From Patescibacteria group bacterium (GTDB taxonomy: Bacteria; Patescibacteriota; Patescibacteriia; Patescibacteriales; JBAZCA01): a DNA stretch of 64,000 bases. Every line of letters begins with the position of its first letter. The stretch's first letter is position 1. Both the position numbers and the translations under genes were made by a program. The notes under the pieces are model-generated. The model did not search any database. It was not told the DNA's origin and worked only from the letters and a program-made list of their open reading frames with translations. Shown one piece after another: positions 1-64,000 of this stretch. The DNA lies in contig JBAZCA010000001.1 of assembly GCA_041671125.1 (NCBI GenBank), positions 136,120 to 200,119 of the forward strand, in the 5' to 3' direction.

Positions 1-399
1 CTCGTACATGTTCAGCTCTTCAATTATAACGCCTTTTTCCCGCTCAATTTCCCGGGCGTCAAATTTTGAATTCTTGATCATGTCGCTAATAATCTCTACG
101 CCTTTTTCAAGGTTTTTTGTCCCGACCTTAACCCAGAAACCCGTGTATTCTTTAGTGGTAAAGGCGTTATTTTCCGAACCGATAGAGTCAAAGGCGTTCG
201 CTATATCTTTGGCCGTCGGCCGTTTCCGGGTGCCTTTGAAAAACATGTGTTCAAGAAAATGCGAAACTCCGTTATTCTTCCGGTTTTCAAACTTTGAACC
301 GGTGGCAACCATAATTAAAACCGTCGCTGTTTCAGTTCCCTTTACCGGCGCAGTTATAAGCTGTAATCCGTTTTTCAGCGTGCTTAGTTTGTAATTCAT
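1..399 (-). CDS. M16 (pitrilysin/insulinase) family zinc peptidase, N-terminal part; runs off the window
   Basis: Own translation from ATG (revcomp) at 397-399: MNYKLSTLKNGLQLITAP...NNGVSHFLEHMFFKGT. It has the HxxEH (HFLEH) zinc motif. It is absent from the ORF track because there is no stop in the window. The listed 8..394 + ORF is its antisense shadow. Confidence 0.75.
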   Translation of the reverse strand, partial: MNYKLSTLKNGLQLITAPVKGTETATVLIMVATGSKFENRKNNGVSHFLEHMFFKGTRKRPTAKDIANAFDSIGSENNAFTTKEYTGFWVKVGTKNLEKGVEIISDMIKNSKFDAREIEREKGVIIEELNMYE

Positions 400-558
400 A
401 TTTAACTTACTTTAAATAATTAATTCCATCACCCGTATAATATACTGAAAAAATTAAGCCGGGGTTAACGGAAAAAACCGCGGCTATCGGACGTATCGGC
501 AACGGAGTTAACTTAACAAAATTCACGTAAAAATTCAATACCGCGCGAGAATAGCCTA

Positions 559-927
559 TTAGCCCTTTTTCATCTTCTCAATATCCCTTTTCACTCGCGA
601 AATAAGCTCTTCTTTGTTTTTAAATTTAATCGCTTCCCTGATTTTTTCGCCGATTTCCACCGTAATTTCTTTACCATATAAATCGCCGGAAAAATTAAAA
701 ATATGCGCTTCCAGCGCTTCCCCGCCAGGTAAAACGAACAAGGCCGCCCGGTATCCGGCGCCGTTAAACTTCACCCGACCCGAATATACTCCGCTGTCAA
801 TTTTTTTTTTCAAAGAAATATTGGCGGTCGGAAAACCAAACTCCGTCCCCTTCCCCTTGCCTTTAATTACCACTCCTTTTGCATTAATTCCCGTCATACA
901 AAGAAAAGGGCTTAATTGCCCCGTCAT
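559..927 (-). CDS. Riboflavin kinase domain protein
   Basis: GKGKGTEFGFPTANI matches the riboflavin kinase G-x-G-x-x-LGFPTAN motif. At about 120 aa it is a kinase domain only. The true start may be the internal M at 897. Confidence 0.6.
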   Translation of the reverse strand: MTGQLSPFLCMTGINAKGVVIKGKGKGTEFGFPTANISLKKKIDSGVYSGRVKFNGAGYRAALFVLPGGEALEAHIFNFSGDLYGKEITVEIGEKIREAIKFKNKEELISRVKRDIEKMKKG

Positions 928-959
928 AATTAAAAAATAAAATATCGCTCCTCTCCTCC

Positions 960-1120
960 GTAAGTTTAAGCGGAAAATATTTCATTTTTGAAGCGAGGCT
1001 TGTGTCTGACCGATCAGGCGAATTCCAGCCACCCAAAAAGCCATGCAATATCAACAAACTCACAATAATTATGCCTGGACTTCCGGAGCGAAAAAATGAA
1101 ATATTTTCCGCTTAAACGCA
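960..1120. repeat. Family A hairpin element, copy 1 (about 26 bp terminal inverted repeats)
   Basis: The arms gtttaagcggaaaatatttcattttt (964-989) and aaaaatgaaatattttccgcttaaac (1092-1117) are reverse complements. The sub-terminal motif catttttgaagcgagg / agcgaaaaaatgaa is shared with the copy at 6366-6515. Confidence 0.7.
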
Positions 1121-1122
1121 AA

Positions 1123-1719
1123 CTACTTCTCATACTCCAAAATCGCCTCTAGCACCTTTGAATCAACGCCTAACGGTTCCATATAAATAACCTGCGAGCG
1201 GACGACGTTCATACTGCCGGTCGGGCCGTGCGTCTCTTTTCCCCGTTTTACCAGTTTCAGGCTCGCCGTTTCGTCAACTTCTTTTTTATCGTCCCGGGTC
1301 TGCTCGTAATTATAATAAACATTTTCAATAACAACCGGATCAGCCTTAGTGTCTTTAACCTGGCCGTAAAATATTTCATCACTTACGAGCTTCACTGCGT
1401 ACCAGCCGGTAGCGTCCGCGGCCTTATTTTCCGGCATGCCGGCCGTCGGCGCCCCGCGAAAAAATACCCACCAGGCTCCGAAACCGGCCAAAGCGAAAAC
1501 CGCCAGGATGAATAGTATCCTCCAAACCGGCCCGCCTTCGTTCTTTTCCGCCGGCCGGGATATTTTCTGGAGATCTTTTTTATTTTCTTCTTTCTCCTGG
1601 CCGTAAATCTTTTCCATCGGGTCTTCTTTGGGCTTCTTAAAAAATTTATTCTTCCGTTCCATTTCTTTCCGTTCCATTTCTTCTTTTAAATTTACGGTTT
1701 GGGAAAAATTGTCAGCCAT
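1123..1719 (-). CDS. Hypothetical membrane-anchored protein
   Basis: 198 aa ORF with a charged N-terminus, one hydrophobic span (WRILFILAVFALAGFGAWWVFF) and then a soluble domain. No family recognised. Confidence 0.5.
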   Translation of the reverse strand: MADNFSQTVNLKEEMERKEMERKNKFFKKPKEDPMEKIYGQEKEENKKDLQKISRPAEKNEGGPVWRILFILAVFALAGFGAWWVFFRGAPTAGMPENKAADATGWYAVKLVSDEIFYGQVKDTKADPVVIENVYYNYEQTRDDKKEVDETASLKLVKRGKETHGPTGSMNVVRSQVIYMEPLGVDSKVLEAILEYEK

Positions 1720-1754
1720 ATTTTTTGATTACTTTGAATTACAAAATACCTATT

Positions 1755-1851
1755 CCTCCCCCTTACAAAGGGGGAGGCCAGGAGGGGGTGGGCAGTATAA
1801 TTTTAGGTAAAAACCCCTCCCCATCCCTCCCCTTCGTAAGGGGAGGGAACC
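1755..1851. repeat. Family D palindromic element (cccctt..aagggg arms), empty copy
   Basis: cctcccccttacaaagggggaggccaggagggggtgg and the inverted arm cccctccccatccctccccttcgtaaggggaggg. The same family occurs at 15989, 49381, 50363 and 50822. Confidence 0.75.
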
Positions 1852-1873
1852 CGTTTCGTAATTCAAATAGTTG

Positions 1874-2902
1874 TTAATCCGAGGGTAAATCCGCCGGAAC
1901 CAGAGCAGGTTCAGATTCAGCAACCGGCTCCGGATTAACCGGCAATTCAATAACCTGGACATCTTCCGGCTCGCTTTGCCCGGGTTGAGAATTTTCTCCG
2001 CCGCCAGGAACGGTAGCGTCAGAACCGGCAGTCTCGCCGCCGGCGGTTGGCGTTTCTCCAGCCGTGCCATCGCCCGTCGCGCCATTATCCGGTCCTGAAT
2101 TTTCCCCATTAGCGTTTCCGTCTTCCAAATCGCAGGCGTCGCCATTACCGTCTCCGTCAGCGTCTTCCTGTCCCGAATTGGCGACGTTCGGACAATTATC
2201 AAAGTTCCCAAAAATATTGTCGCTATCCGGGTCATTTTCCGTTATGTAATTATTATAAACCTGGGTAAGGTTATCCGGCCCGGAAGCGGTTTCAGCGCCG
2301 TCGCCGGACGAATTTTCAAATCCGGCGGTTAGCGCCCCGGCGGTCGCCGGAGTCGGCAATTCAATTTTTTTAACCGGTTCATAGCCCGGGAAAACATTGC
2401 CAGCCAGATTCATGGTTTTGCCGATTAATCCCGTATATTCTATCACTTCAATCCTTTTTTCTTCGCCGTTCTTTATCGCGCCCGCCTTCACTTCCATTAA
2501 TTCTTTTAACCGCTTATCTTTAATTTCCCCGAGCTCTCCGGCTAAAAATCCGCCAAGATCTTCTTTTAGGTTCTTCGTAACTTTTATCGTCCTTTCCCGC
2601 GTCCCGTACTGCCAGGCGCTGTTAATTACGGAGATATCAAGGTAAGTAAATGTCGCGTAATAATATTTTTCGTCACTCTCAATTTTTTCAATCTTAAAGC
2701 CAAAGTCATGATTTTCCAAATCAACCGCGAGAAGAAGCGTATTATCAATCCCCTCAACGCGGGTCTGTTTTTGGCCGATGGCGTCCGGTTCGGCCGCGAA
2801 AACCCCGGCCCCAAAAATAAAAACTACCGAGAAAATAATAATTGCCGCGTTATTATATTTAATGAAATCAATAATTTTGGAAGCAGATTTTTGCATATTC
2901 AA
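1874..2902 (-). CDS. Hypothetical surface protein with thrombospondin-type-3-like Ca-binding repeat
   Basis: N-terminal TM helix. DNCPNVANSGQEDADGDGNGDACD resembles a TSP type-3 repeat. The C-terminus is a low-complexity G/E/P/T tail. Confidence 0.55.
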   Translation of the reverse strand: MNMQKSASKIIDFIKYNNAAIIIFSVVFIFGAGVFAAEPDAIGQKQTRVEGIDNTLLLAVDLENHDFGFKIEKIESDEKYYYATFTYLDISVINSAWQYGTRERTIKVTKNLKEDLGGFLAGELGEIKDKRLKELMEVKAGAIKNGEEKRIEVIEYTGLIGKTMNLAGNVFPGYEPVKKIELPTPATAGALTAGFENSSGDGAETASGPDNLTQVYNNYITENDPDSDNIFGNFDNCPNVANSGQEDADGDGNGDACDLEDGNANGENSGPDNGATGDGTAGETPTAGGETAGSDATVPGGGENSQPGQSEPEDVQVIELPVNPEPVAESEPALVPADLPSD

Positions 2903-2984
2903 AGCGTTTCTTTTATCCTCTCCATTATACTATTTTTTACTCTCACTCGCAACACTCGCGAAAGGACAGGACACTGTCCTGTCC

Positions 2985-4358
2985 CTATACCATCCTTTCT
3001 TTACCAAATTTTACTTTTACCAGCCGGCCGGTAAACCCCCTATCGCGATCATCTTCCTTTTCCCGGTTTTTCCTGCCGGTCTTATCTTTAACGATCAACG
3101 ATTTATCAAAAGCAATATCAAAATAATATTCTGATTTGCCAATAAGCTTATCACCCGCCTTTTTCCCGCCAACAATAACGTAGAGTTCGCGGCCGATAAA
3201 TTTCTTTTCGTATTCACGGGAGAGCGCCTCACCGAGCATTTTGAGTTTTTTCACGCGCCTTTGTTTTATTTCATCACTAACAGCTCCGGGCATTTTCGCG
3301 GCCGGAGTTTTTTCATGGGCGGAAAAAGGAAAAACATGCAAACGGCTAAATTTTATTTCTTTAATGAAATTATAAGTGCCCATGAAGTCGGCTTCGGTTT
3401 CGCCGGGAAAACCGACAATAATGTCTGTCGTTATGGCGATATCAGGCATTAATTTCCTGATATTCTTAATTCTTAATTCGTAATTCTTAACCCCATACGG
3501 CCGGTTCATGAGCTTTAAAATTTTATCCGATCCTGATTGCAGAGGAATATGCAAATGCTTGCACATCTTATTATTCCCGCTAAGAAGCCTGATCAACCTG
3601 TCGTTCACTTCGGTAATTTCAATGGAGCTCAGCCTCACCCGCCCTAAATTTTCTATTCTTATAACCTTCCTTAATAAATTAACCAAATTTGATTGATCTT
3701 CCCCTTTTCTAATTTCCGGCTTCTCACTTCTAACTTCCAACTTCTTGCTTCCCGAATCTTTCCCATACAACCCCAAATGGATCCCGCATAAAATGATCTC
3801 GCGAAAACCGTTTTTTACTGCCTCGTTAATTTCCGCGATCACTTCGTCCTTATCGCGGCTTTTTAATTTTCCCCGGGCATAAGGAATAACGCAGTATGAG
3901 CAAAACTGTTCGCACCCGTCCTGGACTTTAATAAAATATCGGGATCGGTCACCGTTTCCCGGACTGCCGGTTTGATGGCATGCTAATAACTCTAAATTTT
4001 GATTTGTAACTTTTAACTCTGAATTTTTAATTTTTAATTTTGAAACAAAGCTTTCCAGCCGCTGTTCATCCGCAACAATTTCTGCATCCCGCAAGCCATC
4101 AATTTCATACACCTTAGGCCAGCAACCGGTCACGATTATGCGCGCTCCGGGGTTTTCCTTCCGCGCCCTATTTATCATTTGCCGGCCTTTTTGGATCGCG
4201 ATTTTTGTTACGGCGCAGGTATTAATAATTACTAGGTCAGCATCATTTTTTACCAGGCTGAAACCGGCCGCCTTAAGCTTTCCGGCCAAAGTCCGCGAAT
4301 CATACTGGTTGACTTTACACCCGAGAGTGTAAATTTTATATTTATTTTCCCGAACCAT
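2985..4358 (-). CDS. mtaB: MtaB-like radical-SAM methylthiotransferase (MiaB/RimO family)
   Basis: YTLGCKVNQYDS N-terminal UPF0004 motif, CxxxCxxC radical-SAM box (CEQFCSYCVIP) and a C-terminal TRAM-like region. Start placed at MVRENKYKIY; the ORF track extends to 4436. Confidence 0.8.
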   Translation of the reverse strand: MVRENKYKIYTLGCKVNQYDSRTLAGKLKAAGFSLVKNDADLVIINTCAVTKIAIQKGRQMINRARKENPGARIIVTGCWPKVYEIDGLRDAEIVADEQRLESFVSKLKIKNSELKVTNQNLELLACHQTGSPGNGDRSRYFIKVQDGCEQFCSYCVIPYARGKLKSRDKDEVIAEINEAVKNGFREIILCGIHLGLYGKDSGSKKLEVRSEKPEIRKGEDQSNLVNLLRKVIRIENLGRVRLSSIEITEVNDRLIRLLSGNNKMCKHLHIPLQSGSDKILKLMNRPYGVKNYELRIKNIRKLMPDIAITTDIIVGFPGETEADFMGTYNFIKEIKFSRLHVFPFSAHEKTPAAKMPGAVSDEIKQRRVKKLKMLGEALSREYEKKFIGRELYVIVGGKKAGDKLIGKSEYYFDIAFDKSLIVKDKTGRKNREKEDDRDRGFTGRLVKVKFGKERMV

Positions 4359-4449
4359 CTTATTTTTAAAATGCCCCTGCCAAAAAGCAAGAGCATTAAT
4401 GTATACCGGATAAAATTGGCAATCTGCAATTGACAATTAAAAATTCCTG

Positions 4450-4521
4450 AGCCGTCTGTCGGACTCGAACCGACAACCTACTGTTTACAAAACAGTTGCT
4501 CTACCATTGAGCTAAGACGGC
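4450..4521 (-). tRNA. tRNA-Thr (UGU)
   Basis: Hand-folded cloverleaf: acceptor gccgtct/agacggc, T-arm gtcgg-ttcgagt-ccgac, anticodon loop ttTGTaa. No encoded CCA. Confidence 0.9.
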
Positions 4522-4678
4522 ATACCGCCTGCAAGTCCGTCAACTAACAGATCTGCCATTAGACTAATGCAAAATAAAGAATAGCGAGTGTTGAATGATA
4601 ATTCTTAAATTACAAAATTTCATTTGGCATTCGTCAACCTGCCTGCCGGCAGGCAGGTCGTAAATCGTCAATCCTTTG

Positions 4679-4751
4679 TGGGTCGTATTGGATTCGAACC
4701 AATGACCTTCTCCTTAAAAGGGAGCTGCTCTACCAGCTGAGCTAACGACCC
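4679..4751 (-). tRNA. tRNA-Lys (UUU)
   Basis: Acceptor gggtcgt/acgaccc, D-arm gctc-agctggta-gagc, anticodon loop ctTTTaa, T-arm attgg-ttcgaat-ccaat. Confidence 0.9.
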
Positions 4752-4948
4752 GTCCCGCATCACTGCAACCTACGGGATATGCAAAACTAAAAATCTGCCC
4801 GTAGCAGATGCTGATATATTAACAAAATAATTAAAAAAATGCAAGGGTGAAACATATGATAAGACATGTGAAAAAAGTCCAGAAAATCAGGGCTTGTTAA
4901 AGAAAGAAAAACCCTGTAACATGGAGCTATAATTTTAACTCTTTTTTC

Positions 4949-6340
4949 ATGACCACCCCCAGCCTGACCGAAAAAATGCCGCCGCAGAATGTTGAAGCCG
5001 AAGAATCGCTTTTAGGCTGCCTTTTAATTGACAAAGATGCGATTATCCGGATCGCGGATATTGTTTTTGAAAAGGATTTCTATAAGGAAAGCCATGAGCT
5101 TATCTACCGGGCCATGAAAGAGCTCTATACCCGGCGCGAACCGATTGACATCCTGAGCCTTACAAACCGACTGGAGGAAAGAAACGAGCTTAGCCAGGTC
5201 GGCGGCCGGACTTACCTCGCCCATCTTTCCACCGCCGTCGCCACCTCTTCGCATATTGTCCATTACGCGCAGATCGTCCATAGAAAATCAACGCTAAGGC
5301 GGCTTATTGAAACCGCCGCCCAAATCGGCGAGATGGGTTACCGCGAAGACGAAGATTTAGAAAAAATTCTTGACGAAGCCGAGCAGAAAATTTTCGCGGT
5401 TTCCCAAAAATACGTAAAAAATATTTTTGTCCCGATTGACAGCCTCTTAACCGAGGCTTTTGACCGGATTGACGAACTCCATAAGCAGTCGGGAAAACTC
5501 CGGGGCATCCCGACCGGCTATTACGAACTGGACGACATGCTCGCCGGACTGCAGAAATCCGATCTGGTGATTTTAGCCGCCCGGCCGAGCGTCGGAAAAA
5601 CTTCCCTCGCCCTGGATATCGCCCGCCAGTCGGCGGTAAAATCCAAAGCTTCAGTCGGGCTTTTTTCCCTTGAAATGTCAAAAGAACAACTCGTTGACCG
5701 CATGCTCTGCGCCCAGGCCGGCGTCAGCCTCTGGAAAATGAGGACCGGAAAATTATCCGACCGCGAAGAAGACAATGATTTCGCCCGCATCGGCGAAGCT
5801 ATGGGTCGGCTTTCCGAAGCGCCGATTTACATTGACGACAGCGCCAATACCTCGGTCATGGAAATAAGAACTAAGGCCCGGCGCCTGCAGATGGAACGGG
5901 GCCTGGACATGATTATTATTGACTATCTCCAGCTCATGGAAGGCCGGGGAAAATACTCCGACAACCGGACCCAGGAAGTCTCCGAAATCACCCGAGGTTT
6001 AAAAGGCATTGCCCGCGAACTCGGCATCCCGGTCGTCGCCCTTTCCCAGCTCTCGCGCGTCGTTGAGCAGTCAAAGCCGGCCATCCCAAAACTCTCGCAC
6101 CTCCGCGAATCCGGTTCCATTGAGCAGGACGCCGACATTGTCATGTTCATTTACCGCAAAGCTTCAGACCGGAATTACCGCTTAGAAGACCTCTCAGACG
6201 AAGACCGCTATAAGGCCGAAATCCATATCGCTAAGCACAGAAACGGCCCGACCGGCCGGGTGGATTTATATTTTGACGAGCAGACCACGAGTTTTAAAAA
6301 TCTAGACTCAAAATCAAAAACCGACCTCCCGCAATTCTAA
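4949..6340 (+). CDS. dnaB: Replicative DNA helicase DnaB
   Basis: N-terminal PPQNVEAEESLLGCLL motif, Walker A ARPSVGKTS, and the IIIDYLQLM and RNGPTG motifs. Confidence 0.95.
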   Translation: MTTPSLTEKMPPQNVEAEESLLGCLLIDKDAIIRIADIVFEKDFYKESHELIYRAMKELYTRREPIDILSLTNRLEERNELSQVGGRTYLAHLSTAVATSSHIVHYAQIVHRKSTLRRLIETAAQIGEMGYREDEDLEKILDEAEQKIFAVSQKYVKNIFVPIDSLLTEAFDRIDELHKQSGKLRGIPTGYYELDDMLAGLQKSDLVILAARPSVGKTSLALDIARQSAVKSKASVGLFSLEMSKEQLVDRMLCAQAGVSLWKMRTGKLSDREEDNDFARIGEAMGRLSEAPIYIDDSANTSVMEIRTKARRLQMERGLDMIIIDYLQLMEGRGKYSDNRTQEVSEITRGLKGIARELGIPVVALSQLSRVVEQSKPAIPKLSHLRESGSIEQDADIVMFIYRKASDRNYRLEDLSDEDRYKAEIHIAKHRNGPTGRVDLYFDEQTTSFKNLDSKSKTDLPQF

Positions 6341-6365
6341 TAATTATTCATCTATAATATACTAA

Positions 6366-6515
6366 AAGCGAACGGATATTTTCATTTTTGAAGCGAGGAC
6401 ATGTACGCCGCTGAACATGCGTTGATTCCTGGCAAAGGACGTTTAAAAATATAATGCGTCCATGAGAAGAATGCGTGCGTTTCCACAGCGAAAAAATGAA
6501 AATATCCGTTCGCTT
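6366..6515. repeat. Family A hairpin element, copy 2
   Basis: The arms aagcgaacggatattttcattttt and aaaaatgaaaatatccgttcgctt are reverse complements. Same sub-terminal motifs as 960-1120, with a different centre. Confidence 0.7.
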
Positions 6516-6524
6516 AATCGCAAC

Positions 6525-6797
6525 ATGTTCAACAAACTAAAACAGCTGAAAGACTTAAGAAGTCAGGCCAAAAACATCCAGAACGTCCTCGCCGAAGAAA
6601 CCATTGAAGCGGAAAAAGGCGGCGTAAAAATCATCATGAACGGCAACATGGAAGTGAAATCTCTTACCATTAACAACGACATCGCTAAAGAGAGCCTGGA
6701 AGGAATCTTAAAAAACCTCATTAACGACGCCATAAAAAAGACCCAAAAAGTCATGGCCAAAAAAATGCAGGACATGGGCGGACTGCCGGGATTTTAA
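6525..6797 (+). CDS. ybaB: YbaB/EbfC nucleoid-associated protein
   Basis: MFNKLKQLKDLRSQAKNIQ...GGVKIIMNGNMEVKSLTIN is typical of the YbaB family, and it sits upstream of recR as usual. The ORF-track start at 6462 lies inside the family A repeat. Confidence 0.85.
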   Translation: MFNKLKQLKDLRSQAKNIQNVLAEETIEAEKGGVKIIMNGNMEVKSLTINNDIAKESLEGILKNLINDAIKKTQKVMAKKMQDMGGLPGF

Positions 6798-6850
6798 AAC
6801 GTAACACATAACATAAAACAGACTCTGTTACGTGTTCCATGTTATGAGTT

Positions 6851-7453
6851 ATGAAATATCCCAAAAGCATTGAAAACCTGATTAAATTTTTTTCCACCCT
6901 GCCAACCGTCGGACCGAAGACGGCCGAGCGGTATGTTTTTTATTTGCTCAGCCGGCCGGCCGAAGAATTAAAAAATTTCGGGGAGGCCGTCGCCAGCCTT
7001 AAAAACGGCGTTACTACCTGCCCGAGCTGCCTGACCGTTATTGAAAATGGCGGCTGTCCGATCTGCGCGGACGTTAAGCGCGACGCCAGGGAGCTTTGCA
7101 TCGTCGCTGATCCAAGAGATCTCACGGCCATAGAAAGCACAAAAAACTACAAGGGCTATTACCTGGTTTTGGGCGGGGAAATAAACGCCATTGAAGGCAT
7201 TGAACCGGACAGCCTGAATATTAAGGAACTGCTTAACAAACTAAAATCCGGGCCGGTCAAAGAGGCGATTCTCGGCCTCAACCCGACTCTTGAAGGCGAA
7301 ACTACGGCCATGTATTTATCCAGGCTGATTAAAAAAACTTTTCCGGACATAAAGGTTACCCGCCTCGCGCGCGGATTGCCGATGGGCGCGGACATTCTTT
7401 ACGCCGACGAGATGACTTTATCCAACTCATTAAAATACAGGAGCGAAATCTAG
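6851..7453 (+). CDS. recR: Recombination protein RecR
   Basis: LPTVGPKTAERY helix-hairpin-helix, C4 zinc finger (CPSC...CPIC) and a Toprim domain. Confidence 0.95.
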   Translation: MKYPKSIENLIKFFSTLPTVGPKTAERYVFYLLSRPAEELKNFGEAVASLKNGVTTCPSCLTVIENGGCPICADVKRDARELCIVADPRDLTAIESTKNYKGYYLVLGGEINAIEGIEPDSLNIKELLNKLKSGPVKEAILGLNPTLEGETTAMYLSRLIKKTFPDIKVTRLARGLPMGADILYADEMTLSNSLKYRSEI

Positions 7454-7473
7454 CCAATAATCCGGCAAAACAA

Positions 7474-7504
7474 AACAGCCTTTCTTAAATTAAGAAAGGC
7501 TGTT
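7474..7504. terminator. Hairpin between convergent recR and rplU
   Basis: aacagcctttctt-aaatt-aagaaaggctgtt, a 13 bp perfect stem. The U tract is weak on both strands. Confidence 0.5.
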
Positions 7505-7526
7505 AAAGAGTTTCACTGTTTATTTG

Positions 7527-7841
7527 TTAGGCCGCGATCTTCGTGATTTCCACTTTGGTATAAGCCTGGCGGTGGCCTTTGGTTCGGAGATAGCGGATCT
7601 TATTCTTATACTTCACCACGGTTATTTTCTTCCCTTTCGCGGTTTCAATGATTTTTCCGGTTACTTTTTCACCGAGGCTCGGCGCGCCTAAATCCAGTTT
7701 GGCGCCGTCGTCCGAAGCGATCATTAAGGTTTCAAACATAACACTGGCGTCTTTTTCGCCGTCCAATTTTTCAATCCTTAAAGACTGCCCTTCTTTGACT
7801 TTATATTGTTTTCCTCCGGTTTTTATTACTGCGATAGACAT
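7527..7841 (-). CDS. rplU: 50S ribosomal protein L21
   Basis: MSIAVIKTGGKQYKVKEGQ...KGHRQAYTKVEI is canonical L21. Confidence 0.95.
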   Translation of the reverse strand: MSIAVIKTGGKQYKVKEGQSLRIEKLDGEKDASVMFETLMIASDDGAKLDLGAPSLGEKVTGKIIETAKGKKITVVKYKNKIRYLRTKGHRQAYTKVEITKIAA

Positions 7842-7961
7842 ATCAAATCAATTTTTAATTTTTAATTTTTAATTTTTAATGAATCTTCAAATTCACTAAA
7901 AACTATTGCGAGCTGATTATTGTAAATCTTAAATAAAAATAAGCTCTGAAAGCTTCTCTAT

Positions 7962-7989
7962 ATTATACAGATTTTTTCCCGCTTGTCAA
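7962..7989 (-). promoter_or_regulatory. Sigma70-like promoter upstream of rplU
   Basis: Minus strand reads TTGACA (7984-7989), a 16 nt spacer, then TATAAT (7962-7967). Confidence 0.5.
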
Positions 7990-8015
7990 TTGTTGCGGAT
8001 GCCGGCGCCTCAGGG

Positions 8016-8315
8016 CTAATGGCCGCAACAGCAACAGCAACCCTCTTTTTTATCCCGGTGAGCCTCGGCCTCTTTTTCCATTTTTTCCAGCCGTTCATAG
8101 TAATCCGGGAATTCTTTCATGTGCGCCAAGGCAATTTTTCCGGTCATGATTTCGTCGTCATCGGTAACGTTGGTTTCGGAATCAATTGAGCCGTGTTCAA
8201 GCTCAACGTCCATGCCAAAACGGAATTGCTCCAAATCAAATTTACCAAAATCAACCCCGATCTTCTCACCCACTCTTTTAGCGTCTTCCAAGGTAAAATA
8301 TTTCTTCTCGCTCAT
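8016..8315 (-). CDS. Small DUF5661-like protein with C-terminal penta-cysteine tail
   Basis: GMDVELEHG...ALAHMKEFPDYYERLEKME resembles the DUF5661 motif (assigned from memory, not searched). It ends ...KKEGCCCCCGH. Confidence 0.55.
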   Translation of the reverse strand: MSEKKYFTLEDAKRVGEKIGVDFGKFDLEQFRFGMDVELEHGSIDSETNVTDDDEIMTGKIALAHMKEFPDYYERLEKMEKEAEAHRDKKEGCCCCCGH

Positions 8316-8331
8316 ATCGTAAAGTTAGTAA

Positions 8332-9438
8332 TTAATCACCGACGCAATTCTCCCCCGAAAGGGCGCTAGGAATAAAATCCGCCTTGTCCGACTCAAGATT
8401 GGCGCAAAGTAGATATTCGCTCCCGTCATCTTTTTTCAGCTCATAATAATAAACTTTGCTTCCGGCCTGCATATTAAATACGCCGTTATTGGGAGTTGGA
8501 TCGTCAAATTCTTTTTTCTCCTCATCCCAGCAGGTCTCGGCCTTAAAGCGCGCGTCACTGCAGGCTCCGATTTTATTGACCGGGTCGGACATAAGCGGCT
8601 TTAATCCCAGTTCCCCGGCGAAATTTTCCTGCCAGCTCGGCCAGACCGAAATCGTCCTGCCTTTAAGGTAAGTCCCTGATTCCAGTTTCGGATAATAGCC
8701 GCGCTCGTGATAATCTTTTAAAGCGATTTTCATTTCCGCGAGATCGGAAAGCCGAATCGTATCCCGAACTAAACGAGCTTTCTTGCTCAGACAGTATCCG
8801 CCCGCCGGACAATCTTTGTCAAAAAGGCATTTTATGACACATTTATTTCCTTCGCAGACATACCCGTCCAGACAAGTTTCGCCGGAGCAACTTTTTTCCT
8901 CGCCGATGTTTTCGCATTTGTTCGCCGCGCCGTTGTCATTCATCAGATTAACATTGAACTTCCAATGGTCAAGGATTTGACCGAGTATGTCCATGGTCGC
9001 CTGATCCGCGTCCTGGTTATAGGAAATGATATAAATGTTGGTAAAATAATTTTCATAAATTCCGTCTCCACCGTTATCAACGATATTGGCCGCGTTAACG
9101 TAAACCGTCCGGCCGTCGCGAACCGCCTGATAGCCGTCAACCGAGAGCGACTGGGGCGCGCCCTGCACATTTACGTTTTTGGAATACCATCTTAAGGGCG
9201 AAAAGTGGTCAGGATTAGGCATAACCCGGATGGCAATGGCATCAGAAGAACCAGTGTCGGCAGATGCAACCGGTCGGTTTACAGACGTTATAAAAATAAA
9301 AAATGCGCCGCAAAAAAAGAGCGCCGCGATAGAAAGCGTCTTTATTTTTTTCGTCCGGTCATAAAGACACGCCCTCCGTAACTTTTGGATTATGAATTCT
9401 TTAAGGCTTATACCCGTCATACCGGTATTATACCACAA
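8332..9438 (-). CDS. Hypothetical secreted/membrane-anchored Cys-rich protein
   Basis: N-terminal TM helix (SIAALFFCGAFFIFI), a Cys-rich middle (CSGETCLDGYVCEGNKCVIKCLFDKDCPAGGYC), and a C-terminal segment RLSDLAEMKIALKDY. No family assigned. Confidence 0.55.
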   Translation of the reverse strand: MWYNTGMTGISLKEFIIQKLRRACLYDRTKKIKTLSIAALFFCGAFFIFITSVNRPVASADTGSSDAIAIRVMPNPDHFSPLRWYSKNVNVQGAPQSLSVDGYQAVRDGRTVYVNAANIVDNGGDGIYENYFTNIYIISYNQDADQATMDILGQILDHWKFNVNLMNDNGAANKCENIGEEKSCSGETCLDGYVCEGNKCVIKCLFDKDCPAGGYCLSKKARLVRDTIRLSDLAEMKIALKDYHERGYYPKLESGTYLKGRTISVWPSWQENFAGELGLKPLMSDPVNKIGACSDARFKAETCWDEEKKEFDDPTPNNGVFNMQAGSKVYYYELKKDDGSEYLLCANLESDKADFIPSALSGENCVGD

Positions 9439-9532
9439 AACCGGGAAGGCGGTAAATGGGGTTATGTCCCATGAAACGCAAAACGCGGGGATGAATTTTT
9501 TTCCTGCAAATCGTCAATCGTAAATCTCAATG

Positions 9533-9603
9533 TCGGGGCATTGGGAATTGAACCCAAGCTACAAGACCCCCAGCCTTGCGTACTACCACTATACTATGCC
9601 CCG
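9533..9603 (-). tRNA. tRNA-Pro (GGG)
   Basis: Acceptor cggggca/tgccccg, T-arm ttggg-ttcaatt-cccaa, anticodon loop ctGGGgg with G37. Confidence 0.85.
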
Positions 9604-9695
9604 CCTAACAAACAACATATTATCACGATTTTTCTAAAAGTAAAGACGCGAAAAGAGTATTTTTTCCGCCGTAAAACAGCTACCCGGGTTCTAGT

Positions 9696-10379
9696 TCATT
9701 GCGCGCCGAGCTTTTCCCGCTCCAAATACCCGATCACTTCTTCAAAATTTTCCGCCGTGAAATCCGCCTTGTCTATCACGCTTTTCCGCCCCGCATTTTC
9801 GGTAAAAACGATGAATTTATCGGCCGCGCCGGATTCTTTCATTTCGTAATCAGTCCAGCCGTCGCCGATAGCGTATATCCCGCCTTTAAGGCCGAGCGCT
9901 TTAAGCTGTTTTATTTTTCCTCCGGTCTGGGAAAGAAAATTAGACTGGTCGTAGCCGGTGATATTCCCCTCCTTGTCAAAAATAAATGTATTAGCCCGGC
10001 AATTTTCCGGCCTGAGTCCGAGTTCGCGGGCGACGGGCATAACATAATCGTTAAAGCCGCCGGAGAAAACAAAAATATTTTCGGCGCGTTCTTTTAAATA
10101 TCCGCGGTTGCGCCAAAAAGATTCGGTAATATGGCCGCGAAGTATTGTAATGAATTCATCCAGTTCTTTTTTCCCAGCTTTCAGTATTGCCATGCGGCGT
10201 TTAAGCGATTCTCCGAAGTTTAACTTCCCTTCCATGCCGAGATTGGTGATTTCCGAAAACTCTCGCATAATTTTTTCCCGCTCCGGATTATTTTTCAGGG
10301 TCAGAAAAAATAACTCATCCAGACATTCAATCTGAACCAGGGTGCTGTCAAAATCAATAATGAGATATTTGTTCGGCAT
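9696..10379 (-). CDS. serB: Phosphoserine phosphatase (HAD superfamily)
   Basis: DFDSTL (DxDxT) nucleophile motif and a GDGWTD motif. It is the last gene of a serA-serC-serB arrangement. Confidence 0.75.
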   Translation of the reverse strand: MPNKYLIIDFDSTLVQIECLDELFFLTLKNNPEREKIMREFSEITNLGMEGKLNFGESLKRRMAILKAGKKELDEFITILRGHITESFWRNRGYLKERAENIFVFSGGFNDYVMPVARELGLRPENCRANTFIFDKEGNITGYDQSNFLSQTGGKIKQLKALGLKGGIYAIGDGWTDYEMKESGAADKFIVFTENAGRKSVIDKADFTAENFEEVIGYLEREKLGAQ

Positions 10380-10402
10380 GTTATCGCGTCCTTAATTACA
10401 GC

Positions 10403-11491
10403 CTACTGCCCGGCGATTTCATCAATCGCCTGCGTTAGTATTTTAAAATCTTCCAGAGTATGGGTCGGAAAATTCGCGAGACGAAAATGGGTTTCTTTCA
10501 TGTCTTTATAGCCTTTACCCGGAAAAATCCCTTTGGCGTTCAATTGCTTATGAAATTCTTCGCCCGTTACGCCATTCGGCAGTTTAATGCATAAAACCGA
10601 AAGCGCCCGGTATTTATCCTCTTTGGCATGGACTTCCATGCCGTTATTTTTCGCCCAGCCGTAAATGTAGTCAGCCTTTTCCCGGGTTTCTTTTTCAATC
10701 CGCTCCATGCCTTTATTTTTAAACCGCCCGGCCTGTTTCGCGAGAAGATAAATCCCTAAGACGTTCGGGGTTTCAAAAGTCTGGTCTTTCGCGCCGTACT
10801 GTTCAAGGTTAGCGATTGAGTGGACAACACCGACGTCCTTTCCCTCCTCCGCCATTTTCAGGGCTTTGGCTTTAGCCCGGTCATTAACGATTAACACCCC
10901 GAGCCCGGCCGGAAGTCCAAAACCTTTTTGCACGGAAAAAAACCAGGCGTCAGCCAGCGAAAAATTAATTTTATGGGCTCCGGCGGCGGATACGATATCT
11001 ATGGCGATCAACATCTCCGGATGTTTTTTTCTGAAAGCCTCCAGCTCATCCTCAACCAAACTAACGCCGGTAGGAGTTTCAGTATAAGTTAGGGCCGCCA
11101 GTTCAAAACCGTTGCCGTTTATTTCCTCGTTGGCGTAATTAAAACCCATGCCCGATTCCACCTCTTTCACAACCGCTTCTTTGCCGATTTTTTTTAAGGT
11201 GCTGGCGAAGCGCTTGGAAAACGAGCCAAAAACATAATGGCAGCTTTTATTTAGAACAAGATTGCGGCCGGTAATTTCCATGCATTCGCTAGCCGAAGAA
11301 ACAAAGTAAATCGTATAACCGTCCGGAATTTCTAAAAACGCTTTTAAATTTTCCCTGGCCGCCTGGAAAATCGCTAAAAAATCCTTATGGCGGTGCGAAA
11401 GCGACAAAAGGTTTTTGTCCAAAGCCTCGCGAACGTCATTTTTTACGTCTTCCGAAACGGCCGACGGACCGACATTGAAATTTAAGTACAT
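10403..11491 (-). CDS. serC: Phosphoserine aminotransferase
   Basis: NFNVGPSAVS and SHRHKDF match the SerC N-terminal motifs. Class-V aminotransferase fold. Sits between serA and serB. Confidence 0.75.
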   Translation of the reverse strand: MYLNFNVGPSAVSEDVKNDVREALDKNLLSLSHRHKDFLAIFQAARENLKAFLEIPDGYTIYFVSSASECMEITGRNLVLNKSCHYVFGSFSKRFASTLKKIGKEAVVKEVESGMGFNYANEEINGNGFELAALTYTETPTGVSLVEDELEAFRKKHPEMLIAIDIVSAAGAHKINFSLADAWFFSVQKGFGLPAGLGVLIVNDRAKAKALKMAEEGKDVGVVHSIANLEQYGAKDQTFETPNVLGIYLLAKQAGRFKNKGMERIEKETREKADYIYGWAKNNGMEVHAKEDKYRALSVLCIKLPNGVTGEEFHKQLNAKGIFPGKGYKDMKETHFRLANFPTHTLEDFKILTQAIDEIAGQ

Positions 11492-11528
11492 AACGGTTTA
11501 TGCTATTAGTAAATGATTTCTATAAAGA

Positions 11529-11715
11529 GATGCGAGCATTGAAAAATTTTGGAAAAATCATGAGCGTGGAAAGCGTGTAAAATTCCACTGTTTGAGCGAA
11601 CCCGCCGAATCGGCGGGGAGCGAGTTTGGAATTTTACTAGCTTTCATAGCGAATGATCCAAAATTTTTCCTGCTCGCGATTTTTGCGCCACTTTTTCTAA
11701 AAAAGTGGCAAAAAT
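11529..11715 (+). repeat. Family B structured element (about 185 bp), copy 1
   Basis: gatgcgagcattgaaaaatttt...cccgccgaatcggcgggg...aaaatttttcctgctcgc...gccactttttctaaaaaagtggc. Nested inverted repeats plus a 3' hairpin. Lies between serC and serA. Confidence 0.8.
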
Positions 11716-11736
11716 ATTTAAATACAAAATACATTA

Positions 11737-12678
11737 TCACATATTCACACTCCCAGCTTTTCTGCCTTCGGCCATAAACCGGCAGACTTTCTCGCTCGTT
11801 GACAGCGCGATATCAACCTGAGCTTCTTCGGTTGAAGCGCCGATATGCGGGGTTAAAATTACGTTCGGAAGACCCTGTAATTCACATTCCATTTTTTCAT
11901 CGTTAGTTTTCGGCTCATTAGCGTAAACGTCAATTGCCGCTCCGGCTAAATGCCCGGATTTTAAAGCTGAGGCCAAAGCGCTCATATCAACAACGTTTCC
12001 CCGGCTTAAATTAATTAAATAACTTCCCGGTTTCATTAAAGCGATTTTTTCCGCGTTTATTAAATTCGGGGCCGAGGCATGGAGCGATACAACGTCCGCC
12101 TCTGCTAAAAGCTCTTCCAGGGTTTTCATCTTTTTCGCCCTGCCCATTGCCAACTTATCAAAAACGTCAAAAAATATAACTTTCATGCCGAGCGCTTCGG
12201 CTAAAACCGAAAGTTGGGAGCCAATATTGCCATAACCTACTATGCCCAAAGTTTTTCCCCGGACTTCATAAGAACCTTTGGCGCTTTTTTTCCAGTCTCC
12301 GGCGTGCATCTCCCGGTTCCGGTCGCCGATTTTACGGAGCAAACTAATAATAAAACCAATAGCCAGTTCGGCCACGCTTCTCGTAGAAGAAAAAGGCGCG
12401 TTAAAAACGCAGACTCCGGCCGAAGTACAGGCGGCGAGATCCACCTTATTCAAGCCGATAACATATCCGCCGATGACTTTGAGGTTTTTTGCGGCCGCGA
12501 GAACTTCCGCGTCAATTTCAGTCTTAGAGCGGATGCCGAGCACTTCCACGTCTTTGATTTTTTCTTTAAGTTCATCTTTTGGCAGAGTGCCTTTAATTAA
12601 CTCTACCTGAAAATCGCGCTCTTCATAATACTTTTTCGCGAGCTCGCTTATACCCTCTAAAAGCAATACTTTTGGCAT
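11737..12678 (-). CDS. serA: D-3-phosphoglycerate dehydrogenase (short form, no ACT domain)
   Basis: 2-hydroxyacid dehydrogenase with GIVGYGNIGSQ NAD motif. Context is with serC and serB. Confidence 0.85.
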   Translation of the reverse strand: MPKVLLLEGISELAKKYYEERDFQVELIKGTLPKDELKEKIKDVEVLGIRSKTEIDAEVLAAAKNLKVIGGYVIGLNKVDLAACTSAGVCVFNAPFSSTRSVAELAIGFIISLLRKIGDRNREMHAGDWKKSAKGSYEVRGKTLGIVGYGNIGSQLSVLAEALGMKVIFFDVFDKLAMGRAKKMKTLEELLAEADVVSLHASAPNLINAEKIALMKPGSYLINLSRGNVVDMSALASALKSGHLAGAAIDVYANEPKTNDEKMECELQGLPNVILTPHIGASTEEAQVDIALSTSEKVCRFMAEGRKAGSVNM

Positions 12679-12722
12679 AAATTTTATGTTCGCTAATTAA
12701 TAAATGTTAAGTTTAAATTACG

Positions 12723-13054
12723 TTGTCATCTCAACCTTAGCGCAACAGAGAGTCATATTTCTTCTGTCATCCTGAGCGTAGCGAAGGATCTGCGGATGCG
12801 TTTCATATATTCACTTTTTATAACGCGCCACCGATTCTTTCTCATACTCTTCAACCTCTTTTTTATTTATCCCGTAATCCTTAAATAACCCCTCGCTTAA
12901 ATCCAGTAAATTTAAAAATGACTGCGGCAAACGACAACCATCTTTATTTAAACCCTTAGATACTTATTTACGTTCGCAGATCCTTCGTCCCGAATATTCG
13001 GGACTCAGGATGACAAAATAAAAAAGGATTTCTCTCTCGCGCTTAGAATGACAG
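12723..13054. repeat. Family C palindromic repeats (tgtcatcctgagcg...ggatgaca), composite copy
   Basis: Left arm tgtcatcctgagcgtagcgaaggatctgcg (12765-12794). Right arm cgcagatccttcg...actcaggatgaca (12974-13014). About 180 bp lies between the arms, with additional half-sites at both ends. Confidence 0.75.
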
Positions 13055-13171
13055 AAAAAGAGGATAATAAAAGACAGCCAAATTTGGAAACCGGGAGCGT
13101 TTCCATTGGTCAGAGGTAGTACAATTCACTCTGCCAATACTAGTAAGGAAACACTCCCGGAACGACGAGGA

Positions 13172-13285
13172 CTAGTCGTCTGGACATTCGTCCTCGTCAT
13201 CAGGGGGATCGTCAATAATATCCCCCTCATACTCATAACGACCCTCTTCCAGAGAGTCGCCTCTGTCATCTAGCCCGTAGCCCAT
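13172..13285 (-). CDS. Candidate 37-aa highly acidic small protein
   Basis: Own translation: MGYGLDDRGDSLEEGRYEYEGDIIDDPPDDEDECPDD. Preceded by GGAGAGGAGGTG and 7 nt, then ATG. Too short for the ORF track. Confidence 0.35.
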   Translation of the reverse strand: MGYGLDDRGDSLEEGRYEYEGDIIDDPPDDEDECPDD

Positions 13286-13422
13286 AATATCACCTCCTCT
13301 CCGCCGGAGCTACACGGCAAAAAATAAAACGAACACGAAACCAGGAACTAAACCATGATTCATATTTACTTCCCGCTTTCCTATCCACTGAACCTTTTTA
13401 AAGAACAAAATTATTAAAAATG

Positions 13423-13607
13423 GATGCGAGCATTGAAAAATTTCGGGCGTATCACGAGCGTAGAAAGTGTGCAAAATTCCACTGTTTGAGGACCCGCCGA
13501 ATCGGCGGGGACGAGTTTGGAATTTTGCTAGCTTTCATAGTGAGTGATCCGAAATTTTTCAATGCTCGCGATTTTTGCGCCACTTTTTCTAAAAAAGTGG
13601 CAAAAAT
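13423..13607 (+). repeat. Family B structured element, copy 2
   Basis: Near-identical by eye to 40121-40304. The listed ORF 13420..13713 is a translation of this repeat. Confidence 0.8.
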
Positions 13608-13630
13608 TTTAACGCAACCTTATACATCTT

Positions 13631-14524
13631 TCAACCAAATAGCGTCGTACTTAAATATTTTTCCCCTCTATCCGGAAAGATCGTTACTATGTTTCCTTTA
13701 TCAATCTTTTTAGCGATTTTTAAGGCCGCGAGCAGGGCGGCGCCGGACGACATGCCGACAAAAATTCCCTCTTCGCTAATAATCCGCCGGGACATGGCAA
13801 AGGCTTCTTCGGTGTCAATCATAATAACGTCATCCAGTTTTTCGCGATTATAAATTTCTGGGATAATCGCTTCTTCCATGTTTTTTAAACCCTGAATATA
13901 ATGGCCGCGCACCGGTTCAGCCGAGACTATTTTCACCGCCGGATTTTTCTTTTTTAAATACGCTCCGATGCCCATGAGCGTTCCCGAAGTGCCAAGGGCG
14001 GCGGTAAAATAATCAACCTTGCCATTAAGGTCGCGCCAGATTTCCCGGGCGGTAGTTTCGTAATGGGCGATCTTATTATACTCATTGGAAAACTGGTTCG
14101 GGTTAAAATACTTTTCCGGATTTTCCGCTAATAGCTCCCGGACTTTCATTATAGCCCCGTCCGTGCCTTTTGTCTTCTCCGTCAAAGTAACTTTGGCGCC
14201 AAAGGCCTTAATCATTTTAATCCGTTCAGGCGAGACCGCCGCGCTCATCACTATTTCCACGCCGTAGCCGCGCGCCGCGCCGATCATGGCGAGGGCGATT
14301 CCGGTATTGCCGGACGTCGCTTCAATAATGGTTTTACCTTTGGTTAATTTTCCCTCCTTTACGCCCTGCTCCACCATTTTCAGGGCAATCCGGTCTTTTA
14401 TGCTTCCACCCGGATTAACGCCTTCAATTTTCGCGTAAATATTCACGCCCTTTTTCGTATTCAGCTTGTTGATCTTTACCATCGGCGTCCGGCCGATTGT
14501 TTCCAGTATATTATTATAAATCAT
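13631..14524 (-). CDS. cysK: Cysteine synthase (O-acetylserine sulfhydrylase)
   Basis: IGRTPMVKINKL...NPGGSIKDRIA carries the PLP-lysine motif, plus the SGNTG loop. Confidence 0.85.
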   Translation of the reverse strand: MIYNNILETIGRTPMVKINKLNTKKGVNIYAKIEGVNPGGSIKDRIALKMVEQGVKEGKLTKGKTIIEATSGNTGIALAMIGAARGYGVEIVMSAAVSPERIKMIKAFGAKVTLTEKTKGTDGAIMKVRELLAENPEKYFNPNQFSNEYNKIAHYETTAREIWRDLNGKVDYFTAALGTSGTLMGIGAYLKKKNPAVKIVSAEPVRGHYIQGLKNMEEAIIPEIYNREKLDDVIMIDTEEAFAMSRRIISEEGIFVGMSSGAALLAALKIAKKIDKGNIVTIFPDRGEKYLSTTLFG

Positions 14525-14535
14525 ATAAATAAAAT

Positions 14536-14557
14536 CCGTCCCTTTTGAGGACGGTTT
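14536..14557 (-). terminator. Attenuator terminator 11 nt upstream of cysK ATG
   Basis: Minus strand reads CCGUCCU-CAAAA-GGGACGG followed by AUUUUAUUUAU, then ATG. Its 5' half AAACCGUCCUC can instead pair with GAGGAUGGUUU (14621-14631). Confidence 0.65.
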
Positions 14558-14600
14558 CTTTTTTACAGTCTGCTATTCATGGGATTTTTGACTTTCAGGC

Positions 14601-14699
14601 TTAGACTTTTGACTCGTGGGAAACCATCCTCAAAACCGGCTTGCTACCCGAGCCGCCGCACCCGCCTGAAAGAGACATTTTGAAGATGGATATGTTCAT
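14601..14699 (-). CDS. Candidate leader peptide, Ser/Gly/Cys-rich (32 aa)
   Basis: MNISIFKMSLSGGCGGSGSKPVLRMVSHESKV, verified codon by codon. The ATG lies 6 nt after the -10 box, so it looks leaderless. Confidence 0.55.
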   Translation of the reverse strand: MNISIFKMSLSGGCGGSGSKPVLRMVSHESKV

Positions 14700-14705
14700 A
14701 GTTAT

Positions 14706-14734
14706 ATGCTAAATAATTTTCGCCCGAGTGTCAA
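14706..14734 (-). promoter_or_regulatory. Sigma70-like promoter of the cysK leader
   Basis: Minus strand reads TTGACA (14729-14734), 17 nt spacer, TAGCAT (14706-14711), 6 nt, ATG. Confidence 0.6.
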
Positions 14735-14789
14735 TAGCGCCGAGCGTGTGAGCGAGGCGTCCCGCAGCCGTCAGGCGTGCGGGGCTGTC

Positions 14790-15410
14790 TTAAATAAGTG
14801 ATCCGAGTAAATCATCAACCGTATAACTCTTATCCATCTGCTCGTAATAATCAATCGTCGTATCCGCCAGTTTTTCGTAAAGCCCGGTCCGATAAGCTAA
14901 AAGCGCCGGATAGCATCTTTTTAGAGCCGCGACCTCTTTCTCGCCGGCCAAAGGCTTATACGCTTCACCCCAGATTATCGGCTTCGGGTTGTCAAAATAC
15001 TGTTTAATTTTTTTCTCAATTACTTCTTTCGGCGTATTAAAATAAACTACTTTGGTCAGTTTTTTCATTCTTAGGAGTAGTTCGCCGGACAGGTAAATAA
15101 CGCTCCCGGTCGTGTCAATAACAATATTTTCGCTTATTCCATTTTCCGCGGCATCCAGCGCTTCTTTTAGGTTTTTAGCTTCAAGTTCCAGATATTTCCC
15201 GCTGTTTTCCGGGCATCTCTCGTCATAAGGCTGTCCGAGCCAGCGGCTCATGTCTTTAATTCCCGAATATCCGAGTTCTTCCAGTTCCGGGCCGAGCGCT
15301 TTCTCAATCATGTCGTCAATGCCAAACCTTTTAAAGCCTTTTTCTTTTTTAAGCTTCTCCGACCAGTAAGATTTCCCTACTCCGGCCATGCCGATTAAAG
15401 AGATAAACAT
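14790..15410 (-). CDS. P-loop kinase, shikimate-kinase-like fold; function uncertain
   Basis: Walker A GMAGVGKS. DTTGSVIY aligns with the STGGGVI of shikimate kinases. It lies immediately downstream of thrC, and a separate aroK exists at 28534. Confidence 0.55.
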   Translation of the reverse strand: MFISLIGMAGVGKSYWSEKLKKEKGFKRFGIDDMIEKALGPELEELGYSGIKDMSRWLGQPYDERCPENSGKYLELEAKNLKEALDAAENGISENIVIDTTGSVIYLSGELLLRMKKLTKVVYFNTPKEVIEKKIKQYFDNPKPIIWGEAYKPLAGEKEVAALKRCYPALLAYRTGLYEKLADTTIDYYEQMDKSYTVDDLLGSLI

Positions 15411-15422
15411 AATTTTATGTAA

Positions 15423-16781
15423 TTACAAATTCCCAAGCGCTTTTTTCAACTCCTCATAATTATTTTTAATACTGATTTTCCGCTTCTCTTTCTGCTTTAG
15501 CTTTTTTATTTCTTCCGAATCATCAACGTAAATCCCGGTGTTTTCCTTAATCACGTCAGCGAACTTTAAAGGCGAGGCTGTGGAAAAAACAACTTTAGTA
15601 AGTCCGTTCTCGCCTTCCTTTTCCGCTCCGGCGAACGCCACGGCCGTGTGGGGATCAAGGAGATAATTATATTTTTCATAAACTTTTTTTATGGTTTCGG
15701 CCGTTTCCTTGTCATCCACTCTTTCCGCTTTTATCACTTTGCGGAATTCATCCGGGTTATCATGGAAAACTTTTTGGATGCGGATGAAGTTGCTCGGGTT
15801 GCCGATGTCCATGGCGTTAGAAAGGGTCGCCACCGTCGCCCGCGGCTTAAACTCTCCGGTTTCGTAATATTTTTTCGCCGCGTCATTGGCGTTGGTAACC
15901 GCTAAAAACCGGCTAAAAGGAAATCCCATTTCCCGGGCAAAAACTCCGGCGCAAAGGTTGCCGTAGTTGCCGCAAGGCACGACAAATTCCACCCCCTCTT
16001 GGTCTCCCCCTTTTAAAGGGGGAGATATTTTTTGTCCCGCCCGTTTCCTCCCTCTTTCTAAGGGGGAGGTTAGGAGGGGGTAGAGTTGCGAATAAACATA
16101 AGCGTAATAAACCATCTGCGGCAATAGCCGGCCGACGCTTATGGAATTAGCGGCCGTAAGGTTTAACGCGGCTAAATCCGGGTCATTAAACGCCTGCTTG
16201 GCGAACGCCTGGCAATCGTCAAAAACGCCTTCAACTTCAATAGTCGCAACATTCGGCTCCACCCTGGTCAACTGCTCTTCCTGCAGTTTGGAAACCATGC
16301 CCTTAGGATAAAGGATTACTACTTTCACGTTCGGAACCCCGCCAAGGCCGTGCGCCACGGCGCCGCCGGTATCACCGGAAGTGGCAACGAGAATCGTCGC
16401 GGTTTTTTTCTCTTTTTCAAGGATCCGGCTCATGAACCGCGCGAGAACCCGCGCCGCCACGTCTTTAAACGCGAGCGTCGGGCCATGAAACAATTCAAGA
16501 ACATAATAATCCCCGATCTTTATTAAAGGCAGGGGAAAATTTAAAGCCTCTTCCATCATCACCCGAAGTTCTCCCTCGCTAAAATCGTCGCCTACCCATT
16601 TTAAAAGCGTTTGCGTTGCGACCTCAGTCAAATCCTTTCCTTTTAAATTTTCCAGTTCTTCTTCGGAAAATTTCGGAAAAAATTCGGGAAAATAAAGCCC
16701 GCCGTCCGGCGCGAGGCTCTTTAACATGGCTTCTTTAAAATTAACGGCCGGTGATTTACCGTTTAAGCTAAAAAATTTCAT
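15423..16781 (-). CDS. thrC: Threonine synthase (long type) carrying an in-frame family D repeat insertion
   Basis: The N-terminus GGLYFPEFFP, HGPTLAFKD (PLP lysine) and SGDTGGA are ThrC motifs. The segment LLTSPLERGRKRAGQKISPPLKGGDQEG is encoded by the repeat at 15989-16084. Confidence 0.9.
   Translation of the reverse strand: MKFFSLNGKSPAVNFKEAMLKSLAPDGGLYFPEFFPKFSEEELENLKGKDLTEVATQTLLKWVGDDFSEGELRVMMEEALNFPLPLIKIGDYYVLELFHGPTLAFKDVAARVLARFMSRILEKEKKTATILVATSGDTGGAVAHGLGGVPNVKVVILYPKGMVSKLQEEQLTRVEPNVATIEVEGVFDDCQAFAKQAFNDPDLAALNLTAANSISVGRLLPQMVYYAYVYSQLYPLLTSPLERGRKRAGQKISPPLKGGDQEGVEFVVPCGNYGNLCAGVFAREMGFPFSRFLAVTNANDAAKKYYETGEFKPRATVATLSNAMDIGNPSNFIRIQKVFHDNPDEFRKVIKAERVDDKETAETIKKVYEKYNYLLDPHTAVAFAGAEKEGENGLTKVVFSTASPLKFADVIKENTGIYVDDSEEIKKLKQKEKRKISIKNNYEELKKALGNL
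15989..16084. repeat. Family D palindromic element inside the thrC coding sequence
   Basis: ccaccccctcttggtctcccccttttaaaggggga...tcctccctctttctaagggggaggttaggagggggtag. The reading frame is maintained. Confidence 0.8.
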
Positions 16782-16822
16782 TATTTTTAAGATGCGGTTT
16801 TAGACTGTAGAATAATCATTTT

Positions 16823-16923
16823 TGTCATCTCGACGACCGAAGGGAGGAGAGATCTAATTGCTATGAATGCTTTTTCACGGAGATTAGATTTCTCGCCCTC
16901 CTTGCGTCGGGCTCGAAATGACA
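16823..16923. repeat. Family C palindromic repeat
   Basis: tgtcatctcgacgaccgaagggaggagagatctaa...ttagatttctcgccctccttgcgtcgggctcgaaatgaca. Confidence 0.75.
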
Positions 16924-16974
16924 AAAGAGGGGTTTTTGTTGCGTTCTTCTATAGTCTAAATTTAGATAAAAAAA

Positions 16975-17391
16975 TTAACAGCTTCTTTCATCCTTCTTCA
17001 GCTTGTAATTAAAACTCTCAACAAGCGCTATCCAGCTCGCTTCTATAATATTCAATGACACGCCGATAGTCCCCCAGCGATCTTTGCCGTCGCTTGATTC
17101 AATAAAGACCCGGACTTTGGCCGCGGTCCCGTCTTTGGACGGCAGTACCCGGACTTTGTAATCAGTGAGCTTCATTTTTTTCAGCCGCGGATAGACTTTT
17201 TCAAGGGATTTCCTAAGCGCGTTGTTTAGAGCGTCAACCGGCCCGACGCCAGACGCCGTATTCCGCTCTTTATTAGCGCCAACTTTAATCCCGACTTCAG
17301 CTTCGGCCGCCGGCTCCCCCCAGTCCCTTTCTTTCTGGACTATTACCCGATAGTCCATAAGTTCAAAGAATTTTTTCTCTTTGTGAGGCAT
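16975..17391 (-). CDS. Stand-alone LeuA-type allosteric (LeuA_dimer-like) domain protein
   Basis: SGVGPVDALNNALRKSL...AAKVRVFIESSDGKDRWGTIGVSLNIIEASWIALVESF. It shares the GVGPxDA motif and following strands with the LeuA C-terminus (52332..) and the C-terminus of the 46074..47936 product. Confidence 0.65.
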   Translation of the reverse strand: MPHKEKKFFELMDYRVIVQKERDWGEPAAEAEVGIKVGANKERNTASGVGPVDALNNALRKSLEKVYPRLKKMKLTDYKVRVLPSKDGTAAKVRVFIESSDGKDRWGTIGVSLNIIEASWIALVESFNYKLKKDERSC

Positions 17392-17605
17392 ATTGTTTAG
17401 AGTTATTGAGACGGTGGCAAAACTAATTTTACAACCATCTCAATTATCCCCTTATAATATCAATCTAGCACATACTCCTAAAAATTCAATCCTCAGCTAC
17501 TTATAAATGATTTTTTCGGCATGCTTCGTCATAAAAACGGGATTCATGGAATGAAGCCTGATTTTTGGGAGAGGAGAAAAGACATTTTCTTCCGTCTTTC
17601 CTCCC

Positions 17606-17785
17606 CTAACGAAGCCCCAAATCTCTTTTGCATAGCTTACAAAACGGGGGCCTCATCTGCGGGATCAGGTCGTGGCAATCTTTAAAGATTACCACCTTAA
17701 CCTCTCTCCCGCAGCCTTTTTTCCTGCAAGTAAAAACAGCTGTTTCTCTCTCCCTTGCAGGTTGGAGAGATTTTTTTTGATCCAT
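17606..17785 (-). CDS. Small zinc-ribbon-like protein (59 aa)
   Basis: MDQKKSLQ...FTCRKKGCGREV...PPFCKLCKRD has CxxxC...CxxC. Preceded by CCGGAAAGGAGG and 6 nt, then ATG. Confidence 0.4.
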   Translation of the reverse strand: MDQKKSLQPARERETAVFTCRKKGCGREVKVVIFKDCHDLIPQMRPPFCKLCKRDLGLR

Positions 17786-17926
17786 CAGGAGCCTCCTTTC
17801 CGGCGTCTCATTAACGCCAATTTTTTTATTCCTCCTCAACCCTTAACTCATTTTCCGGTCAGTTTCCGGATAAGGTAAAAGTTGAGGAGAAGAGCGAAGT
17901 CCTCCGTGTTTCGCTCTTCTCTTTTT

Positions 17927-18130
17927 TCACATTCCGCGCGGGATTGGTCCCGGTTGGGATACGATTTGATGACGTTCCTGCTCGAGGCAATACATCGAGC
18001 AGGCCATCTGTCCCAGTAAAGGGGCGAGGTCAAATATCTTAATTCCTCGCCCCTTCACCGGGAACAGTCCCCGGCATACTCTGCAGGGGCAGACAATAAT
18101 CCTGCCCCTGAAAAGTTCAAAACCCTTCAT
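17927..18130 (-). CDS. Small Cys-rich protein (67 aa)
   Basis: MKGFELFRGRIIVCPCRVCRG...ACSMYCLEQ. Preceded by CCAAGGAGGG and 4 nt, then ATG. A hairpin follows at 17885-17925. Confidence 0.4.
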   Translation of the reverse strand: MKGFELFRGRIIVCPCRVCRGLFPVKGRGIKIFDLAPLLGQMACSMYCLEQERHQIVSQPGPIPRGM

Positions 18131-18361
18131 AGTCCCTCCTTGGCGGCGCAAGAACTGCCGCCTCTTTAAAATGAAAAACAATAAATCGCCTCTACAACTC
18201 CAGCCTCTAACAAAAACATCCACGTTATAAATATCAGCGTTCTTTCCGCGTATTTATCCGCGTCAAATCCACATTATAAATAAAGGCCAAAGTAATATCT
18301 GCGATTGTTTTAAAAGAACGGCTATACTTAAATTTTTATGTTTCAGCTAATCAAAAGCATT

Positions 18362-18481
18362 TGTCATTCCCGCGGAGGCGGGAATCCAGGGTAAAAAGGA
18401 ACATCCGGCTAATTACCTTAATATTGTAATCAGCGGTATTACGTTTAACTCCTGGATTCCGGCTCGGAGGCCGGAATGACA
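18362..18481. repeat. Family C palindromic repeat (cattcc/ggaatg variant)
   Basis: tgtcattcccgcggaggcgggaatccaggg...cctggattccggctcggaggccggaatgaca. Confidence 0.75.
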
Positions 18482-18485
18482 TAAA

Positions 18486-18517
18486 GATAAAAAAATACCG
18501 CCCCAATTGCGGGCGGC
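18486..18517 (-). terminator. Attenuator terminator of the Thr/Ile/Met leader
   Basis: Minus strand reads CCGCCC-GCAAUUG-GGGCGG followed by UAUUUUUUUAU. Its 5' half lies within a 12 nt sequence that is perfectly complementary to 18575-18586. Confidence 0.65.
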
Positions 18518-18596
18518 TGGCTGATTATTCTTTGACTTTCTTACTTCTAACTTCTTACTTCTAACTTATTTTCGCCGCCCGCAATTAAAACCCCGG

Positions 18597-18656
18597 TCAT
18601 AATAATTCCGGTCATCATCATAATGGTCTTAATTGTGGTGGCGTTTATTCTCGTCA
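18597..18656 (-). CDS. Candidate leader peptide, Thr/Ile/Met-rich (19 aa)
   Basis: MTRINATTIKTIMMMTGII, verified codon by codon. Similar in style to E. coli ThrL ([21 protein letters not shown]). The ATG lies 6-7 nt after the -10 box. Confidence 0.6.
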
Positions 18657-18662
18657 TGTTTA

Positions 18663-18692
18663 TATTTAATCAAACACCAACGAAACTGTCAA
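18663..18692 (-). promoter_or_regulatory. Sigma70-like promoter of the Thr/Ile/Met leader
   Basis: Minus strand reads TTGACA (18687-18692), 18 nt spacer, TAAATA (18663-18668), 6 nt, ATG. Alternatively a 17 nt spacer, TTAAAT and 7 nt. Confidence 0.55.
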
Positions 18693-18721
18693 TAACATGC
18701 ACCTGACACGGCATCCAAAAT

Positions 18722-18794
18722 AAAAAAAAAGCCCTCCGCGCGAAGATTAAGGGATTTGTGGTTCTGCGAAATACACAGAACGCGCGCGAAGGGC
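18722..18794 (-). terminator. Long-stem terminator ending the GC-rich locus
   Basis: Minus strand GCCCUUCGCGCG ... CGCGCGGAGGGC forms a 12 bp stem enclosing a smaller hairpin, followed by U9. Confidence 0.6.
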
Positions 18795-18799
18795 CTGGT

Positions 18800-19060
18800 T
18801 TACCGGCGGTCAGGACACAAGGGTGCCCTTTCTTTCGTCGCCGGAGGGGGGGCGGTGAGGGGCGAGTTGCCCCTCAAAGTAGCCAACTCTTGTGGAGACC
18901 CTAACCAGGCCTCCATGCTAACACGAAAATCCGCTCCCACCGGCGGTTCCCCAACCGCCGAAATAATCCCGCGGTGCCTAAGGCATTCCGGTCTCTGGCA
19001 CCCGGGCCCGCATGTCAACGTCTCCTCCCCGGGGGTGGGCGGAGTCTTTTGTTCGGACAT
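18800..19060 (-). other. GC-rich locus: either an 86-aa ORF or a structured RNA (unresolved)
   Basis: GGCGGAAAGGAGG, 6 nt, then ATG, opening an ORF MSEQKTPPTPGEETLTCGPGCQRPECL... The region also contains many GC helices: ggcctggtt/aaccaggcc, gaggggc/gcccctc, cggcggtt/aaccgccg and ggtgcc/ggcacc. Confidence 0.35.
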
Positions 19061-19190
19061 TTCTGTCCTCCTTTCCGCCCGGCGATGCCGGGCTGCTGTT
19101 AATAACGATCAACACCTCTCTGATTTTCATTGTCTTTCGTGTTTAAATCAAAAACAGAAAGCTATTGACGATTTATTATTTTTTAATGAA

Positions 19191-19410
19191 CTTAGGACTT
19201 ACGCGTTTGGAAAATAAACTCATTTTGTCATTCCGGTCGGAGCGTAGCGGAGAGCCGGAATCCAGCCTGCCTGCCGGCAGGCAGGGATTTAAAGGTAATA
19301 ATGTGTATATTTTTAAGATGCAGTTAGAGCTTTTAACCCTGGATTCCGGATAGCCTTACGGCTTCCGGAATGACAAAAGGGGTATTTGCGCGCAAACGCG
19401 TAAGTCCTAG
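19191..19410. repeat. Nested composite palindrome (outer acgcgtaagtcc arms around a family C core)
   Basis: cttaggacttacgcg...tgtcattccgg...cctgcctgccggcaggcagg...ccggaatgaca...cgcgtaagtcctag. Confidence 0.75.
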
Positions 19411-19635
19411 AACTAATATCCCGCAAATAAGTAAATTCTCTTTATTCGCGTCATTAGCGCGCATTCGCGTATTAGCATTACGAAATATTTGTAAATTTGT
19501 AACAGATTTGCCTGCCTGCCGGCGAGGCAGGTTGATTTGTGGGTATAAAGAAAATCTTCCCGCGCGGAAATGGGAAGACGAGATGGAAAAGTGCAGGCAC
19601 AATCCATTCACGCGCGGGTTTTTGCCTTGCCAGGG

Positions 19636-19884
19636 CTACTTTTTAGCTTTTTCCTCCTTAATAATTCCGAGCTCTAAATGGCGAAGCCGGTACATCTCAT
19701 TTACCGGATTCGCTTTCTGCTCCCGGGCAGCCTTCGCCCGGTCGCAATCCCTCTCCGAGTGCGCCCTCTTGAAGCGACGCACATACTCTTCTTTTTCGGC
19801 CTTACTCAGCATATTACCGAATCGGCCGATTTCCAGCCCGCAACGCCGACAACAGACTGGAACAAAAAAACTTATTGAAACCAT
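19636..19884 (-). CDS. Small basic Cys-containing protein (82 aa)
   Basis: MVSISFFVPVCCRRCGLEIGRFGNMLSKAEKEEY... Preceded by CCAGAAGGAGGA and 4 nt, then ATG. Confidence 0.4.
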   Translation of the reverse strand: MVSISFFVPVCCRRCGLEIGRFGNMLSKAEKEEYVRRFKRAHSERDCDRAKAAREQKANPVNEMYRLRHLELGIIKEEKAKK

Positions 19885-20133
19885 CACTTCCTCCTTCTGG
19901 CGCCCCTCTCTTAATGTAGGGTCGCCTGTCAAATATTAAAACACGTCCTCTGCCAACTTTCTGCTTTCCATCCATAACTATCTATACCCTTATTAGATCC
20001 TTCAGCCTAATCGGCCTCAGGATGACAAAAAACAAAATAAAAAACAAAAGGCTGGCGAGGACTTGGCTTAATTTATAAAGAGCAAAATCTAATATTTGTA
20101 AATTTGTAACGGATTTGTTGATTCGTAGGTTAT

Positions 20134-20162
20134 AAAAAACCGTCCCCTTTTTCTTGAGACGG
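20134..20162 (-). terminator. Rho-independent terminator downstream of tyrA
   Basis: Minus strand reads CCGUCUC-AAGAAAAAG-GGGACGG followed by UUUUUU. Confidence 0.65.
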
Positions 20163-20185
20163 CTTTTGTTGTAATCTTGGATTAT

Positions 20186-20215
20186 ATTATAAACAAAAAC
20201 TCTAACTTTTGTCAA
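20186..20215 (-). promoter_or_regulatory. Consensus promoter located between the tyrA stop and its terminator
   Basis: Minus strand reads TTGACA (20210-20215), 18 nt spacer, TATAAT (20186-20191). Confidence 0.45.
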
Positions 20216-20241
20216 TAGCGCTATGTTTTAGGAAAAATTGA

Positions 20242-21327
20242 TTAATTGGCTTGTTTTTTGTATGACTCTTCCATAATCGCCTTATAAATTCCCCTGACCA
20301 GCCGCTCGTTCATCCTGAATTTTTTAACCTTGTCTTTAATAATTTCCTCTTCCCTTTTCTTATCAATAACCGCGAGGCCTTTTTTCTTTTTAATCCGGCC
20401 AATGGCTTTGACTTCGGCGAAACGACCGGCTAAAAGTTTAAAAATCCGGTTGTCAATTTTATTAATTGTCTCCCGCCTAAAATCCAGTTCGTCTTCTCTC
20501 TTAGCTTTCCTGATCCGGCCGTCAAGCGCTTCGCAGGCGGCCATGAATTTTTCCCGCACTGACCCGGCGTAAGGGTTAAAATTATGCATGTCATAAAATA
20601 ACTGCCAGTTGTCCGAAGTCGTATGCGGAAGGATGGAAAGTAAATCAGTATAGCCGGGAGTAAAAATTTCCTGCTCCCGCGCTCCGGCGCCGAGTAGCGC
20701 CCGGCCGACAAAATGGACGAGCCCTAAAGTATAGGCGTTCTGGCGGTCATGATTTTCAGGAGAGGTGATTATGATTTTTAAACCGAGACCAGTCAAAAAT
20801 CCCCTGATCTTTTTTAATTCTTCCGGACTAATCCGGATCGGGCAAAGGACAATCTGCAAATCTTTTAAATTCCACGACTGCTTTTCAAAACTGAATTTAG
20901 TCGTAACCGGCCCGAACTGGGGATGGGTGCCCATAATCATTACATTTTCAGGCAAATATTTTTTAAGCCATTGGCAGGGATAAACTTTAACCGAGCAGGT
21001 ATCAACGATTAACGCCCCGGGCTTAACATAATTGGCAATCTTTTTAATCACCTCTTCCGTAACCGAAATCGGAACCGTTAAAATTATTAGATCGCATCCG
21101 GCCGCTTCTTTCAGGCTGACAATTTTCGCGCCGATTTTTTTAGCTTTTAAAGTATCTCCCTGGCTGATTTTATGATCATAAACGCGAACATCTCCCCGTT
21201 TAGAAAAAACGCTCGCGGCCAGTTCGCCGAAACGCCCGAACCCGATTATAGCCACCGTTCTTCGGATGGATCTAATTTTATTTTTCTCATTCATAGCCAT
21301 TATTTCCGCGTAAAATCTGCGTCTCAT
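20242..21327 (-). CDS. tyrA: Prephenate dehydrogenase fused to a C-terminal AroQ chorismate mutase
   Basis: VAIIGFGRFG Rossmann motif and a PDH domain. The C-terminus FRRETINKIDNRIFKLLAGRFAEVKAIGRIKK...REEEII is a CM type 2 helix pattern. Confidence 0.85.
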   Translation of the reverse strand: MRRRFYAEIMAMNEKNKIRSIRRTVAIIGFGRFGELAASVFSKRGDVRVYDHKISQGDTLKAKKIGAKIVSLKEAAGCDLIILTVPISVTEEVIKKIANYVKPGALIVDTCSVKVYPCQWLKKYLPENVMIMGTHPQFGPVTTKFSFEKQSWNLKDLQIVLCPIRISPEELKKIRGFLTGLGLKIIITSPENHDRQNAYTLGLVHFVGRALLGAGAREQEIFTPGYTDLLSILPHTTSDNWQLFYDMHNFNPYAGSVREKFMAACEALDGRIRKAKREDELDFRRETINKIDNRIFKLLAGRFAEVKAIGRIKKKKGLAVIDKKREEEIIKDKVKKFRMNERLVRGIYKAIMEESYKKQAN

Positions 21328-21348
21328 GCTCCGCGGTATATCCGCGTC

Positions 21349-21930
21349 CTATCGGTCATAATTATTAACCGCCGCGATAAAGGTGGTAAAATTGAATTTT
21401 AAATCCTGAATTCCCTCTTCCGCGAGATCCAAGTCATATAATTCGGCGCAAACTTTCGGCGCGATAACCGCCGTGGTCTTAGGGATTACTTCGTCGGCTA
21501 AATCTTTGGCAGCCGTCGCCGTATCCGGATACTCGTTTAATTCAGCCTGGGGCCATTTTCTTTTTAAATACATCCGGCATTGGCGGAGCGCCTGCTGGTG
21601 CGAGGTGATGGCGTCAATTTTTTTCAGGTCCGCGCCTTTCTTCATTAAAAGGTTCATCTTAATATCAATTTCAAACATTTTTTCAATCTGGAAAATATGG
21701 CGAGCCATGGCTTCAACCGCTTCTACTACGATTCCGCCATTAGAATTCTCAATCGGAAAAATGCCGATATTTATTTTTCCCTTCCCGAGCGACCGCAAAA
21801 CATTCTCAACCGAAGTGAGATATTCCAACTCGTAATGCTCCAGCTTTTCCTCCCGGGCGTAATGTTTGGCGGCTTCTTCGGTAAAACTTCCCCGGTTTCC
21901 CGAAACGCCAATGATGATTTTAGCGGACAT
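21349..21930 (-). CDS. pheA: Prephenate dehydratase, catalytic domain only (no ACT domain)
   Basis: GVSGNRGSFTEEAA...IFPIENSNGGIV...ITSHQQALRQC are PDT motifs. 193 aa. Confidence 0.85.
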   Translation of the reverse strand: MSAKIIIGVSGNRGSFTEEAAKHYAREEKLEHYELEYLTSVENVLRSLGKGKINIGIFPIENSNGGIVVEAVEAMARHIFQIEKMFEIDIKMNLLMKKGADLKKIDAITSHQQALRQCRMYLKRKWPQAELNEYPDTATAAKDLADEVIPKTTAVIAPKVCAELYDLDLAEEGIQDLKFNFTTFIAAVNNYDR

Positions 21931-22070
21931 AAAATTAAATTTTTAATTCCTAATTTTTAATTTTTAAACAATTTCCAATGAATTAATTTCTAAATTTTTA
22001 AATTGAAAAATTCAAAATTGTTTGAAAATTAAAAATTGAAAATTGAAAATTAATAATGAATCATTAAACA
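21931..22070. repeat. Family E AT-rich long hairpin (aattttcaa/ttgaaaatt units)
   Basis: Arms aatttttaatttttaaacaatttccaatgaattaatttctaaattt and aaattgtttgaaaattaaaaattgaaaattgaaaatt. The same family occurs at 7845, 27016, 45897, 56651 and 57035. Confidence 0.7.
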
Positions 22071-22135
22071 CTCTGCTAATAATACCCGGAATGTTGAATT
22101 CAGTATATCAATTTTCCGTTAATTATCAATCCCCC

Positions 22136-22164
22136 TTGACACCAAATCGGAAAAAATGTATTAT
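22136..22164 (+). promoter_or_regulatory. Sigma70-like promoter of the aro operon leader
   Basis: TTGACA (22136-22141), 17 nt spacer, TATTAT (22159-22164). Confidence 0.55.
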
Positions 22165-22195
22165 TAAAAAAGTGAACAAAAATAATAAATAAAAT

Positions 22196-22279
22196 ATGAA
22201 ATTCGGCCAAATCTGGTTTAGCTACTTTTATTTTTACTTTACCCTTAAAACAAGGCCGGTTTTTTGCATTAATCAATAG
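22196..22279 (+). CDS. Candidate leader peptide, Trp/Phe/Tyr-rich (27 aa)
   Basis: MKFGQIWFSYFYFYFTLKTRPVFCINQ, verified codon by codon. 10 of 27 residues are aromatic, covering all three aromatic amino acids. Confidence 0.6.
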   Translation: MKFGQIWFSYFYFYFTLKTRPVFCINQ

Positions 22280-22299
22280 ATAAATAAAATAAGCAAATA

Positions 22300-22328
22300 G
22301 AACCCGGCCCAAAAGAGCCGGTTTTTTT
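22300..22328 (+). terminator. Attenuator terminator 6 nt upstream of the first aro gene
   Basis: CCGGC (22304-22308), 8 nt, GCCGG (22317-22321), then T7. CCGGCC can alternatively pair with GGCCGG at 22254-22259 inside the leader ORF. Confidence 0.5.
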
Positions 22329-22334
22329 AATTTT

Positions 22335-23126
22335 ATGGCTTCAAAAAAAGAACTCTTATCAAAAATTATCAATCCCGTTTCCGGACGGACGGTTATTGTT
22401 CCCATGGATCACGGCGTTACCGACGGACCGATTTCGGGCCTTGAAAAAATGGATGAAATCATCCGCAAAGTAAAAGAAGGCGGCGCCGACGCTATTATCA
22501 TCCACAAAGGCATTTTTAAATTATGCCGGGAAGCCATCGGCGATCTTCCGGTTCTAATCCATATCTCGGCTTCAACCGGCATGGGCGTTTCTTTAAAAAA
22601 AGTTTTAGTCGCTACAGCCCGCGAAGTTAAAAACCTCGGCGCGGCCGGAGTTTCTGTCCATTTGAATATCGGGAACGAATACGAACCGGAAATGCTCCGC
22701 GATCTCGGCATTATTTCCCGCGAATGCGAAGAGGAAGGATTGCCGCTTTTAGCCATGATGTATCCGCGCGGCATTATTGACGGCCGGATAGTCCATTACA
22801 ACGACCCCGCCCGGGTGGCGCACGCCGCCCGCCTCGCGGCCGAACTCGGAGCCGACATAGTTAAAGTCCCATACACCGGCGACGCGAAAAGTTTCGGCGA
22901 AGTGGTCAAAAGCTGTCCCGTACCGGTCGTTATCGCCGGCGGAGCCAAAGGCTCGGAAGAAGCCATGCTTTCTTCCATCCGGGATTGCGTCCGGGCCGGA
23001 GCGACCGGAGTTTCGGTCGGCCGGAACGTCTTCCAGTCCGAAGACGTCCCGGGTATGGTAAAAAAAGTCCGGGACACTGTCTATAACGCGACCCTTAATT
23101 TGTCATCTATACAGACTGTCCGATAA
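22335..23126 (+). CDS. 2-amino-3,7-dideoxy-D-threo-hept-6-ulosonate (ADH) synthase, class I aldolase family (archaeal AroA')
   Basis: DhnA/FbaB-type aldolase with IVPMDHG and the Schiff-base region ADIVKVPY. The adjacent DHQ synthase II supports the specific call. Confidence 0.8.
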   Translation: MASKKELLSKIINPVSGRTVIVPMDHGVTDGPISGLEKMDEIIRKVKEGGADAIIIHKGIFKLCREAIGDLPVLIHISASTGMGVSLKKVLVATAREVKNLGAAGVSVHLNIGNEYEPEMLRDLGIISRECEEEGLPLLAMMYPRGIIDGRIVHYNDPARVAHAARLAAELGADIVKVPYTGDAKSFGEVVKSCPVPVVIAGGAKGSEEAMLSSIRDCVRAGATGVSVGRNVFQSEDVPGMVKKVRDTVYNATLNLSSIQTVR

Positions 23127-23127
23127 T

Positions 23128-23335
23128 TGTCATTCCGACCCCGCCTTTTGCGGGGGAGGAATCCCTTAAAGGTGAAAGTGGCTAGTTTAAGGGATTTCTC
23201 CCCGCCGATTCGGCGGGTCGAAATGACAAAAAAAGGAGTTGTCGGGTAGCTTGGAGAGATATAATTGAGTTGAACATATTATAAAAAAAATCTCATACGT
23301 AGCGATTAGATCTCTCGCTACGCTCGAGATGACAA
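23128..23335. repeat. Family C palindromic repeats (one full copy plus a half copy)
   Basis: tgtcattccgaccccgccttttgcggggg...ccccgccgattcggcgggtcgaaatgaca, then ...gattagatctctcgctacgctcgagatgacaaaag. The half copy supplies the ATG at 23329. Confidence 0.75.
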
Positions 23336-24351
23336 AAGATATGCAAAAAATATTCTGGTACCAGCCCCCGGTCTGGGATAAAAAATTAGTTACCGCGGCC
23401 ATTGAATCGGGCTTTTCCGCGATCTACGTCCGGCCAGAAGACATCTTAAGGACAAAAGAACTTTCCCTGGCCAAAGTCGTTTCAACCGCCGCGCCGGCTG
23501 ATTTCATCATCGGCGAAAACGTTGACGAAGTGGAAATCAAAAACAAAGAGGCTGAAGAACTGGTCGTCCGGCACCAGGGAAGAATTCCGGTTATTATAAG
23601 GAACCTTGACTGGACAATAATCCCTTTGGAAAATCTTATTTCAAAAACAACAAACTTAATCCAGCATGTCCGCGGTTATGACGAGGCTAAGCTGGCCTTT
23701 GAAACTTTGGAAAGCGGCTGTGACGGGATATTACTGGAAAGCGGCGATTTGAATGAAATAAAAAAAACAGCCACCCTGATTAAAGACGCCCAAAACGAAA
23801 AACTGAAACTCGCCCACGCTGAAATATCTTCAGTAGAACAGCTCGGTCTAGGCGACCGGGTGGTTGTTGATACTTCCTCCATATTATTTCCCGGCCAGGG
23901 CATGCTCGTCGGAGACTCTTCCAAAAGTATGTTTTTAGTATATAATGAAAACGTGGAGACTCCTTACTGCGATCCGCGTCCCTTCCGGGTTAACGCCGGC
24001 GGCGCCCACGCCTACATCCGCCTGCCCGGCGACAAAACTAAATATCTCGGAGAACTAAAAAGCGGCATGAAAGCTTTGGCCGTTGATCCGGCCGGCAACA
24101 CCGAAGAAGCTATCATCGGCCGGATAAAAATAGAAAAGCGGCCAATGCTTATTGTTCGGGCCAAAGTCGGTGAGCGAGACATGAGCCTGGTCATGCAAAA
24201 CGCCGAAACCATCCGGCTTACCGGAACTGACGGACAGCCGATTTCAGTTACAAAATTAAAACCCGGCGACAAGGTGCTGGCTTTCCTGCAGGAAGAAGGG
24301 GTTGGGAGGCATTTCGGCCAGAAAATAAAAGAAACCATAACCGAAAAATAA
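23329..24351 (+). CDS. 3-dehydroquinate synthase II (archaeal type, AroB')
   Basis: About 340 aa. The N-terminus FWYQPPVWDKKLVTAAIESGFSAIYV is typical of the DHQS-II family as I recall it. The true start may be the ATG at 23341. Confidence 0.8.
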   Translation: MTKDMQKIFWYQPPVWDKKLVTAAIESGFSAIYVRPEDILRTKELSLAKVVSTAAPADFIIGENVDEVEIKNKEAEELVVRHQGRIPVIIRNLDWTIIPLENLISKTTNLIQHVRGYDEAKLAFETLESGCDGILLESGDLNEIKKTATLIKDAQNEKLKLAHAEISSVEQLGLGDRVVVDTSSILFPGQGMLVGDSSKSMFLVYNENVETPYCDPRPFRVNAGGAHAYIRLPGDKTKYLGELKSGMKALAVDPAGNTEEAIIGRIKIEKRPMLIVRAKVGERDMSLVMQNAETIRLTGTDGQPISVTKLKPGDKVLAFLQEEGVGRHFGQKIKETITEK

Positions 24352-24446
24352 ATAAATCCATACCAATAATATATCGGACCGTTTACTTGCTAAATAGCGG
24401 CGAAAGTGATACTTTAGGGAAATAATAGCTTTTAATTCCGTAATTT

Positions 24447-25835
24447 ATGATAAAAAACGGAAAGATCATCGTTAATAAATTCGGCGGCGGGATCATGATT
24501 GAAAAACATATCCCCTTTACCGATGAAAGGTTAAGAGAGCAGATTAAAGCCGGCTTCCGACCGGTGGTTGTCGTTTCGGCTTTAAAAGGCGTTACTGACC
24601 GGATCATCCATTTTCTCGCCGGACTAAAACATGAAGTCTGCCGCAACCAGCAGATTGGCGGCAACACCGAAAAATTTTCCATCCGCCTGGTAAGCCCTTT
24701 TGTCGCCGAGTTAAAGGAAGACCATCTAAAGCTCCTTGAGCAAGTCGGAGTATTAAGGGAGGAACGGAAAAAAGCGATGGCTGACATGGATAAAATTTTT
24801 TTCGGGCTGGAAAACGATTTAAACGCCCTCCTCCGTTTTGGATTCTTAAATGTTTTTGATGATAAGATCTCGGCCTACGGCGAAAAGCTAGCCGGGGTTT
24901 TTTTTACCGCCTACCTTAATTCCAAAGGCTTTACCGCCCGGACAATAATGGCTGAAGACATTCCGATAATGACCGATGACTCTTTCCGCGACGCCAATAT
25001 TGATTACAAAGTTTCGGAAAAAAACGCGAGAAAAAAAATCCTGAAATCCGCCGGCATCCCGGTTATCCCGGGCTTTACCGGAAAAACCGCCAACGGCAAC
25101 GTGACTACCCTTGGCCGCGGAGGAACTGATACAACCGCTTGCTTTTTAGGAGCCGCTCTCAGGGCCGACAAAATAATTTTATGGAAAGACGTGGACGGAG
25201 TATTGTCGGCCGACCCAAAAATCGTCCCTTCCGCGAAAACCGTCCCTTTTATAAGCTACGCCGAAGCCGAAGAATCCGGCAAAATAATCCACGACAAAGC
25301 CATCCAGTACGTAAAAATGTTTAAGACTCCGGCCGAAGTGGCGGCCATTTCCGATCCGGCGAAAAAAACCTTAGTCGGCCCGTCCAAAGATAAAAAAGAG
25401 GGTCCGAAGATTGTCAGCTTTAAAAAAGATCTCTCGCTTCTAATCATCACCGACGAAAAAATGAACCAACGCGGCTATCTCGCCCATGTTACCGGGCTAT
25501 TGGCCTCCCGCAAAGTAAACCTGGACACTATAAGAAATACCCGTGATAAACTGCATATTGTCGCTGAAAGCTATAACGGCCCGATTGAAGAGGCGGTTCG
25601 CGACCTAAAGGAAGAAGTGGCAAAATTAAAAATCATTCCGGTAAACATGGTTGTTTTGATTGGTAGCCTGAGCTGGGAGATGGTCAGCCGATTTAACGAT
25701 GTTCTTATAAAGCTCTGCCCCGACGCGGAACTGGGCGCTTTTCCTTACCGGAATTGCGTCCGGCTGGAAGCCGTAGTCCGAGCCGAAGACACGGAAAAAA
25801 TGATCCGGGCTTTGCATGAAGAATTTATTAAATAG
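24447..25835 (+). CDS. Aspartate kinase
   Basis: IVNKFGGG, VVVVSALKGVTD and LGRGGTDTTA amino-acid-kinase motifs, plus a C-terminal ACT-like region. Confidence 0.85.
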   Translation: MIKNGKIIVNKFGGGIMIEKHIPFTDERLREQIKAGFRPVVVVSALKGVTDRIIHFLAGLKHEVCRNQQIGGNTEKFSIRLVSPFVAELKEDHLKLLEQVGVLREERKKAMADMDKIFFGLENDLNALLRFGFLNVFDDKISAYGEKLAGVFFTAYLNSKGFTARTIMAEDIPIMTDDSFRDANIDYKVSEKNARKKILKSAGIPVIPGFTGKTANGNVTTLGRGGTDTTACFLGAALRADKIILWKDVDGVLSADPKIVPSAKTVPFISYAEAEESGKIIHDKAIQYVKMFKTPAEVAAISDPAKKTLVGPSKDKKEGPKIVSFKKDLSLLIITDEKMNQRGYLAHVTGLLASRKVNLDTIRNTRDKLHIVAESYNGPIEEAVRDLKEEVAKLKIIPVNMVVLIGSLSWEMVSRFNDVLIKLCPDAELGAFPYRNCVRLEAVVRAEDTEKMIRALHEEFIK

Positions 25836-25837
25836 CC

Positions 25838-25915
25838 TGTCATCCTGAGCGAAGCGAAGGATCTCGTAAATAGAGTCTTACCACGGGATTCTTCGGCCTT
25901 CGGCCTCAGAATGAC
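25838..25915. repeat. Family C palindromic repeat
   Basis: tgtcatcctgagcgaagcgaaggatctcg...gattcttcggccttcggcctcagaatgac. Very similar to 53989-54066. Confidence 0.8.
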
Positions 25916-25926
25916 CTTTTTAATTT

Positions 25927-27015
25927 ATGAAAAAATTTAGAGTCGGCATCCTCGGCGCGACCGGCATGGTTGGCCAAAACTACATAAGATTGCTTAATAA
26001 CCACCCCTGGTTCAAAGTTACCTACGTCGCGGCTTCGGCCAATTCGGCCGGAGTAACGTATTTTGATTCCATAATCGGCCGCTGGCAGATGGCCACCGCC
26101 GTCCCCAAAGACACAAAGTCTTTAATCGTTGAAAATGTCGCCAACATCAATAAAGCCAGGAAGCATTGTGATTTTGTTTTTTCGGCCTTTGAAATGCCGG
26201 ACAAAAACCTGGTTAAAGAAATGGAGGAAAAATACGCCGCCGCCGGAATCCCGGTCGTCTCAAACGCCTCGGCCAACCGGTTTACCGATGACGTGCCCAT
26301 GCTTATCCCGGAAATAAATCCGCACCATATTGACATCATTCCGATCCAGAAAAAAAAACGTGGCTGGAAAAAAGGTTTTATCGTCGTCAAACCCAATTGC
26401 AGTCTTCAAAGTTATATCACCCCGATTTTTTCCCTTACTAAAGCGGGCTATCCGGTTGAAAAAATATTTATCACCACCCTTCAGGCCGTATCCGGCGCCG
26501 GTTATCCGGGCGTGCCAAGCCTGGATATGATTGGCAATGTCGTGCCATTTATCCCGGGCGAAGAAGAAAAAACCGAGGAAGAACCTTTAAAAATCCTCGG
26601 GGAAATAAAGGACGGAAAATTCCAAAAGGCGGTTTATCCGACAATTTCCGCCCATTGCAACCGGGTGCCGGTGATTGACGGCCATCTCGCCTGCGTCAGC
26701 CTGAAATTCGCCGGGAAAAAACCCAGCCGGGAAAAAATCCTGAAAATCTGGAAAGAATTCAGGGCTCTTCCCCAAACCTTAAAACTGCCGATGGCGCCGG
26801 AACAGCCGATCCTTTACCGTAACGAGCATAACCGCCCCCAGCCGAGAAAAGACCGGGATCGGGAAAAAGGCATGGCCGTTACCGTCGGACGCTTAAGGGA
26901 ATGCAAAATCTTTGACTATAAATTCGCGGCTTTAAGCCATAACACGGTGCGCGGCGCGGCCGGCGGCGGAATATTAAACGCCGAATTGCTTGTGAAGAAA
27001 GGATATATAAAATAA
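25927..27015 (+). CDS. asd: Aspartate-semialdehyde dehydrogenase
   Basis: VGILGATGMVGQ, KPNCS (active-site Cys) and SAHCNRVPV motifs. Confidence 0.9.
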   Translation: MKKFRVGILGATGMVGQNYIRLLNNHPWFKVTYVAASANSAGVTYFDSIIGRWQMATAVPKDTKSLIVENVANINKARKHCDFVFSAFEMPDKNLVKEMEEKYAAAGIPVVSNASANRFTDDVPMLIPEINPHHIDIIPIQKKKRGWKKGFIVVKPNCSLQSYITPIFSLTKAGYPVEKIFITTLQAVSGAGYPGVPSLDMIGNVVPFIPGEEEKTEEEPLKILGEIKDGKFQKAVYPTISAHCNRVPVIDGHLACVSLKFAGKKPSREKILKIWKEFRALPQTLKLPMAPEQPILYRNEHNRPQPRKDRDREKGMAVTVGRLRECKIFDYKFAALSHNTVRGAAGGGILNAELLVKKGYIK

Positions 27016-27120
27016 ATCTTCAATTATCAATGATCAATTTTCAATCAATTTTCAATTAAGCAATTTTAAAATTTAGAAATTAATTCATTTAAAATTGTTT
27101 AAAAATTTAAAATTTTCCGA
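27016..27120. repeat. Family E AT-rich hairpin repeat
   Basis: caattatcaatgatcaattttcaatcaattttcaattaagcaattttaaaatttagaaattaattcatttaaaattgtttaaaaatttaaaatt. Confidence 0.65.
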
Positions 27121-27131
27121 TTTACATTTCA

Positions 27132-28430
27132 ATGTCTTCAAAATCATATAAAATTCTTCCTCTCAAACATCCAATCAGTAAAACCATCACCATGCCCGGT
27201 TCTAAGAGCCTCTCTAACCGCTGCTTAGTAATGGCGGCGTTTTCGCGCGGGCAATCCGTAATCACGGGCGCGTCCGAATCGGACGACTGCCGGATTATGG
27301 TTTCCGCGCTAAAAAAATTGGGAGTTAAAATTAAAAAAAACCGAAACCGGTTGATTGTTTTTGGTAATAACGGCGAATTCCAGCCTTTCAAAGGAAAAAT
27401 AGATGTTGGCGCGGCCGGAACCGCCGCCCGTTTTCTTCTCGCTATCTGCGCTCTGGCGCCCGGAGAAATAATCCTTGACGGGACGTATCGTATGCGGCAA
27501 AGGCCAATCGGCGAACTGGTTAACGCTTTACGAAAACTCGGAGCCGGAATCCAATACCAAAGAAAAGCTAATTGCCTGCCGGTTAAAATCAGGGGTGGAA
27601 ATCTAACCGGCCGGAAAGTCAGCCTGCCCGGAAGAATCTCAAGCCAATTTTTTACTTCCCTTCTCCTGATCGCCCCGGTTTTAAAACAAGGGATTGAAAT
27701 AAGCGTTATTGGCGGACAAATTTCTAAATCTTATATAGACATGACTTTGGACGGTTTAAAAAAACACGGGGTTAGGATAAAAAACCAGGATTATAAAAAA
27801 TACATAGTCCGGCCAGATGCTCGCTACAAACCGGGTCATTACCAAGTTGAAGGCGACGCTTCAGGCGCGAGTTATTTTTTCGCCCTGGCCGCGTTAACCA
27901 AAAACCGGATCCGGATAAAAAATATTCTGCCTGATTCTTCGCAAGGCGACGCTAAATTTCCGGATCTACTAAAACGGATGGGCGCGAAAGTAATAAAAAA
28001 CCAAAAAGAAAACTGGATTGAAGTATCCGGAACCGGCCGCTTAAAAGGCATTTCCGTTAATATGGAAAACATGCCGGATACGGCTCAGACTTTAGCGATA
28101 GTGGCCGCCTTTGCCAAAGACAAAACTAAAATCACCGGGCTTTCCACTCTAAGACATAAAGAAACCGACCGCCTTTCAGCGCTAAAGAATGAACTGAAAA
28201 AAATGGGCGTCAGGTCTGAAATTACCGCTAATTCCATAACGATTCACGGCGGGCGACCGGGCAGCGCGATAATTGATACTTATGGTGATCACCGCATGGC
28301 CATGGCTTTCGCGATCGCTGGCTCGCGGATTCCGGACTTAGCGATTAAAGACCCGGCCGTAGTGTCAAAATCATTTCCGGAATTCTGGTCACTATTAAAA
28401 AGTATTGGTGTTAAAACAACGTCATCCTGA
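27132..28430 (+). CDS. aroA: 3-phosphoshikimate 1-carboxyvinyltransferase (EPSP synthase)
   Basis: PGSKSLSNR, GAAGTAARFL and HRMAMAFAIAG motifs. The last codons ACG TCA TCC TGA lie in the family C repeat. Confidence 0.9.
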   Translation: MSSKSYKILPLKHPISKTITMPGSKSLSNRCLVMAAFSRGQSVITGASESDDCRIMVSALKKLGVKIKKNRNRLIVFGNNGEFQPFKGKIDVGAAGTAARFLLAICALAPGEIILDGTYRMRQRPIGELVNALRKLGAGIQYQRKANCLPVKIRGGNLTGRKVSLPGRISSQFFTSLLLIAPVLKQGIEISVIGGQISKSYIDMTLDGLKKHGVRIKNQDYKKYIVRPDARYKPGHYQVEGDASGASYFFALAALTKNRIRIKNILPDSSQGDAKFPDLLKRMGAKVIKNQKENWIEVSGTGRLKGISVNMENMPDTAQTLAIVAAFAKDKTKITGLSTLRHKETDRLSALKNELKKMGVRSEITANSITIHGGRPGSAIIDTYGDHRMAMAFAIAGSRIPDLAIKDPAVVSKSFPEFWSLLKSIGVKTTSS

Positions 28431-28520
28431 GCGAAGTGGAACGTAGTGAAGGATCTCGTTAAAAACAGTAAGCGTCGCGAAGACGGGATTCTTCCCCCGC
28501 AAATGCGGGGTCAGAATGAC
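28421..28520. repeat. Family C palindromic repeat overlapping the aroA stop
   Basis: gtcatcctgagcgaagtggaacgtagtgaaggatctcg...gggattcttcccccgcaaatgcggggtcagaatgac. Confidence 0.8.
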
Positions 28521-28533
28521 GAAAAGAGAATAT

Positions 28534-29856
28534 ATGAATATAATCCTTATCGGTTTCATGGGTTCGGGAAAAACTACGCTAGCCAAAATACTCACAGACG
28601 CTTTGGGCTGGAAGGCAATTGAAATGGATGATTTGATTTTAAAAAAAAGCGGTCGAAGGACCATTGGTGAAATTTTTGAAAAAAACGGCGAATCGGTCTT
28701 TCGAAAATTGGAAGCGCAAATCGCCAGAGAATTATCCAATACTAATAATAAAATCATCTCTACCGGCGGGGGCGTTATCATGAACGCTAAAAATATCGCT
28801 AACCTGAAAAAAACCGGAAAAATTGTTTATTTAAAAGACAGCTTTGAAAATATCCGGGAAAGATTAAAAAAAGATAAAACCCGGCCGCTCTTTCAGGATT
28901 TAAAGAAAGCAAGAAAACTGTTTAAGCTTCGCCAGTCCTTATACGAGAAATACGCCGATGAAATTATTAATTGCGCGGCTAACCCGGACTTAAACCGCGT
29001 CAGCCGGGAAATTACTAAACGGCTGGAAAAAGACTTAAAAAAAATCTGCCTGATTATCGGCGATCCCGTAGCCCACAGCCTCTCGCCCGCCATGCATAAC
29101 GCCGGCTATCGGGCTTTAAAAATTGATAACCAATTTATTTTTCTTTCAGCCAAAGTTAAGCCGCGGGAATTAAAAAACAGCGTCCGGGCGGCGAGAACTT
29201 TAGGAATCCGCGGACTTACCTCTACCATGCCGCACAAACAAGCGATAATGAAATACCTTGACCGGATTGACCCAATCGCGAAAAAAATCGGCGCGGTTAA
29301 TACGGTGGTTAATGAGAGCGGCCGACTGACCGGCTATAATACTGACTGGCTGGGCGCCGTAATCCCTTTGGAAAATTCTGCCGGTAAAAATGGCTTAAAA
29401 AATAAAAGAGTGGCTCTACTCGGTTCGGGCGGCGCGGCCCGGGCGATTGCCTACGGGTTAGCGAAAAAAGGCGCCCGCTTAAAAATCTTTGACCGCGACA
29501 TTAATAACGCGCGAAAACTGGCTAAGGAATTCGGGGCAGAATCCGGCGGTTATTCGCAAATCCATGAAGTTAAAAGCTCTGACATCATTATCAACGCCAC
29601 GCCGATCGGCATGAAACCGCGTGAAAATGAATCACTGGTACCAGCGGAATTTTTACGTAAAGACCAGGTTGTTTTTGACGCCGTCTATTTTCCCCGAAAA
29701 ACCAAACTTTTAAAACAGGCGGAAAAAAAAGGCGCGAAAATTATTCCCGGCTTGGAAATGCTTTTATATCAGGGAGCGGCCCAGTTTGAATTATATACCG
29801 GCAGAAAAGCGCCGGTTGAAGCAATGAGAAAAGCCTTGAAAAGATGCGAGCATTGA
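28534..29856 (+). CDS. aroK-aroE: Shikimate kinase / shikimate 5-dehydrogenase fusion
   Basis: N-terminus has GFMGSGKTT and STGGGVI (shikimate kinase). C-terminus has GDPVAHSLSPAMHN, MPHK, NTDW and GSGGAARA (shikimate dehydrogenase). Start placed at MNIILIGF. The stop lies in family B repeat copy 3. Confidence 0.85.
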   Translation: MNIILIGFMGSGKTTLAKILTDALGWKAIEMDDLILKKSGRRTIGEIFEKNGESVFRKLEAQIARELSNTNNKIISTGGGVIMNAKNIANLKKTGKIVYLKDSFENIRERLKKDKTRPLFQDLKKARKLFKLRQSLYEKYADEIINCAANPDLNRVSREITKRLEKDLKKICLIIGDPVAHSLSPAMHNAGYRALKIDNQFIFLSAKVKPRELKNSVRAARTLGIRGLTSTMPHKQAIMKYLDRIDPIAKKIGAVNTVVNESGRLTGYNTDWLGAVIPLENSAGKNGLKNKRVALLGSGGAARAIAYGLAKKGARLKIFDRDINNARKLAKEFGAESGGYSQIHEVKSSDIIINATPIGMKPRENESLVPAEFLRKDQVVFDAVYFPRKTKLLKQAEKKGAKIIPGLEMLLYQGAAQFELYTGRKAPVEAMRKALKRCEH

Positions 29857-30038
29857 AAAATTTCGGATAAGACAAACGGACATTTTCCTCTACAAAATTT
29901 TTCTGTCCGAGCGAACCCGCCGAATCGGCGGGGAGCGAGTTAAAAATTTTGTTAGGAAAATAGAGGTTTGACCCGAAATTTTTCACCTGCTCGCGATTTT
30001 TACGCCACTTTTTCTAAAAAAGTGGCAAATAAAATACA
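29853..30038 (+). repeat. Family B structured element, copy 3 (variant inner stem)
   Basis: Same outer arms (gatgcgagcattgaaaaatttcgg / ccgaaatttttcacctgctcgc), same central cccgccgaatcggcgggg and same 3' hairpin. The inner arms differ from the other copies but remain mutually complementary. Confidence 0.8.
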
Positions 30039-30048
30039 TCTTATAAAT

Positions 30049-30717
30049 ATGAACATCCGTATCTGCGCCGTTATTACGGGAAAAAACTTAAAAGAATTTA
30101 TAACTAACCTGAAAAAAGCCCAGAAACAAACTGACTGGGTTGAGCTAAGGGTGGATTATATTCGTGATTTCAAAATTGAAGATATAGCAAAAATCAAAAA
30201 GGGGGTTAAAAAAAATTCCATATTCACCTGCAGAAAACCAAACGAAGGCGGAGAGTTTAAAGGCGCGGAAAAAGAACGGCTGGCCATATTAAACGCCGCG
30301 CTTAAAGAAGGCTTTGATCTAATTGACATTGAGCTCTCCTCTTTTGACAAAGTAAGAATTCCCGCCGGCAATCCGAGGATGATTTGTTCCTATCACGATT
30401 TTAAAAAGACTCCGAGTTTAGAACAGCTTAAAAAAATCGCCGCCAAGATGGAAAAAACCGGAGCGCCGATAATTAAACTTGTAACCATGATTAACGAACT
30501 AGATGACAACCAAAAACTTTTTGAACTTTTGGCCGCTAAGAAAAATGAATCAAAGATGATAGTTTTGGGCATGGGAGAAAAAGGAAAAATCACCCGCCTT
30601 TTATCCCCGCTCTGGGGCGGCTTTATGACTTTCGCGTCAATCGGACAGGCGACAGCGCCGGGGCAAATGACGGTTAAAGAATTGAAGGATGTTTATAAAA
30701 AAATGGGTGCCCGGTAA
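30049..30717 (+). CDS. aroD: 3-dehydroquinate dehydratase, type I
   Basis: MNIRICAVITG...VELRVDY...ICSYHDF...KLVTM (Schiff-base Lys region). The ORF-track start at 29968 lies in the repeat. Confidence 0.85.
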   Translation: MNIRICAVITGKNLKEFITNLKKAQKQTDWVELRVDYIRDFKIEDIAKIKKGVKKNSIFTCRKPNEGGEFKGAEKERLAILNAALKEGFDLIDIELSSFDKVRIPAGNPRMICSYHDFKKTPSLEQLKKIAAKMEKTGAPIIKLVTMINELDDNQKLFELLAAKKNESKMIVLGMGEKGKITRLLSPLWGGFMTFASIGQATAPGQMTVKELKDVYKKMGAR

Positions 30718-30758
30718 GGATAAAAGGCACGCCTCTAATCCTTACCGGGGTTGGGGGT

Positions 30759-30869
30759 TTATTCCTCTTTCTTTTTTCCCTTCACTATTTTATAAATGGC
30801 AACATGCTCATTTATGGCGAAGGCGACAAAAAGAAAGATCATCACCCACTTGACGATTTCAATCAACAA
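30759..30869 (-). CDS. Candidate 36-aa single-TM peptide antisense to the aro operon
   Basis: AGGAGGTG, 6 nt, then a TTG start: (M)LIEIVKWVMIFLFVAFAINEHVAIYKIVKGKKKEE. Followed by the hairpin ccggtaaggat/atccttaccgg (30709-30748). Confidence 0.3.
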   Translation of the reverse strand: MLIEIVKWVMIFLFVAFAINEHVAIYKIVKGKKKEE

Positions 30870-30934
30870 TTTTTTCACCTCCTTTCATAAAGAACAGTTG
30901 TATTAACATAACATAATTATTAATTTTTGTCAAT

Positions 30935-32011
30935 ATGTCAAACACATTTGGAAAATTATTCACTATTACTACTTTCGGCGAATCGCACGGTCCGGCGTTG
31001 GGCGTTATTATTGACGGCTATCCGGCCGGTTTAAAAATTACCGAGGCGGACATCCAGAAAGAACTAGACCGGAGAAAACCCGGGCAAAGCGCGATTACGA
31101 CGTCACGCGAAGAGGATGATAAAATCCGGATTATGTCCGGCATTACCGAAGGAAAAACCACCGGCGCGCCAATTATGCTGATCGTGGAAAACCGCGACGC
31201 CCGTTCAAAGGATTATGGCAGTCTTAAAGAGGTTTACCGGCCCGGACACGCGGATTTTACTTATGAAGTTAAATACGGGCATAGAGAATGGCGCGGCGGC
31301 GGACGAGCGTCGGCGAGAACTACCTTAGCCCAGGTGGCGGCCGGCGCAATCGCTAAAAAATATTTAAAGGAAAAACTCGGCGTTGAAATCCTCGGCTTTG
31401 TTGACCAGGTAGGCGATATTAAGGCCGATATTGAATGCGCTAAAGTGAGTTTAAAAAAAGTTGAAGCCAATCCTATCCGCTGTCCTGACGAAAAAACCGC
31501 GAAAGAAATGATTAAACTTATTATTGCCGCGAAAGCCGATGGCGATTCAGTCGGCGGCGCGGTGGCGGCCGTTATCAGGAATGTTCCGGCCGGCCTTGGC
31601 AGTCCGGTTTTTGATAAACTACCGGCTGATTTAGCTAAGGCCATGATGGGAATTAACGCGGCCAAAGGCTTTGAAATCGGCTCGGGATTCGGGGCGGCGA
31701 AAATGCGCGGGAGCGAACATAATGATTCTTTTTACAGCGCCAACGGCCAGGTTAAAACCAAAACCAACTTTGCCGGCGGAACGCTGGGCGGAATTTCTAC
31801 CGGCGAAGATATTTATTTCCGCGTCGCTTTTAAGCCGACTTCCACTATCTCAAAAGCTCAGGATACGATTGACCGCCGCGGCAAAAAGGTCATTTTAAAA
31901 GCCGCCGGACGCCACGACCCCTGCATCGTCCCCCGCGCCGTCCCAATAGTAGAAGCCATGGCGGCGTTGGTGGTTATGGATCATTATCTAAGGTGGAAGG
32001 CGTATAAATAG
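30935..32011 (+). CDS. aroC: Chorismate synthase
   Basis: FGESHGPALGVIIDG, RPGHAD, GGGRASARTT and GRHDPC motifs. Confidence 0.95.
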   Translation: MSNTFGKLFTITTFGESHGPALGVIIDGYPAGLKITEADIQKELDRRKPGQSAITTSREEDDKIRIMSGITEGKTTGAPIMLIVENRDARSKDYGSLKEVYRPGHADFTYEVKYGHREWRGGGRASARTTLAQVAAGAIAKKYLKEKLGVEILGFVDQVGDIKADIECAKVSLKKVEANPIRCPDEKTAKEMIKLIIAAKADGDSVGGAVAAVIRNVPAGLGSPVFDKLPADLAKAMMGINAAKGFEIGSGFGAAKMRGSEHNDSFYSANGQVKTKTNFAGGTLGGISTGEDIYFRVAFKPTSTISKAQDTIDRRGKKVILKAAGRHDPCIVPRAVPIVEAMAALVVMDHYLRWKAYK

Positions 32012-32020
32012 TGAACCGCG

Positions 32021-32050
32021 CTTGACACCAATTCCCCTTTTTGCTATAAA
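32021..32050 (+). promoter_or_regulatory. Sigma70-like promoter of the trp T-box leader
   Basis: TTGACA (32021-32026), 18 nt spacer, TATAAA (32045-32050). Confidence 0.55.
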
Positions 32051-32059
32051 TAAAATAGA

Positions 32060-32330
32060 TCATTTACAGAAATAAAGTCTAGCCGGATCCCTTGGAATTC
32101 CCGAGGGACTGGGTCCGGTAGTCATGCCTGATACAGTATAGGCATGAAAGGCGGCTTTTGCGTTAGTGAAAGCCCGGCTTCCTCCGTAACCACAGGATAA
32201 CCAGTTTCCAGGCATGGAGCTGGTGAAAGCGATCCGCTTCTTCGGCGGGTAAAAAAGGTGGCACCGCGGGATAACCTCTCGTCCTTTTATCTAAATTTTA
32301 TGTTTGGATAAAAAGATGAGAGGTTTTTTT
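32060..32330 (+). promoter_or_regulatory. T-box riboswitch leader (predicted tRNA-Trp responsive)
   Basis: aaaaaaGGTGGCACCGCGGGataaCCTCTCGTCC (32251-32284) matches the conserved T-box sequence. Terminator: cctctcgtcc...gatgagagg followed by T7, ending at 32330. Candidate UGG specifier at 32093-32095 (UGGA) or 32110-32112. Confidence 0.8.
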
Positions 32331-32630
32331 AATATCTACAAATCAACGAATTTACAACAAATCTACGAATATAGAACTTACGCGTTTATGCGTAAATACC
32401 CCCTTTGTCATTCCGGAAGCCGTTTGGCTATCCGGAATCCAGGATTAGAAGCTTTAACTAAATTTTCAGGATTAAAGGCATTATTACCTTTAAACCCTGG
32501 ATTCCGGCTCTCCGTCTCGATGATTCGGGACTCCGGCCGGAATGACAAAGTGAATTTGTTGGTTAAACGCACAAGTCTTGGAATAAATAAAATTTACATA
32601 TTTGTAAATTCGTCGTTGATTTGTGGGCGC
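32331..32630. repeat. Triple-nested palindromic composite between the T-box and trpE
   Basis: Outer arms caaatcaacgaatttacaa / ttgtaaattcgtcgttgatttg. Middle arms acttacgcgttt / aaacgcacaagt. Inner family C core tgtcattccgg...ccggaatgaca. Confidence 0.75.
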
Positions 32631-32640
32631 CCAAATAACT

Positions 32641-34053
32641 ATGCTTCCTAAAATATTATTAAATAACAAAAAACCGACTTACGTTAAATTCGCCGAGGAC
32701 TTAGACTTCTTTAAGCTGTTTAAAATTATTGAACGGGTTTTTGACAACTGTTTTATCCTTGAATCCCTCGGTGAAGAGGGCGACCGTTCGCGTTATCACG
32801 TCATTGGTTTTGACCCGGAAATGATCTTGTCGGCGCGCGGTAATGAATTAAAATGCCATCGCGTAGAGACGAGGCATGCCTCGTCTCTAACCGGCGCGCC
32901 TAAACCGCGGGTATCTGTCCATCAAACCAAAAATCCCTATTACGCCCTGCGCCAAATCGTTCCTAAAGACATAATCTCGCGCCAATATTCCGGCGGTCTT
33001 ATCGGCTATATCGCTTATGAGGCTATGAATTATTTTGAACCGGCGATAAATTTAAAACCTCATCCTGATTTTGACCAGTTTAAATTCGGCGTTTATACCG
33101 ACGGCCTGGTTTACGATAAAATGACCGGCGAGGCGTTTTATTTTTACTACGATAACGACCGCTCGGCGCTATTAAAAGAAATCGCCTTGGCCGGAAAAAA
33201 TATCGGTTTAAAATCCAAACCCCGGGTTAAATTCATCCGCGACACAAAAACAGAAAAAGAGCATGAAAAAATGGTAAAAAGGATAAAAAAAGATATCGTG
33301 GACGGCAAAATCTTCCAGTGCGTCGCCGGTTTTAAAAGCGAATTTAAGCTCAGCGGTCCGGACATCTTGATTTACGAAAGGCTCCGGACGATAAATCCCT
33401 CGCCGCACATGTTTTATTTAAAATTCGGCGCTGAAAAAATCATCGGCGCGAGTCCCGAGCTCCTTTTTCGCCTGCGCGAGGGCGAGATGGAAACTTTTCC
33501 TTTGGCCGGAACCGCGGCCCGGGGAAAAAACGCCGATGAAGACCAGAAGCTCGGACGCCGGCTTTTATCCGACCCGAAAGAAATTGCCGAGCATTCCATG
33601 TTAATTGACCTCCATCGGAATGACATCGGCCGGGTCGCCAAATTCGGGACGGTTAAAGTCCGAAACGCGATGACCCTGAAAAAATTCAGCCACGTCCAGC
33701 ATATCTCTTCCGAAGTGGCTGGCGCGATTAAAAAAAGCGAAGACATGTTCTCCACTTTAGCCGCTAATTTTCCGGCCGGCACTTTAAGCGGCGCGCCTAA
33801 AATTGAAGCTATAAAAATAATCGCCCGTGAAGAAAGGCGGGCGCGGGGTCCTTACGGCGGCGCCGTCGGCCATTTCGGCTTTAATGGCGAATGCGCTTTT
33901 GCCATCCCCATCCGCTCGCTTTTTATTTCGGGAAAAAAAGCCTTTACCCAGACCGGCGGCGGGATTGTTTATGATTCTACACCCGCCAAAGAATACAGTG
34001 AAATTATAAATAAGTTAGCGGCCATGAAAAAAGTACTAGAAAAATTTGAATAA
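32641..34053 (+). CDS. trpE: Anthranilate synthase component I
   Basis: SPELLFR, LAGTAARG, DPKEIAEHSMLIDL and GTLSGAPK motifs. Contains a perfect 26 bp palindrome at 32864-32889. Confidence 0.9.
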   Translation: MLPKILLNNKKPTYVKFAEDLDFFKLFKIIERVFDNCFILESLGEEGDRSRYHVIGFDPEMILSARGNELKCHRVETRHASSLTGAPKPRVSVHQTKNPYYALRQIVPKDIISRQYSGGLIGYIAYEAMNYFEPAINLKPHPDFDQFKFGVYTDGLVYDKMTGEAFYFYYDNDRSALLKEIALAGKNIGLKSKPRVKFIRDTKTEKEHEKMVKRIKKDIVDGKIFQCVAGFKSEFKLSGPDILIYERLRTINPSPHMFYLKFGAEKIIGASPELLFRLREGEMETFPLAGTAARGKNADEDQKLGRRLLSDPKEIAEHSMLIDLHRNDIGRVAKFGTVKVRNAMTLKKFSHVQHISSEVAGAIKKSEDMFSTLAANFPAGTLSGAPKIEAIKIIAREERRARGPYGGAVGHFGFNGECAFAIPIRSLFISGKKAFTQTGGGIVYDSTPAKEYSEIINKLAAMKKVLEKFE

Positions 34054-34157
34054 CCCGCGAATCAACAAATCAACAACAAATCAACAAATTCTAAATATTA
34101 AAGTTTATCGATATTCGTAGATTCGTGAATATATTCGTTGATTTGTGGGTTAATTTT

Positions 34158-34769
34158 ATGAAAATTCTAATTATAGATAACTACGACTCCTTCACCTATA
34201 ACCTCTACCAGTATATCGGGGAAATTTTATCGTCCGACGGGCGGCCGTTTGAGCTTATCGTCAAACGAAACAACGAGATAACGGCCAAAGAAATTATTAA
34301 AGCCGGTTTTGATAAAATAGTCATCTCTCCCGGGCCGGGCGAACCCGCTGATCCGGCCTATTTTGGGGTATGCGCCCGCGTTATAACCGACATCGGAAAA
34401 AAGATCCCTGTCTTAGGCGTTTGTCTCGGCATGCAGGGCATCGCCCATTACTGCGGCGGAAAAGTCGTCAAAGCTAAACTGCCTATGCATGGAAAAACCA
34501 GCCGGATAACCCATAACGCCAAAGGGTTATTTAAAGGCCTGCCCCAAAATCTTGAAGTCATGCGCTACCATTCTTTAGTCGCTGATCCGGATTCCCTTCC
34601 CGATTGCCTTGAAGTTATCGCCCGGGCGGCTGACACGGGAGAAATTATGGGGCTTAAGCATAAAAAATATCCAATCTCGGGAGTGCAATTCCATCCGGAA
34701 TCATTCGCCACCGAAGGCGGGAAAATCCTTTTAAAGAATTTTTTACGTAATAAACCATCCGCAAACTGA
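34158..34769 (+). CDS. trpG: Anthranilate synthase component II (glutamine amidotransferase)
   Basis: ILIIDNYDSFTYNLYQY, GVCLGMQ (catalytic Cys) and GVQFHPES. Confidence 0.9.
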   Translation: MKILIIDNYDSFTYNLYQYIGEILSSDGRPFELIVKRNNEITAKEIIKAGFDKIVISPGPGEPADPAYFGVCARVITDIGKKIPVLGVCLGMQGIAHYCGGKVVKAKLPMHGKTSRITHNAKGLFKGLPQNLEVMRYHSLVADPDSLPDCLEVIARAADTGEIMGLKHKKYPISGVQFHPESFATEGGKILLKNFLRNKPSAN

Positions 34770-34886
34770 AAGCAAATTTTTCCATTCCATCAAAATTTTT
34801 GAATTATGATTTATGAATTAAGAATAATTTCTTATCACTAAATATTCATAAATCATAATTCATCATTCATTTTTTATAGCATCATT

Positions 34887-35921
34887 ATGCAAATTTCAAA
34901 AATTATCGCCAAACTGAAAAATCTTAAAAATCTCTCTACCGAAGAATCTTACGCTCTGCAAAACGAGATTATCAACGGCAAAGCGAGTAAAGAAGCGATA
35001 ATGGAGATTTTTCGGCTGTTTGAAAAAAAAGAAATGACTGACGAAGAATTAACCGGAATTTTAAAAGCCACCCGGGAAAAAATGGTGAGGGTGGCGGTTT
35101 CCTTTCCCTGCCTGGATAATTGCGGAACCGGCGGAGACGGCTTTAATACTTTTAATATTTCCACTGTTTCGGCCGTAGTCTGCGCCGCCGCCGGTATTCC
35201 GGTCGCGAAACACGGCAACCGGGCCGCCTCCAGTAAGTGCGGATCGGCGGACGTGCTTGAAAAACTGGGGGTAAAAATTAACCTGGACGCCGGACAGGCG
35301 AAAAATTGCTTTCTGTCAGCCGGCATAGTATTTATGTTCGCTCCGAATTTCCACCCGGCCTTAAAGTTCGTTAAAGAAGCCCGCTTTGAATACGGAAAAA
35401 AAACTTATTTTAATATCTTAGGGCCGATGTTAAACCCGGCTGGCGCCGCTTATCAGCTGATCGGGTTATCCGATGCTTCTAAAACCAGCCTGATCGGAAA
35501 AACCCTGATCGCGTCCGGCTCAAAAAGAGTGATGATTATCCGGGGAGACGAAGGACTGGACGAAATAAGCGTTGAGAATGACACCCTGATTAATGACTTT
35601 AAAACCAATGATGATGGCGCCGATTTTTCGCTAAAACAGTTTAAAATCAATCCCCGCGATTTCGGCTTAAACACGCATCCTTTAAATGAAATCAGAGGCG
35701 GAGATCCGACCGAAAGCGCGAAAATATTTCTGGACATTTTAAAAAATGAGGCGGGCGCCGCCCGGATTGACGCGGTTCTCCTTAACTCAGCCGCCGGAGC
35801 GCTTACTTTCGGTCGGGTCAATAGCTTTGAAGAAGGAATAGAGCTCGCTAGAGAGATGATCGCCTCCGGAAAAGCCCTGAGAAAACTGAAAGAATTCATA
35901 AAAATATCAAACAGCTTATGA
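34887..35921 (+). CDS. trpD: Anthranilate phosphoribosyltransferase
   Basis: DNCGTGGDGFNTFNIST, AKHGNRAASSKCGSADVLE and NILGPMLNP motifs. Confidence 0.9.
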   Translation: MQISKIIAKLKNLKNLSTEESYALQNEIINGKASKEAIMEIFRLFEKKEMTDEELTGILKATREKMVRVAVSFPCLDNCGTGGDGFNTFNISTVSAVVCAAAGIPVAKHGNRAASSKCGSADVLEKLGVKINLDAGQAKNCFLSAGIVFMFAPNFHPALKFVKEARFEYGKKTYFNILGPMLNPAGAAYQLIGLSDASKTSLIGKTLIASGSKRVMIIRGDEGLDEISVENDTLINDFKTNDDGADFSLKQFKINPRDFGLNTHPLNEIRGGDPTESAKIFLDILKNEAGAARIDAVLLNSAAGALTFGRVNSFEEGIELAREMIASGKALRKLKEFIKISNSL

Positions 35922-36736
35922 ACATGCTTTACCGAAAAACCGGTACAATTCTAGATAAAATCTGCGACAATAAAATTTTAGAAGTGAAAGAAAGGATGAA
36001 AAAAACCGGCCTGGAAGATCTAAAAAAAATAATCAGCGCCGAAAATTTCATAAAAAGGGATTTTAGCGGGGCGCTGAAAAAATCCGGGCTGACGCTAATC
36101 GCGGAAATAAAAAATTCATCACCATCCTTGAGCGGTCGGCTTTTTCGGGACGATTTTAACCCGGCCGAAATAGCTAAAATTTACGAGAAGCGCGGCGCCA
36201 GCGCGATTTCCGTAATTACGGATGAAAAATTTTTCAAAGGAAAACTGGAGTTTATCCCGGCAGTCCGTTCGGTTTCCAGCCTGCCAATTTTAAGGAAAGA
36301 CTTTATCCTTTCCGCCTACCAGCTTTACGAAGCCAAAGCTTACGGCGCTGACGCGGTGCTTTTGATGGCTTCCATCCTGAACAAAACCCGGTTAATGGAA
36401 TTACATAGTCTGGCTAATCAATTAAACTTGGACGTTTTACTGGAAGTCCACGATGAAGATGAACTTAAAACGGCTCTGGAATGCTCTCCGAAAATAATCG
36501 GCGTCAATAACCGCGACCTAAAAACCATGAAGATAGATTTGGATAATTTCGTCCATCTGTCTCCTCTGATTCCCGGCGGTATAATTAAGGTGGCTGAATC
36601 AGGAATCAGCTCAAAGAAGGCTGTTCAAAAAATTAGAACAGCCGGGGCTGACGCGATCTTAGTCGGCACTTCGCTCATGAAAGCCAAAGACATCGGGCAG
36701 GCGATTGATGAACTAATGGCTGGCGATAAATATTAA
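35918..36736 (+). CDS. trpC: Indole-3-glycerol phosphate synthase
   Basis: LIAEIKNSSPS, RKDFI, LEVH and GVNNRDL motifs. The start overlaps the trpD stop (ATGA). Confidence 0.9.
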   Translation: MNMLYRKTGTILDKICDNKILEVKERMKKTGLEDLKKIISAENFIKRDFSGALKKSGLTLIAEIKNSSPSLSGRLFRDDFNPAEIAKIYEKRGASAISVITDEKFFKGKLEFIPAVRSVSSLPILRKDFILSAYQLYEAKAYGADAVLLMASILNKTRLMELHSLANQLNLDVLLEVHDEDELKTALECSPKIIGVNNRDLKTMKIDLDNFVHLSPLIPGGIIKVAESGISSKKAVQKIRTAGADAILVGTSLMKAKDIGQAIDELMAGDKY

Positions 36737-36755
36737 GCCGCCAAATTTATCCGAT

Positions 36756-37523
36756 ATGAAAATAAAAATTTGCGGAATTACAAATCTGGAAGACGCGAAA
36801 AACGCCATTAAACTCGGTGCTGATTACCTTGGTTTTATTGTTGATTTTCCCAAAAGCCCAAGGAGTGTTTCCATGGAAAAATTTATTCAACTGGCATCAG
36901 CAATAAAAAAATGTCAATCGTCAATCCGCCCGGACGAACATCCCCACCAGAATGACCTTGTCGGGCTGGCGTTCGGACGGGTCGTCAATCCGCCCGGACG
37001 AACATCCGTTCGGACGGGTCGTCAATCGTCAATCTCTATCGTCGCCGTAACCGTGGATATGGCTGAAGACAAGTTAAGAGAATTATTGGCGGAAAATCTA
37101 ATTGATGTCTTACAATTCCATGGCCATGAAACCCCGGAATTTTGCGACCAATTCAGAAACAAAGTTGAAGTTTGGAGGTCGTTTAAGATACAGACGACAG
37201 ACGACAGACGACAGACAATAGAAATTCTGGAAAAATTCAAAGGAAAAATTGACCGCTCTTTACTGGACGCCGCGAGCGCCGAAGACAAGGCTAATAACAG
37301 AAACAACCAATTCAAAGATTTTAAGCTGTTTAAAGATTTACAGGCCAGAGGTTATCCGCTCGTCCTCGCTGGCGGGATTAACCCGGATAATGTAGAATTA
37401 TATATAAATAAGCTAAATCCAGAAATAATTGATGTCGCGAGCGGTATAGAAGAGCGTCCAGGAAAAAAGAGTCCGGAGAAGATGAAAAAATTTATGGAAA
37501 AAATAAAACATACAACCCTATGA
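36756..37523 (+). CDS. trpF: Phosphoribosylanthranilate isomerase with in-frame repeat insertions
   Basis: KICGITNLEDA, GADYLGFI and LAGGINPDNV motifs. At 255 aa it is longer than the roughly 205 aa I expect. The excess maps to repeat DNA at 36911-37040 and the cagacga tandem at about 37190-37220. Confidence 0.85.
   Translation: MKIKICGITNLEDAKNAIKLGADYLGFIVDFPKSPRSVSMEKFIQLASAIKKCQSSIRPDEHPHQNDLVGLAFGRVVNPPGRTSVRTGRQSSISIVAVTVDMAEDKLRELLAENLIDVLQFHGHETPEFCDQFRNKVEVWRSFKIQTTDDRRQTIEILEKFKGKIDRSLLDAASAEDKANNRNNQFKDFKLFKDLQARGYPLVLAGGINPDNVELYINKLNPEIIDVASGIEERPGKKSPEKMKKFMEKIKHTTL
36911..37040. repeat. gtcaatcgtcaatcc / ccgcccggacgaacatcc repeat block inside trpF
   Basis: Direct copies of (gtc)gtcaatccgcccggacgaacatcc at 36913 and 36981, plus the hairpin ccggacgaacatccgttcggacgg. 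The cgtcaatcgtaaatc motif also flanks the tRNAs (4660, 9510) and occurs at 54985. Confidence 0.75.
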
Positions 37524-38767
37524 ACATCTTTATTAAAACCAAATACGACGCAGACAGTCGCGGGCATTTTGGAAAACTCGGCGGAAGGTATGTTCCGGAA
37601 ATGCTAATTCCGGCTCTGGAAGAGTTAGAAACTGCTTACGAAGACGCTAAGCGCGACCCGCGTTTTTTAGCCGATCTCATGGATCTTTATAAAAATTACG
37701 ACGGCCGTCCCACCCCGCTTTATTACGCGGAAAACCTTACTAAAAGACTGGGCGGCGCGAAAATTTTTATTAAAAACGAAGGGCAGAATTTAACCGGCGC
37801 TCATAAAATTAACCATTCCCTCGGTCAGGCATTGCTCGCGAGGCGCATGGGTAAAAAGCGCTTAATCGCCGAAACCGGGGCCGGCCAGCACGGCCTTGCC
37901 ACCGCCACGGTCGCCGCTAAGTTCGGATTTAAATGCGCGGTTTATATGGGCAAGGTGGATTATCACCGCCAGCGGCCGAATGTTTTTTGGATGGAGCAGC
38001 TGGGCGCCGAAGTCATCCCGGTTCTGCACGGAACTCAGCGCTTAAAAGACGCCGTAACCGCCACGCTCCAGGATTGGATAGAAAACGTGGATGATACCTA
38101 TTATCTTTTAGGCTCGGCTTTAGGGCCCCATCCCTATCCTTCCATGGTCCGGGATTTCCAGACCATTGTCGGACTGGAAGTAAAAAAACAGCTAAAAGAA
38201 AATTACGGCGTTAACAGACCGGACTGCGTCATCGCCTGCGTCGGCGGCGGTTCAAACGCCATCGGAATTTTTAATCCTTATTTGGATGACCGGAAGGTTA
38301 AGCTCATCGGCGTTGAAGCCGGCGGCCGGGGAATAAAAAAAATCGGCGACCACGCCACCCGGCTCCAGAAAAACCAAAAGCTCGGAGTGGTTGAAGGCTA
38401 TAAATCATACTTTATTCAGGACGGGGACGGCCAGATCCAAAACACCCATAGCATTTCCGCCGGGCTGGATTATTCGGGAATCGGACCCGAACACGGACTT
38501 TTGTATTTAAAAGGCCGGGTGGAATATAAATACGCGACAGACAAGGAAGTTTTAGCCGCCTTTAAACTGCTCGCCCGGACCGAAGGCATAATTCCGGCTC
38601 TGGAATCAGCCCACGCCGTTGCTTACGCCATAAAACTCGCCCCCAAGCTCAGTAAAAATAAAACCATTGTCATAAATCTCTCCGGCCGCGGCGACAAAGA
38701 TATCTTTATTGTGGCCGAAGCGCTGAAAGATGAAAGATGGAAGGAGTATTTAAAAAGTAAAATATGA
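37520..38767 (+). CDS. trpB: Tryptophan synthase beta chain
   Basis: GKLGGRYVPE, GAHKINH (PLP lysine), ETGAGQHG and GGGSNAIG. Confidence 0.95.
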   Translation: MNIFIKTKYDADSRGHFGKLGGRYVPEMLIPALEELETAYEDAKRDPRFLADLMDLYKNYDGRPTPLYYAENLTKRLGGAKIFIKNEGQNLTGAHKINHSLGQALLARRMGKKRLIAETGAGQHGLATATVAAKFGFKCAVYMGKVDYHRQRPNVFWMEQLGAEVIPVLHGTQRLKDAVTATLQDWIENVDDTYYLLGSALGPHPYPSMVRDFQTIVGLEVKKQLKENYGVNRPDCVIACVGGGSNAIGIFNPYLDDRKVKLIGVEAGGRGIKKIGDHATRLQKNQKLGVVEGYKSYFIQDGDGQIQNTHSISAGLDYSGIGPEHGLLYLKGRVEYKYATDKEVLAAFKLLARTEGIIPALESAHAVAYAIKLAPKLSKNKTIVINLSGRGDKDIFIVAEALKDERWKEYLKSKI

Positions 38768-39564
38768 ACAAAATCAATTCACAACTCAATAAAATCAAAC
38801 AGCAAAATCGCTTGGGAATCATGACCCATATCGTTATCGGCTATCCGAACCTTAAAGAAAGTCTCTCGCTCGCTAAACTCATGGCCGGCTTGGGCGTTGA
38901 CTTTATTGAATTACAGCTTCCCTTTTCCGACCCCATGGCTGACGGCCCGACTATCATGGCCGCGAATAAAGCCGCGCTGGATAATGGGACGCGGGTAAGG
39001 GATTGTTTTAAAGCCATGAAAGAATTATCCGAACAGGTTAATATTCCCCTGATTTTCATGGGTTATTTTAATACGGTTCACAGCTACGGCGCGGAAAAAT
39101 TCTGTTGCGACGCGCAAAAGGCCGGAGCGAGCGGCCTCATTTTTCCCGATATTCCTTTGGATGAAGAAAAAGAAGAGGGCTATATAGCGGCGGCGAAAAA
39201 AAATAACCTCATTCCCATCCGCCTCCTTTCTCCGGCTTCCACTCCGGAAAGGATGAAAAAAAATTCCAAAGTCGCCGACGGCTTTCTCTATTATGTCGGC
39301 CGCAAAGGCACGACCGGAGTTAAAGCCGAACTGGACAGCAAATTAAATATACATTTAAAAGAGCTGAAAAAATATTTTAAGATCCCAATTGCTGTCGGCT
39401 TCGGCATTTCTAAACCCGAACACATCAAATCTCTAAAAGGCAAAGCTGCTATAGCCGTTATCGGTTCGGCCTGCTTAAACGCCTATGACAAAGCGCCCAA
39501 AGGCGAAGGGCTTAAAGCGGTAGAAAACTTCCTCGCTCCGCTTATTAAAGAAGCTGGAAAATAA
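38764..39564 (+). CDS. trpA: Tryptophan synthase alpha chain
   Basis: DFIELQLPFSDPMADGPTI and VGFGIS motifs. The start overlaps the trpB stop. Confidence 0.95.
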   Translation: MNKINSQLNKIKQQNRLGIMTHIVIGYPNLKESLSLAKLMAGLGVDFIELQLPFSDPMADGPTIMAANKAALDNGTRVRDCFKAMKELSEQVNIPLIFMGYFNTVHSYGAEKFCCDAQKAGASGLIFPDIPLDEEKEEGYIAAAKKNNLIPIRLLSPASTPERMKKNSKVADGFLYYVGRKGTTGVKAELDSKLNIHLKELKKYFKIPIAVGFGISKPEHIKSLKGKAAIAVIGSACLNAYDKAPKGEGLKAVENFLAPLIKEAGK

Positions 39565-39706
39565 ACTTACTTATTTAAACTCTCCTCTACCGCGATCTCT
39601 TACCCCGGTAGAGACCGGGGCGAGGGGAGCGAGACCCGCTTCGACTCGCCGAAGACGAGGCGAGGAAGGGTTGGGGGGTGAGGGAAAAATAAGGTTAGGT
39701 GAGAGG

Positions 39707-40081
39707 CTAAACTTCGGCGATCGTTTCAATTTCTACGAGCGCGCCTTTGGGGAGCGCGGCGACCTGGATCGTAACTCTGGCCGGATAAGGTTCGGGAAAA
39801 TACTCGCCATAAATCTCGTTCGCCCTGGAAAAATCATTCAGGTCGCTTAAGTACATGGTGGAGCGAACCACGGCGCTAAAATTAAGGCCGGCTTCAGCTA
39901 AAATGGCTTTGATATTTTCTAAAACCTGCCTGGCTTCGGCTTCTATGCCGCCGGTAACCATATTCCCTTCCGTATCCAAAGGAATCTGGCCGGAGATGAA
40001 TAATAAGTTTCCCGATCTAATAGCCTGCGAGTAAGGGCCAATGGCCTTTGGAGCGTTGGATGCGGTTATTGCTTGCTTCAT
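39707..40081 (-). CDS. ridA: RidA (YjgF/TdcF) reactive enamine/imine deaminase
   Basis: APKAIGPYSQA...GQIPL...ARVTIQVAALPKGALVEIE is canonical RidA. It is the last gene of the ilv transcription unit. Confidence 0.85.
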   Translation of the reverse strand: MKQAITASNAPKAIGPYSQAIRSGNLLFISGQIPLDTEGNMVTGGIEAEARQVLENIKAILAEAGLNFSAVVRSTMYLSDLNDFSRANEIYGEYFPEPYPARVTIQVAALPKGALVEIETIAEV

Positions 40082-40120
40082 AAATTTGCATAATTACTAT
40101 TGGCTACAATTAAATAAAAT

Positions 40121-40304
40121 GATGCGAGCATTGAAAAATTTCGGGCGTATCACAAGCGTAGAAAGCGTGCAAAATTCCACTGTTTGAGGACCCGCCGAAT
40201 CGGCGGGGACGAGTTTGGAATTTTGCTAGCTTTCATAACGAGTGATCCGAAATTTTTCACTAGCGAGCGCTTTTTGCGCCACTTTTTCTAAAAAAGTGGC
40301 AAAA
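40121..40304 (+). repeat. Family B structured element, copy 4
   Basis: Lies between the ilvC stop and the ridA start. Near-identical by eye to copy 2. Confidence 0.8.
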
Positions 40305-40307
40305 TAA

Positions 40308-41357
40308 TTATTTCTGTCTTTCCGGCCTTAACGCCCTTACCGCCGCTCCGGCCTGCCACATCTCGGATTCGCGCATTTCTTTCAGCTCCTCATTCAGCTT
40401 AGACCGGTAATCCGGATCGCTGTTGGCTTTTAAAACCACGTCGGTTTCGTCCCCGTTTTTCACCCGGGCGTAAAGTTTTTCAAAAACCGGTTCTACTGCC
40501 TTGCGGAATTCATGGCGCCAGTCCAAAGCGCCGCGCTGGGCGGTTGTTGAACAGTTAGCGTACATCCAGTCCATACCGTTTTCAGCCACCAGCGGGACTA
40601 AACTCTGGGTCGCTTCTTCAACCGTCTCGTTAAAAGCCTCGGAAGGCGAGTGCCCCATCCTCCGCAAGAGATTATATTGGGCTTCCATAATTCCGGCCAA
40701 AGCGCCCATTAATACTCCGCGCTCTCCGGTTAAGTCGCTATAAACTTCCTTTTGGAAAGTCGTCGGGAATAAAAATCCGGAACCAACGGCAATGCCTAAG
40801 GCTTTTGCCCGGTCTTCGGCTCGGCCGGTCGCGTCCTGGAAAATCGCGAAACTGGAATTAAGTCCTTTGCCGGCGACAAAAAGCCGGCGGAGCGAAGTCC
40901 CCGAACCTTTGGGGGCGACTAAAATTACGTCCACGTCTTCGGGCGGGATAATTCCGGTCTTTTCTTTATAGGTGATGCCAAAACCGTGGGAAAAATACAA
41001 AGCCTTGCCTTTGGTCAGGTATTTCTTAACGGTCGGCCAGAGGGTAATCTGCCCCGCGTCGGAAAGCAGGTAGCAGATTATAGTTCCCTTTTCCAAAGCC
41101 TCTTCAATCTCAAATAAATCTTTTCCCGGCTGAAAACCGTCCGCCACGGCTTTGTCCCATGACGCCGAAGGTTTTCTCTGGCCGACAATCACGTTGATGC
41201 CGTTGTCTTTAAGGTTCAGTGACTGTCCGGGACCCTGCACTCCGTAGCCGATCACGGCCACGACTTCGTCCTTTAATACTTCGCGGGCTTTTTCCAAAGG
41301 AAACTCCCCGCGCGTTGTTACTTCCTCTGTAACTCCTCCAAAATTAATCTGTGCCAT
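40308..41357 (-). CDS. ilvC: Ketol-acid reductoisomerase
   Basis: VAVIGYGVQGPGQSLNLKDNG and the class I KARI C-terminal knot domain. Start placed at MAQINFGG. Confidence 0.9.
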   Translation of the reverse strand: MAQINFGGVTEEVTTRGEFPLEKAREVLKDEVVAVIGYGVQGPGQSLNLKDNGINVIVGQRKPSASWDKAVADGFQPGKDLFEIEEALEKGTIICYLLSDAGQITLWPTVKKYLTKGKALYFSHGFGITYKEKTGIIPPEDVDVILVAPKGSGTSLRRLFVAGKGLNSSFAIFQDATGRAEDRAKALGIAVGSGFLFPTTFQKEVYSDLTGERGVLMGALAGIMEAQYNLLRRMGHSPSEAFNETVEEATQSLVPLVAENGMDWMYANCSTTAQRGALDWRHEFRKAVEPVFEKLYARVKNGDETDVVLKANSDPDYRSKLNEELKEMRESEMWQAGAAVRALRPERQK

Positions 41358-41441
41358 AAATATTCGCGCGTAACATATAACATGGAACATATTCTTTCGC
41401 TCATGTTACGTGTTATGTGTTACGTGTTATGTTTTTTTAAT

Positions 41442-43181
41442 TTATTTGCAAATTAACGTATCTTTTAACGCCTGACCCGGCGGCACCATGGGAAAAACAT
41501 TCGCCTCCGGCTCAACGATAAACTCTAAAAATATTGAATTTTCACTCTCCGCCGCCTTTTTAATCATCGGCTCTATGTCGCTTAATTTTGTCACTCGGTA
41601 AGCCTCAATCCCGTAGCTTTTGGCAATTCCGACAAAATCCGGATTTTCAAGCGGCGTGCACATATAATTTTTCTTAAAAAACAGTTCCTGCCATTGCCGC
41701 ACCATTCCCAGGAAACCATTATTAACCATGATTATTTTAACCGGCAGTTTATACTCCATTATCGCTCCGAGCTCCTGCATGTTCATCTGAAACCCGCCGT
41801 CGCCCATGATTGACCAGACTTCCCTTTCCGGCCTGGCGATTTGCGCCCCGACCGCCGCCGGCAGGCTGTAGCCCATGCACCCGAGTCCGCCGGAAGAAAG
41901 AAACTGCCCCGGATAATTAAAATTAAAATAATGGGCGGTCCACATCTGGTTTTGGCCGACGTCGGAAACAATGATTGAATCTTTTTTAGCCTGCCGGGAA
42001 ATCTCTTCAATCACTTCAAAAACAAATATGTGTTTGGTTCTTTTTAATTTAGCTTCGGTTTTTATTTTATCCAGACAGGTTTTTTCCTCCATTTCGCAAA
42101 TCTTATCAATCCAGCCTCTCCTTCGCAGACTGGCGGATTCTCCGCCCGTAATGCCTGCCGTTTTCAAATTTAACACTTTAATAATATCTTTGCAATCGCC
42201 TAAAAGGGCGGCGTCGGCCGGAACGTTTTTCCCGATCTCCCGCGGGTCAATTTCAATATGGATGACTTTAGCCCGCTTAGCGTAGTGTTCAAGGTTGCCG
42301 GTTATCCGGTCGGAAAATCTCGTTCCGATGGCGATGATCAGGTCGGCGTTATGGATCGCTAAATTAGCGTACGCCATGCCGTGCATCCCCACCATGCCAA
42401 AATTTAACGGATGATTATCCGGCAAAACGGAAAGCCCGAGCAAAGTCGTAACAAAAGGCAAATCGTTTAATTCAACAAATTGCTTAAACTCCTCCGAAGC
42501 GCCGGAAAGAATTATGCCGTGGCCGGCGATTACTACCGGCTTTTTTGACCCGCTAATAAGCGCCAGGGCTTTTTCCATTTCGCTTTCCAGGTCTTTTGAA
42601 ATCTTTTTATCAATGCTAGCGCGCGAGACCGCTTCATCGCCCTTTGGATAGACAAATTCTTTTACTTCGGCCTTAATTACGTCCACCGGCAAATCAATAT
42701 GCACCGGCCGTGGCCTTCCGGATCTCGCGAGATGAAAAGCTTCCTTAACGATCCGGGGCAGGTCTTTAACGTCTTTAACAAAATAATTTTTCTTAGTGAT
42801 CGGCCGGGTAACTTCGGTCATTTTTATTTCCTGAAAAGCGTCGGTGCCGTAAATCTTCGTGGACACCTGAGCCGTAATCGCCACCATGCCGATTGAGTCC
42901 ATGTAGGCGTTGGCTATGCCGGAAATAAGGTTTGTCGCGCCGGGTCCGGAAGTACTTAAGCAGACTCCCGGTTTTCCGGTAACGCGAAAATAAGCGTCAG
43001 CCGCCATGGCCGCGCCCTGTTCGTTTCGCGGCATGACATGCTTAATCTCGGGATAAGAGGTAAGCCGGTCATGCAGAGGGATAGTAACTCCGCCCGGATA
43101 ACCAAAAATCACCTCCACCCCTTCCTCCAGTAATGATTTTATTAATATATCAGCGCCAATCATATATTTCTCATAACTCAT
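41442..43181 (-). CDS. ilvB: Acetolactate synthase large subunit
   Basis: GADILIKSLLEEGVEVIFGYPGG and the ThDP motif GDGGFQMNMQEL...NN. Start placed at MSYEKYM. No small-subunit (ilvN/H) gene is adjacent. Confidence 0.9.
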   Translation of the reverse strand: MSYEKYMIGADILIKSLLEEGVEVIFGYPGGVTIPLHDRLTSYPEIKHVMPRNEQGAAMAADAYFRVTGKPGVCLSTSGPGATNLISGIANAYMDSIGMVAITAQVSTKIYGTDAFQEIKMTEVTRPITKKNYFVKDVKDLPRIVKEAFHLARSGRPRPVHIDLPVDVIKAEVKEFVYPKGDEAVSRASIDKKISKDLESEMEKALALISGSKKPVVIAGHGIILSGASEEFKQFVELNDLPFVTTLLGLSVLPDNHPLNFGMVGMHGMAYANLAIHNADLIIAIGTRFSDRITGNLEHYAKRAKVIHIEIDPREIGKNVPADAALLGDCKDIIKVLNLKTAGITGGESASLRRRGWIDKICEMEEKTCLDKIKTEAKLKRTKHIFVFEVIEEISRQAKKDSIIVSDVGQNQMWTAHYFNFNYPGQFLSSGGLGCMGYSLPAAVGAQIARPEREVWSIMGDGGFQMNMQELGAIMEYKLPVKIIMVNNGFLGMVRQWQELFFKKNYMCTPLENPDFVGIAKSYGIEAYRVTKLSDIEPMIKKAAESENSIFLEFIVEPEANVFPMVPPGQALKDTLICK

Positions 43182-43251
43182 AACAAAATTAATTTTTTTC
43201 AATGTTGCGGCAGAATCTCCCGAAGGGGATTCTGCCGGTATAACACAATTG

Positions 43252-44871
43252 TCATGCATTATGTGTTACGTTATATCTATATTTTTCCATCAGTTTTGTC
43301 ATTCTTCTTTCGGGTATTTTTACCTTTTTCAGCCTAAATTTTATTTCCTTCGTGCTCAGTTTAACATTTAACTTCCGTTTCGGAATGTCAATCTCAATAA
43401 TATCTCCATCTCGTACAACTCCAATCACCCCGCCTAAGTACGCTTCAGGCTCAACATGCCCGATCGCCGCTCCCCGGGTTCCGCCGGAAAATCTTCCGTC
43501 AGTTATCAGGGCGCATTTTAAGCCGGCGCCGGAAATCGCCGCGGTCGGAGTTAGCATCTCCGGCATGCCCGGCGCCCCGGCCGGTCCCATGAAATTAATA
43601 ACGATGACATCGCCGTCCTTTATCTTCTTATCACGCACCGCTCTTAACACGGCTTCTTCAGAATGGAACACGCGCGCCGGTCCGGTAATTTTCATCATCT
43701 CCGGTTCCACGGCAGTCTGTTTAACTACAGACGCGCGAGCCAGGTTGCCTTTTAATACCGCGATGCCGCCTTCTTTATAAAACGGATCATTAAGCGGCCG
43801 AATCACTTCATCATCTTTCACCTTGGCCGCTTTGGCAATTTGTTTTATGCTTTTTCCGTTAATAGTATCAGCTTCCAGTAAATATTTTTCAAGCCGCTTT
43901 AGCACAGCTGGCATTCCTCCGGCCCGATCCAGCTCTTCCATGACAAAAGGCCCGGCCGGCCGGATATGGCAGATATTCGGCGTTACCCGCGCCAGGTCGT
44001 CAAACACATGTAGAGGCAGATCAATTCCGCATTCTTTAGCTATGGCCGGGAGATGCAAAGCCGTATTGGTTGACCCGCCGATGGCCATATCCACCCGGAC
44101 GGCGTTTAAAAACGCGTTCCTGGTCATTATATCTCTCGGCTTAATATTCTTTTTTACTAATTCCACGATCCGTTTTCCGGTCGCGTAAGCCTGTTTTTTC
44201 TTTTTTGGATCAACAGCCAAAGTTGTCGCGCAACCGGTTATTGACATGCCCAAAACCTCGGTCATGGCCGCCATGGAGTTAGCGGTAAAAAGTCCGGCGC
44301 AAGATCCGGCTCCCGGGCAGGAAGCGCACTCTATTTCCAGCGCTTCTTTTTTCGTTAATTTTCCGGCCTCGTATTTACCGACCGCCTCAAAATCGGAAAT
44401 TACATCCATCTTCTTGCCGTTCACTTTCCCGGCTTTCATCGGCCCGCCGGTTAAAATCGCCGTTGGCAGGTTCAGCCGTCCGGCCGCCATAAGCATGCCG
44501 GGCGTAATTTTATCGCAGTTCGTTACTCCGACCCAGCCGTCTAAAGAATGGGAGAGCGCCATGATTTCAATATTATCGGCAATATGTTCCCGGCTCGGTA
44601 AAGACAGGCGCATTTCCACGTACATGGCTATGCCGTCGCAAACTCCGGGAACGCCCCATTCAAAAGGCACGCCGCCGGCTGCCCGGATTCCTTTTTTCAC
44701 TTCTTCGGCCAGTTCGCGCAAATGAATATGTCCGGGGATAATATCGTTATACGAGTTGGCCACGCCGATGAAAGGTTTTTTAAAATCATTATCTTTTAAA
44801 CCGGTAGCCCGAAGAAGCGCCCGGTGCGGCATGGTAGCGATTCCTGTTTTTAGCTTTTGTGATGGAAGCAT
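43252..44871 (-). CDS. ilvD: Dihydroxy-acid dehydratase
   Basis: [29 protein letters not shown] and GRFSGGTRG motifs. Confidence 0.95.
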
Positions 44872-44879
44872 AAATAATC

Positions 44880-44985
44880 GTCATTCTGAGCTGAGTGAAA
44901 CGAAGCGAAGAATCTCGTGTTAATTCCGAAAACGACGAGATCCTTCATTCCGTCCCGATGACTCGGGACTTCATTCAGGATGACA
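44880..44985. repeat. Family C palindromic repeat
   Basis: gtcattctgagctgagtgaaacgaagcgaagaatctcg...gagatccttcattccgtcccgatgactcgggacttcattcaggatgaca. Confidence 0.75.
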
Positions 44986-44996
44986 TACTAAAAATT

Positions 44997-45896
44997 TTAT
45001 ACATACGTCAGCCACTTACTGTATTTCTCGTTCTCGCCCGCCACAATTCGCATAAACTCCTCGTTCAGCTTCCCGGTAATCGCTCCGATTTTTCCGTTGG
45101 CAATTAACTGGCCGTTAATTGATCCAATCGGCGTTACCTCGGCCGCCGTGCCGGTGAAAAAGCATTCATCCGCGGCCAAAGCCTCCTCTAATAAAACTAT
45201 CCTTTCTTCTGTTTCATATCCTAAATCGCGCGCCAGTTCAATTATGGATTGTCTGGTAATCCCCGCTAAAATATTTCCCAAAAGAGGCGTAACCAGTTTG
45301 CCTTCTTTTGCCAGGAAAAAATTTTCTCCCGGCCCTTCGGCAATGTTCCCGTTAAAATCCAAAAGAAGCGCCTCGTCATAACCTTCGCTGTTAACTTGCA
45401 AAAAGGACAAAATGGAATTTACGTAATGGCCGCAGATTTTCGCGTCGGTAACTGATGACTTTGGATGGATTCGAATATAATCCGCCACTTTCACTTTTAT
45501 CGGGTCAGCGCTTAGATATTTTCCCCAGGGCCAGGCGGCGATTATAGCTTCCACCGGACAGCCTAACGGACTGATCCTTAACTCGCCGTAGCCGTAATAA
45601 ATAAGCGGCCGGATGTAGCCCTGTTTCAGTTCGTTTATCCTAACGGTCTCAATCACCGCGTTTTTAAATTCTTCTTTGGTCCAGGGCATTTTCATTTTTA
45701 TGGCTCCGGCCGAATAATAAAGCCGGTCAATATGCTCTCCCAGCCGGAAGATGACCGGCCCTTTCTCGGTTTCATACGCGCGGATGCCTTCAAAAACCCC
45801 GGAGCCGTAATGGATCGAATGGCTAAGGACATGGACTTTAACCTCTTCCCATAATTTCATCTCCCCGTTTTGCCAGATGTATTTAGTGGATTGCAT
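44997..45896 (-). CDS. ilvE: Branched-chain amino acid aminotransferase
   Basis: HYGSGVFEGIRAY, PLGCPVEAIIAAWPWG and FFTGTAAEVTPI are fold-type IV motifs. Confidence 0.9.
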   Translation of the reverse strand: MQSTKYIWQNGEMKLWEEVKVHVLSHSIHYGSGVFEGIRAYETEKGPVIFRLGEHIDRLYYSAGAIKMKMPWTKEEFKNAVIETVRINELKQGYIRPLIYYGYGELRISPLGCPVEAIIAAWPWGKYLSADPIKVKVADYIRIHPKSSVTDAKICGHYVNSILSFLQVNSEGYDEALLLDFNGNIAEGPGENFFLAKEGKLVTPLLGNILAGITRQSIIELARDLGYETEERIVLLEEALAADECFFTGTAAEVTPIGSINGQLIANGKIGAITGKLNEEFMRIVAGENEKYSKWLTYV

Positions 45897-46050
45897 AGAT
45901 AATTTTCAATTTCAAATTTTCAATTTCTAAACAATTTTCAATGAATTAATTTCTAAATTTTATTCCGAATCACCGGATTAATTAAAAATTTAAAAATTGG
46001 AAATTGTTTGAAAATTAGAAATTGAAAATTGAAAATTTTACTTGTTACTG
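45897..46050. repeat. Family E AT-rich long hairpin
   Basis: Arms ttttcaatttcaaattttcaatttctaaacaattttcaatgaattaatttctaaatttt and aaaaatttaaaaattggaaattgtttgaaaattagaaattgaaaattgaaaat. Confidence 0.7.
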
Positions 46051-46073
46051 AGTAGTAAACTTTTAATAACGAT

Positions 46074-47936
46074 TCACTTTTTTTTGTCCTCTTTTTTATT
46101 ACATAAAATATTATACGCGCGTTCAAACGCCTCTATGCTCGCCACAATTATATCCGGCGAGGTGGCGGTTGAAATAACTTTGTTTTCAGCCTCGTCTTTT
46201 AAGCCCATAGTCACTTCAACCGACGCGTCAGTTCCTTTGCGGTCAATTTTTACGTCAAAATCAATGAGCCAGTAATTCGGCAGTTTTTCGTTCTTTATGA
46301 CTTCGCGCACGGCTTTCATTATCGCGTCCACCGGACCGACGCCGAAAGATTTTCCCCGGCAAACCCGCTTTCCCGCTACCCGGACGCAAACCTCGGCTTC
46401 GGCCCGGGCGGTTTTTGACGTTGATACGTTGAAATCTTCCACGCTGATGATTTTTTTCGCTCCCGGATCGGTTTTTAAGATGGACTCAATAATATGCTGT
46501 AAGTCCGATTTCCTCATCTTATCTTCTTTTTTAAAAAAATTTTCCACTTCAGCCTGGATGGCGACGAGATATTTTTTATCAAGGCTCACCCCGAATTTAC
46601 CCTTAACGGTTTTTTCCGTCTTCTTTAAAACCGGACATTTGGTAAAAAGCACTTCCACTTTATCTTTTTCCACGGTTGACTGGATATTGTAAAGTTTCAT
46701 TTTAAGGTAATGGTCTACCTCGGAGAGGTTAGGTTCAATTGACGGCGGCGAAGGCAGAATTTTTAACATAGTCACCGGATCCTTAAGCCCGTTGCCGGTC
46801 AAAACGCAAACAACGGTTTCTTCTTTTTTTATTACGCCTTTTAAAGCGAGCATTTTTACGGCCGCGAGCGGCAGGGCGGCTGACGGCTCAACAAAAATTG
46901 ATTCTTCGCTGGCGAGCTCTTTTTCCGCTTTAAGAATTTCCTCGTCCGAGACTTCTAAAGCCATGCCTTTGGATTCTTTTATATCCCTCAAAACTTTCAG
47001 GCCGTCCACCGGGTAACCGACCGCCACGGCCGAAGCGATTGTCCGGGGTTTGGGGATTGGTTTTATTTTCGTGGTTTTTTCGCGGTAAGCCAGGGCAATA
47101 GTGTTGGACCCTTCGGGCTGGACGCCGATTACTTTCGGCAGTTTGTTAATAAAACCAAGCTCGTAAAACTCGCGCATGCCTTTATAGATGGCCGCAATGT
47201 TGGTTCCGCAACCGACCGGCACGATTAAGTAGTCTGGCGCGTTCCAGCCGAGCTGTTCCACTATTTCATAGCCTTGGGATTTCTGACCTTCACCGCGGAA
47301 TACATAGTCTCCGGCCAGATAAAATTTATATTTTTTCGCGATTTCTTCGGCCAGTTTCGCGCACTCCGAATAAGTCGCCCGAACCTGGATTACCCGGGCG
47401 CCGTAAGCGAGGGTCTGCGCCAGCTTTCCGATCGGCGTGCCTTCGGGCACGACGATATAAGCCGGAATTCCGGCTTGAGAGGCGTAGGCCGAAACCGAAG
47501 CGGCCATATTGCCGGTTGAAGCGACGACGACCGCCTTAGCGCCCATTTCCAGGGCTTTGGTTATTTCCACCATAGTCCCCCGGTCCTTAAAGCCGCCAGT
47601 CGGATTAGAAGTCTCATCCTTAAAATACAAATTTTCCAGTCCGAGCCGCTTGGCGATTTTCCGCGATTTCCGAAGCGGCGTCCCGCCTTCGTTTAACGTT
47701 ACCAATTTTTTAAGATCAAGAATCGGGTAAAAATTAAGATACTTGGTCGCGGAAATCGGCGCGTACTTTAAATTAAACTGGTTTAACCGGCATTTGATAA
47801 AATCCCAGTCATATTCGGCTTCCAAAGCGTCGCCGCATTTTAAACAGGACGAAGATGTTTCTTTTTCATCCCAAACCGTCCCGCATTTAACGCATCGCAA
47901 CCGGTAAAACTTAACTGTGCCTTTTGAAGAAACCAT
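46074..47936 (-). CDS. Threonine-synthase-like PLP enzyme fused to a C-terminal LeuA-type allosteric domain
   Basis: N-terminal zinc ribbon (CVKCG...CLKCG). FKDETSNPTGGFKDRG (PLP lysine) and TGNGLKD are ThrC-family motifs. A linker of about 100 aa follows. The C-terminus GVGPVDAIMKAVREV...DASVEVTM...SPDIIVASIEAFERAYN parallels the LeuA C-terminus. Confidence 0.7.
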   Translation of the reverse strand: MVSSKGTVKFYRLRCVKCGTVWDEKETSSSCLKCGDALEAEYDWDFIKCRLNQFNLKYAPISATKYLNFYPILDLKKLVTLNEGGTPLRKSRKIAKRLGLENLYFKDETSNPTGGFKDRGTMVEITKALEMGAKAVVVASTGNMAASVSAYASQAGIPAYIVVPEGTPIGKLAQTLAYGARVIQVRATYSECAKLAEEIAKKYKFYLAGDYVFRGEGQKSQGYEIVEQLGWNAPDYLIVPVGCGTNIAAIYKGMREFYELGFINKLPKVIGVQPEGSNTIALAYREKTTKIKPIPKPRTIASAVAVGYPVDGLKVLRDIKESKGMALEVSDEEILKAEKELASEESIFVEPSAALPLAAVKMLALKGVIKKEETVVCVLTGNGLKDPVTMLKILPSPPSIEPNLSEVDHYLKMKLYNIQSTVEKDKVEVLFTKCPVLKKTEKTVKGKFGVSLDKKYLVAIQAEVENFFKKEDKMRKSDLQHIIESILKTDPGAKKIISVEDFNVSTSKTARAEAEVCVRVAGKRVCRGKSFGVGPVDAIMKAVREVIKNEKLPNYWLIDFDVKIDRKGTDASVEVTMGLKDEAENKVISTATSPDIIVASIEAFERAYNILCNKKEDKKK

Positions 47937-48090
47937 ATATTTTTACAAAACCACTTTATGGAGCTTGCGCGTTTGGATGCGATTCCCTGCCTGCCGGCAG
48001 GCAGGAAGGCGGCGCCGAGAAACGGAACGAGTCGTACTTAAGGTACGGCGAGTGAGTATCGCAGACGCCAACGCAGAAGCTCTAGATATT

Positions 48091-48152
48091 TAAAAAACCA
48101 CCTATGTTGGTGGCAGTTTTCTTTTCCTTTTAGTCCAATTATGAAACTGCCA
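48091..48152 (-). terminator. ilv attenuator: terminator and antiterminator segments
   Basis: Minus strand: GUGGCAGUUU (48142-48151) is perfectly complementary to AAACUGCCAC (48112-48121). The terminator is CCACC-AACAUA-GGUGG followed by UUUUUU (48094-48115). Confidence 0.65.
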
Positions 48153-48218
48153 CTAGGTGGGAATAATCAAGCTTACTACTACTACAATATCCAGGTTTTT
48201 TGGCAGTTTTTTTATCAT
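48153..48218 (-). CDS. Candidate leader peptide, Ile/Val/Leu-rich (21 aa)
   Basis: MIKKLPKNLDIVVVVSLIIPT, verified codon by codon. 11 of 21 residues are branched-chain. The ATG lies 6 nt after the -10 box. Confidence 0.7.
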   Translation of the reverse strand: MIKKLPKNLDIVVVVSLIIPT

Positions 48219-48224
48219 GTTATA

Positions 48225-48253
48225 ATTCTAAAGCTTTTCCTTATGCGTGTCAA
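48225..48253 (-). promoter_or_regulatory. Sigma70-like promoter of the ilv leader
   Basis: Minus strand reads TTGACA (48248-48253), 17 nt spacer, TAGAAT (48225-48230), 6 nt, ATG. Confidence 0.6.
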
Positions 48254-48280
48254 GGGCTTTTTACAGGCTTTTTTCAGTAT

Positions 48281-48309
48281 TTGACTGCAAAGGTTTTCTT
48301 AAGTAATAT
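48281..48309 (+). promoter_or_regulatory. Divergent sigma70-like promoter for leuCD-leuB
   Basis: TTGACT (48281-48286), 17 nt spacer, TAATAT (48304-48309). Followed by the hairpin cctcatatctcataa / ttatgagatatgag. Confidence 0.5.
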
Positions 48310-48399
48310 TAAATAAACAAACCTCATATCTCATAACTTTGTTTCAGAATAAAAGTTACGATTTATGAGATATGAGTTATGAGATATGAGTTACGAGTT

Positions 48400-50394
48400 A
48401 TGAGTAATAAAACCGCTTTTGAAAAAATTATAGAAGATCATCTTAAAAAAACTCTTCCAGACGGGAGACTGATATTAAGGCTGGACTGGGTTTGGGGCCA
48501 TGAAATTACGACCCCGAACGCCATTTTAGACATGAAAGCCCGGGGCATTAATTCGGTTTTTAATCCTAACCGGATTAAGCTCATGATTGACCATGTCAAT
48601 CCCCCGAAAGACACAGCTTCGGCCATCCAGGCAAAAATTATAAGGGACTTCGCGCGCGAAATGGATATTGAATTCCTTGAAGTCGGACGGAACGGGGTCT
48701 GCCACGCGGTCATTCCGGAAAAAGGCTGGATCGCGCCGGGCCAGATCGGCATCATGGGCGACTCGCACACTTCCACCCACGGCGCGTTCGGCGCTTTTAC
48801 CGCCGGGGTCGGCACGACTGACCTTGAAAACGCGCTAATCACCGGTTTATGGATTTGTCCGCCCCAGAAAGTTATTCGCGTTAATTTTATTGGTGAGCTT
48901 CCGAAAAACGTTTTCGCCAAAGACTTAGCCTTAACGCTTATAAAAAAAATCGGGGTTAAGGGCGCTACTAACGCGGTCCTTGAATTCGGCGGTCCGATAA
49001 TTTCCGGTTTAAGCATGGAAGGTCGGATGACAATTTCCAATATGGCGATTGAAGCCGGAGCGAGCTCGGGATTAATGCCGATTGACGAGAAAACCATTGA
49101 TTATCTCTGGCTCTCGCTTAAAAAAAAGTATGGCTCAAAAAAAGCGGCGCTGGATGAATTATCAAAATGGAACAGCGACGAAGGCGCCGAATACGAAAAA
49201 ACCGTTGAAATTAGCGCGAGCGAATTAACGCCGGTCATTACTGATAATTACTCACCCGAAGACGTCCATCCGGTTAAAAAATTGGCGGGCAAAAAGATTG
49301 ACCAGGTCTATATCGGCTCCTGCACCAACGGCCGGATTTCCGACTTACGAATCGCGGCCGGAGTATTTAAAACATTCGGCTCCTCCCCCTTACTAAGGGG
49401 GAGGCTGGGAGGGGGTAGCGTCCATAAAAACGCAAGATGCATTGTCGTTCCGGCCAGCCAGCATATTTACAGCCGAGCCATGAGGGAAGGCTTAATAGAC
49501 ATATTTTTAAAAGCCGGCTGTCTCGTCAGCGCGCCGACTTGCGGCGCCTGTCTCGGGATGAGTAACGGAGTGATTGCTCCGGGTGAAACCTGCGTTTCTA
49601 CGACCAACCGGAACTTTCCCGGCCGGATGGGCAAAGGCGGCATGGTGCACTTGGCCTCGCCCCTGACCGCCGCGCTCACGGCCATAGAGGGAAAAATTTC
49701 CGAACCGGGTATTGAGCTCGGAAAAAAAACCGAAGCGTTTATTTTGGCTCTGCCAGAATCCAAAGAACCGCCCCAAGCTTTAACCGGCTGGAAAGAGAAG
49801 ACTGTTCCTCTTCCTGATTTTAAGAACCTGCTAAAAACCATAAGCGCCGGCAAAGAAAAAAACTTCTCCGGAGAAGTTTTTTACCTGCCGATAAAAAATG
49901 TTGACACTGACCAGATAATCCCGGCTCGCTACTTAACCGAAACTGATAAAACCGAACTCGGGAAGCATTGCCTTGAAGACGCGGGACTCACGGATGAAGA
50001 CAGAAAAAAAATTTATCAGTCGCGGATTTTGGTGGCCGATGAAAATTTCGGTTGCGGTTCGTCCCGCGAGCACGCCCCCTGGGCTCTTGAAGCCGCCGGG
50101 ATAAGATGTATCATTGCTCCATCTTTCGCGAGAATTTTTTACAATAACATGTGGAATAACGGCCTTTTATGCGTTGAACTAAAACCTGAGGAAATTAAAG
50201 AACTATTCCATAACAAACCCGCCAGACTTGATATTGACTGGAATGACGACCGGATCAGGACTGAAGCTAAAAAAGAATATAAATTTAAACTATCAGAGTA
50301 TCAAAAAGAATTAATTCAAAATAACGGTAGTGTCGGCGCCATGCTAAAACTGGCGGTAAAGATTTTTCCTCCCCCTTACCAAGGGGGAGGCTAG
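48400..50394 (+). CDS. leuCD: 3-isopropylmalate dehydratase, fused large and small subunits (LeuC-LeuD)
   Basis: Aconitase-family large subunit (GDSHT, IGSCTNGR, CGACLGM, TNRNFPGRMG). A linker follows, then the small subunit (VDTDQIIPARYL, ENFGCGSSREHA). A family D repeat sits in frame at 49381, and the stop lies in the family D repeat at 50392. Confidence 0.85.
   Translation: MSNKTAFEKIIEDHLKKTLPDGRLILRLDWVWGHEITTPNAILDMKARGINSVFNPNRIKLMIDHVNPPKDTASAIQAKIIRDFAREMDIEFLEVGRNGVCHAVIPEKGWIAPGQIGIMGDSHTSTHGAFGAFTAGVGTTDLENALITGLWICPPQKVIRVNFIGELPKNVFAKDLALTLIKKIGVKGATNAVLEFGGPIISGLSMEGRMTISNMAIEAGASSGLMPIDEKTIDYLWLSLKKKYGSKKAALDELSKWNSDEGAEYEKTVEISASELTPVITDNYSPEDVHPVKKLAGKKIDQVYIGSCTNGRISDLRIAAGVFKTFGSSPLLRGRLGGGSVHKNARCIVVPASQHIYSRAMREGLIDIFLKAGCLVSAPTCGACLGMSNGVIAPGETCVSTTNRNFPGRMGKGGMVHLASPLTAALTAIEGKISEPGIELGKKTEAFILALPESKEPPQALTGWKEKTVPLPDFKNLLKTISAGKEKNFSGEVFYLPIKNVDTDQIIPARYLTETDKTELGKHCLEDAGLTDEDRKKIYQSRILVADENFGCGSSREHAPWALEAAGIRCIIAPSFARIFYNNMWNNGLLCVELKPEEIKELFHNKPARLDIDWNDDRIRTEAKKEYKFKLSEYQKELIQNNGSVGAMLKLAVKIFPPPYQGGG
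49381..49420. repeat. Family D half-element in frame within leuC
   Basis: tcctcccccttactaagggggaggctgggagggggtag encodes ...SSPLLRGRLGGGS... Confidence 0.75.
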
Positions 50395-50446
50395 GAGGGG
50401 GTTGTTTTTCCTCCCCCTTACCAAGGGGGAGGCTAGGAGGGGGTTG
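50363..50446. repeat. Perfect tandem duplication of a 42 bp family D unit
   Basis: tttttcctcccccttaccaagggggaggctaggagggggttg occurs at 50363-50404 and again at 50405-50446. It contains the leuCD stop codon (TAG at 50392-50394). Confidence 0.85.
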
Positions 50447-50448
50447 TG

Positions 50449-50868
50449 ATGACCAGAATCTTTAATCTAAAAGCTAAAAAAGAAATCAGGAAAAAGCTTA
50501 GAGCGCAGACTCATGTTGTCAGCTGTGAAAAACTACTTTGGTATAAATTAAGAAAATCTCAGTTAAATTATAAATTCAGAAGGCAACACGGAATCGGAAA
50601 TTACGTAGTTGATTTCTACTGCCCCCGACTAAAGATAGTAATTGAAGTTGATGGCGCCACCCATTCAAGTGACAGGGAAATTCAGTATGATAATTTAAGA
50701 GAAAATTATTTAAAGAGTTTAGGATTAGTCGTGAAGAGATATTTTAATCACGATATTAAATATAGCTTGGGCGCTGTGTTAAGCGATATAAATGAAACTT
50801 GCTTAAAACGAGTTAATCAGCACAAACCCCTCCCTAACCCTCCCCTTCTTAAGGGGAGGGGAAAATTT
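50449..50868 (+). CDS. DUF559 (Vsr-like endonuclease fold) domain ORF with no stop codon before leuB
   Basis: EKLLWYKLRKSQLNYKFRRQHGIGNYVVDFYCPRLKIVIEVDGATH is the DUF559 signature. It is flanked by inverted family D arms and runs in frame into the leuB ATG at 50869. Confidence 0.7.
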
Positions 50869-52056
50869 ATGCTTAAAAAAACAATCGCTCTCGTCCCTGG
50901 CGACGGCTCGGGTCCGGAGATGATGCGGGAAGCTTGCGCGATAGTAGCCGAGGCGGCTAAAAAAGATAATATTAAAATTGAATTCGTAAATACCCCCATG
51001 GGCTGGAATGCTTACCATGAGTTTGGCGATACCCTGCCCGGGGAGTCTTTTAAAAAGGCCGTTAAAATCGGGACGATTTTTTTCGGCGGCGTCGGCGACC
51101 CGGAATTTGACCTGACTATTGGCAAAGAAAAACCGGAGATGATGCCTGAAGCCCGGGCGCTTTTAGCGCTCCGTAAAACCATGGGCCTATTATTGAACTT
51201 CCGGCCAATGGTCTTTTATAAAACCCTGGACCATTTAGCTAATGTTAAGCCGGAAAACATCCCCGAAGAAGGCGTTAAGCAATACTGGATCCGGTTTCTT
51301 CTTGAAGACAGCTATTTCGGCAATATTGACTTTCAGCCCGAGGCTGATCCGCCTTTGGCGAAAAATATCAGCTTCCGCGAAGAAATAAGAAAGAAAATCG
51401 GACTTAAATTAAAACAAGATGTAACGATTGATGATGAAATTATTACTGATCTGGCTTATTATAAAAAATCCACGCTGGAAAAATATTTCCGCGCCTGCTT
51501 TTCTTACGCCCGCGAATTAAACCTCCCGCTCATCTCCGTTGACAAAGCCAATGTCATGGCTCGCCACGATTTTTGGCGGAAAATCGCGACGAAAATCGGC
51601 GCCGAAGAATTTCCGGACGTGAAATTAATCCATCAGCTCGTTGACTCGGCCAATTCAATGCTTTTCACGCCGGCGAAATTAAACGCTGTTATTGCCTGCG
51701 GAAATGAGCACGGCGACATTCTTTCCGACGGCGCGGCCGCGGCTTTAGGTAGTATGGGGCTTATGTGCTCTTCATCAATTAACCCGGAAACGAACGCCGG
51801 ACTTTTTGAATCCGGCGCCGGAACCGCTCCGACTTTAAAAGGCGCGGACAAGGCTAATCCGCTCGGCCGGATTTTAACCGGAGCGCTTATGCTAAGACAT
51901 ATTGGCGCGAAAGTCGGCGCCGAAGCCATAGAAAAAGCCGTCAACCAGGTTTTGCGCGACGGCTACCGCACAGGAGACCTCTTTACCAAAAACGATGACG
52001 CCTCTAAACTGCTCGGCACGTCGGGAATGGGAGAGAAAGTTTTTAGCTGCTTGTAA
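50869..52056 (+). CDS. leuB: 3-isopropylmalate dehydrogenase
   Basis: IALVPGDGSGPEMM, LNFRP and GDILSDGAAALGSMGL are isocitrate/isopropylmalate dehydrogenase motifs. Context is with leuCD and leuA. Confidence 0.85.
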   Translation: MLKKTIALVPGDGSGPEMMREACAIVAEAAKKDNIKIEFVNTPMGWNAYHEFGDTLPGESFKKAVKIGTIFFGGVGDPEFDLTIGKEKPEMMPEARALLALRKTMGLLLNFRPMVFYKTLDHLANVKPENIPEEGVKQYWIRFLLEDSYFGNIDFQPEADPPLAKNISFREEIRKKIGLKLKQDVTIDDEIITDLAYYKKSTLEKYFRACFSYARELNLPLISVDKANVMARHDFWRKIATKIGAEEFPDVKLIHQLVDSANSMLFTPAKLNAVIACGNEHGDILSDGAAAALGSMGLMCSSSINPETNAGLFESGAGTAPTLKGADKANPLGRILTGALMLRHIGAKVGAEAIEKAVNQVLRDGYRTGDLFTKNDDASKLLGTSGMGEKVFSCL

Positions 52057-52060
52057 GTTA

Positions 52061-52081
52061 CCCCCCCCCCCCTTTTTTTTT
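52061..52081. repeat. C12 T9 homopolymer tract
   Basis: cccccccccccc (52061-52072) followed directly by ttttttttt (52073-52081), just after the leuB stop. Confidence 0.9.
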
Positions 52082-52322
52082 GTCATTCCGGAAGCTGTCC
52101 CTATTTGTCATCCTGAGCGGAGTGAAACGTAGCGAAGGATCTGCGAACGCGAATTTCGTAAGTTAAGCCATTTGGGGATTATAGAGTAAATAAAAAAGAT
52201 TAAGGAATGATGATGAAAACCAGTAATATATTATAATAAGTGAACGCAAAAAATACATACGCAGATCCTTCGCTGCGCTCAGGATGACAATTGAGACAAA
52301 TCCGCCTTCGCGGGAATGACAA
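52081..52322. repeat. Family C nested composite between convergent leuB and leuA
   Basis: Outer arms tgtcattccgg / cgggaatgaca. Inner arms tgtcatcctgagcggagtgaaacgtagcgaaggatctgcg / gcagatccttcgctgcgctcaggatgaca. Centre is about 100 bp. Confidence 0.8.
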
Positions 52323-52331
52323 AATAAAAAA

Positions 52332-53942
52332 TCACAAGCTCGCCAGATACCAGCTTAAGCAATTGGCGAACGCCTGGGCCGAGGCCTGGTTAGTATCAAT
52401 ATGGACCGCCCGGCCGGAAAAAGTATGGTTTTCGTCATTATTAATTCTTATCCGGCCGTAAACGTCGGCCAAAGCGTCTGATCCGGATGAAACCGCTACC
52501 GGCCGCCAGTCATTAAGGCTGATCTTCACTTTTTTTAACTCGGGATAAAATTCTTCCGCCGCCCGGATTACCGAGTGCATGATCGCGTCATACGGCCCGA
52601 CGCCGACTGAGGCGCTAATGCTTTCTTTGCCGTCAATTTCAACGACCACGGTCGCGGTCGGGAGACTGCCTTCTCCGCCGATAGCCTGACAGCGCTTTAC
52701 TTTAATCGGGAAAGGGATAATATCAATAGTCTCGTGCACAATCGCCGCCAGCTCCCGGTCGGATAAAGGCTTGCCGGCCATGGCCTCGGAAATTTTTACG
52801 GACTCGCTATAAATTTTTTGCAGTTCTTCTTTCCCGAGCGCGTATCCAAGCTCTTCCAGCCTGATGCGAAGCCCTTCCCGGCCGGAGGATTGGTTGATCA
52901 CGGTCGTAACTTTGGCATGACCGTAAGTTTCCGGGTGCCAGCTGTAATAAGCGCTCTCCATTCCCTGCTCCCGAGCTCGGGCTTCTATGGCCTGATGGGT
53001 GCCGGAAGAGCAGATTGAATTTTGCGCGCCGACGACGACCCAATGCCGCGGCACGTTCATGCCTAAGGCGTTCGCTATAAAGCTAACGATTTTTACGCAA
53101 AGCTCCGGTTTAAAATCAATCTTAAAATCACCGAACATGTCCTGCCGGGTATGCATGTTCATAATTATTGCCTCAAGTTTAGTCATGCCCGAGCGTTCGC
53201 CTAAACCGAAAAATGTTCCTTCAATAATGTCCGCGCCGTTTAACACGGCTTGCAGGGCGTTATGGGTTCCATGATCAGAGTCATTATGGCAGTGGATGGA
53301 AATAAGGGCGTTTTTCCGGTTAGGGACGTTTTCTTCAATTAGAGCGATTAAATCCCCGAATTCATTACCAACCCGAAGTCCGGTCGTATCCGGAATGTTG
53401 ACAACATCCGCTCCGGCGGAAATCACCGCGCCGACCATCCGGTACAAAAATTCCCGGCTGGTCCGAGCCGCGTCCTCCGGAGAATATTCTATACTTTTAA
53501 AACCAAGGCTCTTCGCGTAAGCCACCATAGCCCCTGCCTGGTCAATGGTCCAGTTTTGCTTTCCTTCCACAGTATCGCCGTATTTATCGGCGGCGAACAT
53601 GGCTTTGACAAAATCAGGCGAGGCCGGAATATAGATGTGGCATAAATCGCACCCCGCCTCCTTAATCGCGTCAATGTCTTCTTTTTTCGCCCGGGCCAGT
53701 CCGCCTAAAAGCGGCCTTTTTCCTTTGGCATTATTATTCACGAAATCCACAATCCGCCCGCAGTTTTCAAGCTGGACTTTAGAACTCCCGGGAAAACCGA
53801 TCTCAATCCGGTCAATGCCGCCTTCTAAAAGATAGCGGACATAAGTGAGCTGATCCCCGGGACTCATAGCCCCGCCCGAAACCTGGGCTGATTCCCGTAA
53901 GCAGACGTCGTTTAGCTGAATTTGTTTTTTGGCTTCGGTCAT
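52332..53942 (-). CDS. leuA: 2-isopropylmalate synthase family enzyme (a citramalate synthase cannot be excluded)
   Basis: LRESAQ, IEIGFPGSS and HCHNDSDHG are DRE-TIM HMGL-like motifs. C-terminal LeuA allosteric domain (GVGPYDAIMHSV...). Preceded by a Leu-rich leader. Confidence 0.85.
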   Translation of the reverse strand: MTEAKKQIQLNDVCLRESAQVSGGAMSPGDQLTYVRYLLEGGIDRIEIGFPGSSKVQLENCGRIVDFVNNNAKGKRPLLGGLARAKKEDIDAIKEAGCDLCHIYIPASPDFVKAMFAADKYGDTVEGKQNWTIDQAGAMVAYAKSLGFKSIEYSPEDAARTSREFLYRMVGAVISAGADVVNIPDTTGLRVGNEFGDLIALIEENVPNRKNALISIHCHNDSDHGTHNALQAVLNGADIIEGTFFGLGERSGMTKLEAIIMNMHTRQDMFGDFKIDFKPELCVKIVSFIANALGMNVPRHWVVVGAQNSICSSGTHQAIEARAREQGMESAYYSWHPETYGHAKVTTVINQSSGREGLRIRLEELGYALGKEELQKIYSESVKISEAMAGKPLSDRELAAIVHETIDIIPFPIKVKRCQAIGGEGSLPTATVVVEIDGKESISASVGVGPYDAIMHSVIRAAEEFYPELKKVKISLNDWRPVAVSSGSDALADVYGRIRINNDENHTFSGRAVHIDTNQASAQAFANCLSWYLASL

Positions 53943-53954
53943 AATTTAGATATC

Positions 53955-54100
53955 AAAATGACAATGCAAAAATTTAAAATATTGCATCGTCATCCTGAGC
54001 GTAGCGAAGGATCCCGTGAATAGAGCTATTACCACGAGATTCTTCGGCCTTCGGCCTCAGAATGACGAATTATTTTTTCATTTTACATTGTCATTTTGAT
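53955..54100. repeat. Family C repeat nested in an AT-rich outer palindrome
   Basis: Outer arms caaaatgacaatg / cattgtcattttg. Inner gtcatcctgagcgtagcgaaggatcccg...cggcctcagaatgac (53989-54066). Confidence 0.75.
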
Positions 54101-54123
54101 TTTTTGATTTTTACATTTTACAT

Positions 54124-54154
54124 TAATATAAAACGCCACCCTTTTTTAGGTGGC
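54124..54154 (-). terminator. leu attenuator terminator
   Basis: Minus strand reads GCCACC-UAAAAAA-GGGUGGC followed by GUUUUAUAUU. GCCACC can alternatively pair with GGGUGGC at 54191-54199 inside the leader ORF. Confidence 0.65.
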
Positions 54155-54179
54155 TTTCTTTCAATCTTCATCTAGTAAA

Positions 54180-54269
54180 CTACGTAAAAACCGCCACCCG
54201 TCTTAAAGGCAACAAGAGCAACAAGTTTAAAAACGGTTTAATATTTAATTTTTGATTTATTTTAAACAT
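54180..54269 (-). CDS. Candidate leader peptide, Leu-rich (29 aa)
   Basis: MFKINQKLNIKPFLNLLLLLPLRRVAVFT, verified codon by codon. 8 Leu, 5 of them consecutive (TTG TTG CTC TTG TTG). Confidence 0.65.
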   Translation of the reverse strand: MFKINQKLNIKPFLNLLLLLPLRRVAVFT

Positions 54270-54283
54270 ATAAAACCGCGCGG

Positions 54284-54412
54284 CTAAGCGACTTTCAAGA
54301 TTGATTTTATTTTTCTAACGTCCTCTTCCAGCGTCTTTACCATACCCAAAACAATCTCATTTTTCTCATCAAACTTATTTAATATTTCAAGTTTTTTATT
54401 ATCCTTGTCCAT
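54284..54412 (-). CDS. Candidate 42-aa helical small ORF preceding the Leu leader
   Basis: MDKDNKKLEILNKFDEKNEIVLGMVKTLEEDVRKIKSILKVA. The ATG lies 9 nt after a consensus -10 box. Its stop is 14 nt before the Leu-leader ATG. Confidence 0.4.
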   Translation of the reverse strand: MDKDNKKLEILNKFDEKNEIVLGMVKTLEEDVRKIKSILKVA

Positions 54413-54421
54413 ATTAACTCT

Positions 54422-54450
54422 ATTATATAAGCGGAGTCAGAAGTTGTCAA
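54422..54450 (-). promoter_or_regulatory. Consensus sigma70 promoter
   Basis: Minus strand reads TTGACA (54445-54450), 17 nt spacer, TATAAT (54422-54427). Confidence 0.65.
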
Positions 54451-54470
54451 ACGATTTATTAAGAAGAGAA

Positions 54471-54495
54471 GGCTGCCTGGAAAAACAAGGCAGCC
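54471..54495 (-). terminator. Hairpin terminator after the Cys-rich ORF
   Basis: Minus strand reads GGCUGCCUUG-UUUUU-CCAGGCAGCC followed by UUCUCUUCUU. Confidence 0.5.
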
Positions 54496-54504
54496 ATGAA
54501 CTGT

Positions 54505-54837
54505 TCATATTATCTCCTTTCTCCCCGGTATACATACCCGGGGCAATAAATCTCCTTTGACGTGCCCTTCAGCGAAGGGCACGTCAACGCCGCCGGAGGA
54601 AGGAGCCTCAGGCTCCTTCTTTTTTGTTAAGACCCTTAGCCGATACTCCGGCAAAGGTTCGCACTCAACACAAACCCCGTCATAAGTGACCGGAGCCTGC
54701 GCCGACGGGCACTTCACTCCCCGGAAATCGCAACCAGCGCATATCCGGAAAATTTCATGACCGTCTTCCCTGATAAAAAGGCACCCGTGCGGTTCATCGC
54801 GGTCGCACTCTTCGCACTTCCTCCAAAAATGAAACAT
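54505..54837 (-). CDS. Small Cys-rich (zinc-ribbon-like) protein; the 3' third is built of hairpin repeats
   Basis: MFHFWRKCEECDRDEPHGC...RICAGCDFRGVKC...CVEC. Preceded by CCGGAAAGGAGGAAGGA then ATG. The last 40 or so codons overlap three consecutive perfect hairpins, so the real C-terminus is uncertain. Confidence 0.4.
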   Translation of the reverse strand: MFHFWRKCEECDRDEPHGCLFIREDGHEIFRICAGCDFRGVKCPSAQAPVTYDGVCVECEPLPEYRLRVLTKKKEPEAPSSGGVDVPFAEGHVKGDLLPRVCIPGRKEII

Positions 54838-54881
54838 TCCTTCCTCCTTTCCGGGTCATGCCGCCTTCCGGCGCGACCCTT

Positions 54882-54983
54882 TTGTCTGAACCACTGATTT
54901 TCACAGAGAACACTGATTTCACTGATATATTAAATTAATCAGTGTAATCTGAGAAATCACGTGAAAATTAGTGGTTCAGACAA
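54882..54983. repeat. 102 bp nested inverted repeat upstream of the Cys-rich ORF
   Basis: Arms ttgtctgaaccactgattttcac (54882-54904) and gtgaaaattagtggttcagacaa (54961-54983), with one mismatch. Inner palindrome cactgat-atattaaatta-atcagtg. Confidence 0.8.
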
Positions 54984-55215
54984 AAATCAATCGTAAATTG
55001 ACAATCGTCAATTCCCAGGGGTGGGAAGAGGGCTAAGAAGTCTCAACCGGTCAGATGTGAATTGACCAGGAAATTTCTTAGCCCTCAGATGTTACGCGGC
55101 TTAGGTCCGGACATTCGTCCCGTAGTGGATACGGGACTACTCAAGCGTCAAAGACCGACGCTTATTGCGGCAAAGAACTGCCGCAAATTCCGGAACCCGG
55201 GAGGGCTCGGCGTGG

Positions 55216-55392
55216 TTACATCAGAGTTTTGGGCCTCCTTTTCGCGGGCATAGCATAATACCCGTAAGTCATGGGGCCCTCGTCGGCCTCAGATTCCTCA
55301 GCATCTTCCTTAAGCCAAGGTCCCAAAAGGCACGCTACTCCTCCATCCTCTGTCATAACCACTTCTTGTTGCATCTCTCCGAGCTCTCTCAT
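55216..55392 (-). CDS. Candidate 58-aa acidic small protein
   Basis: MRELGEMQQEVVMTEDGGVACLLGPWLKEDAEESEADEGPMTYGYYAMPAKRRPKTLM. Preceded by CAAGGAGGG and 7 nt, then ATG. Confidence 0.35.
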   Translation of the reverse strand: MRELGEMQQEVVMTEDGGVACLLGPWLKEDAEESEADEGPMTYGYYAMPAKRRPKTLM

Positions 55393-55673
55393 TTTAAACC
55401 CTCCTTGAAAATCTGCGCCCCTCGCCTCCGTCGAAAAAAATTTGAGGCTTAGGGCAAAATCAAAAAACAAAAACCGTATACTGGCCGCGTGCGGCCGTCC
55501 GGATCCTTTTTGGGACACGGTCAGAACTTTAAGCGTTAATAACTGGCAAAATTCACCAGTTGCTTAAAATCCAGCCAAACGGACCGCCCTGCCCGCCTTA
55601 ACTTTTTAAGAAAGGCGGGGCGATCCGCTACCAGCCAAATTTTCAAAGAACTTTTTCCGCTTCTGTCATCCTG

Positions 55674-55739
55674 AACGGAGTGAAGGATCTCGCGGTTAAC
55701 ACGAGATTCTTCGTTCCGCTCCGCTTCACTCAGAATGAC
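55674..55739. repeat. Family C palindromic repeat
   Basis: tgtcatcctgaacggagtgaaggatctcg...gagattcttcgttccgctccgcttcactcagaatgac. Confidence 0.75.
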
Positions 55740-56038
55740 GATATCGCGCCTTACAAAAAACCCGCACTCCTTTTTGGGTCCGGGCCTATTTTCTGTTATC
55801 TGTCGTCTGTTATCTGTTATCTAATTCCCGGCCCGGGCGCTTGCACGTGAAACCAAACCATGTAAATGGTCGCCAAATTGCCCTTAAAGCCGTAGTTAGT
55901 TTTTAACGCTGAATATTTCATAAAACAATTCTGCAATATTTCAATTATAATAGCACAAACCCCTAAACCTCGTCAATAGCTAAAATTTTCCTGTAAAGTT
56001 AAATAAAAATTAAAAATTGATCATTGGTAATTGATAAT

Positions 56039-56650
56039 TTACTCAAGTATTCCGTCAATATTGACGTCATACAAAATCTTCTCCTGAATATGGGTGTATT
56101 TAACGATTTCTTCCGGTTTAAACCAGTTGGGAATTTCCTTTTCCGCTTCCTCAACCGCTCCCGAAGCGTGGATAAGGTTCCGCACCGAGCGGCTGTCCAT
56201 GTCGGCCATGGCGTAAGAATCCAAAGTGAAATCGCCGCGAACGGTTCCGACGTCGGATGATAACGGTTCGGTCGCGCCGGTAATTTTCCGGACTAATCCG
56301 ACCGCGTGCGCTCCCTGCCAGACCATAGCGATAACCGGTCCCGAGGCTAAATATTTAGCGTTTGATTTTAAGACCGCCATGCCGTTTTCGCGGTTAGTCT
56401 TATAGGGCGAAGTAAGGCCTTTTTTCTCATAAGCCGCTCTCGCCTTTCTTCCCACTTCTTCCAGCCATGCTTCTCCGCCGACGTCGTAATAATGCTTCTC
56501 CGCCATTTCCAAGCCAGCTACGGTAATTTTTAAGCCGATTAACTTCAGCCCCACCCGCTCGTAGCGGCGAATAATTTCGCCGATTAAAGACCTCTGCACG
56601 CCGTCAGGCTTTATAATGACAAGTGTTCGTTCGTTTTTTGGATGAGACAT
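56039..56650 (-). CDS. ndk: Nucleoside diphosphate kinase (long form with an internal insertion)
   Basis: TLVIIKPDGVQR and NLIHASG (catalytic His region). There is an extra segment of about 50 aa relative to 140-150 aa Ndk proteins. Confidence 0.85.
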   Translation of the reverse strand: MSHPKNERTLVIIKPDGVQRSLIGEIIRRYERVGLKLIGLKITVAGLEMAEKHYYDVGGEAWLEEVGRKARAAYEKKGLTSPYKTNRENGMAVLKSNAKYLASGPVIAMVWQGAHAVGLVRKITGATEPLSSDVGTVRGDFTLDSYAMADMDSRSVRNLIHASGAVEEAEKEIPNWFKPEEIVKYTHIQEKILYDVNIDGILE

Positions 56651-56689
56651 AAATAGAATTTTTAATTTTTATAATTTTTAATTTTTAAA
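56651..56689. repeat. Family E arm flanking the four-helix-bundle gene (left)
   Basis: aatagaatttttaatttttataatttttaatttttaaatt is an approximate reverse complement of 57035-57073. Confidence 0.7.
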
Positions 56690-57034
56690 TTATGCATCAC
56701 AACTTTTAGATATTTTGGCAAAAATCAATGTTAATTCATGAGATTCTTTCCATAATTTTCTGCATCGGTCTTTTTCTTCGGGAATAGCAATAGCTATCAT
56801 TCTCAGCCAATGTTTAGTTTCATTGGCTTCTTTTTGGCAAATTTTTATTTTATTTCGGAAATCTTTCTTCGAGCTTGCCTGATTTGCCTCCATATAATTC
56901 GCCCCGATACTAGTCGCCGATCTTATGAATTGATTTATGAGTGACCGGTTTACTTCATTTTTCTTAACTTTCAAACAAAAATAAACAGCATCTTCTCCAT
57001 ATTTTGCGGTCCTTTCCTCTAAATCGTACCGCAT
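56690..57034 (-). CDS. Four-helix-bundle protein (23S rRNA intervening-sequence protein family)
   Basis: LINQFIRSATSIGANYMEANQASSKKDFRNKIKICQKEANETKHWL matches the family signature QLxRSxxSIxANIxEG...KDF...E. Confidence 0.8.
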   Translation of the reverse strand: MRYDLEERTAKYGEDAVYFCLKVKKNEVNRSLINQFIRSATSIGANYMEANQASSKKDFRNKIKICQKEANETKHWLRMIAIAIPEEKDRCRKLWKESHELTLIFAKISKSCDA

Positions 57035-57073
57035 ACAATCATTAAAAATTTAAAAATTATAAAATTAAAAATT
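57035..57073. repeat. Family E arm flanking the four-helix-bundle gene (right)
   Basis: caatcattaaaaatttaaaaattataaaattaaaaattc. Confidence 0.7.
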
Positions 57074-57535
57074 CTATCTGATGTATTTCTCCACTTTTTC
57101 AACGATTTGCGCCGGAGTAAGGTCGGCTTTAACGACGTAATCCGAAGCGCCCATTTTTTTTCCTTTTTCTATGTCTTCGGTCGTGCCGAGGTTGGTCATG
57201 ATAATAACCGGCGTGTCTTTCATCCCGGGAGCGGCCTTAATTTCGGCTAAAACCGAAAAACCGTCAACCATCGGCATCATGATATCCAATAAAATCAAAT
57301 CCGGCTTTTCTTTTTTCGCGAGCAAAAGGCCCTCGTTGCCGTCGCTCGCCGTAAGGGCGATAAATCCATGATCTTCAAGCTTCATCTTATACATGCCCGA
57401 GATCATCGTATCGTCTTCAATTATCAGCACCTTTTTTTTACTACTCCCTTTCTTGCTTTCCCCGCTTTTTTCTTTTATTTCGTCTTTTTTGTTTTTAGGC
57501 ATAAACTTAGTAAACAGTAAATAGTAAACAGACAA
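57074..57535 (-). CDS. Stand-alone response regulator receiver (CheY-like) protein
   Basis: VLIIEDD, DLILLDIMMPMVDG (phospho-acceptor Asp) and IIMTN...K motifs. No output domain. Confidence 0.85.
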   Translation of the reverse strand: MSVYYLLFTKFMPKNKKDEIKEKSGESKKGSSKKKVLIIEDDTMISGMYKMKLEDHGFIALTASDGNEGLLLAKKEKPDLILLDIMMPMVDGFSVLAEIKAAPGMKDTPVIIMTNLGTTEDIEKGKKMGASDYVVKADLTPAQIVEKVEKYIR

Positions 57536-57603
57536 CAGTAAGCAGTAAAAATAAAATCTATTTACTGTTTACTATTGTCTATTTACTTCTTATCATATCA
57601 GCC

Positions 57604-58146
57604 TTATCTTAAAATTTCAACCCTTGCCCCGTCGCTTACAATCTTTATCGTTCCCGCCTCGTCGGTCCGGAAAACTTTTGCTCCGGCGCGCTCCAGCTTT
57701 TTTATCGTCCTTAAACTCGGATGCCCGAATTGGTTATCCTTTCCCACCTCAATTACCGCAATCTCCGGCTTAACTGCTTTTAAAAAATCCTCGCTGGTAG
57801 CCGTGTCCGATCCGTGGTGTCCAATTTTCAATACATCGGCGGATAAGTCAACCCCGCTTTCTAGTATTTCCTTTTCTTCTTCTCTCTCAGCGTCGCCGGT
57901 AAATGAAAAACTGGTATTGCCATATACCAGCCTCGCGACGATTGAAGTATTATTTAAGTTTTCAACTTCTTTATTCAAAAAACTTTCAAGGGGATAAAGT
58001 ATTTCAAGCCGGCAGTTGTCGCCGAGCTTAATCGTCTGCGGCCGGTCAATGATTACCATTGGAATTTTTTTGTCCCGGACAACTTCCAGCCAGGCAATAT
58101 AGTTCGGGCTGTCATGGTTAACGCCGGTGTAAAGAATTTTCTCCAC
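57604..58146 (-). pseudogene. Displaced 3' portion of the ComEC-like MBL-fold gene (attachment-site remnant)
   Basis: The 180 aa product aligns by eye with residues about 108-285 of the 63045..63902 product, with most positions identical. It lacks the N-terminal TM segment and the HxHxDH motif. Confidence 0.7.
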
Positions 58147-58147
58147 C

Positions 58148-59779
58148 TTAAATCTTTCTAAAACGTTTATCAGACCGGTAACATGTATGATATGAACAAT
58201 GTTTTATATCCTCGTCAGTTTTATCTGATATCTCTACTATCGGAAAATAACCAATTATCGTTATTCTATCCTTTAAAAATACGATTTTCTTAATAATCTG
58301 CTGAAGAAAAAATCTTTTTTGTTTTTGGTCTAATGTCCTGGCCTTTTTCTTAGCCGTCTGGCAATACCTACCGATATTTTCGTTTATTTCTTTCCTCTTG
58401 TCCAGTAGCTCAATCTTTGTCTTTGCTTCTCCCAGTCTATTATTAAGCCCCTCGGCTTGATCATCCAGTTCTTCAATTTTCATTTGGTAATTATCCCGGT
58501 CAACCAGTCCGTCGGAATATAAATCCAATAATTTCATTTTTCTTTTGTTGATGTTTTCAATTTGAGCATTTAATGAGTTAATCGCGACTTCTAACTTCCG
58601 TCGGCTTTCGCTTTTTTTATCCCGCAGTATATCAATATACTTTTTTATTATGCTTGGCTGTAAAACCTTTTTAATAACTACATCCCAAACCGCATTTTCC
58701 AAATCTTCTCCAAAAACATAATAATTATCGCATTTTTGCTTTATTACTTCCGGAATATGACTAGAATTTTTTTCCCGATAATTGCATTTATAAACACGTT
58801 TCTTAGTATTCCAGACCGCTCCGGTATAAGTATGGTCGCAAATACCGCATTTTATCAAGCCGCTCAAAAGGTATTTCTCATCAGTTCCCCGATTCATTCT
58901 TTGATTTCTCTTTATTTTTTCCTGGACTCTATTAAAAAGCTCCTCGCTAATTATAGCCGGTATAGGGACGGGTATCCATTCGCTTTCATCTCTCGGCCGG
59001 GTTTTAGTCTTCCTGTTTCTGGCATATCTCGTATTTTTATTATCGCTTTCAATTCTTTCAGCCCGGTTGAAGTAATGCAAGCCGAAATAACTGGTATTTT
59101 TCAATATCCGGCTAATTGAACTTCTGCCCCAAAAATAATTGCCTTGAGCGGTTTTGATTTTTCTTTTTTCAAGGAATTTTATCAGCCCGGTAATGCTAGT
59201 GTCTGTGTTGGCGTAAGTTTCATAAATTAGCCGGACTACTTCGGCGTGTTCCTCATTTATTTTATAATAGCCGTCTGTCTTATCCGTCCTCTTGATATAT
59301 GAATAGCCGAACAACTGACCGCCATCCACGATCTTGCCCCGCCGGGCTTTCTCTTTCCGCCCCCTCATCAGCCTTTCAACTATTTTTGCCTTTTCTAATT
59401 CATTAACCGCTCCCATTACCGTCAAGGTAAATTTATTTTCCGGGTTGTCAATGTAGTTTTTGCCCCTGATTATAATTTTCTTTCCGTATTTCAACAGTTC
59501 GGAGATAATAATATTTTGATAGGTAGAGTCTCTCGCAATCCGGTCAGAGTCTAAAAAATATACCACATCAAAAAGATTGGTTTTTACATCATTTCTTAAC
59601 TCGTCAAGCGCCGGGCGATCCAGCCTTGTTCCAGACCAGCCGTTGTCCGAATACTCCCGGATGAGAATATTGCCGTCTTTTTTGATTTGTTGGATGAGTT
59701 CGCTTTTTTGGCTTTCTATCGTTCCCCGCTCTTCTTGCAAGGACGTGCTCACCCGGGCATAATACACAGCTTTTTCCAT
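58148..59779 (-). CDS. Large serine recombinase (integrase)
   Basis: AVYYARVSTSLQ (catalytic Ser), a resolvase domain, a recombinase domain, a zinc ribbon (CGICDH...YKC) and a coiled coil. Start placed at MEKAVYY. Confidence 0.9.
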   Translation of the reverse strand: MEKAVYYARVSTSLQEERGTIESQKSELIQQIKKDGNILIREYSDNGWSGTRLDRPALDELRNDVKTNLFDVVYFLDSDRIARDSTYQNIIISELLKYGKKIIIRGKNYIDNPENKFTLTVMGAVNELEKAKIVERLMRGRKEKARRGKIVDGGQLFGYSYIKRTDKTDGYYKINEEHAEVVRLIYETYANTDTSITGLIKFLEKRKIKTAQGNYFWGRSSISRILKNTSYFGLHYFNRAERIESDNKNTRYARNRKTKTRPRDESEWIPVPIPAIISEELFNRVQEKIKRNQRMNRGTDEKYLLSGLIKCGICDHTYTGAVWNTKKRVYKCNYREKNSSHIPEVIKQKCDNYYVFGEDLENAVWDVVIKKVLQPSIIKKYIDILRDKKSESRRKLEVAINSLNAQIENINKRKMKLLDLYSDGLVDRDNYQMKIEELDDQAEGLNNRLGEAKTKIELLDKRKEINENIGRYCQTAKKKARTLDQKQKRFFLQQIIKKIVFLKDRITIIGYFPIVEISDKTDEDIKHCSYHTCYRSDKRFRKI

Positions 59780-59849
59780 ACATTTTTTACCACTTATAAA
59801 CATTCCTAAATCGGCAGTTTTTACCAAAGAGAATTAATCAATTTTTATT

Positions 59850-60029
59850 TTAAAGCTTAAAAAATATTTTACTTTTTTCAGCGCTAAAATTTTCCCAAAA
59901 ATCAAGAACCCGCCAATTATGCCCAACCTTGACCGCTTTAAGCCGACCGGAAGCAATCAGCCGATAAACAGATTTCGGCGATATCCTTAGCAACTCGGCT
60001 ACCTCTTTGATAGTAAGAATTTTTTCCAT
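59850..60029 (-). CDS. Excisionase/MerR-type helix-turn-helix protein (59 aa)
   Basis: Own translation: MEKILTIKEVAELLRISPKSVYRLIASGRLKAVKVGHNWRVLDFWENF... This is the typical excisionase-family HTH pattern. One residue below the ORF-track cut-off. Confidence 0.6.
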   Translation of the reverse strand: MEKILTIKEVAELLRISPKSVYRLIASGRLKAVKVGHNWRVLDFWENFSAEKSKIFFKL

Positions 60030-60285
60030 AAGTTTGCTAACTTTAGCTAAATTATGGTTTTATTATATTCCACCAGTCTAGCTTGTAAATAGCTTCCTAT
60101 CTTGTCCCTTTCTGGCCATATCCATTTACTAGCTAAACTTAACCCTGAAAACGTCCCGGTTGGCGAACTATGCCATTAAGGTAATTTCCATTAAAAACCA
60201 AACCGGAACGCTCTCAGGGAAAAAACAGGGTCAATCCGAGCCATTATTGAACACCTCAAGGATCTACTTTTTAAAAACCGAGGTC

Positions 60286-60624
60286 TTAGAAGCCCCCTCT
60301 ATTAATCCGTTCAATAACTCCCGCTTTTCTTCGGAGGCGTAATCCTTCAGGGTCAACCCGCTTGAAGGCGGAAAAGACCTCTTTTCTGGAAAAAGGCAGG
60401 TTATTGCCCTTGACGACATTTAAGATGAACGTCAAGAGGGCTATATCTCGCCAATCCGAACAGCGGTCTTGTTTCCTTAATCGGCGAAAGATAGTTCTAA
60501 CTCGCCTACCTTGCCTCCGGGAATTTAGAATAAATTTAACAATCTCGCCAAAATAACCGTTATCAAGGCTAATACCAAATTTACGTTTTTTCTTTTTGAT
60601 AATCATAATATTGCTGGCCTTCAA
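60286..60624 (-). CDS. Hypothetical basic protein (element-encoded)
   Basis: 112 aa ORF, Arg/Lys-rich. No family recognised. Confidence 0.35.
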   Translation of the reverse strand: MKASNIMIIKKKKRKFGISLDNGYFGEIVKFILNSRRQGRRVRTIFRRLRKQDRCSDWRDIALLTFILNVVKGNNLPFSRKEVFSAFKRVDPEGLRLRRKAGVIERINRGGF

Positions 60625-60658
60625 AAAAACGGAGCTCTCGTTTTTCTAAATCACCAAA

Positions 60659-61492
60659 TTATTTATTAAATGACTTTAAAATATCCTCTAAACTCTGTTC
60701 TTTATAAACTACCCCCTCCAAAAATGACGGCGTGGGATGTATCTTGGAAAGTGGCGGGGGCTTGATTCCTTTTTTGTAGTTCTGATAGACTGTCCAGACG
60801 TAAGCCGCCATGTTCTTAATTTTTTCATGCTTGGGATGAGCGACTTGGCATAACTTGCTTTTTGAAAACCAGCCATAATCACTATCCTCCGAGATAACTT
60901 TTGCCTGCCGCTCATTTAAACCGTAATATTTGACCAAAAATTCATAAAAGCTTTGGTAATTTTTAATCTTTGAAAATCTATCAATATGTTTATTGATATT
61001 GTTTTTATTATCAGCATTATTAGTATTATTAGAGAGCGGAATATCAACCGATTTCTTAATGTTTTTGCCACTTTTCCCTTCCTCGTTGTTCCCTTCATGT
61101 TCCCTCGTAATTTTGTCCGAGTCCTTTCCTTTTCTCGGCTTCCGAGTATTTTTTTGATATGCCGACCAATTCTTAATCGTAATCAGCCTCTCTTTATTGG
61201 TAGTCTTTTGAATAATCATCCCGACCTTTTCAAATAACCTCAGGTTCCGGTGAATATTGCTTTCCGGAATATCGCATAACTCGGATAAAAATTTTCTGGT
61301 CGTTACCACCTGACCGGAGCCGACTGTGCACTCACCACCGCCAAAATAGGTCTTATATCCCCTATGAGCTACTATGAGCAGGAGCTTTGTCCATAAACAC
61401 CAAGAGTCTTTATTCCGATTAATTATCGGGTTGGCAAGGGATTTCCGGTAATACGAAATCCATCCGATGTATTTAGTGTTTATGTCTTTCAT
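60659..61492 (-). CDS. Putative replication/DNA-binding protein (N-terminal winged-helix-like)
   Basis: 277 aa. The N-terminal region ...VVTTRKFLSELCDIPESNIHRNLRLFEKVGMI resembles the wHTH of phage/plasmid replication organisers. This assignment is tentative. Confidence 0.4.
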   Translation of the reverse strand: MKDINTKYIGWISYYRKSLANPIINRNKDSWCLWTKLLLIVAHRGYKTYFGGGECTVGSGQVVTTRKFLSELCDIPESNIHRNLRLFEKVGMIIQKTTNKERLITIKNWSAYQKNTRKPRKGKDSDKITREHEGNNEEGKSGKNIKKSVDIPLSNNTNNADNKNNINKHIDRFSKIKNYQSFYEFLVKYYGLNERQAKVISEDSDYGWFSKSKLCQVAHPKHEKIKNMAAYVWTVYQNYKKGIKPPPLSKIHPTPSFLEGVVYKEQSLEDILKSFNK

Positions 61493-61512
61493 AAAATTTT
61501 ATTTATTATTAG

Positions 61513-61716
61513 CTACTTTTTTTCAAATTGGTCGTCCTCGCCCGACTCTAATAAAAATCTGACCGCTTCAAACAGCCTCCGCTCCGCATCGGTGGCTTCA
61601 TCCGCGCGGACAGGCCGTATTTTAATATTGAATTTTTTTCGCTTATTTTTTTCATACATAAAAGGCCCGGAACTTTTCAGTTGGGCCTTTGATATAAAAC
61701 GAGTAGGCTCAACCAA
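61513..61716 (-). CDS. Hypothetical small protein (element-encoded)
   Basis: 67 aa ORF, co-oriented with the other element genes. Confidence 0.3.
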   Translation of the reverse strand: MVEPTRFISKAQLKSSGPFMYEKNKRKKFNIKIRPVRADEATDAERRLFEAVRFLLESGEDDQFEKK

Positions 61717-61997
61717 AAAAATGAAGATATGAATCCCCTACTACATCGTTCAATACTTCACTTTTTGGCTGAAAGCCTTCTATAATTCTGGATTACGAAC
61801 CGATCTTAACGTCAGTCCGTGGCTTTTCAGTTTAATACATTTTTCAATTATTTAATTGTCCTTACATTTTACACCCGATAGCAATAAATGTCAAGGATTT
61901 TTTGGCTAATATTAGTTATAAACTCTTACAAACAATACCGTTTTATTCGTTATGTTAGCTTAAAAAAATTTCCAAAAATACAACTTTATCACAACCT

Positions 61998-62180
61998 TTA
62001 ATCCTTCAGCCCGTCTAACTCAAGTTCACTTTCTTCTGCCGCTGGAATTTTTGTCTCAAGAATAAAACCGGTTATAATTTCACCGTAAAGTCGTTGCTTC
62101 TCGTCATTGGTTAATTTCCTGTTCAACCGCATTTCCATTTTCCATTTTTTTTCTTTAAAAATTATTTCGTCCTGCTTCAT
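61998..62180 (-). CDS. Hypothetical small protein (element-encoded)
   Basis: 60 aa ORF, 6 nt downstream of the preceding gene. Confidence 0.3.
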   Translation of the reverse strand: MKQDEIIFKEKKWKMEMRLNRKLTNDEKQRLYGEIITGFILETKIPAAEESELELDGLKD

Positions 62181-62186
62181 ACTTTC

Positions 62187-62783
62187 TTAAAATGATAAGT
62201 CTTCATATTTATCGGTTATCCTGCCTGCCCCGGTCTGAACTACCCGTCCGCTCTGAATAACTTCATAAGTAAATCTGTTTATCCCGGCACTACCATGGAC
62301 TGAAGTCGGCCCGGTGCTTAGTTCCGAATATACGATAGTCCCCAAACCCGGGGCAATGGCCTTGCTCGTATCAAAGGTGTCATCCCAAATATCCCTATTC
62401 TCCATACTTATCAGTTTTATTTTTACTGATCCGGTAAAATCTTCTTTTCCCTTATTCCGAATGTCAAAGAAAAACCTGTGCTTACCGGCAACCTTTTTGA
62501 CGATTTGATTAGTCACCTCAATATTAGTTGAATTGGCCTCTATTGCCGCAGGTGCGTTTGAACCAGTATCAACAACCGGAGTAACGCTCGGAGCCTGACT
62601 GCCATTATCCATTTCTTCACTCATAACTGAGATAAAAACGGGAACAAACATAACTACCAATAAAAGTGCTAAAATCGGGTGCTTGCCAAAAAATCCCCTA
62701 ATATCCGAATGACAATGGGGGCACTTGGTCGCTTTTTTATCCACCTGCTCCCTACACTTGGGACAAATTTTTCCGTCTGACAT
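62187..62783 (-). CDS. Zinc-ribbon membrane protein (element-encoded)
   Basis: CPKCREQVDKKATKCPHCHSD zinc ribbon, a TM helix (HPILALLLVVMFVPVFISV), then an extracytoplasmic domain of about 130 aa. Confidence 0.5.
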   Translation of the reverse strand: MSDGKICPKCREQVDKKATKCPHCHSDIRGFFGKHPILALLLVVMFVPVFISVMSEEMDNGSQAPSVTPVVDTGSNAPAAIEANSTNIEVTNQIVKKVAGKHRFFFDIRNKGKEDFTGSVKIKLISMENRDIWDDTFDTSKAIAPGLGTIVYSELSTGPTSVHGSAGINRFTYEVIQSGRVVQTGAGRITDKYEDLSF

Positions 62784-63044
62784 AGCGTTGCGTCATTTTA
62801 GGCAAATTAGATTCGCTTAAAATGATATTAATTTTTACCTGGCCGGAAAACAAAAAGCTCCCCGCCAGCGATAACCATTTCTGGTCATCCATATCCCTTT
62901 CGGAATATGGCCAACCAAGGCATTCTGACGAGGAGTCATTTACCTTGGTTGGACTTTGTGCCATGCCTCAAGCATTAAAATGATTGAAGTTTAGGCTTAA
63001 ATTGTTATTCTAATATTAAAACTTTTTTAAACATTTGTAAACAT

Positions 63045-63902
63045 TCATCTCTGGCTAATAACTGACCCGTTACTAATAAACCTTATAGTGCCCTTTTCAT
63101 CCGTTCTGAAAATATCAGCTTTAATCCGTTCCAACTTTTTTATCGTCCTTAAAGAAGGATGGCCGAAATCATTATCTTTCCCAACTTCAATTACTGCAAT
63201 TTCCGGACTCACCGCTTTTAAAAATTCTTCCCCGGTTGCAGTATCCGAACCGTGGTGTCCAATTTTCAATACATCGGCGGATAAGTCAACCCCGCTTTCT
63301 AGTATTTCCTTTTCTTCCGGCTCTTCAGCGTCGCCCGTAAATAAAAAACTGGTATTGCCATATACCAGCTTCGCGACGATTGAAGTATTATTCAAATTCT
63401 CAACCTCTTTATTTAAAAAACTTTCAAGGGGATAAAGTATTTCCAGCCGGCAGTAGTCCCCGAGCTTAATCGTCTGAGGCCGATCAATGATTATCATGGG
63501 TATTTTTTTCTCTTTAACCGCCTCGAGCCAGGCAATATAATTCGGGCTGTCATGGTTAACTCCGGTATATAAAATTTTTTTTACATCAAACCTGTTTATT
63601 ACTTGGACCAAACCGCTAACGTGGTCATCGTGAGGATGGCTTAATATCATCAAATCAATCTGCTTGTCCCAAGGCGGCAAGACTTCCGACAACCGTTCAA
63701 CCACCCGGGAATTCGGCCCACCATCAATGAGAATATTTTGACCGTCCGGTGCTTCTATTAGTATAGAGTCCCCTTGACCTACATCCAAGAAATCAACTTC
63801 TAACTTTCTTTCAGGGTTATAAAATACCTTGAAAGAAAATACCAAAATAGCAAAAAGAAAAATGCCAATAAGTAAAAACAATTTAAAAAACTTTTTTTGC
63901 AT
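63045..63902 (-). CDS. MBL-fold metallo-hydrolase, ComEC/Rec2 C-terminal-domain-like
   Basis: N-terminal TM helix, DVGQGDS and HPHDDHVSG (HxHxDH) motifs. The 3' ~540 bp appears to be supplied by the integrated element. Confidence 0.85.
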   Translation of the reverse strand: MQKKFFKLFLLIGIFLFAILVFSFKVFYNPERKLEVDFLDVGQGDSILIEAPDGQNILIDGGPNSRVVERLSEVLPPWDKQIDLMILSHPHDDHVSGLVQVINRFDVKKILYTGVNHDSPNYIAWLEAVKEKKIPMIIIDRPQTIKLGDYCRLEILYPLESFLNKEVENLNNTSIVAKLVYGNTSFLFTGDAEEPEEKEILESGVDLSADVLKIGHHGSDTATGEEFLKAVSPEIAVIEVGKDNDFGHPSLRTIKKLERIKADIFRTDEKGTIRFISNGSVISQR

Positions 63903-64000
63903 TTAAGAATTGAATATATCGATTGTTGCTTGCATATCCAACTGATATTTATTTCTAAATAATTTATACCACCAATCAGGAATTAACGGGCTATTTTCTC

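Follow-up and report, generated by a model that had tools for sequence, protein, structure and literature searches.

A probable mobile palindromic repeat between closely spaced genes of Patescibacteria

Introduction

In a 64,000-nucleotide stretch of patescibacterial DNA, hereafter the window (i.e., the whole stretch that was analyzed), an element of ~185 bp capable of folding into a long rod occurs four times among genes of the ser, cys, aro and ilv operons. The question raised by this locus is whether the element belongs functionally to the genes beside which it lies, as a regulator would, or to the DNA itself, as a dispersed repeat would. A preliminary description, based on the letters alone, favored the second answer and proposed a DNA-level element, such as a MITE or a recombination site, invariably located on the plus strand and between the genes of an operon. 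These claims are weighed here against the window and its relatives.

The four copies in the window

When delimited by a covariance model (CM), the four ~185-bp copies prove to be real and all four are found on the plus strand (Table 1). The four places originally reported are also confirmed, except that copy 3 starts at 29843 and not at 29853, and its neighbor, first called aroE, is actually an aroK–aroE fusion of which aroE is a part. Concerning the transcription units, three are on the minus strand (serA/serC, cysK and ilvC/ridA) and one on the plus strand (aroKE/aroD), instead of two and two, and the statement that the element is always inside an operon does not obviously apply to copy 2, after which come ~0.74 kb of DNA that is non-coding and rich in repeats.

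The blocks common to the window copies are all much more frequent than chance would predict: there are five matches to the 5′ arm GCGAGCATTGAAAAATTT vs. 0.32 expected, while the apical hairpin CCCGCCGAATCGGCGGGG and the 3′ hairpin GCCACTTTTTCTAAAAAAGTGGC (0.00 expected for the latter) are exact in four copies out of four. The outer arms, described as a perfect 21-nt inverted repeat, are such in copy 2 only, and the 3′ box of copy 4 is GCGAGC (direct) in place of GCTCGC. The location of the aroK–aroE stop codon within the element is found in an identical arrangement at the locus L088. The AT-rich stretch adjoining copy 4 is missing from the empty sites when these are compared with the filled ones and may have arrived with the insertion or may represent a new leader added later; a comparable stretch of 37 nt (11492–11528) adjoins copy 1. 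The only ORF of the element (97 amino acids, 13420–13713) starts in copy 2, and a coding role was dismissed, this ORF having no Pfam match and its reading frame not being conserved. As a separate observation, the apical GC hairpin recurs, inverted, within an unrelated palindromic element at 23126–23232.

Table 1. Positions of the four copies, their parts and their neighbors in the window
Feature	Position	Strand	Remarks
serC	10403-11491	-	flanks copy 1
Copy 1	11529-11714	+	between serC and serA; CM 204 bits
Copy 1, rod	11532-11677		
Copy 1, apical hairpin	11601-11618		
Copy 1, small hairpin	11687-11709		
serA	11737-12678	-	flanks copy 1
Copy 2	13423-13606	+	24 nt downstream of cysK; CM 195 bits
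Copy 2, apical hairpin	13493-13510		
Copy 2, small hairpin	13579-13601		
cysK	13631-14524	-	neighbor of copy 2
aroK-aroE fusion	28516-29856	+	gene upstream of copy 3
Copy 3	29843-30031	+	between aroK-aroE fusion and aroD; CM 154 bits
TGA stop of aroK-aroE	29854-29856	+	inside 5′ arm of copy 3 (..AGA TGC GAG CAT TGA)
Copy 3, apical hairpin	29916-29933		
Copy 3, small hairpin	30004-30026		
ridA	39707-40081	-	flanks copy 4
Unique AT-rich stretch, 39 nt	40082-40120	+	between copy 4 rod end and ridA start codon
Copy 4	40121-40305	+	between ridA and ilvC; CM 193 bits
Copy 4, apical hairpin	40191-40208		
Copy 4, small hairpin	40278-40300		
ilvC	40308-41390	-	flanks copy 4

Distribution across Patescibacteria

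Approximately 30 further distinct copies, all located through an exact 18-mer by which the census is biased and the conservation of the 5′ arm is by construction, are present in related metagenome contigs and in other CPR MAGs, including Ca. Falkowbacteria MFD01188.bin.1.43, Patescibacteria STD1_31 and STF1_116, WY3.bin75 and DBS2-1.bin63. The element is therefore multi-copy (four copies in the window, up to seven in one other MAG) and common to several CPR lineages. In the Falkowbacteria-type copies the left flank AATTTCCTTATA was considered as a reverse-strand RBS; this idea was abandoned, most copies having no start codon or ORF after it, and the flank is probably part of the element of this subfamily.

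No match with a known ncRNA family was obtained at the Rfam gathering threshold, and when E-values up to 10 were accepted over copies 1 and 2 the best overlapping models scored 12–16 bits vs. thresholds of 51–91. No copy was found in phage and plasmid collections by blastn or in viral contigs by three pattern scans; a single viral 18-mer match is attributable to chance, there being no element around it. A description of interspersed repeat families in Patescibacteria (CPR) was not found in the literature searched; the family is apparently undescribed so far.

Anatomy, fold and strand asymmetry

Between its ends (GCGAGCATTG… and …GTGGCAAAA) the element consists, in this order, of the invariant 5′ arm GCGAGCATTGAAAAATTT, a rod of ~145 nt, a T-run, a small hairpin and an A-run. 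The stems of the rod co-vary around three conserved purine-rich internal loops and the rod apex is a hypervariable apical hairpin; the small hairpin preceding the A-run is conserved (GCCAC-T5-CTA-A6-GTGGC). The build is mosaic and nested, with a 20-nt palindrome and other GC hairpins inserted into copies and with apices ranging in size from 0 to ~100 nt.

The predicted fold of rod and small hairpin of copy 1 amounts to −86.1 kcal/mol (z = −9.2), and the z-scores of the copies range from −6.4 to −9.2. As originally noticed, the inner arms of copy 3 are quite different in sequence yet complementary to each other (z = −6.7), and the ortholog of this copy in L088 shows a compensatory change. The premise that structure is preserved where sequence is not holds for the family at large, the rod being maintained by compensatory change: 22 of its 48 pairs are altered on both sides, and the covariation cells number 124, far above both controls (32 ± 4.5 in shuffles and 9–26 in slid controls).

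Conservation in the purine–purine internal loops exceeds that of the stems, and the same holds for the tandem G·A loops in 5′-CGAG-3′ context and for a GU/UA loop. The conserved tandem G·A loops make the plus strand the better-folding one, as is the case in 30 of 32 copies, and with DNA parameters the plus-strand rod is the more stable in 29 of the 32; the loop mismatches are mirror-symmetric, a property that is sensible only in a folded strand. Loop conservation and a stabler plus strand classically characterize a structured RNA or ssDNA that has a function, and they could denote a host function rather than selfish spread; by the same token, the argument initially raised against a strand-specific, single-stranded role is weakened. 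In nearly all copies GA-UUUUU comes after the GCGAGC/GCTCGC closure of the rod on the plus strand; on the minus strand a U-rich tail follows the rod in only ~6 of 14 window-type copies, and neither strand gives the small hairpin a U-tail.

Filled and empty sites in relatives

Copies 1, 2 and 4 display insertion polymorphism at their orthologous sites. Copy 1 is missing from L091 and from L110–L115, where the serA–serC gap is 21 nt; copy 2 is lacking in L110 and L111, while L091, L113 and L114 have its ortholog, modified at the apex and with a 20-nt palindrome nested in it; copy 4 is absent in L118–L121 (94% IlvC identity), where the ilvC stop and the ridA start are 1 nt apart. Conversely, L062 and L088 are filled at sites where the window is empty. 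In the empty sites of the closest relatives the same genes are only 1–21 nt apart. Presence or absence at orthologous sites implies that the element is mobile DNA, now or in the recent past, and dispensable at any given locus; the filled and empty sites found among close relatives thus bear out the idea of a DNA-level dispersed repeat as opposed to a regulator tied to particular genes.

The empty orthologous sites also effectively refute what the surroundings of the four copies might suggest, namely that these are amino-acid-responsive leaders or attenuators of the ser, cys, aro and ilv operons. All four copies do lie within a cluster of amino acid biosynthesis genes (9.7–54 kb) and the remaining ~40 kb of the contig hold none, but this cluster is about half of the contig, so that P is roughly 0.08. 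In addition, relatives endowed with the same operons are devoid of copies 1, 2 and 4, the neighboring genes in other genomes are unrelated, and the copies are downstream of or between genes and mostly antisense. Such a function is hardly conceivable.

The possibility that the element is more conserved than its flanking genes was also considered, orthologous copy 3 and L088 being ~96% identical vs. 74% for aroKE overall. However, the last ~100 nt of the aroKE gene are as conserved as this copy and the flanks of copy 2 show high similarity as well, so that a greater conservation of the element was not concluded.

Gene context and orientation

Insertion has taken place into gaps of very small size, either at the 3′ ends of genes or within operons; the flanking genes are co-directional or convergent, with 0–1 of ~25 copies lying between divergent genes. 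No neighbor gene family recurs in an all-against-all blastp of 406 flanking ORFs (a single cluster spans three loci), which confirms that the element has no tie to particular genes; together with the filled and empty sites, this makes the initial reading of a DNA-level mobile element broadly right. With respect to their flanking genes, about 13 of ~30 copies are antisense, 6–7 sense and 2–3 convergent. The orientation is accordingly biased (~2:1 antisense) and not fixed, and in one MAG there are two contigs on which copies of either orientation lie among genes running the same way; the constant plus-strand location seen in the window was a small-sample effect.

These data bear on the possibility that the element is a cis-acting RNA module selected by the host, its rod being an intercistronic processing, stability or termination signal that spread secondarily. 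The compensatory changes that keep the rod, the higher conservation of the tandem G·A and GU/UA loops, the U5 after the rod on the plus strand and the location at gene 3′ ends and within operons, essentially never between divergent genes, are all in keeping with this explanation, and both ERIC and Correia elements act at the RNA level (PMC2229807). On the other hand, both orientations occur and about two-thirds of the copies are antisense, in which case the transcribed strand folds worse and is without G·A loops; furthermore, the nearest relatives have no element at the same gene junctions. We therefore regard a host-selected module as possible, yet unlikely.

Far less credible is a multi-copy gene for a trans-acting sRNA, in which a rod-shaped RNA would be transcribed from its own promoter. 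The strong, strand-asymmetric structure of the plus strand would suit this role and the rod with its U5 would define a 3′ end, but the upstream flanks of 34 copies share no −35/−10 pattern and a consensus scan for promoters remained at background level, with no convincing internal promoter. Moreover, close relatives can dispense with individual copies, a stop codon lies within copy 3 and Rfam offers no match, all of which makes an sRNA gene very improbable.

Ends, target duplications and partner

The element is a small, non-coding, multi-copy repeat whose 185 bp fall within the size of MITEs (<~300 bp). The assignment to this class, put forward at the outset, stands as far as small size, lack of coding capacity, copy number and insertion polymorphism are concerned, but not with regard to inverted repeats delimiting the element on either side: while the 5′ arm does lie at the end, ~45 conserved nt (T-run, small hairpin and A-run) extend beyond the 3′ arm in 30 of 32 copies, and the outermost 3′ hexamer is, in many copies, direct (GCGAGC) and not inverted. 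The search for target-site duplications gave an ambiguous result. Imperfect A/T-rich direct repeats of 6–8 nt (e.g., AAAAATG/AAAAATT at copy 2 and AAAAAAT/AAAAGAT at L062) accompany about half of the window-type copies, the other copies having none; the right-hand A-run belongs to the element itself, and in three filled/empty pairs the junctions cannot be fixed, the empty sites being too diverged or too AT-rich.

An autonomous partner, as expected of a MITE, did not emerge: the window, 83 kb of the contig and ~120 fetched loci contain no transposase; nor is there an HUH or integrase gene near the copies in the window and the fetched loci, or a Y1 transposase near the copies. The truncated copies L019, L020 and L041 contain no cargo, that of L020 being followed by an ordinary gene. 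The large serine recombinase encoded at 58148–59827 was rejected as a partner since it belongs to a separate low-GC island.

Strand-asymmetric folding and the lack of a clear target-site duplication are compatible with an IS200/IS605-derived PATE or with RAYT-REP. The element could also be active as a single-stranded DNA hairpin of the plus strand, serving as the substrate of a HUH/Y1 (IS200/IS605- or RAYT-type) or attC-type recombinase or as a lagging-strand priming signal, its orientation then being tied to replication. The stability of the plus-strand rod with DNA parameters, the mirror symmetry of the mismatches and the want of a clear target-site duplication would fit this proposal, as would a negative GC skew of the element strand, seen in 27 of 36 copies, and the co-orientation of the four window copies under a monotonic cumulative skew. 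However, the skew follows the gene strand, sense copies having values from −0.05 to +0.16, mostly positive; the GC-skew test is therefore uninformative on the replication link that had been envisaged, an effect of replication not being separable. Opposite orientations coexist on one contig among genes of the same direction, and the lack of nearby HUH or integrase genes, of attC R-boxes and of any similarity to plasmid sequences also argues against this proposal, which we consider rather improbable. As to integrons, the R″/R′ core sites of attC (RYYYAAC … GTTRRRY) and an integrase are lacking, and flanks made of core biosynthetic genes, together with the two orientations, speak against an attC array. 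A loop of the element holds TAGCGA, close to the CS-6 motif of plasmid ssoA (TAGCGT/A); an ssoA-like single-strand origin was set aside, this being a resemblance only and blastn yielding no plasmid similarity.

Comparison with known palindromic repeats

The features of ERIC, orientation-dependent effects on mRNA included, were reportedly dealt with by Wilson and Sharp in 2006. A long, stable predicted stem-loop, an intergenic location and the occurrence of both orientations place the element within the broad ERIC/Correia kind (PMC2229807). Like the element, ERIC/IRU (127 bp) is a non-coding imperfect palindrome that forms a long rod, occurs in either orientation between genes, in its case within transcribed regions, combines high conservation across species with presence or absence at individual loci, varies in size owing to internal insertions and has no known transposase (PMC2229807); its effects on mRNA depend on orientation (PMC2229807). 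Unlike ERIC, however, the element has an unrelated sequence, a host of a different phylum and a second conserved hairpin after the rod, and the TA termini and target-site duplication of ERIC are not evident in it.

The Correia/NEMIS elements of Neisseria (107–155 bp) are likewise small and multi-copy with long inverted repeats, exist in long and short forms differing by an internal segment and are inserted beside or into gene ends; they are co-transcribed and the hairpin of the transcript is an RNase III substrate (PMC2229807). They possess terminal inverted repeats of 24–26 bp, a TA duplication and an IHF site, whereas in the present element the 3′ inverted repeat is not terminal and neither a TA duplication nor an IHF site was seen. 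YPAL/RU-2 of Yersinia (168 bp) and CIR of Caulobacter/Brucella are akin to the element in size, in their variable or unclear target duplications and in a recent mobility inferred from filled and empty sites; YPAL shares with it internal rather than terminal inverted repeats and CIR two independently folding stem-loops (PMC2229807). Neither the sequence nor the hosts, however, are related; YPAL is not rich in A+T and methylation sites occur in CIR. Finally, REP/BIME and REPIN, which go with RAYT transposases, are also extragenic and located between co-directional or convergent genes and, like the element, are mosaics of GC-rich hairpin modules in which the hairpin may plausibly be strand-specific; the nested small GC hairpins of the copies do look REP-like. 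Nevertheless, REP units measure 20–40 nt as compared with the 185 nt and AT-rich arms of the element, for which no RAYT gene was identified in the window and the fetched loci.

A mobile palindromic repeat of the CPR

The best explanation, to which we assign a probability of roughly 0.6, is that the element is a mosaic mobile palindromic interspersed repeat of Patescibacteria (CPR), of the ERIC/Correia/YPAL/REP-BIME kind, i.e., an ordinary kind of repeat in an unusual group of organisms. Its propagation might occur in trans through an enzyme recognizing the folded single strand, a premise that would explain both the conserved pairing and the presence of the G·A loops on one strand. Once inserted, the element would be co-transcribed with its neighbors and form a long double-stranded RNA rod, with possible consequences for termination, for the stability of the mRNA or, as a substrate of the RNase III type, for its processing; with U5 directly after it, the plus-strand rod would be built like an intrinsic terminator. 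If selection operates against polarity in operons, it would explain the ~2:1 excess of antisense copies.

A further conjecture, which we hold to be doubtful, is that a strand-specific structured RNA or folded ssDNA is under purifying selection across Patescibacteria, the G·A loops being recognition sites for a CPR protein and the system as a whole an undescribed one of operon RNA processing/termination or of hairpin-guided DNA mobilization.

The genomes of Patescibacteria (CPR) are tiny and tightly packed, and a 185-bp element wedged between genes that are otherwise 1–21 nt apart represents a useful marker of recent genome change and of DNA exchange among CPR. It is common to distinct lineages and its strand-specific fold is kept. 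It is, at the same time, a practical hazard in that it generates spurious ORFs, new stop codons (as in the present aroK–aroE) and assembly breaks. If the conserved loops are protein-recognition sites, they would provide a handle on a mobilization or RNA-processing activity in the CPR, bacteria that are not yet culturable alone.

Four copies in the window

The window holds four copies of a ~185-bp non-coding hairpin repeat, numbered by position and all lying on the + strand, i.e., the strand on which the element reads 5′ arm, rod, T-run and small hairpin; alignment, repeat finding and the covariance model bear out both number and orientation (see the table). The 5′ arm gives five matches in the window vs 0.32 expected by chance, and the apical GC hairpin and the 3′ hairpin are each exact in all four copies, the latter with 0 occurrences expected. 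No other copies were found on the remaining ~20 kb of the window's contig. The predicted fold of every window copy is a ~145-nt rod with a small hairpin standing apart from it; copy 1 folds at -86.1 kcal/mol (z = -9.2), and for copy 3 z is -6.7 (+ strand) and -6.4 (- strand). The inner arms of copy 3 are indeed unrelated in sequence yet mutually complementary, as the preliminary description had it. Some of its details require correction: the start of copy 3 lies 10 nt further upstream than proposed; the gene upstream of it, whose TGA stop is supplied by the element itself, is an aroK-aroE fusion and not aroE; the transcription units concerned are not divided two and two between the strands, three being minus (serA-serC, cysK, ilvC-ridA) and one plus; and the outer inverted repeat held to be common to the copies has its perfect 21-nt form in copy 2 only.

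Features of the window, with their positions and the basis or setting of each
Feature	Position	Strand	Basis or setting
Copy 1 (serC/serA)	11529-11714	+	multiple alignment, repeat finding, covariance model
Copy 2 (after cysK)	13423-13606	+	multiple alignment, repeat finding, covariance model
Copy 3 (aroK-aroE fusion/aroD)	29843-30031	+	multiple alignment, repeat finding, covariance model
Copy 4 (ridA/ilvC)	40121-40305	+	multiple alignment, repeat finding, covariance model
Palindrome CCTGCCTGCCGGCAGGCAGG alone	4638-4657, 19266-19285, 47986-48005		outside the element
Unrelated palindromic element (gtcattccga ... tcgaaatgac)	23126-23232		two GC hairpins
Another inverted-repeat element, catcctgagcgtagcgaaggatctg ... 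cagatccttcgtcccgaatattcgggactcaggatgac	12760-13015		in the 0.74-kb non-coding copy 2-serA stretch
AT-rich repeat blocks, ~7-nt units (AATTTTT/AATTTTC)	7845-7890, 21913-22051, 27010-27128, 45876-46037		intergenic
42-nt GC-rich repeat (family D6), TCCTCCCCCTTAC-AAGGGGGAGG-NNNGGAGGGGG	1750-1791, 16042-16083, 49377-49418, 50363-50446		repeat finding; five copies, two in tandem
Aspartate-semialdehyde dehydrogenase gene	25927-27015
aroA	27132-28430
AU-rich leaders without recognisable Shine-Dalgarno (examples)	12679-12720, 40082-40120, 11492-11528		gene starts
Large amino-acid biosynthesis cluster	~9700-54000		ser, cys, thr, phe/tyr, aro, trp, ilv, leu
leuB ORF	50446-52056		GTG start
Low-GC island	57600-63900		38-40% vs ~46%
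Metallo-beta-lactamase-fold gene fragment	57604-58146		one edge of low-GC island
Large serine recombinase	58148-59827	-	inside low-GC island
LOOT RNA (Rfam RF03000, 79.5 bits)	62870-62997	-	inside low-GC island
Metallo-beta-lactamase-fold gene, full copy	63045-63902		other edge of low-GC island

Distribution, anatomy and covariation

GTDB representative genomes and JGI metagenomes were scanned for the exact 18-mer GCGAGCATTGAAAAATTT, which returned, besides chance matches within genes of unrelated taxa, genuine full-length copies in Ca. Falkowbacteria MFD01188.bin.1.43 (five copies), Patescibacteria STD1_31 (seven), STF1_116, two MAGs labelled only "bacterium" (WY3.bin75 and DBS2-1.bin63) and contigs of the window organism's close relatives (Ga0074197, Ga0209016 and Ga0172379/80). 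Two copies carry other nominal labels, Gammaproteobacteria for the bin of one and Nanoarchaeia for the 3-kb contig of the other. With nhmmer and the covariance model 32 distinct full copies were collected; all those outside the window having been reached through the exact 18-mer, the invariance of their 5′ arm is by construction and diverged members are missed. The collection includes head-to-head dimers with 15-21 nt spacing in two loci of MAG WY3.bin75 (L012, 4201-4560; L040, 821-1192), the second member lacking the exact 18-mer and being detected by the covariance model only. The preliminary description had left room for a known repeat or ncRNA family; none was matched in Rfam, in phage and plasmid records or in viral contigs, and no description of the family was found in the literature consulted.

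From 5′ to 3′ the element consists of the arm GCGAGCATTGAAAAATTTYGG, three co-varying helices separated by conserved internal loops, a hypervariable apical hairpin (0 to ~100 nt), the returning arms, a hexamer, GCTCGC (paired) or GCGAGC, a T-run, the small hairpin GCCAC-T5-CTA-A6-GTGGC and an A-run. That structure is kept while sequence changes holds for the whole family: both sides have changed in 22 of 48 pairs of the alignment, with 124 covarying cells vs 32 +/- 4.5 in column shuffles and 9-26 with slid partners, and compensatory change is seen between orthologous copies too, as in copy 3 and L088 (CCTCTAC/GTTAGG vs CCTTTAC/GTAAAGG). G-U wobbles barely exceed A-C (17 vs 12 cells), so that wobble pairs give no indication of strand.

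Such an indication comes from the internal loops, whose major-base frequency is 0.91-0.97 vs 0.73-0.86 in the adjacent stems. The conserved 2x2 loop is a tandem G.A in 5′-CGAG-3′ context, the GCGAGC/GCGAGC variant of the terminal helix presents the same motif, and a GU/UA loop and a 3x3 loop are conserved as well. Because of these loops, folding predictions favour the + strand rod over its complement: RNA parameters do so for 30 of 32 copies, with a mean difference of 6.3 kcal/mol, and DNA parameters for 29 of 32, with a mean difference of 1.7 kcal/mol. Since the copies share ancestry, this asymmetry is to be taken as a single trait of the family rather than as 30 separate observations.

Filled and empty sites

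Synteny with relatives is informative at four sites. The serA-serC gap measures 245 nt in the window, copy 1 included, vs an element-free 21 nt (ATTAAAAATTAAAAATTAYTT) in L091 and L110-L115, some of which fall in the same 90%-identity protein cluster as the window SerA. Copy 2 is present downstream of cysK in the window, L091, L113 and L114 and absent in L110 and L111, where 8 nt (tccctttc) correspond to the filled aattttt-[element]-cattttt, an arrangement compatible with, if not proof of, a ~7-bp A/T-rich target duplication. Between ilvC and ridA, relatives of 94% IlvC identity have TAA-T-ATG, a 1-nt gap, vs 226 nt in the window (copy 4 and, ahead of the ridA start, 39 nt of unique AT-rich sequence), and a 90% relative carries an unrelated 79-nt insert at this junction. 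Conversely, an element lies between the aspartate-semialdehyde dehydrogenase gene and aroA in L062 and L088, where the window has a different AT-rich repeat. These filled and empty orthologous sites indicate that the element is dispensable at every site examined and was recently gained or lost. Imperfect A-rich direct repeats of 6-8 nt flank about half of the window-type copies and none of the rest; the right-hand A-run is part of the element, not of the flank.

The element is a mosaic. The perfect 20-nt palindrome CCTGCCTGCCGGCAGGCAGG, an independent micro-repeat, is nested inside relatives' copies at two different sites, the copy 2 ortholog included (L062, L063, L071, L077 and L091; no duplication is visible at the insertion). 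One GC hairpin of the unrelated palindromic element, CCCGCCGAATCGGCGGG, is the same module as the element apex, inverted, and other GC hairpins interrupt copies in L032, L035 and L039. The relatives' empty serA-serC site, ATTAAAAATTAAAAATTA, is of the same type as the AATTTTT/AATTTTC blocks. Small 23S_rRNA_IVP genes (PF05635) inserted between ilvB and ilvC in some relatives (L120, 2049-2411; L121, 522-884) and near ndk on the window's own contig (L127, 16869-17213) are another variable intergenic passenger.

Genomic setting

By exact protein look-ups the window belongs to a "Patescibacteria group bacterium" MAG, GCA_041664845.1 (contig JBAYJZ010000005.1, identical to ENA ERZ27249449 k141_224736). 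An amino-acid biosynthesis cluster of this size is unusual for CPR (Patescibacteria). The window IlvC is 76-82% identical to Bacteroidota proteins, which suggests that the cluster may have been acquired horizontally from Bacteroidota; mis-binning is less likely in view of the shared repeat family. In the leuB ORF the isopropylmalate dehydrogenase domain is preceded by an N-terminal DUF559 (Vsr-like endonuclease) domain, a fusion that may be an ORF-calling artefact since the ORF start abuts tandem D6 repeats. The low-GC island appears to be an integrated element by which the metallo-beta-lactamase-fold gene was split, fragment and full copy sharing a direct repeat of 79-84% identity. Just beyond the window's right end, L127 carries a CBASS-like defence pair (SMODS and S_4TM genes) and also encodes a ~2975-residue protein with Laminin_G domains, whose gene runs off the locus end.

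Orientation and neighbouring genes

By crude ORF calls on ~30 copies, both flanking genes are antisense to the element in 13 and sense in 6-7, with 2-3 convergent and 0-1 divergent arrangements; in 22 of 31 cases the gene adjoining the small hairpin is directed towards the element. For nine copies 9-42 nt remain before the next start codon, so that they fill almost the whole gap, and several relatives' genes begin 9-12 nt past the rod base. Neither a recurrent protein family near the copies nor a shared promoter in their upstream flanks was found. The constant absolute orientation noticed in the window is not a family rule, both orientations being present among co-directional genes on JAQUPS010000010 and JAQUPS010000004; with a bias of 2:1, the probability of four copies sharing one orientation in the window's arrangement is ~0.12, which is unremarkable. 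An orientation linked to replication had also been envisaged. Of 36 neighbourhoods, 27 show negative GC skew on the element strand, but the skew tracks gene strand and therefore carries no separate information on replication.

Nature of the element

The element is a multi-copy, non-coding, structure-maintaining repeat that has moved or been lost between close relatives and is common to several CPR lineages. To this extent the DNA-level character surmised earlier stands; its identification with a MITE in the strict sense does not, the 3′ inverted repeat not being terminal, the target duplication being unproven and no partner being known. The element is inferred to spread in trans by way of a folded single strand; such a route would explain why pairing is selected over the full length of the rod, why the apex always folds as a hairpin and why the G.A loops belong to one strand. 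It is probably also co-transcribed with its neighbours. Downstream of the rod the + strand has GA-U5, the anatomy of a terminator, so that sense copies should be polar inside operons; selection against this polarity would be a simple reason for the excess of antisense copies. The conserved loops may serve either the element's own propagation or a host function, the main point of uncertainty, and a truly functional, strand-specific RNA or ssDNA role appears unlikely.

The family is real, well-defined and apparently undescribed. Its behaviour, so interpreted, is that of REP/BIME mosaics; ERIC, Correia/NEMIS, YPAL and CIR elements are described as behaving in the same way (PMC2229807).

Follow-up and report, generated by a model that had tools for sequence, protein, structure and literature searches.

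Why do a few very short genes in this genome of the Patescibacteria carry strong Shine-Dalgarno (SD) sites when the genes around them do not, and what kind of genes are they? The Patescibacteria (Candidate Phyla Radiation) make up a huge uncultured share of bacterial diversity and have reduced ribosomes, many of them reportedly without the anti-SD motif; since an SD precedes 8/8 small accessory genes but 0/40 core genes here, this clean within-genome split provides a testable case of SD pairing surviving as a special-purpose signal in such lineages. In the window, by which we mean the whole 64,000-nucleotide stretch analysed, a preliminary description had listed seven small minus-strand ORFs (sORFs) with a strong SD at 4-7 nt; all seven exist at the coordinates given below, but the list was incomplete, an eighth (s30) having been overlooked. 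The sORFs, the islands that hold them and a leader peptide are as follows.

12679..13630, minus strand: island 1, between cysK and serA, with s13 and MITE copies
13172..13285, minus strand: s13, a 37-aa acidic sORF (17 D/E), SD GGAGAGGAGG at about 13300-13293
17392..20241, minus strand: island 2, between tyrA and the ACT-thrC operon, with four variable sORF slots A-D
17606..17785, minus strand: s17 (slot D), 59 aa, CX4C...CX2C, zinc-ribbon-like, SD GGAAAGGAGG
17927..18130, minus strand: s18a (slot C), 67 aa, Cys-rich, hairpin 18162-18142 then AAGGAGGG
18547-18657: thr-type leader peptide, a leaderless thr/ile/met-rich ORF of 36 aa, terminator 18517-18497
18800..19060, minus strand: s18b (slot B), an 86-aa ORF, hairpin 19093-19077 then GGAAAGGAGG
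19636..19884, minus strand: s19 (slot A), 82 aa, N-terminal CCxxC then three predicted helices, hairpin 19926-19899 then AGAAGGAGG
30759..30869, minus strand: s30, the eighth SD-led sORF, a hydrophobic peptide of 36 aa, tail KKKEE, with a terminator
53943..56038, minus strand: island 3, between ndk and leuA, with s55, a palindromic repeat, s54 and a 42-aa ORF
54505..54837, minus strand: s54, 110 aa, three CxxC pairs, hairpin 54879-54853 then GGAAAGGAGG
55216..55392, minus strand: s55, a 58-aa acidic sORF, SD CAAGGAGGG

An (A)GGAGG lies 4-7 nt ahead of the ATG in 7/7 of the listed sORFs. When the 20 nt before the start were paired with CACCUCCUUA, a canonical anti-SD that may not be the host's own 16S tail, predicted duplex energies of -11.6 to -16.3 kcal/mol were obtained for these seven, versus a mean of -0.7 kcal/mol and a strongest value of -7.5 kcal/mol for 40 core genes, in agreement with the earlier claim that core genes have no recognisable SD; the serine recombinase and the other integrated-element genes checked are likewise without one, as had been stated. 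The 30 nt ahead of the start have a GC of 0.59 in sORFs versus 0.28 in core genes. The window contains 11 instances of GGAGG followed by 3-9 nt, ATG and an ORF of 37 aa or more (seven being the listed intergenic sORFs), compared with 1.6 +/- 1.3 expected under a first-order Markov null. Across four loci in the window and its relatives, GGAGG was found in 17/19 sORFs, and the SD-to-ATG spacing is 4-9 nt in 19/19 (4-7 nt in the window, 4-9 nt in the relatives). Canonical SD-dependent initiation sites have at least 5 nt of complementarity around the CCUCC core and an SD-start spacing of ~4-9 nt; both are found at the seven sORFs, where the motif matches the canonical 16S tail (CCUCCUUUC) along 9-11 nt, and predicted SD accessibility varies among them. 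In s30, an isolated unit between unrelated genes with its own promoter (TTGACA-17-TATGTT), the start consists of SD AAAGGAGGTGA, 6 nt and TTG. Whether the SD is part of a repeat consensus was tested by a self-BLAST of the window, with a negative outcome: no repeat overlaps any sORF or its SD, and a repeat that does contain GGAGG, CCTTAC.AAGGGGGAGG, is a separate element elsewhere in the window. A MITE or repeat-borne pseudo-SD was rejected, as the SDs and sORFs lie outside every repeat found in the window. No rRNA gene was found in the window or the flanks examined. An anti-SD motif is present in ~48% of Parcubacteria 16S sequences (PMC9297842), and because about half are without it, that host ribosomes use these SDs is something we infer from sequence. 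Were the anti-SD absent from the 16S of this clade, the SD-led sORFs would be a greater puzzle still.

In 12/19 sORFs the SD is directly adjoined by a GC hairpin (z -1.9 to -4.2), as in s17 (17818-17802); the other 7/19 have none. The CGCC/GCC ahead of the SD, previously noted as a shared context, is real and is the 3' arm of this hairpin. Between orthologues the stems are kept and the loops differ; the SD core and ATG are also kept, and spacers and ORFs vary. In the Bacillus aprE leader and the cryIIIA STAB-SD, a 5' stem-loop and a strong SD act as mRNA stabilisers, and the block on 5' decay has been demonstrated experimentally. These leaders resemble the sORFs in having a stable hairpin that directly precedes an extended GAAAGGAGG-type SD. 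Unlike in Bacillus, the SD is otherwise unused in the sORF host; the predicted hairpins would presumably insulate or stabilise the sORF message.

At 952, 2850 and 2096 bp, the three islands exceed every other intergenic region of the window, and MITE-like repeats are found in them, so that their description as repeat-rich was accurate. They had also been called GC-richer, which is true of the sORFs (GC 0.46-0.63, above host genes) but not of whole islands, whose GC of 0.41, 0.45 and 0.44 is no higher than that of the genome (0.449) and exceeds only that of other intergenic DNA (0.378). Island 1 has one or two more hairpin-SD sORFs in the relatives L083 and L170. In island 2, MITE insertions, a short unit of promoter plus terminator and the thr-type leader peptide are set in a conserved non-coding backbone. 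The 42-aa ORF of island 3 is highly conserved and has a host-type, nearly leaderless start. In L083, a MNT/HepT toxin-antitoxin pair is inserted in the same island as variable sORF content.

Cysteine makes up 29/499 (5.8%) of sORF residues versus 1.2% in core proteins (p = 8e-12), which upholds the Cys-richness originally reported. In a zinc ribbon two Cys/His knuckles (CxxC or CxnC) flank a beta-hairpin; Cys spacing of this type is seen in s17, s18a and s54, as well as in the L083 ORFs B81, D63 and E70. Pfam zinc-finger matches to the sORFs were below threshold and the AlphaFold (AF2) models were of low confidence (pLDDT 32 and 57, the s19 model being one of the two), and the one with pLDDT 32 was unusable, so that a zinc-ribbon fold is proposed solely from Cys spacing; we infer that the Cys-rich proteins may bind zinc. 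Small zinc-finger/zinc-ribbon micro-proteins of archaea and bacteria are, like the sORFs, 40-110 aa long with paired CxxC-type knuckles, evolve quickly outside the Cys and lack a Pfam assignment. The sORFs differ in having no detectable homology to a described family, and the likeness is one of Cys spacing, the AF2 pLDDT being 32. On the best reading, most sORF proteins would be zinc-ribbon-like and Cys-rich, with some acidic and one hydrophobic.

The same sORFs are present in independent assemblies (ENA, a JGI 275-kb contig and a NCBI MAG), and comparisons rest on three related genomes. Purifying selection acts on the coding sequence: orthologues of s19, s54 and two of the relatives' sORFs were identified in two sister genomes, and dN/dS is 0.16-0.38. 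The s19 orthologue P0135 (L170/L171/L172) has 86% identity and a dN/dS of 0.16, with 20 synonymous and 15 non-synonymous differences between s19 and L170, and the s54 orthologue P0131 has 74% identity (E = 1e-43, dN/dS 0.35), with all eight Cys of the N-terminal domain invariant. The 3' quarter of s54 is kept as RNA/DNA hairpins and not as protein, and its 3' tail is frameshifted relative to P0131. L083 C62 and L170 C63 give a dN/dS of 0.38, and E70 and E69 share 63% identity. The dS of sORF orthologues (0.5-0.76) is close to that of core genes (0.4-0.84). A GC1>GC2<GC3 periodicity is present in s13, s19, s54 and s55, among which s13 and s55 are poorly conserved: the L083 counterpart of s13 (13433-13603) keeps the N-terminal 16 aa, SD and ATG with the remainder diverged, and a diverged orthologue of s55 in L169 (221-391) has 36% aa identity and keeps the SD region. 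As s18b lacks codon-position GC periodicity and has a longer antisense ORF (153 aa), only its N-terminal Cys core is credibly coding; conserved non-coding DNA overlaps its 3' part. s18b and a 76-aa ORF of L170 that has no SD have the 21-aa motif EExLTCxxxCxxPxCxxxRGI in common.

The contents of the slots are replaced between close relatives, and the word "cassette" used in the preliminary description is apt. Non-coding flanks are 93-100% identical between the window and L083, versus 77-85% for core genes, and despite these flanks the four slot ORFs (A-D) of island 2 are unrelated between the two. At slot A, L083 has an unrelated 108-aa ORF instead of s19; at slot C, L083 and L170 share an orthologous 62/63-aa gene that is unrelated to s18a; at slot D, L083 has a different Cys-rich ORF and L170 is empty, with a precise junction between gttgagg and attgaattt. 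Core genes give the tree (W,(L083,L170)), where W is the window, slot A groups W with L170 and slot C groups L083 with L170, and the backbone is mosaic. Each sORF family is slot-specific, a second copy being absent across ~150 kb. This turnover fits cassette-like replacement by recombination, in which homologous exchange across the conserved non-coding backbone would swap, add or delete slot contents among lineages, so that the sORFs would behave as cassettes. Integron cassette arrays and CALINs are similar in that they comprise small co-oriented genes, mostly without an assigned function and each with its own SD, that differ in content among close relatives, with a toxin-antitoxin pair in one relative's array. 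In contrast to these, the sORF islands have no IntI, no attC (an imperfect palindrome, RYYYAAC...GTTRRRY) or GTTRRRY boundaries and slot-specific flanks, and their contents seem to be replaced by homologous exchange along a conserved backbone. No IntI tyrosine recombinase was found among the genes called in 87 kb of contig, in which the only recombinase is the large serine recombinase (58148-59827), and the breakpoints seen in alignments are without GTTRRRY, the flanks being unique to each slot with no shared repeat. Within the regions covered, integron gene cassettes were ruled out for lack of IntI, attC or a shared repeat.

The exchange of slot contents would also be expected if the sORFs were recent foreign cassettes from a phage, a plasmid or an SD-using organism that retained the donor's SD and GC. 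This is an unlikely origin. The GC of the sORFs is above that of host genes, their SD differs from host genes, homologues outside the clade were not found and the MNT/HepT pair did enter an island in L083, but there was no match in IMG/VR or, with 12 sORFs concatenated as query, in INPHARED and PLSDB, nothing above noise in PHROG, and no sORF relatives in Pfam, PADLOC, NCBIfam or the phage and plasmid collections. No integrase or att site was found at the islands, and the orthologues are syntenic in three species and clade-confined, with dS near that of core genes and no second copies of the slot-specific families, all of which goes against the phage or foreign-host origin first suggested. Prophage or phage moron genes were ruled out, phage searches being negative and the flanks being biosynthetic operons. 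The other early proposal, that Cys-rich and acidic partners form toxin-antitoxin-like pairs, now appears highly improbable: acidic s55 does lie upstream of Cys-rich s54, both are kept in L169, and the size and hydrophobicity of s30 recall a type I toxin peptide, but s55/s54 is the sole adjacency and is split by ~380 bp that include a palindromic repeat, with separate SD modules, s13 stands without a partner, island 2 contains only basic or Cys-rich sORFs, and no toxin-antitoxin match was found in Pfam, PADLOC or NCBIfam. A type II toxin-antitoxin pair, in which co-transcribed genes with recognisable toxin and antitoxin domains adjoin or overlap, was ruled out on the lack of a domain match and the ~380-bp gap.

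It may instead be translation itself that matters and not the product, the sORFs being regulatory uORFs or ribosome-loading spacers in the ser, thr/cys and leu leaders that, for example, block premature termination or sense Cys supply. All lie ahead of amino-acid biosynthesis operons and in the same orientation, Cys-rich s17 and s18a precede a cysK-containing operon, and ORFs turn over rapidly with SD and ATG kept. Like thrL-type attenuators, which are short ORFs rich in the amino acid they respond to and overlap alternative terminator and antiterminator hairpins, the sORFs occupy operon leader regions, and a bona fide leader peptide with the properties of an attenuator (18547-18657) sits among them in the same island. 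These properties are missing from the seven sORFs, which, unlike thrL-type leaders, are far longer, contain no runs of regulatory codons, carry an SD (the true thr leader being leaderless) and can be dispensed with in relatives; leader-peptide attenuators were ruled out as their identity on length (37-110 aa) and the absent codon runs. Amino-acid-level purifying selection on s19, s54, C62/C63 and E70/E69, the own hairpins that follow most sORFs, the intact thr operon of L170 where slot D is missing, and the solitary position of s30 also make a purely regulatory role distinctly unlikely. More doubtful still is that the SD does not bind ribosomes, the hairpin and purine tract being an RNA/DNA element for processing, protein binding or recombination and the ORFs by-products of GC-rich sequence. 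The aperiodic s18b with its antisense ORF, the hairpins kept in the frameshifted 3' part of s54, a backbone better conserved than the ORFs and the absence of the anti-SD from some Parcubacteria would agree with such an element, but it does not account for the constant spacing to ATG in 19/19, the low dN/dS, the eight N-terminal Cys kept in s54, the codon periodicity of four sORFs or the long match to the canonical 16S tail, and Rfam returned no family matches.

We therefore consider it probable that the sORFs are genuine lineage-specific accessory genes of this Parcubacteria-like clade within the Patescibacteria, with a hairpin plus extended-SD module and cassette behaviour. A dedicated class of small, SD-led, zinc-ribbon-like proteins, the alternative originally offered, is the best fit to the purifying selection, kept Cys and kept SD-ATG across three genomes; purifying selection together with cassette-like swapping between close relatives suggests that they are a separate gene class, and they look like one. 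Each sORF would be its own mini-cistron, usually starting with the 3' arm of a GC hairpin set against an extended SD (RGRAAGGAGG) and with the ATG 4-9 nt on, and core genes have no SD, their starts lying at 5' ends that are AT-rich, unstructured or leaderless. The default host route would depend on unstructured 5' ends and fail on the GC-rich, structured short sORF mRNAs, to which SD/anti-SD pairing would bring 30S subunits. Three enlarged intergenic regions ahead of amino-acid biosynthesis operons provide the fixed slots in which the sORFs lie. Their biological role is most likely, at a guess, that of small nucleic-acid-binding or conflict-related factors, and cassette exchange at fixed intergenic slots fits conflict or regulatory functions, which standard annotation overlooks. 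The locus also points to an unrecognised layer of small proteins that evolve under purifying selection and for which the searches run found no relative outside the clade.

SD-'blind' Bacteroidia likewise have few SD-bearing genes, e.g. rpsU in the bS21 autoregulation of Flavobacterium johnsoniae, and sequestration of the anti-SD by bS21/bS18/bS6 is a demonstrated mechanism there (PMC9976891, PMC7797042, PMC13000453); bS21 is frequently absent from Parcubacteria (PMC9297842). Both systems have SD-less core genes with A/T-rich leaders and very few short genes with a strong extended SD, which by analogy would imply a separate translational regime. The SD gene of Bacteroidia encodes a ribosomal protein, whereas those described here are fast-evolving accessory sORFs. 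A bolder and only tentative possibility is that the clade runs two initiation channels, an SD-independent or leaderless one for the core and one for swappable hairpin-SD mini-cistrons that encode fast-evolving zinc-ribbon or acidic micro-proteins and whose reading requires an available 16S anti-SD, with lineages exchanging cassettes across an ultra-conserved scaffold. If true, the sORFs would be an accessory regulon translated under certain conditions, parallel to the flavobacterial bS21-gated system but independent of it. In the distant Parcubacteria L165 and L166, core genes are also without an SD, and L165 has SD-led small membrane ORFs.

The preliminary description had listed seven small minus-strand ORFs (sORFs), each preceded by a strong Shine-Dalgarno (SD) sequence at 4-7 nt, and all seven are present, with a motif scan placing GGAGG 4-7 nt before the ATG in each. 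An eighth SD-led sORF (s30) had been overlooked in that count. The sORFs and the islands, which are enlarged intergenic regions, are as follows:

12679-13630, island 1 (cysK/serA)
13172-13285 (-), s13
17392-20241, island 2 (tyrA/ACT-thrC operon)
17606-17785 (-), s17
17927-18130 (-), s18a
18800-19060 (-), s18b
19636-19884 (-), s19
30759-30869, s30, with its own promoter, SD AAAGGAGGTGA, TTG start and terminator, encoding a 36-aa hydrophobic peptide
53943-56038, island 3 (ndk/leuA)
54505-54837 (-), s54
55216-55392 (-), s55

When paired with the canonical 16S tail (CACCUCCUUA), which may not be the host's own, the last 20 nt before the start give duplexes of -11.6 to -16.3 kcal/mol in the seven sORFs, without overlap with the distribution for 40 core genes with an unambiguous ATG (best duplex, mean -0.7 and strongest -7.5 kcal/mol). 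The 30 nt upstream have a GC content of 59% in the sORFs versus 28% in the core genes. The window has 11 occurrences of GGAGG followed by 3-9 nt and an ATG that opens an ORF of 37 aa or more, where 200 first-order Markov simulations give 1.6 ± 1.3, and the seven intergenic GGAGG-ATG cases fall within 20% of the window sequence. The observation of SD-led sORFs is mostly correct and has robust statistics behind it. The islands had also been called GC-richer, which does not hold for the islands themselves (0.41-0.45 versus a window mean of 0.449) and stands only relative to other intergenic DNA (0.378); GC of the sORFs is 0.46-0.63. The three repeat-rich islands correspond to the window's three largest intergenic regions and do carry MITE-like repeats. 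No repeat in the window overlaps any sORF or SD, on which ground both the possibility that the SD belongs to a repeat consensus and a MITE reading of the sORFs were rejected.

Core genes of the window have AT-rich leaders, and two conserved small ORFs nearby, a thr-type leader and a 42-aa ORF, have starts that are leaderless or nearly so. In four loci of distant thrC relatives (L165-L168), which show no synteny with the window, core genes likewise lack an SD, and in one of these loci (L165) strong SDs precede two small membrane ORFs, so the same split is seen in more distant Parcubacteria loci.

The window sequence is also found on contig k141_224736 (87 kb) of ENA assembly ERZ27249449 and on a JGI contig, and assembly chimerism was rejected as a source of the sORFs in view of their presence in independent ENA, JGI and NCBI assemblies. 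The nearest thrC relatives beyond the clade are Parcubacteria-like (e.g. Tagabacteria, 58% identity). A thrC scan of genome contigs returned relatives at most 44% identical, none usable for synteny, and a thrC-alignment scan of metagenome contigs, the patterns of which were too generic, gave 49% identity as the best among the matches listed. Syntenic loci were found via the contigs of P0131 and P0135 (orthologue proteins of s54 and s19) and of an 81%-identical thrC. They represent two sister genomes, the first comprising L083 (ENA ERZ27247094) and the second L170 with L169 (JGI 3300037810), plus fragments L171 and L172. The core-protein tree is (window,(L083,L170)), core proteins being ~88% identical between the window and each sister and ~94% between the sisters. 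The amino-acid biosynthesis operons of the window (ser, thr, cys, aromatic, leu) are unusually complete, with an archaeal-type route of aromatic amino-acid synthesis at 22335-24351 (+) (DeoC-like ADH synthase and dehydroquinate synthase II, PF01959), and its intergenic regions are long by Patescibacterium standards. The integrated-element region holds a LOOT RNA (Rfam RF03000, 79.5 bits) at 62870-62997 (-), near the serine recombinase. The next 10 kb of contig past window coordinate 64000 (L173 1-10000), where no rRNA gene was found, encodes a giant Laminin_G-like protein of 2975 aa; beside metallo-beta-lactamase-fold genes it also carries a CBASS-like pair, an SMODS cyclase with an S_4TM effector.

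Between the window and L083 the non-coding backbone is 93-100% identical (core genes 77-85%, nucleotide level), and it is broken by wholly non-aligning segments, each holding an SD-led ORF in both genomes.

Contents of the variable sORF positions (slots A-D) of island 2 in the window and its two sisters
Slot A: window, s19; L083, an unrelated 108-aa ORF with breakpoints at the ATG and immediately ahead of the stop codon; L170, the s19 orthologue
Slot B: window, s18b, an 86-aa ORF with hairpin and SD; L083, an unrelated 81-aa Cys-rich ORF (B81); L170, a 76-aa ORF (B76) without SD, its sole similarity to s18b being a 21-aa Cys motif
Slot C: window, s18a, unrelated to the sister ORFs; L083, C62; L170, C63, the orthologue of C62
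Slot D: window, s17; L083, a different Cys-rich ORF; L170, empty, with a clean junction

Between the window and L083, the slot partners of island 2 are without similarity as proteins, apart from what the conserved flank DNA accounts for, and with L170 added the slot pattern contradicts the core tree. The backbone is itself mosaic: L083, at slot A and near the thr leader, resembles the window more than it does its sister L170. Flank divergence is just 0-7%, too little for divergence in situ to account for the non-aligning ORFs, and replacement of the slot contents by recombination is the economical interpretation. An MNT (Polbeta nucleotidyltransferase)/HepT toxin-antitoxin pair present only in L083 (6265-7088), at the start of island 2, fits the island as an accessory-gene hot spot. 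Neither an integrase nor an attC-like shared boundary or GTTRRRY site was found at the slots, and an integron reading was rejected accordingly; in ~150 kb of these genomes, none of the sORF families had a second copy.

Exhaustive HMMER searching recovered one true relative of s54 (P0131; 74% identical, E = 1e-43), in which none of the eight Cys in the N-terminal domain is lost, and a word-indexed search recovered a relative of s19 (P0135; 86% identical); a concatenated query of the seven sORFs against a 5.8-billion-protein collection was void, as it missed the collection's own sORF copies. By the Nei-Gojobori method, dN/dS is 0.16 for s19 versus its L170 orthologue (19.8 synonymous and 15.2 non-synonymous differences; dS 0.53), 0.35 for s54 versus its L169 orthologue and 0.38 for C62 versus C63, compared with 0.06-0.16 in core genes (dS 0.3-1.1). 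Two further sister sORFs, E70 of L083 and E69 of L170, are 63% identical around a conserved core, CPxGDGGHLxxDTGRCIRCLN. Cys makes up 5.8% of sORF residues versus 1.2% in core proteins (p = 8e-12), with paired CxxC-type knuckles in several sORFs. The dN/dS values, retained Cys and Cys enrichment therefore indicate selection on the encoded protein in most sORFs. The case is weaker for s18b, and for s13 and s55, of which only the N-terminus or some motifs are conserved. Over its last quarter, s54 has kept DNA hairpins in spite of a frameshift, so this part probably has no protein-coding function. No family match above noise was obtained in Pfam, PHROG, PADLOC or NCBIfam, s54 and s17 searched by sequence against PDB structures yielded noise only, Rfam at permissive thresholds gave hairpin-like noise only, and AlphaFold models (pLDDT 32 for s54, 57 for s19) were of too low a quality for fold searches.

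A non-coding reading may apply to s18b, which lacks codon periodicity, has a longer ORF antisense to it and shows just the short Cys motif in common with its L170 counterpart, but it fails for s19, s54, C62 and E70. A purely regulatory role as uORFs is at odds with selection on the sORF proteins and with the lack of any slot D content in L170. Of the two readings offered in the preliminary description, recent arrival as foreign or phage cassettes is not supported: searches of IMG/VR, INPHARED and PLSDB were negative, the sORFs are inherited syntenically and their dS is core-like. A prophage reading was rejected, as PHROG and phage-collection searches were negative and the flanking genes belong to biosynthetic operons. 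The other reading, in which small SD-led proteins form a dedicated class, is the better one, to which genuine cassette-like exchange has to be added; the suggested pairing of Cys-rich and acidic partners as toxin and antitoxin found no support and was rejected.

The 'shared context' previously noticed before the SD is real, and is seen because a GC hairpin abuts the SD. In 12 of the 19 SD-led sORFs across four loci a stable GC hairpin (dG -7 to -20 kcal/mol; z-score -1.9 to -4.2 versus shuffles) ends exactly at the start of the purine-rich SD tract, as in GGCGGCAGttctTGCGCCGCC|AAGGAGGG, and between orthologues the stems are kept while the loops vary. The recurrent GAAAGGAGG(T) complements a CCUCCUUUC-type 16S tail, canonical and possibly not the host's, over 9-11 nt. 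From -30 to +30 the mean MFE is -12.9 kcal/mol in sORFs versus -6.3 in core genes (p = 0.001). A census of GC hairpins returned mostly repeats, and folding for SD accessibility gave an inconsistent picture among sORFs. A further hairpin, CCCCGGGTATGTATACCGGGG, followed by AGAAAGGAGATAAT and an ATG, lies at 54440-54511 (-), in overlap with the stop codon and terminator of s54; this ATG opens a 23-codon ORF through the s54 terminator, and the DNA is ~95% conserved in L169.

That orthologues keep both SD and ATG speaks for a probable use of the SD by the host. The default initiation route would depend on lack of structure and be closed to structured GC-rich sORF mRNAs, so that these mini-cistrons would rely on SD/anti-SD pairing. 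In Bacillus, elements of a 5' stem-loop and SD stabilise mRNA, and by likeness to these the 5' hairpin would insulate or stabilise the message. Related known kinds are SD-minority genes, small zinc-ribbon proteins and accessory-gene hot spots. The closest documented parallel is in the Bacteroidia, where the ribosome is SD-blind through sequestration of the anti-SD by bS21, bS18 and bS6, and where rpsU is the one strong-SD gene, translated by bS21-free ribosomes (PMC9976891, PMC7797042, PMC13000453). Something comparable might conceivably gate the sORFs. The anti-SD motif occurs in only ~48% of Parcubacteria 16S sequences, and bS21 is often absent (Tsurumaki et al., PMC9297842).

Upstream of the ACT-thrC operon lies a thr-operon-type leader peptide, MTRINATTIKTIMMMTGIIMTGVLIAGGENKLEVRS (18547-18657 (-), terminator 18497-18517; L083 8431-8541; L170 10722-10832), apparently leaderless (TTGACA-18-TAAATA-5 nt-ATG) and nearly identical in L083 (dS 0). 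The 3' end of its ORF (TTGCGGGCGGC) can base-pair with the next terminator's 5' arm; attenuation of the classical kind would, if true, be notable for a Patescibacterium. A perfect sigma-70 promoter, TTGACA-18-TATAAT (12/12), at 20215-20140 (-) (L083 7143-7227; L170 9590-9670) drives only a ~50-nt unit ending in a hairpin terminator, ATCCAAGATTACAACAAAAGCCGTCTCAAGAAAAAGGGGACGGTTTTTT; the unit is unchanged in L083 (100% identity), is conserved in L170 too, and could be a small RNA or attenuator. MITE-like palindromic repeats of ~200 nt (13409-13612, 40108-40304, 11521-11721, 29843-30029; also 19193-19409 versus 32372-32577) lie just downstream of several biosynthetic genes, and L083 and L170 lack some of them at the corresponding site. 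Another palindromic repeat, CCTTAC.AAGGGGGAGG.TAGGAGGGGGT, sits in frame inside thrC (15423-16781) at ~15990-16085, adding 25 aa (SPLERGRKRAGQKISPPLKGGDQEGV) that the thrC genes of L083 and L170 lack; further copies are found at 1755-1848, 49382-49410, 50368-50440 and 50833-50860, with copies at leu gene junctions. The 42-aa ORF (MDKDNKKLEILNKFDEKNEIV...; 54284-54412 (-), L169 1217-1345) has a promoter of its own (TTGACA-17-TATAAT), starts almost without a leader, and is 98% identical in L169 with a dS of 0.04, far below the 0.43 of adjacent leuA, which suggests constraint at the nucleotide level.

Follow-up and report, generated by a model that had tools for sequence, protein, structure and literature searches.

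The locus described here lies on the minus strand of a 64-kb stretch of DNA from an uncultured Patescibacteria (CPR) bacterium (the window, meaning the whole stretch that was analysed) and comprises a promoter, a short ORF (sORF), a terminator and cysK, in this order (Table 1). The original prediction had placed here a TTGACA-17-TAGCAT-6-ATG string with the spacing of the ilv leader, an ORF at 14601-14699 whose codons 9-19 are almost purely Ser, Gly and Cys with a single Cys codon, and a terminator CCGTCCT-CAAAA-GGGACGG ending 11 nt before the cysK ATG. All these elements are present, the promoter string at 14734-14697 and the terminator hairpin at 14554-14536, with 76 nt between the sORF and cysK. 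When the pattern TTGACA-17-TWNNNT-6-ATG was searched over the 64 kb, exactly three occurrences were obtained against 0.00 expected, each of them opening a leader-like sORF, and the geometry of the Ser/Gly/Cys leader is identical to that located at the ilv and thr/met/ile leaders of the same genome. The 6-nt gap between the -10 hexamer and the ATG is compatible with a leaderless transcript, whose start would be expected at the ATG of the sORF. Among the relatives described below, the -10 hexamer reads TACAAT in L086 and TATAAT in L088, and since the gap to the ATG amounts to 9 and 14 nt, respectively, the term "leaderless" does not strictly apply to them.

Table 1. Positions in the window of the leader elements and of the genes downstream.
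Feature	Position	Strand	Remarks
-35 hexamer TTGACA	14729..14734	-	Leader promoter; unchanged in 5/5 aligned sequences
-10 hexamer TAGCAT	14706..14711	-	17-nt spacer from -35; 6 nt (ATAACT) to ATG
Leader sORF, MNISIFKMSLSGGCGGSGSKPVLRMVSHESKV	14601..14699	-	32 codons + stop; ATG 14699-14697; without Shine-Dalgarno (SD) sequence
Region 1, CCAUCUUCAAAA	14678..14689	-	Codons 4-7; putative anti-antiterminator or pause hairpin with region 2
Presumed regulatory codons 9-19, SLSGGCGGSGS	14643..14675	-	5 Gly, 4 Ser, 1 Cys, 1 Leu
Region 2, UUUUGAGGAUGGUUUC	14620..14635	-	Alternative partners: region 1 or region 3
Region 3, GAAACCGUCCUCAAAA	14543..14558	-	Terminator 5' flank, 5' arm and loop; antiterminator with region 2
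Intrinsic terminator	14525..14554	-	CCGUCCU/GGGACGG at 14554-14548 and 14542-14536; loop CAAAA; tail AUUUUAUUUAU
cysK/cysM-family cysteine synthase	13631..14524	-	First gene past the putative attenuator; Pfam PALP
serA	11737-12678	-	950 nt past cysK
serC	10403-11491	-	Downstream of serA
serB-like HAD phosphatase	9696-10379	-	Downstream of serC

The product of cysK scores 372 bits against the NCBIfam model TIGR01136 cysKM (cut-off 344), and a protein identical to it is annotated as cysteine synthase in Patescibacteria MAGs. The serA-serC-serB genes that had been announced further down the same strand were identified by domain searches, the last of them as a serB-like gene, and the 950-nt gap that separates cysK from serA holds small ORFs, repeats and one conserved hairpin. 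The products of cysK and serACB include Cys and Ser, with Gly being linked only indirectly, via serine, and neither glyA nor cysE was seen in Pfam scans of the ORFs of the 64-kb window.

RNA pairings and their conservation

An antiterminator of 11 pairs had been proposed between the distal part of the sORF and the 5' half of the terminator. The pairing is real, but its length had been underestimated: regions 2 and 3 form 16 contiguous pairs, one of them G.U (14635-14620 with 14558-14543), a run reached by none of 5000 dinucleotide shuffles, in which the longest one was 14. Region 1, which was absent from the original prediction and was found in the follow-up analysis, competes for the same segment through a helix of 12 contiguous pairs, CCAUCUUCAAAA with UUUUGAGGAUGG (14635-14624; p ~0.02 in shuffles). 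The mutually exclusive 1:2, 2:3 and 3:4 pairings predicted for regions 1-4 support the four-region layout of an attenuator. In the unconstrained MFE structure of the window leader another 9-bp helix (14672-14664 with 14600-14592) replaces 1:2, and the four-region model came from relatives and constraint folding rather than from this plain MFE. The folding energy of the whole leader is ordinary (z = -1.0), and terminator-like hairpins are not enriched in the surrounding 5 kb (9 found, 7.3 expected from shuffles).

Folding had been suggested as a check of the prediction, and it was carried out in silico by masking the segment that a ribosome would cover. With the ribosome at the Cys codon, the 2:3 antiterminator becomes the MFE structure in the window, L084 and L086, and 1:2 together with the 3:4 terminator is obtained if the ribosome is moved to the stop codon or left out. 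In L088 the terminator stays the thermodynamic optimum despite the stalled ribosome, and this lineage therefore requires a kinetic argument. The stop codon is always located inside region 2 or up to 18 nt past it.

Four lineages of close relatives (L082/L083, L084/L085, L086/L087 and L088/L089), with CysK proteins 82-100% identical, conserve the promoter, the sORF, both helices and the terminator as a unit, with sORF homologues in L084, L086 and L088. The 2:3 pairing is preserved in 95.9% of cells across five sequences, compared with 36-56% for slid partners, the 1:2 pairing in 90% of cells across the aligned sequences, and RNAalifold recovers 1:2 and 3:4 de novo. Compensatory changes were found in the 1:2 helix of L084 (C-G to U-A) and in the terminator stem of L086 (G-C to A-U), covariation being thin, with one compensatory pair per helix and most base pairs invariant in these four independent lineages. 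The DNA motif TTTT(G/A)AGGATGGTTT in region 2 is kept regardless of the reading frame: its frame gives a TGA stop in L086, and L-R-M-V in both the window and L088. UGA recoding (code 25) was considered for the L086 sORF that ends at this TGA and was rejected, because TGA terminates 11 of the 34 long ORFs in the window.

The terminator has a G+C-rich stem of 7 bp followed by a U-rich tail (as DNA, ATTTTATTTAT at 14535-14525, within the 11 nt ahead of the cysK ATG) and scores as an intrinsic terminator. Its U-tract is interrupted in the window (AUUUUAUUUAU), poor in L086 (UUUAGCGUUUU) and a canonical U6 in L088. The first two tracts, and the position of the 3' arm of the hairpin inside the ribosome-binding window of cysK, would fit a mainly translational control, in which the 3:4 hairpin blocks ribosome loading on cysK, instead of or besides causing termination, until a stalled ribosome opens it; the mycobacterial precedent acts on translation as well (10.1101/834739). 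However, cysK has no recognisable SD for the hairpin to sequester. In two lineages, L086 and L088, another ORF comes after the hairpin; it gave no match in Pfam or NCBIfam, and its own strong SD is exposed ~40-60 nt downstream, which makes occlusion impossible there. With the canonical tract of L088 and the intrinsic terminator score also counting against it, translational control appears improbable, and what we infer is regulated termination at the 3:4 hairpin. The 14525..14554 hairpin can be read as a plus-strand terminator too.

Terminator/antiterminator platforms are also common to riboswitches, and T-boxes are used both by the same genome and by relatives. The leader could thus be conceived as an untranslated RNA, riboswitch-like or binding a protein or a tRNA, that senses a metabolite (Ser, Gly, Cys, O-acetylserine or SAM) and in which the ORF is incidental. 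Nevertheless, in searches of Rfam 15, run on the entire window at the gathering threshold and on 13500-16000 at E up to 10, no family accounted for the leader at either setting, no riboswitch aptamer model matched in 14525-14740, and the T-box model RF00230 gave no match in 13500-16000 at E up to 10, in a search that does detect the T-boxes of trpE and of locus L100. Apart from the terminator, only regions 1, 2 and 3 are conserved at the nucleotide level. Between regions 1 and 2 the sequence varies in the manner of codons (synonymous changes, indels of 6 nt), and the 50-66 nt that separate region 2 from region 3 show no conservation. In addition, the ATG is fixed shortly 3' of the -10 hexamer in all lineages. 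An untranslated sensor is, on these grounds, extremely improbable. A match to the Rfam Thr_leader family was discarded: it is weak (19 bits), covers the hairpin only and lies on the plus strand, opposite to the leader.

The Ser/Gly/Cys codon core

The loop of the 1:2 hairpin contains the presumed regulatory codons, which lie 8-40 nt 5' of region 2. Codons 11-19 (SGGCGGSGS) form an unbroken run of nine Gly, Ser or Cys codons, against a background in which these three amino acids make up 14.7% of the residues encoded by the long ORFs of the window, and a screen for G/S/C-rich sORFs on both strands of 97 loci and the window (~0.7 Mb) matched members of the family only. In L086 the amino acids SGGCGGSGS are unchanged although 11 of the 27 nucleotides differ from those of the window, and its core includes two switches between the TCN and AGY classes of Ser codons, among them TCG to AGT and AGC to TCA. 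The core of L088 maintains the composition found in the window with a permuted order of residues. Four of the six substitutions that distinguish the sORFs of the window and L084 are synonymous, and across relatives the indels within the sORF are multiples of three. Taken together, these sequence comparisons support the idea that the core is constrained as amino acids and not as nucleotides.

The conservation of the core as amino acids could also be explained by a functional Gly/Ser/Cys micropeptide, either a RiPP precursor of the azol(in)e/microcin B17 type or a thiol/metal binder, with the hairpin merely setting the expression ratio, and its G/S/C composition is indeed like that of azole-peptide cores. 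Yet Pfam searches of nearly all window ORFs of at least 120 aa returned genes for amino-acid biosynthesis and housekeeping functions, and no gene for a YcaO protein, cyclodehydratase, dehydrogenase, protease or exporter. Moreover, the 8-12 residues that precede the core are too few for a RiPP leader, and the RiPP precursor reading was rejected on account of this short segment and of the lack of maturation genes in the window. The permuted residue order of L088, a C-terminus whose conservation is that of a DNA motif translated in differing frames and not that of a protein, an N-terminal conservation that is accounted for by RNA pairing, and the plainly regulatory nature of the sister leaders in the same genome make any functional micropeptide very improbable.

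It could be argued, on the other hand, that the attenuator is a dedicated cysteine sensor in which only the Cys codon or codons count, the Gly and Ser codons being spacers or part of a G-rich sequence kept for other reasons (SD-like pausing or local structure, for instance). The controlled gene is cysK, the distant relatives described below place Cys-run leaders or a T-box ahead of cysK, and at least one Cys codon is retained at the right place in all four lineages; furthermore, two Cys codons are enough in mycobacteria (bioRxiv 10.1101/834739). Nonetheless, the leaders of the window and L084 contain a single Cys codon, and those of L086 and L088 contain two that are not adjacent, the second one of L086 being so near region 2 that, according to constraint folding, stalling there favours the terminator. 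The Ser and Gly identities survive the switches between TCN and AGY and synonymous changes of Gly codons, which is not expected of mere spacers. Besides, serA-serC-serB adjoins cysK in the clade of the window, unlike in the Cys-run clades, and the genome's thr leader is likewise family-mixed (Thr/Met/Ile). A sensor of cysteine alone is therefore unlikely, and the leader would rather sense Ser and Gly in addition to Cys, in a multivalent "serine-family" attenuation comparable to that of the E. coli thr leader, which responds to Thr and Ile.

A candidate attenuator of cysK

The conservation and the constraint folding described above, all of it derived from sequence, support the earlier interpretation that cysK is controlled by a leader peptide and a terminator/antiterminator pair. 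We consider it probable (roughly three chances in four) that the locus is a ribosome-mediated leader-peptide transcription attenuator of cysK and possibly also of serA-serC-serB downstream. In the proposed mechanism, transcription would start at or beside the A of the sORF ATG, and this position of the start would yield a leaderless mRNA that is translated immediately. When the Ser, Gly and Cys tRNAs are charged, the ribosome would cross codons 9-19 and region 2 and terminate translation; region 2, covered by the ribosome or paired back with region 1, would then leave the 3:4 hairpin free to form, and RNA polymerase would halt 11 nt ahead of cysK. When one of these tRNAs is undercharged, the ribosome would stall in the 1:2 loop and keep region 1 from region 2, which would be free to capture region 3 over 16 bp once this is made, preventing the terminator and allowing the transcription of cysK. 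Without translation, 1:2 and 3:4 would form and transcription would be terminated.

Leader-peptide attenuation is known mainly from Proteobacteria and Actinobacteria, for Trp, His, Phe, Leu, Thr, Ile/Val and recently Cys. Patescibacteria/CPR are regarded as largely auxotrophic, with amino-acid biosynthesis usually absent, and we know of almost nothing about gene regulation in this group. If the proposed model is true, ribosome-based regulation would be documented in Patescibacteria/CPR, the Ser/Gly/Cys leader would widen the repertoire of attenuators to the serine family, and a single short ORF would integrate three metabolically linked amino acids. Such leaders would also serve as annotation markers, pointing out the operons that are truly biosynthetic, together with the amino acid served by each.

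Three further leader peptides (Leu; Ile/Val; Thr/Met/Ile) are encoded in the 64-kb window. Those for Ile/Val and Thr/Met/Ile have a terminator each and lie ahead of the matching operons, the Leu leader precedes leuA, and a T-box was detected ahead of trpE, in the Trp operon, by Rfam covariance search. It is a tentative proposal, which we regard as possible though rather doubtful, that the Ser/Gly/Cys leader is the first one to read the whole serine family, with Ser, Gly and Cys codons used jointly, within a "family-wise" leaderless set that coordinates a compact, possibly mobile island of amino-acid biosynthesis and amounts to a regulon run by ribosomes in a CPR bacterium. In this serine-family reading, the set would consist of the Ser/Gly/Cys, Thr/Met/Ile, Ile/Val and Leu leaders together with the Trp T-box. 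The four leaders and the T-box lie within one 45-kb island and constitute a compact set for heterologous work.

Described leaders and distant relatives

Multivalent leaders are well established in Enterobacteria, as in thr (Thr+Ile) and ilvGMEDA (Ile/Val/Leu), with trp as the mechanistic archetype. Like them, the window leader contains a short ORF enriched for codons of the pathway amino acids, with more than one related amino acid in the regulatory stretch, four segments whose 1:2, 2:3 and 3:4 pairings exclude one another, and an intrinsic terminator just 5' of the first structural gene. Unlike them, its sORF has no SD and begins at the predicted transcription start, its regulatory codons are located not within region 1 but in the loop that separates region 1 from region 2, and its host belongs to the Patescibacteria (CPR); there is no sequence similarity between the two. 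To our knowledge, Ser/Gly/Cys is not among the amino-acid sets of described leaders, and none with this set was encountered among those found in a literature search.

Regarding cysteine, polycysteine leaderless sORFs act as attenuators in the mycobacterial "Cys ribulon" (Canestrari et al., bioRxiv 10.1101/834739), and actinobacterial cys leader peptides were predicted by Seliverstov et al. (PMC1262725). The window leader shares with both a putatively leaderless or nearly leaderless sORF as first cistron of a cysteine-biosynthesis transcript and the proposal that stalling at codons of the end product lifts repression. The mycobacterial sORFs contain at least two consecutive Cys codons, the studied case acts by freeing the masked SD of the gene that follows, and the polycysteine elements showed no conserved terminator (10.1101/834739). 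The window leader differs from them in having one Cys codon among Ser and Gly codons and a clear terminator/antiterminator pair. Consecutive Cys codons are absent from the leaders of the window, L084, L086 and L088, and the region ahead of cysK holds no SD-sequestering duplex of the mycobacterial type, the structure present there being an intrinsic terminator. A Cys-codon uORF followed by stems and a U-run has also been described 5' of cysS in Rhodobacterales, as the motif uORFC-8-2 (Brewer et al. 2021, PMC8632094), and was read there as a case of transcription attenuation mediated by the ribosome. The window likewise has a uORF with a Cys codon, followed by stems and a U-run. The Rhodobacterales motif differs in its tandem Cys codons, its association with cysS, its phylum and its lack of Ser/Gly enrichment, and no sequence relationship links the two.

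A search for homologous leaders at cysK, which the original prediction had proposed, yielded the S/G/C leaders of the four lineages and, farther out, Cys-run leaders with terminators ahead of cysK in L098 (NCCNCS), L099 (CACSC...CCC) and L047 (NCC...CCC). In L100 a T-box was detected upstream of cysK by Rfam covariance search. These four loci share the CysK subfamily of the window (51-78% identity), and among 78 loci Cys-run sORFs 5' of cysK homologues were found at six in sense orientation versus one in antisense. As in the window, the Cys-run loci present a promoter, a few nucleotides, an ATG, an sORF and a terminator immediately 5' of cysK. Unlike the window leader, their sORFs are rich in Cys (3-6 residues) and cannot be aligned with it, and their cysK does not adjoin serACB, being followed by cysS in L098. 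No obvious leader was seen in L102, whose CysK is 77% identical, and the CysK of P0108 (88% identical) is N-terminally truncated.

When metagenomes were scanned with TTTTRAGGATGGTTT-N(45-75)-CCRTCCTC, eight matches were obtained, six of which are chance occurrences inside genes. The two real ones lie on contigs that were already known, from which the exact RNA motif appears to be limited to a small clade. In a scan of a genome collection with CysK, none of the relatives found carried an S/G/C leader or the TTGAGGATGGTT motif. The best of these relatives are at most 73% identical, and their scattering across many phyla suggests that CysK may be horizontally mobile.

Architecture of the cysK leader

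The promoter, the short open reading frame (sORF), the terminator hairpin and the downstream-gene coordinates of the original prediction were each confirmed on the minus strand, and the pairing of its antiterminator was recovered as well, although the helix runs over 16 contiguous pairs, one of them G.U, and not 11 (14635-14620 with 14558-14543). When the upstream leader was dinucleotide-shuffled 5000 times, the best run was 14 and 16 was never reached. Since region 1 was found besides the antiterminator and the terminator, the element can be read from its complementarities as the classical four segments, with a 1:2 anti-antiterminator/pause hairpin (12 pairs, 14689-14678 with 14635-14624, p about 0.02), a 2:3 antiterminator and a 3:4 terminator. 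A terminator-like hairpin is by itself unremarkable (9 in the 5 kb around it, where 7.3 would be expected) and the folding energy of the whole leader is ordinary (z = -1.0), so that the significance of the element lies in the specific complementarities and the comparison with relatives. At the gene level, the cysK product scores 372 bits against TIGR01136 (cut-off 344), and NCBI names the identical protein, like the 91% and 82% relatives, from a 'Patescibacteria group bacterium' MAG.

The previous interpretation as a leader-peptide attenuator was judged correct and the feature real; we estimate a probability of about three in four that it operates as a ribosome-mediated transcription attenuator, the same mechanistic type as the trp, thr and ilv attenuators. 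When tRNA-Ser, tRNA-Gly and tRNA-Cys are well charged, the translating ribosome would cross region 2. With region 2 then hidden or again paired with region 1, the terminator would form and stop transcription before cysK. Poor charging would stall the ribosome in the 1:2 loop, allowing region 2 to pair with region 3 and cysK to be transcribed. The sequences show the parts, their mutual pairing and their conservation; the start of transcription, translation of the sORF, termination and the amino acids sensed are inferred.

Features of the cysK leader, its sister leaders and related elements (L handles are loci around CysK relatives)
Feature	Sequence or attribute	Position	Strand
-35 hexamer	TTGACA	14734-14729	minus
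-10 hexamer, 17 nt past TTGACA	TAGCAT	14711-14706	minus
6-nt spacer between TAGCAT and sORF ATG (14699)	ATAACT		minus
cysK leader sORF	MNISIFKMSLSGGCGGSGSKPVLRMVSHESKV	14601-14699	minus
Region 1, sORF codons 4-7	CCAUCUUCAAAA	14689-14678	minus
Ser/Gly/Cys codons, within 1:2 hairpin loop		14675-14643	minus
Region 1 partner	UUUUGAGGAUGG	14635-14624	minus
Region 2	UUUUGAGGAUGGUUUC	14635-14620	minus
Region 3, terminator's 5' flank, 5' arm and loop	GAAACCGUCCUCAAAA	14558-14543	minus
Terminator hairpin	CCGUCCU-CAAAA-GGGACGG	14554-14536	minus
Tail directly 3' of hairpin	AUUUUAUUUAU	14535-14525	minus
cysK/cysM-family cysteine synthase, 297 aa	Pfam PALP; NCBIfam TIGR01136	ATG at 14524	minus
thr leader, promoter	TTGACA-17-TTAAAT-6-ATG	18547-18692 (leader span)	minus
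thr leader sORF, rich in Thr, Ile, Met	MTRINATTIKTIMMMTGIIMTG... (in full MTRINATTIKTIMMMTGIIMTGVLIAGGENKLEVRS)	18547-18657	minus
thr leader antiterminator	ATTGCGGGCGGC		minus
thr leader terminator, after antiterminator	GCCGCCCGCaattgGGGCGGtattttttt		minus
ilv leader, promoter	TTGACA-17-TAGAAT-6-ATG	48153-48253 (leader span)	minus
ilv leader sORF	MIKKLPKNLDIVVVVSLIIPT	48153-48218	minus
ilv leader terminator	CCACCaacataGGTGGtttttt		minus
Leu leader sORF; terminator	MFKINQKLNIKPFLNLLLLLPLRRVAVFT (…FLNLLLLLPL…); GCCACCtaaaaaagGGTGGCgtttt	about 54180-54270	minus
T-box upstream of trpE	RF00230, 48.7 bits, E = 1.3e-9	32136-32289	plus
sORF of L084	MNITIFKMSLSGGCGGSGSKPVLRMVSHKSKV		
sORF of L086	MNLNQVKIGSPISGGCGGSGSCIEQF		
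sORF of L088	MELTISKTRLSICGGSGSGGSGCESILRMV		
Cys-run leader upstream of cysK, L098	MENIIIAKFNCCNCS		
Cys-run leader upstream of cysK, L099	MNKRIVVKNNICACSCETISRAVCCCGR		
Cys-run leader upstream of cysK, L047	MRYRLTSLNCCNLLEAVSGGLCCC		

Conservation and codon-level evidence in the sORF

Looking up the closest CysK proteins revealed the same leader module in four independent lineages, represented by the window with the near-identical loci L082/L083/L095, by L084/L085 (CysK 91% identical), by L086/L087/L092 (82%) and by L088/L089 (82%). TTGACA is unchanged across the four, and each has a good -10 hexamer. The DNA motif TTTT(G/A)AGGATGGTTT is kept whatever the frame, giving a TGA stop in L086 and L-R-M-V elsewhere, as expected of an RNA pairing strand; the stop-codon role of TGA was confirmed for the window's genome. 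RNAalifold, applied to the four lineages, arrived de novo at the terminator and at a 1:2 helix of 15 pairs that encloses the Ser/Gly/Cys codons. Compensatory changes convert C-G to U-A in the 1:2 helix of L084, both synonymous in the sORF (TTC to TTT, TTG to TTA), and G-C to A-U in the terminator of L086. In the alignment, 2:3 is paired in 95.9% of cells vs 36-56% with the partner slid, and 1:2 in 90%, covariation statistics being weak with four lineages only and most pairs invariant.

At the codon level, the nine codons of SGGCGGSGS specify the same amino acids in the window and L086 while 11 of 27 nucleotides differ, and the serine switches between them (TCG to AGT, AGC to TCA) are unreachable without non-serine intermediates. 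Indels inside the sORF are of 6 nt, four of the six substitutions separating the window from L084 are synonymous, and in all lineages the stop codon is either inside region 2 or no further than 18 nt beyond it. Both strands of all the loci, about 0.7 Mb, were screened for sORFs in which 9 or more of 11 residues are Gly, Ser or Cys, and every match belonged to the cysK-leader family. The L088 core retains the composition of the window's core in a changed order, which argues that composition, and hence sensing, would matter and not a specific peptide sequence. With its residue order permuted, its N-terminal part too short and the window devoid of maturation genes, the sORF is very unlikely to encode a functional micropeptide or RiPP precursor. 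Hardly any credence is left for an untranslated riboswitch, given the codon-like variation, the unconserved spacer and the lack of an Rfam match.

Each leader was also folded with nucleotides masked to mimic the ribosome. Masking the first Cys codon made the 2:3 antiterminator the MFE structure in the window, L084 and L086, and masking the stop codon gave 1:2 plus terminator, the structure also adopted with no mask in L084, L086 and L088. The terminator of L088 remains optimal despite the stalled-ribosome mask, so this lineage requires a kinetic argument, region 3 being made before region 4. Without constraint, the MFE structure of the window leader forms not 1:2 but a lineage-specific helix of 9 bp (14672-14664 with 14600-14592).

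In L086 (2495-2902) and L088 (2323-2583) a conserved ORF, 51% identical over 70 aa and without Pfam or NCBIfam match, lies between leader and cysK.

Sister leaders and the amino acids proposed to be sensed

The window contains exactly three copies of the arrangement TTGACA-17-TWNNNT-6-ATG, where 0.00 are expected, one each at the cysK, thr and ilv sORFs. The thr leader, again of leaderless type, precedes a region with thrC and a homoserine-kinase-like gene. Upstream of an ilvA-like gene, followed by ilvE, ilvD, ilvB and ilvC, stands the ilv leader; the product of that first gene, 620 aa long, joins a threonine-dehydratase-like part to a regulatory domain of LeuA type. The Leu leader lies upstream of leuA (52332-53942), and a 42-codon ORF before its sORF starts 9 nt past a TTGACA-17-TATAAT promoter (54410-54450). 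The trpE T-box scores under the Rfam gathering score of 93 and is thus missed by a default search. Because of these three leaders and the T-box, the genome plainly employs tRNA-charge-sensing leaders. Together with the cysK leader, its sister leaders form a compact, testable system. The thr leader itself combines amino acids by biosynthetic family (Thr, Met and Ile), and by analogy a mixed Ser/Gly/Cys leader is plausible.

Multivalent sensing of Ser, Gly and Cys is favoured because selection acts on the identity of the Ser and Gly residues, because there is just one Cys codon, and because cysK is linked to serA-serC-serB in this clade alone. Against it, glycine is connected to the downstream genes merely indirectly, and co-transcription of cysK with serA, serC and the serB-like phosphatase on its strand is putative because the 950-nt gap between cysK and serA holds small ORFs, repeats and one conserved hairpin. 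A sensor of Cys only, with Gly and Ser as filler, is considered unlikely.

Cysteine-dependent leaders have been described in other groups. Cysteine leader peptides without terminators were predicted in Actinobacteria (PMC1262725), leaderless polycysteine sORFs of mycobacteria were shown to work translationally (bioRxiv 10.1101/834739), and a cysS uORF with a terminator occurs in Rhodobacterales (PMC8632094). The cysK element differs from the polycysteine class in having neither consecutive Cys codons nor SD sequestration, and is not a member; mainly translational control, through occlusion of the cysK start, is an improbable reading of it. Neither attenuators in Patescibacteria nor Ser/Gly leader peptides turned up in full-text searches of the open-access literature. 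What is new in the cysK element is the amino-acid set, the predicted leaderless design and the CPR host, the mechanism being textbook.

Among more distant CysK relatives, the Cys-run sORFs of L098, L099 and L047 each follow closely on a promoter-like site and have a terminator between them and the adjoining cysK, and L100 has a divergent T-box in place of the sORF (2200-2445, 32.9 bits). Across 78 cysK-homologue loci, an upstream sORF in which 3 or more of 6 residues are Cys is present at 6 loci in sense vs 1 in antisense. Further Cys-run sORFs (MKPNQCCCC, MLILSLTFACCCCC and ...SSCCCR) precede cysK homologues in L009, L043 and L032, from MAGs that carry archaeal labels (Woesearchaeota, Thermoplasmatales, Aenigmatarchaeota). 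Those of L009 and L043 have their Cys codons enclosed by a hairpin with a T-run behind it. Mis-binning may explain these archaeal-labelled cases, as may an attenuator of simpler design.

The biosynthesis island and further observations

As a whole, the window forms an island of amino-acid biosynthesis genes, with the ser and cys genes, thrC, the homoserine-kinase-like gene, ilvA-E-D-B-C, leuA, leuCD-like genes, leuB, pheA, tyrA, trpEGDCFBA and a shikimate pathway of archaeal type. At one edge of the island lies tRNA-Pro(GGG) (9532-9603) and at the other a large serine recombinase with Resolvase, Recombinase and Zn-ribbon domains (58148-59827), an arrangement that may point to a mobile island. 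A LOOT RNA (RF03000, 79.5 bits) is located at 62870-62997 minus.

Between cysK and serA, a conserved non-coding motif (AGTGgAtAGGAAAGCGG...TTTAGTT..GGTTTC, about 13330-13400) lies just past the cysK stop and before a very acidic small ORF with a strong SD (MGYGLDDRGDSLEEGRYEYEGDIIDDPPDDEDECPDD, 13172-13285 minus) that has counterparts in L086 and L088. Directly upstream of serA stands a long conserved hairpin followed by (C/T)TCC(A/T)AA(A/T)TT (13081-13170 minus). Hairpins of this type occur in L086 (about 2905-2975 and 4370-4450) and L088 (about 2905-2975 and 4375-4450), where a second copy directly precedes cysK.

A stand-alone 138-aa protein consists solely of a LeuA/citramalate-synthase C-terminal regulatory domain (16975-17391 minus), and L086 and L088 carry a full-length 524-530-aa synthase at the equivalent position. 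Many intergenic regions contain MITE/REP-like palindromes, tgtcattccgg...ccggaatgaca or gtcatcctgag...ctcaggatgac (for example 16800-16950, 18350-18480, 32370-32560, 44880-44990 and 12720-12960), and AT-rich palindromes of the form ttttcaattttcaatt...aattgaaaattgaaaa lie upstream of several genes (45896-46080, 21931-22340, 27016-27140).
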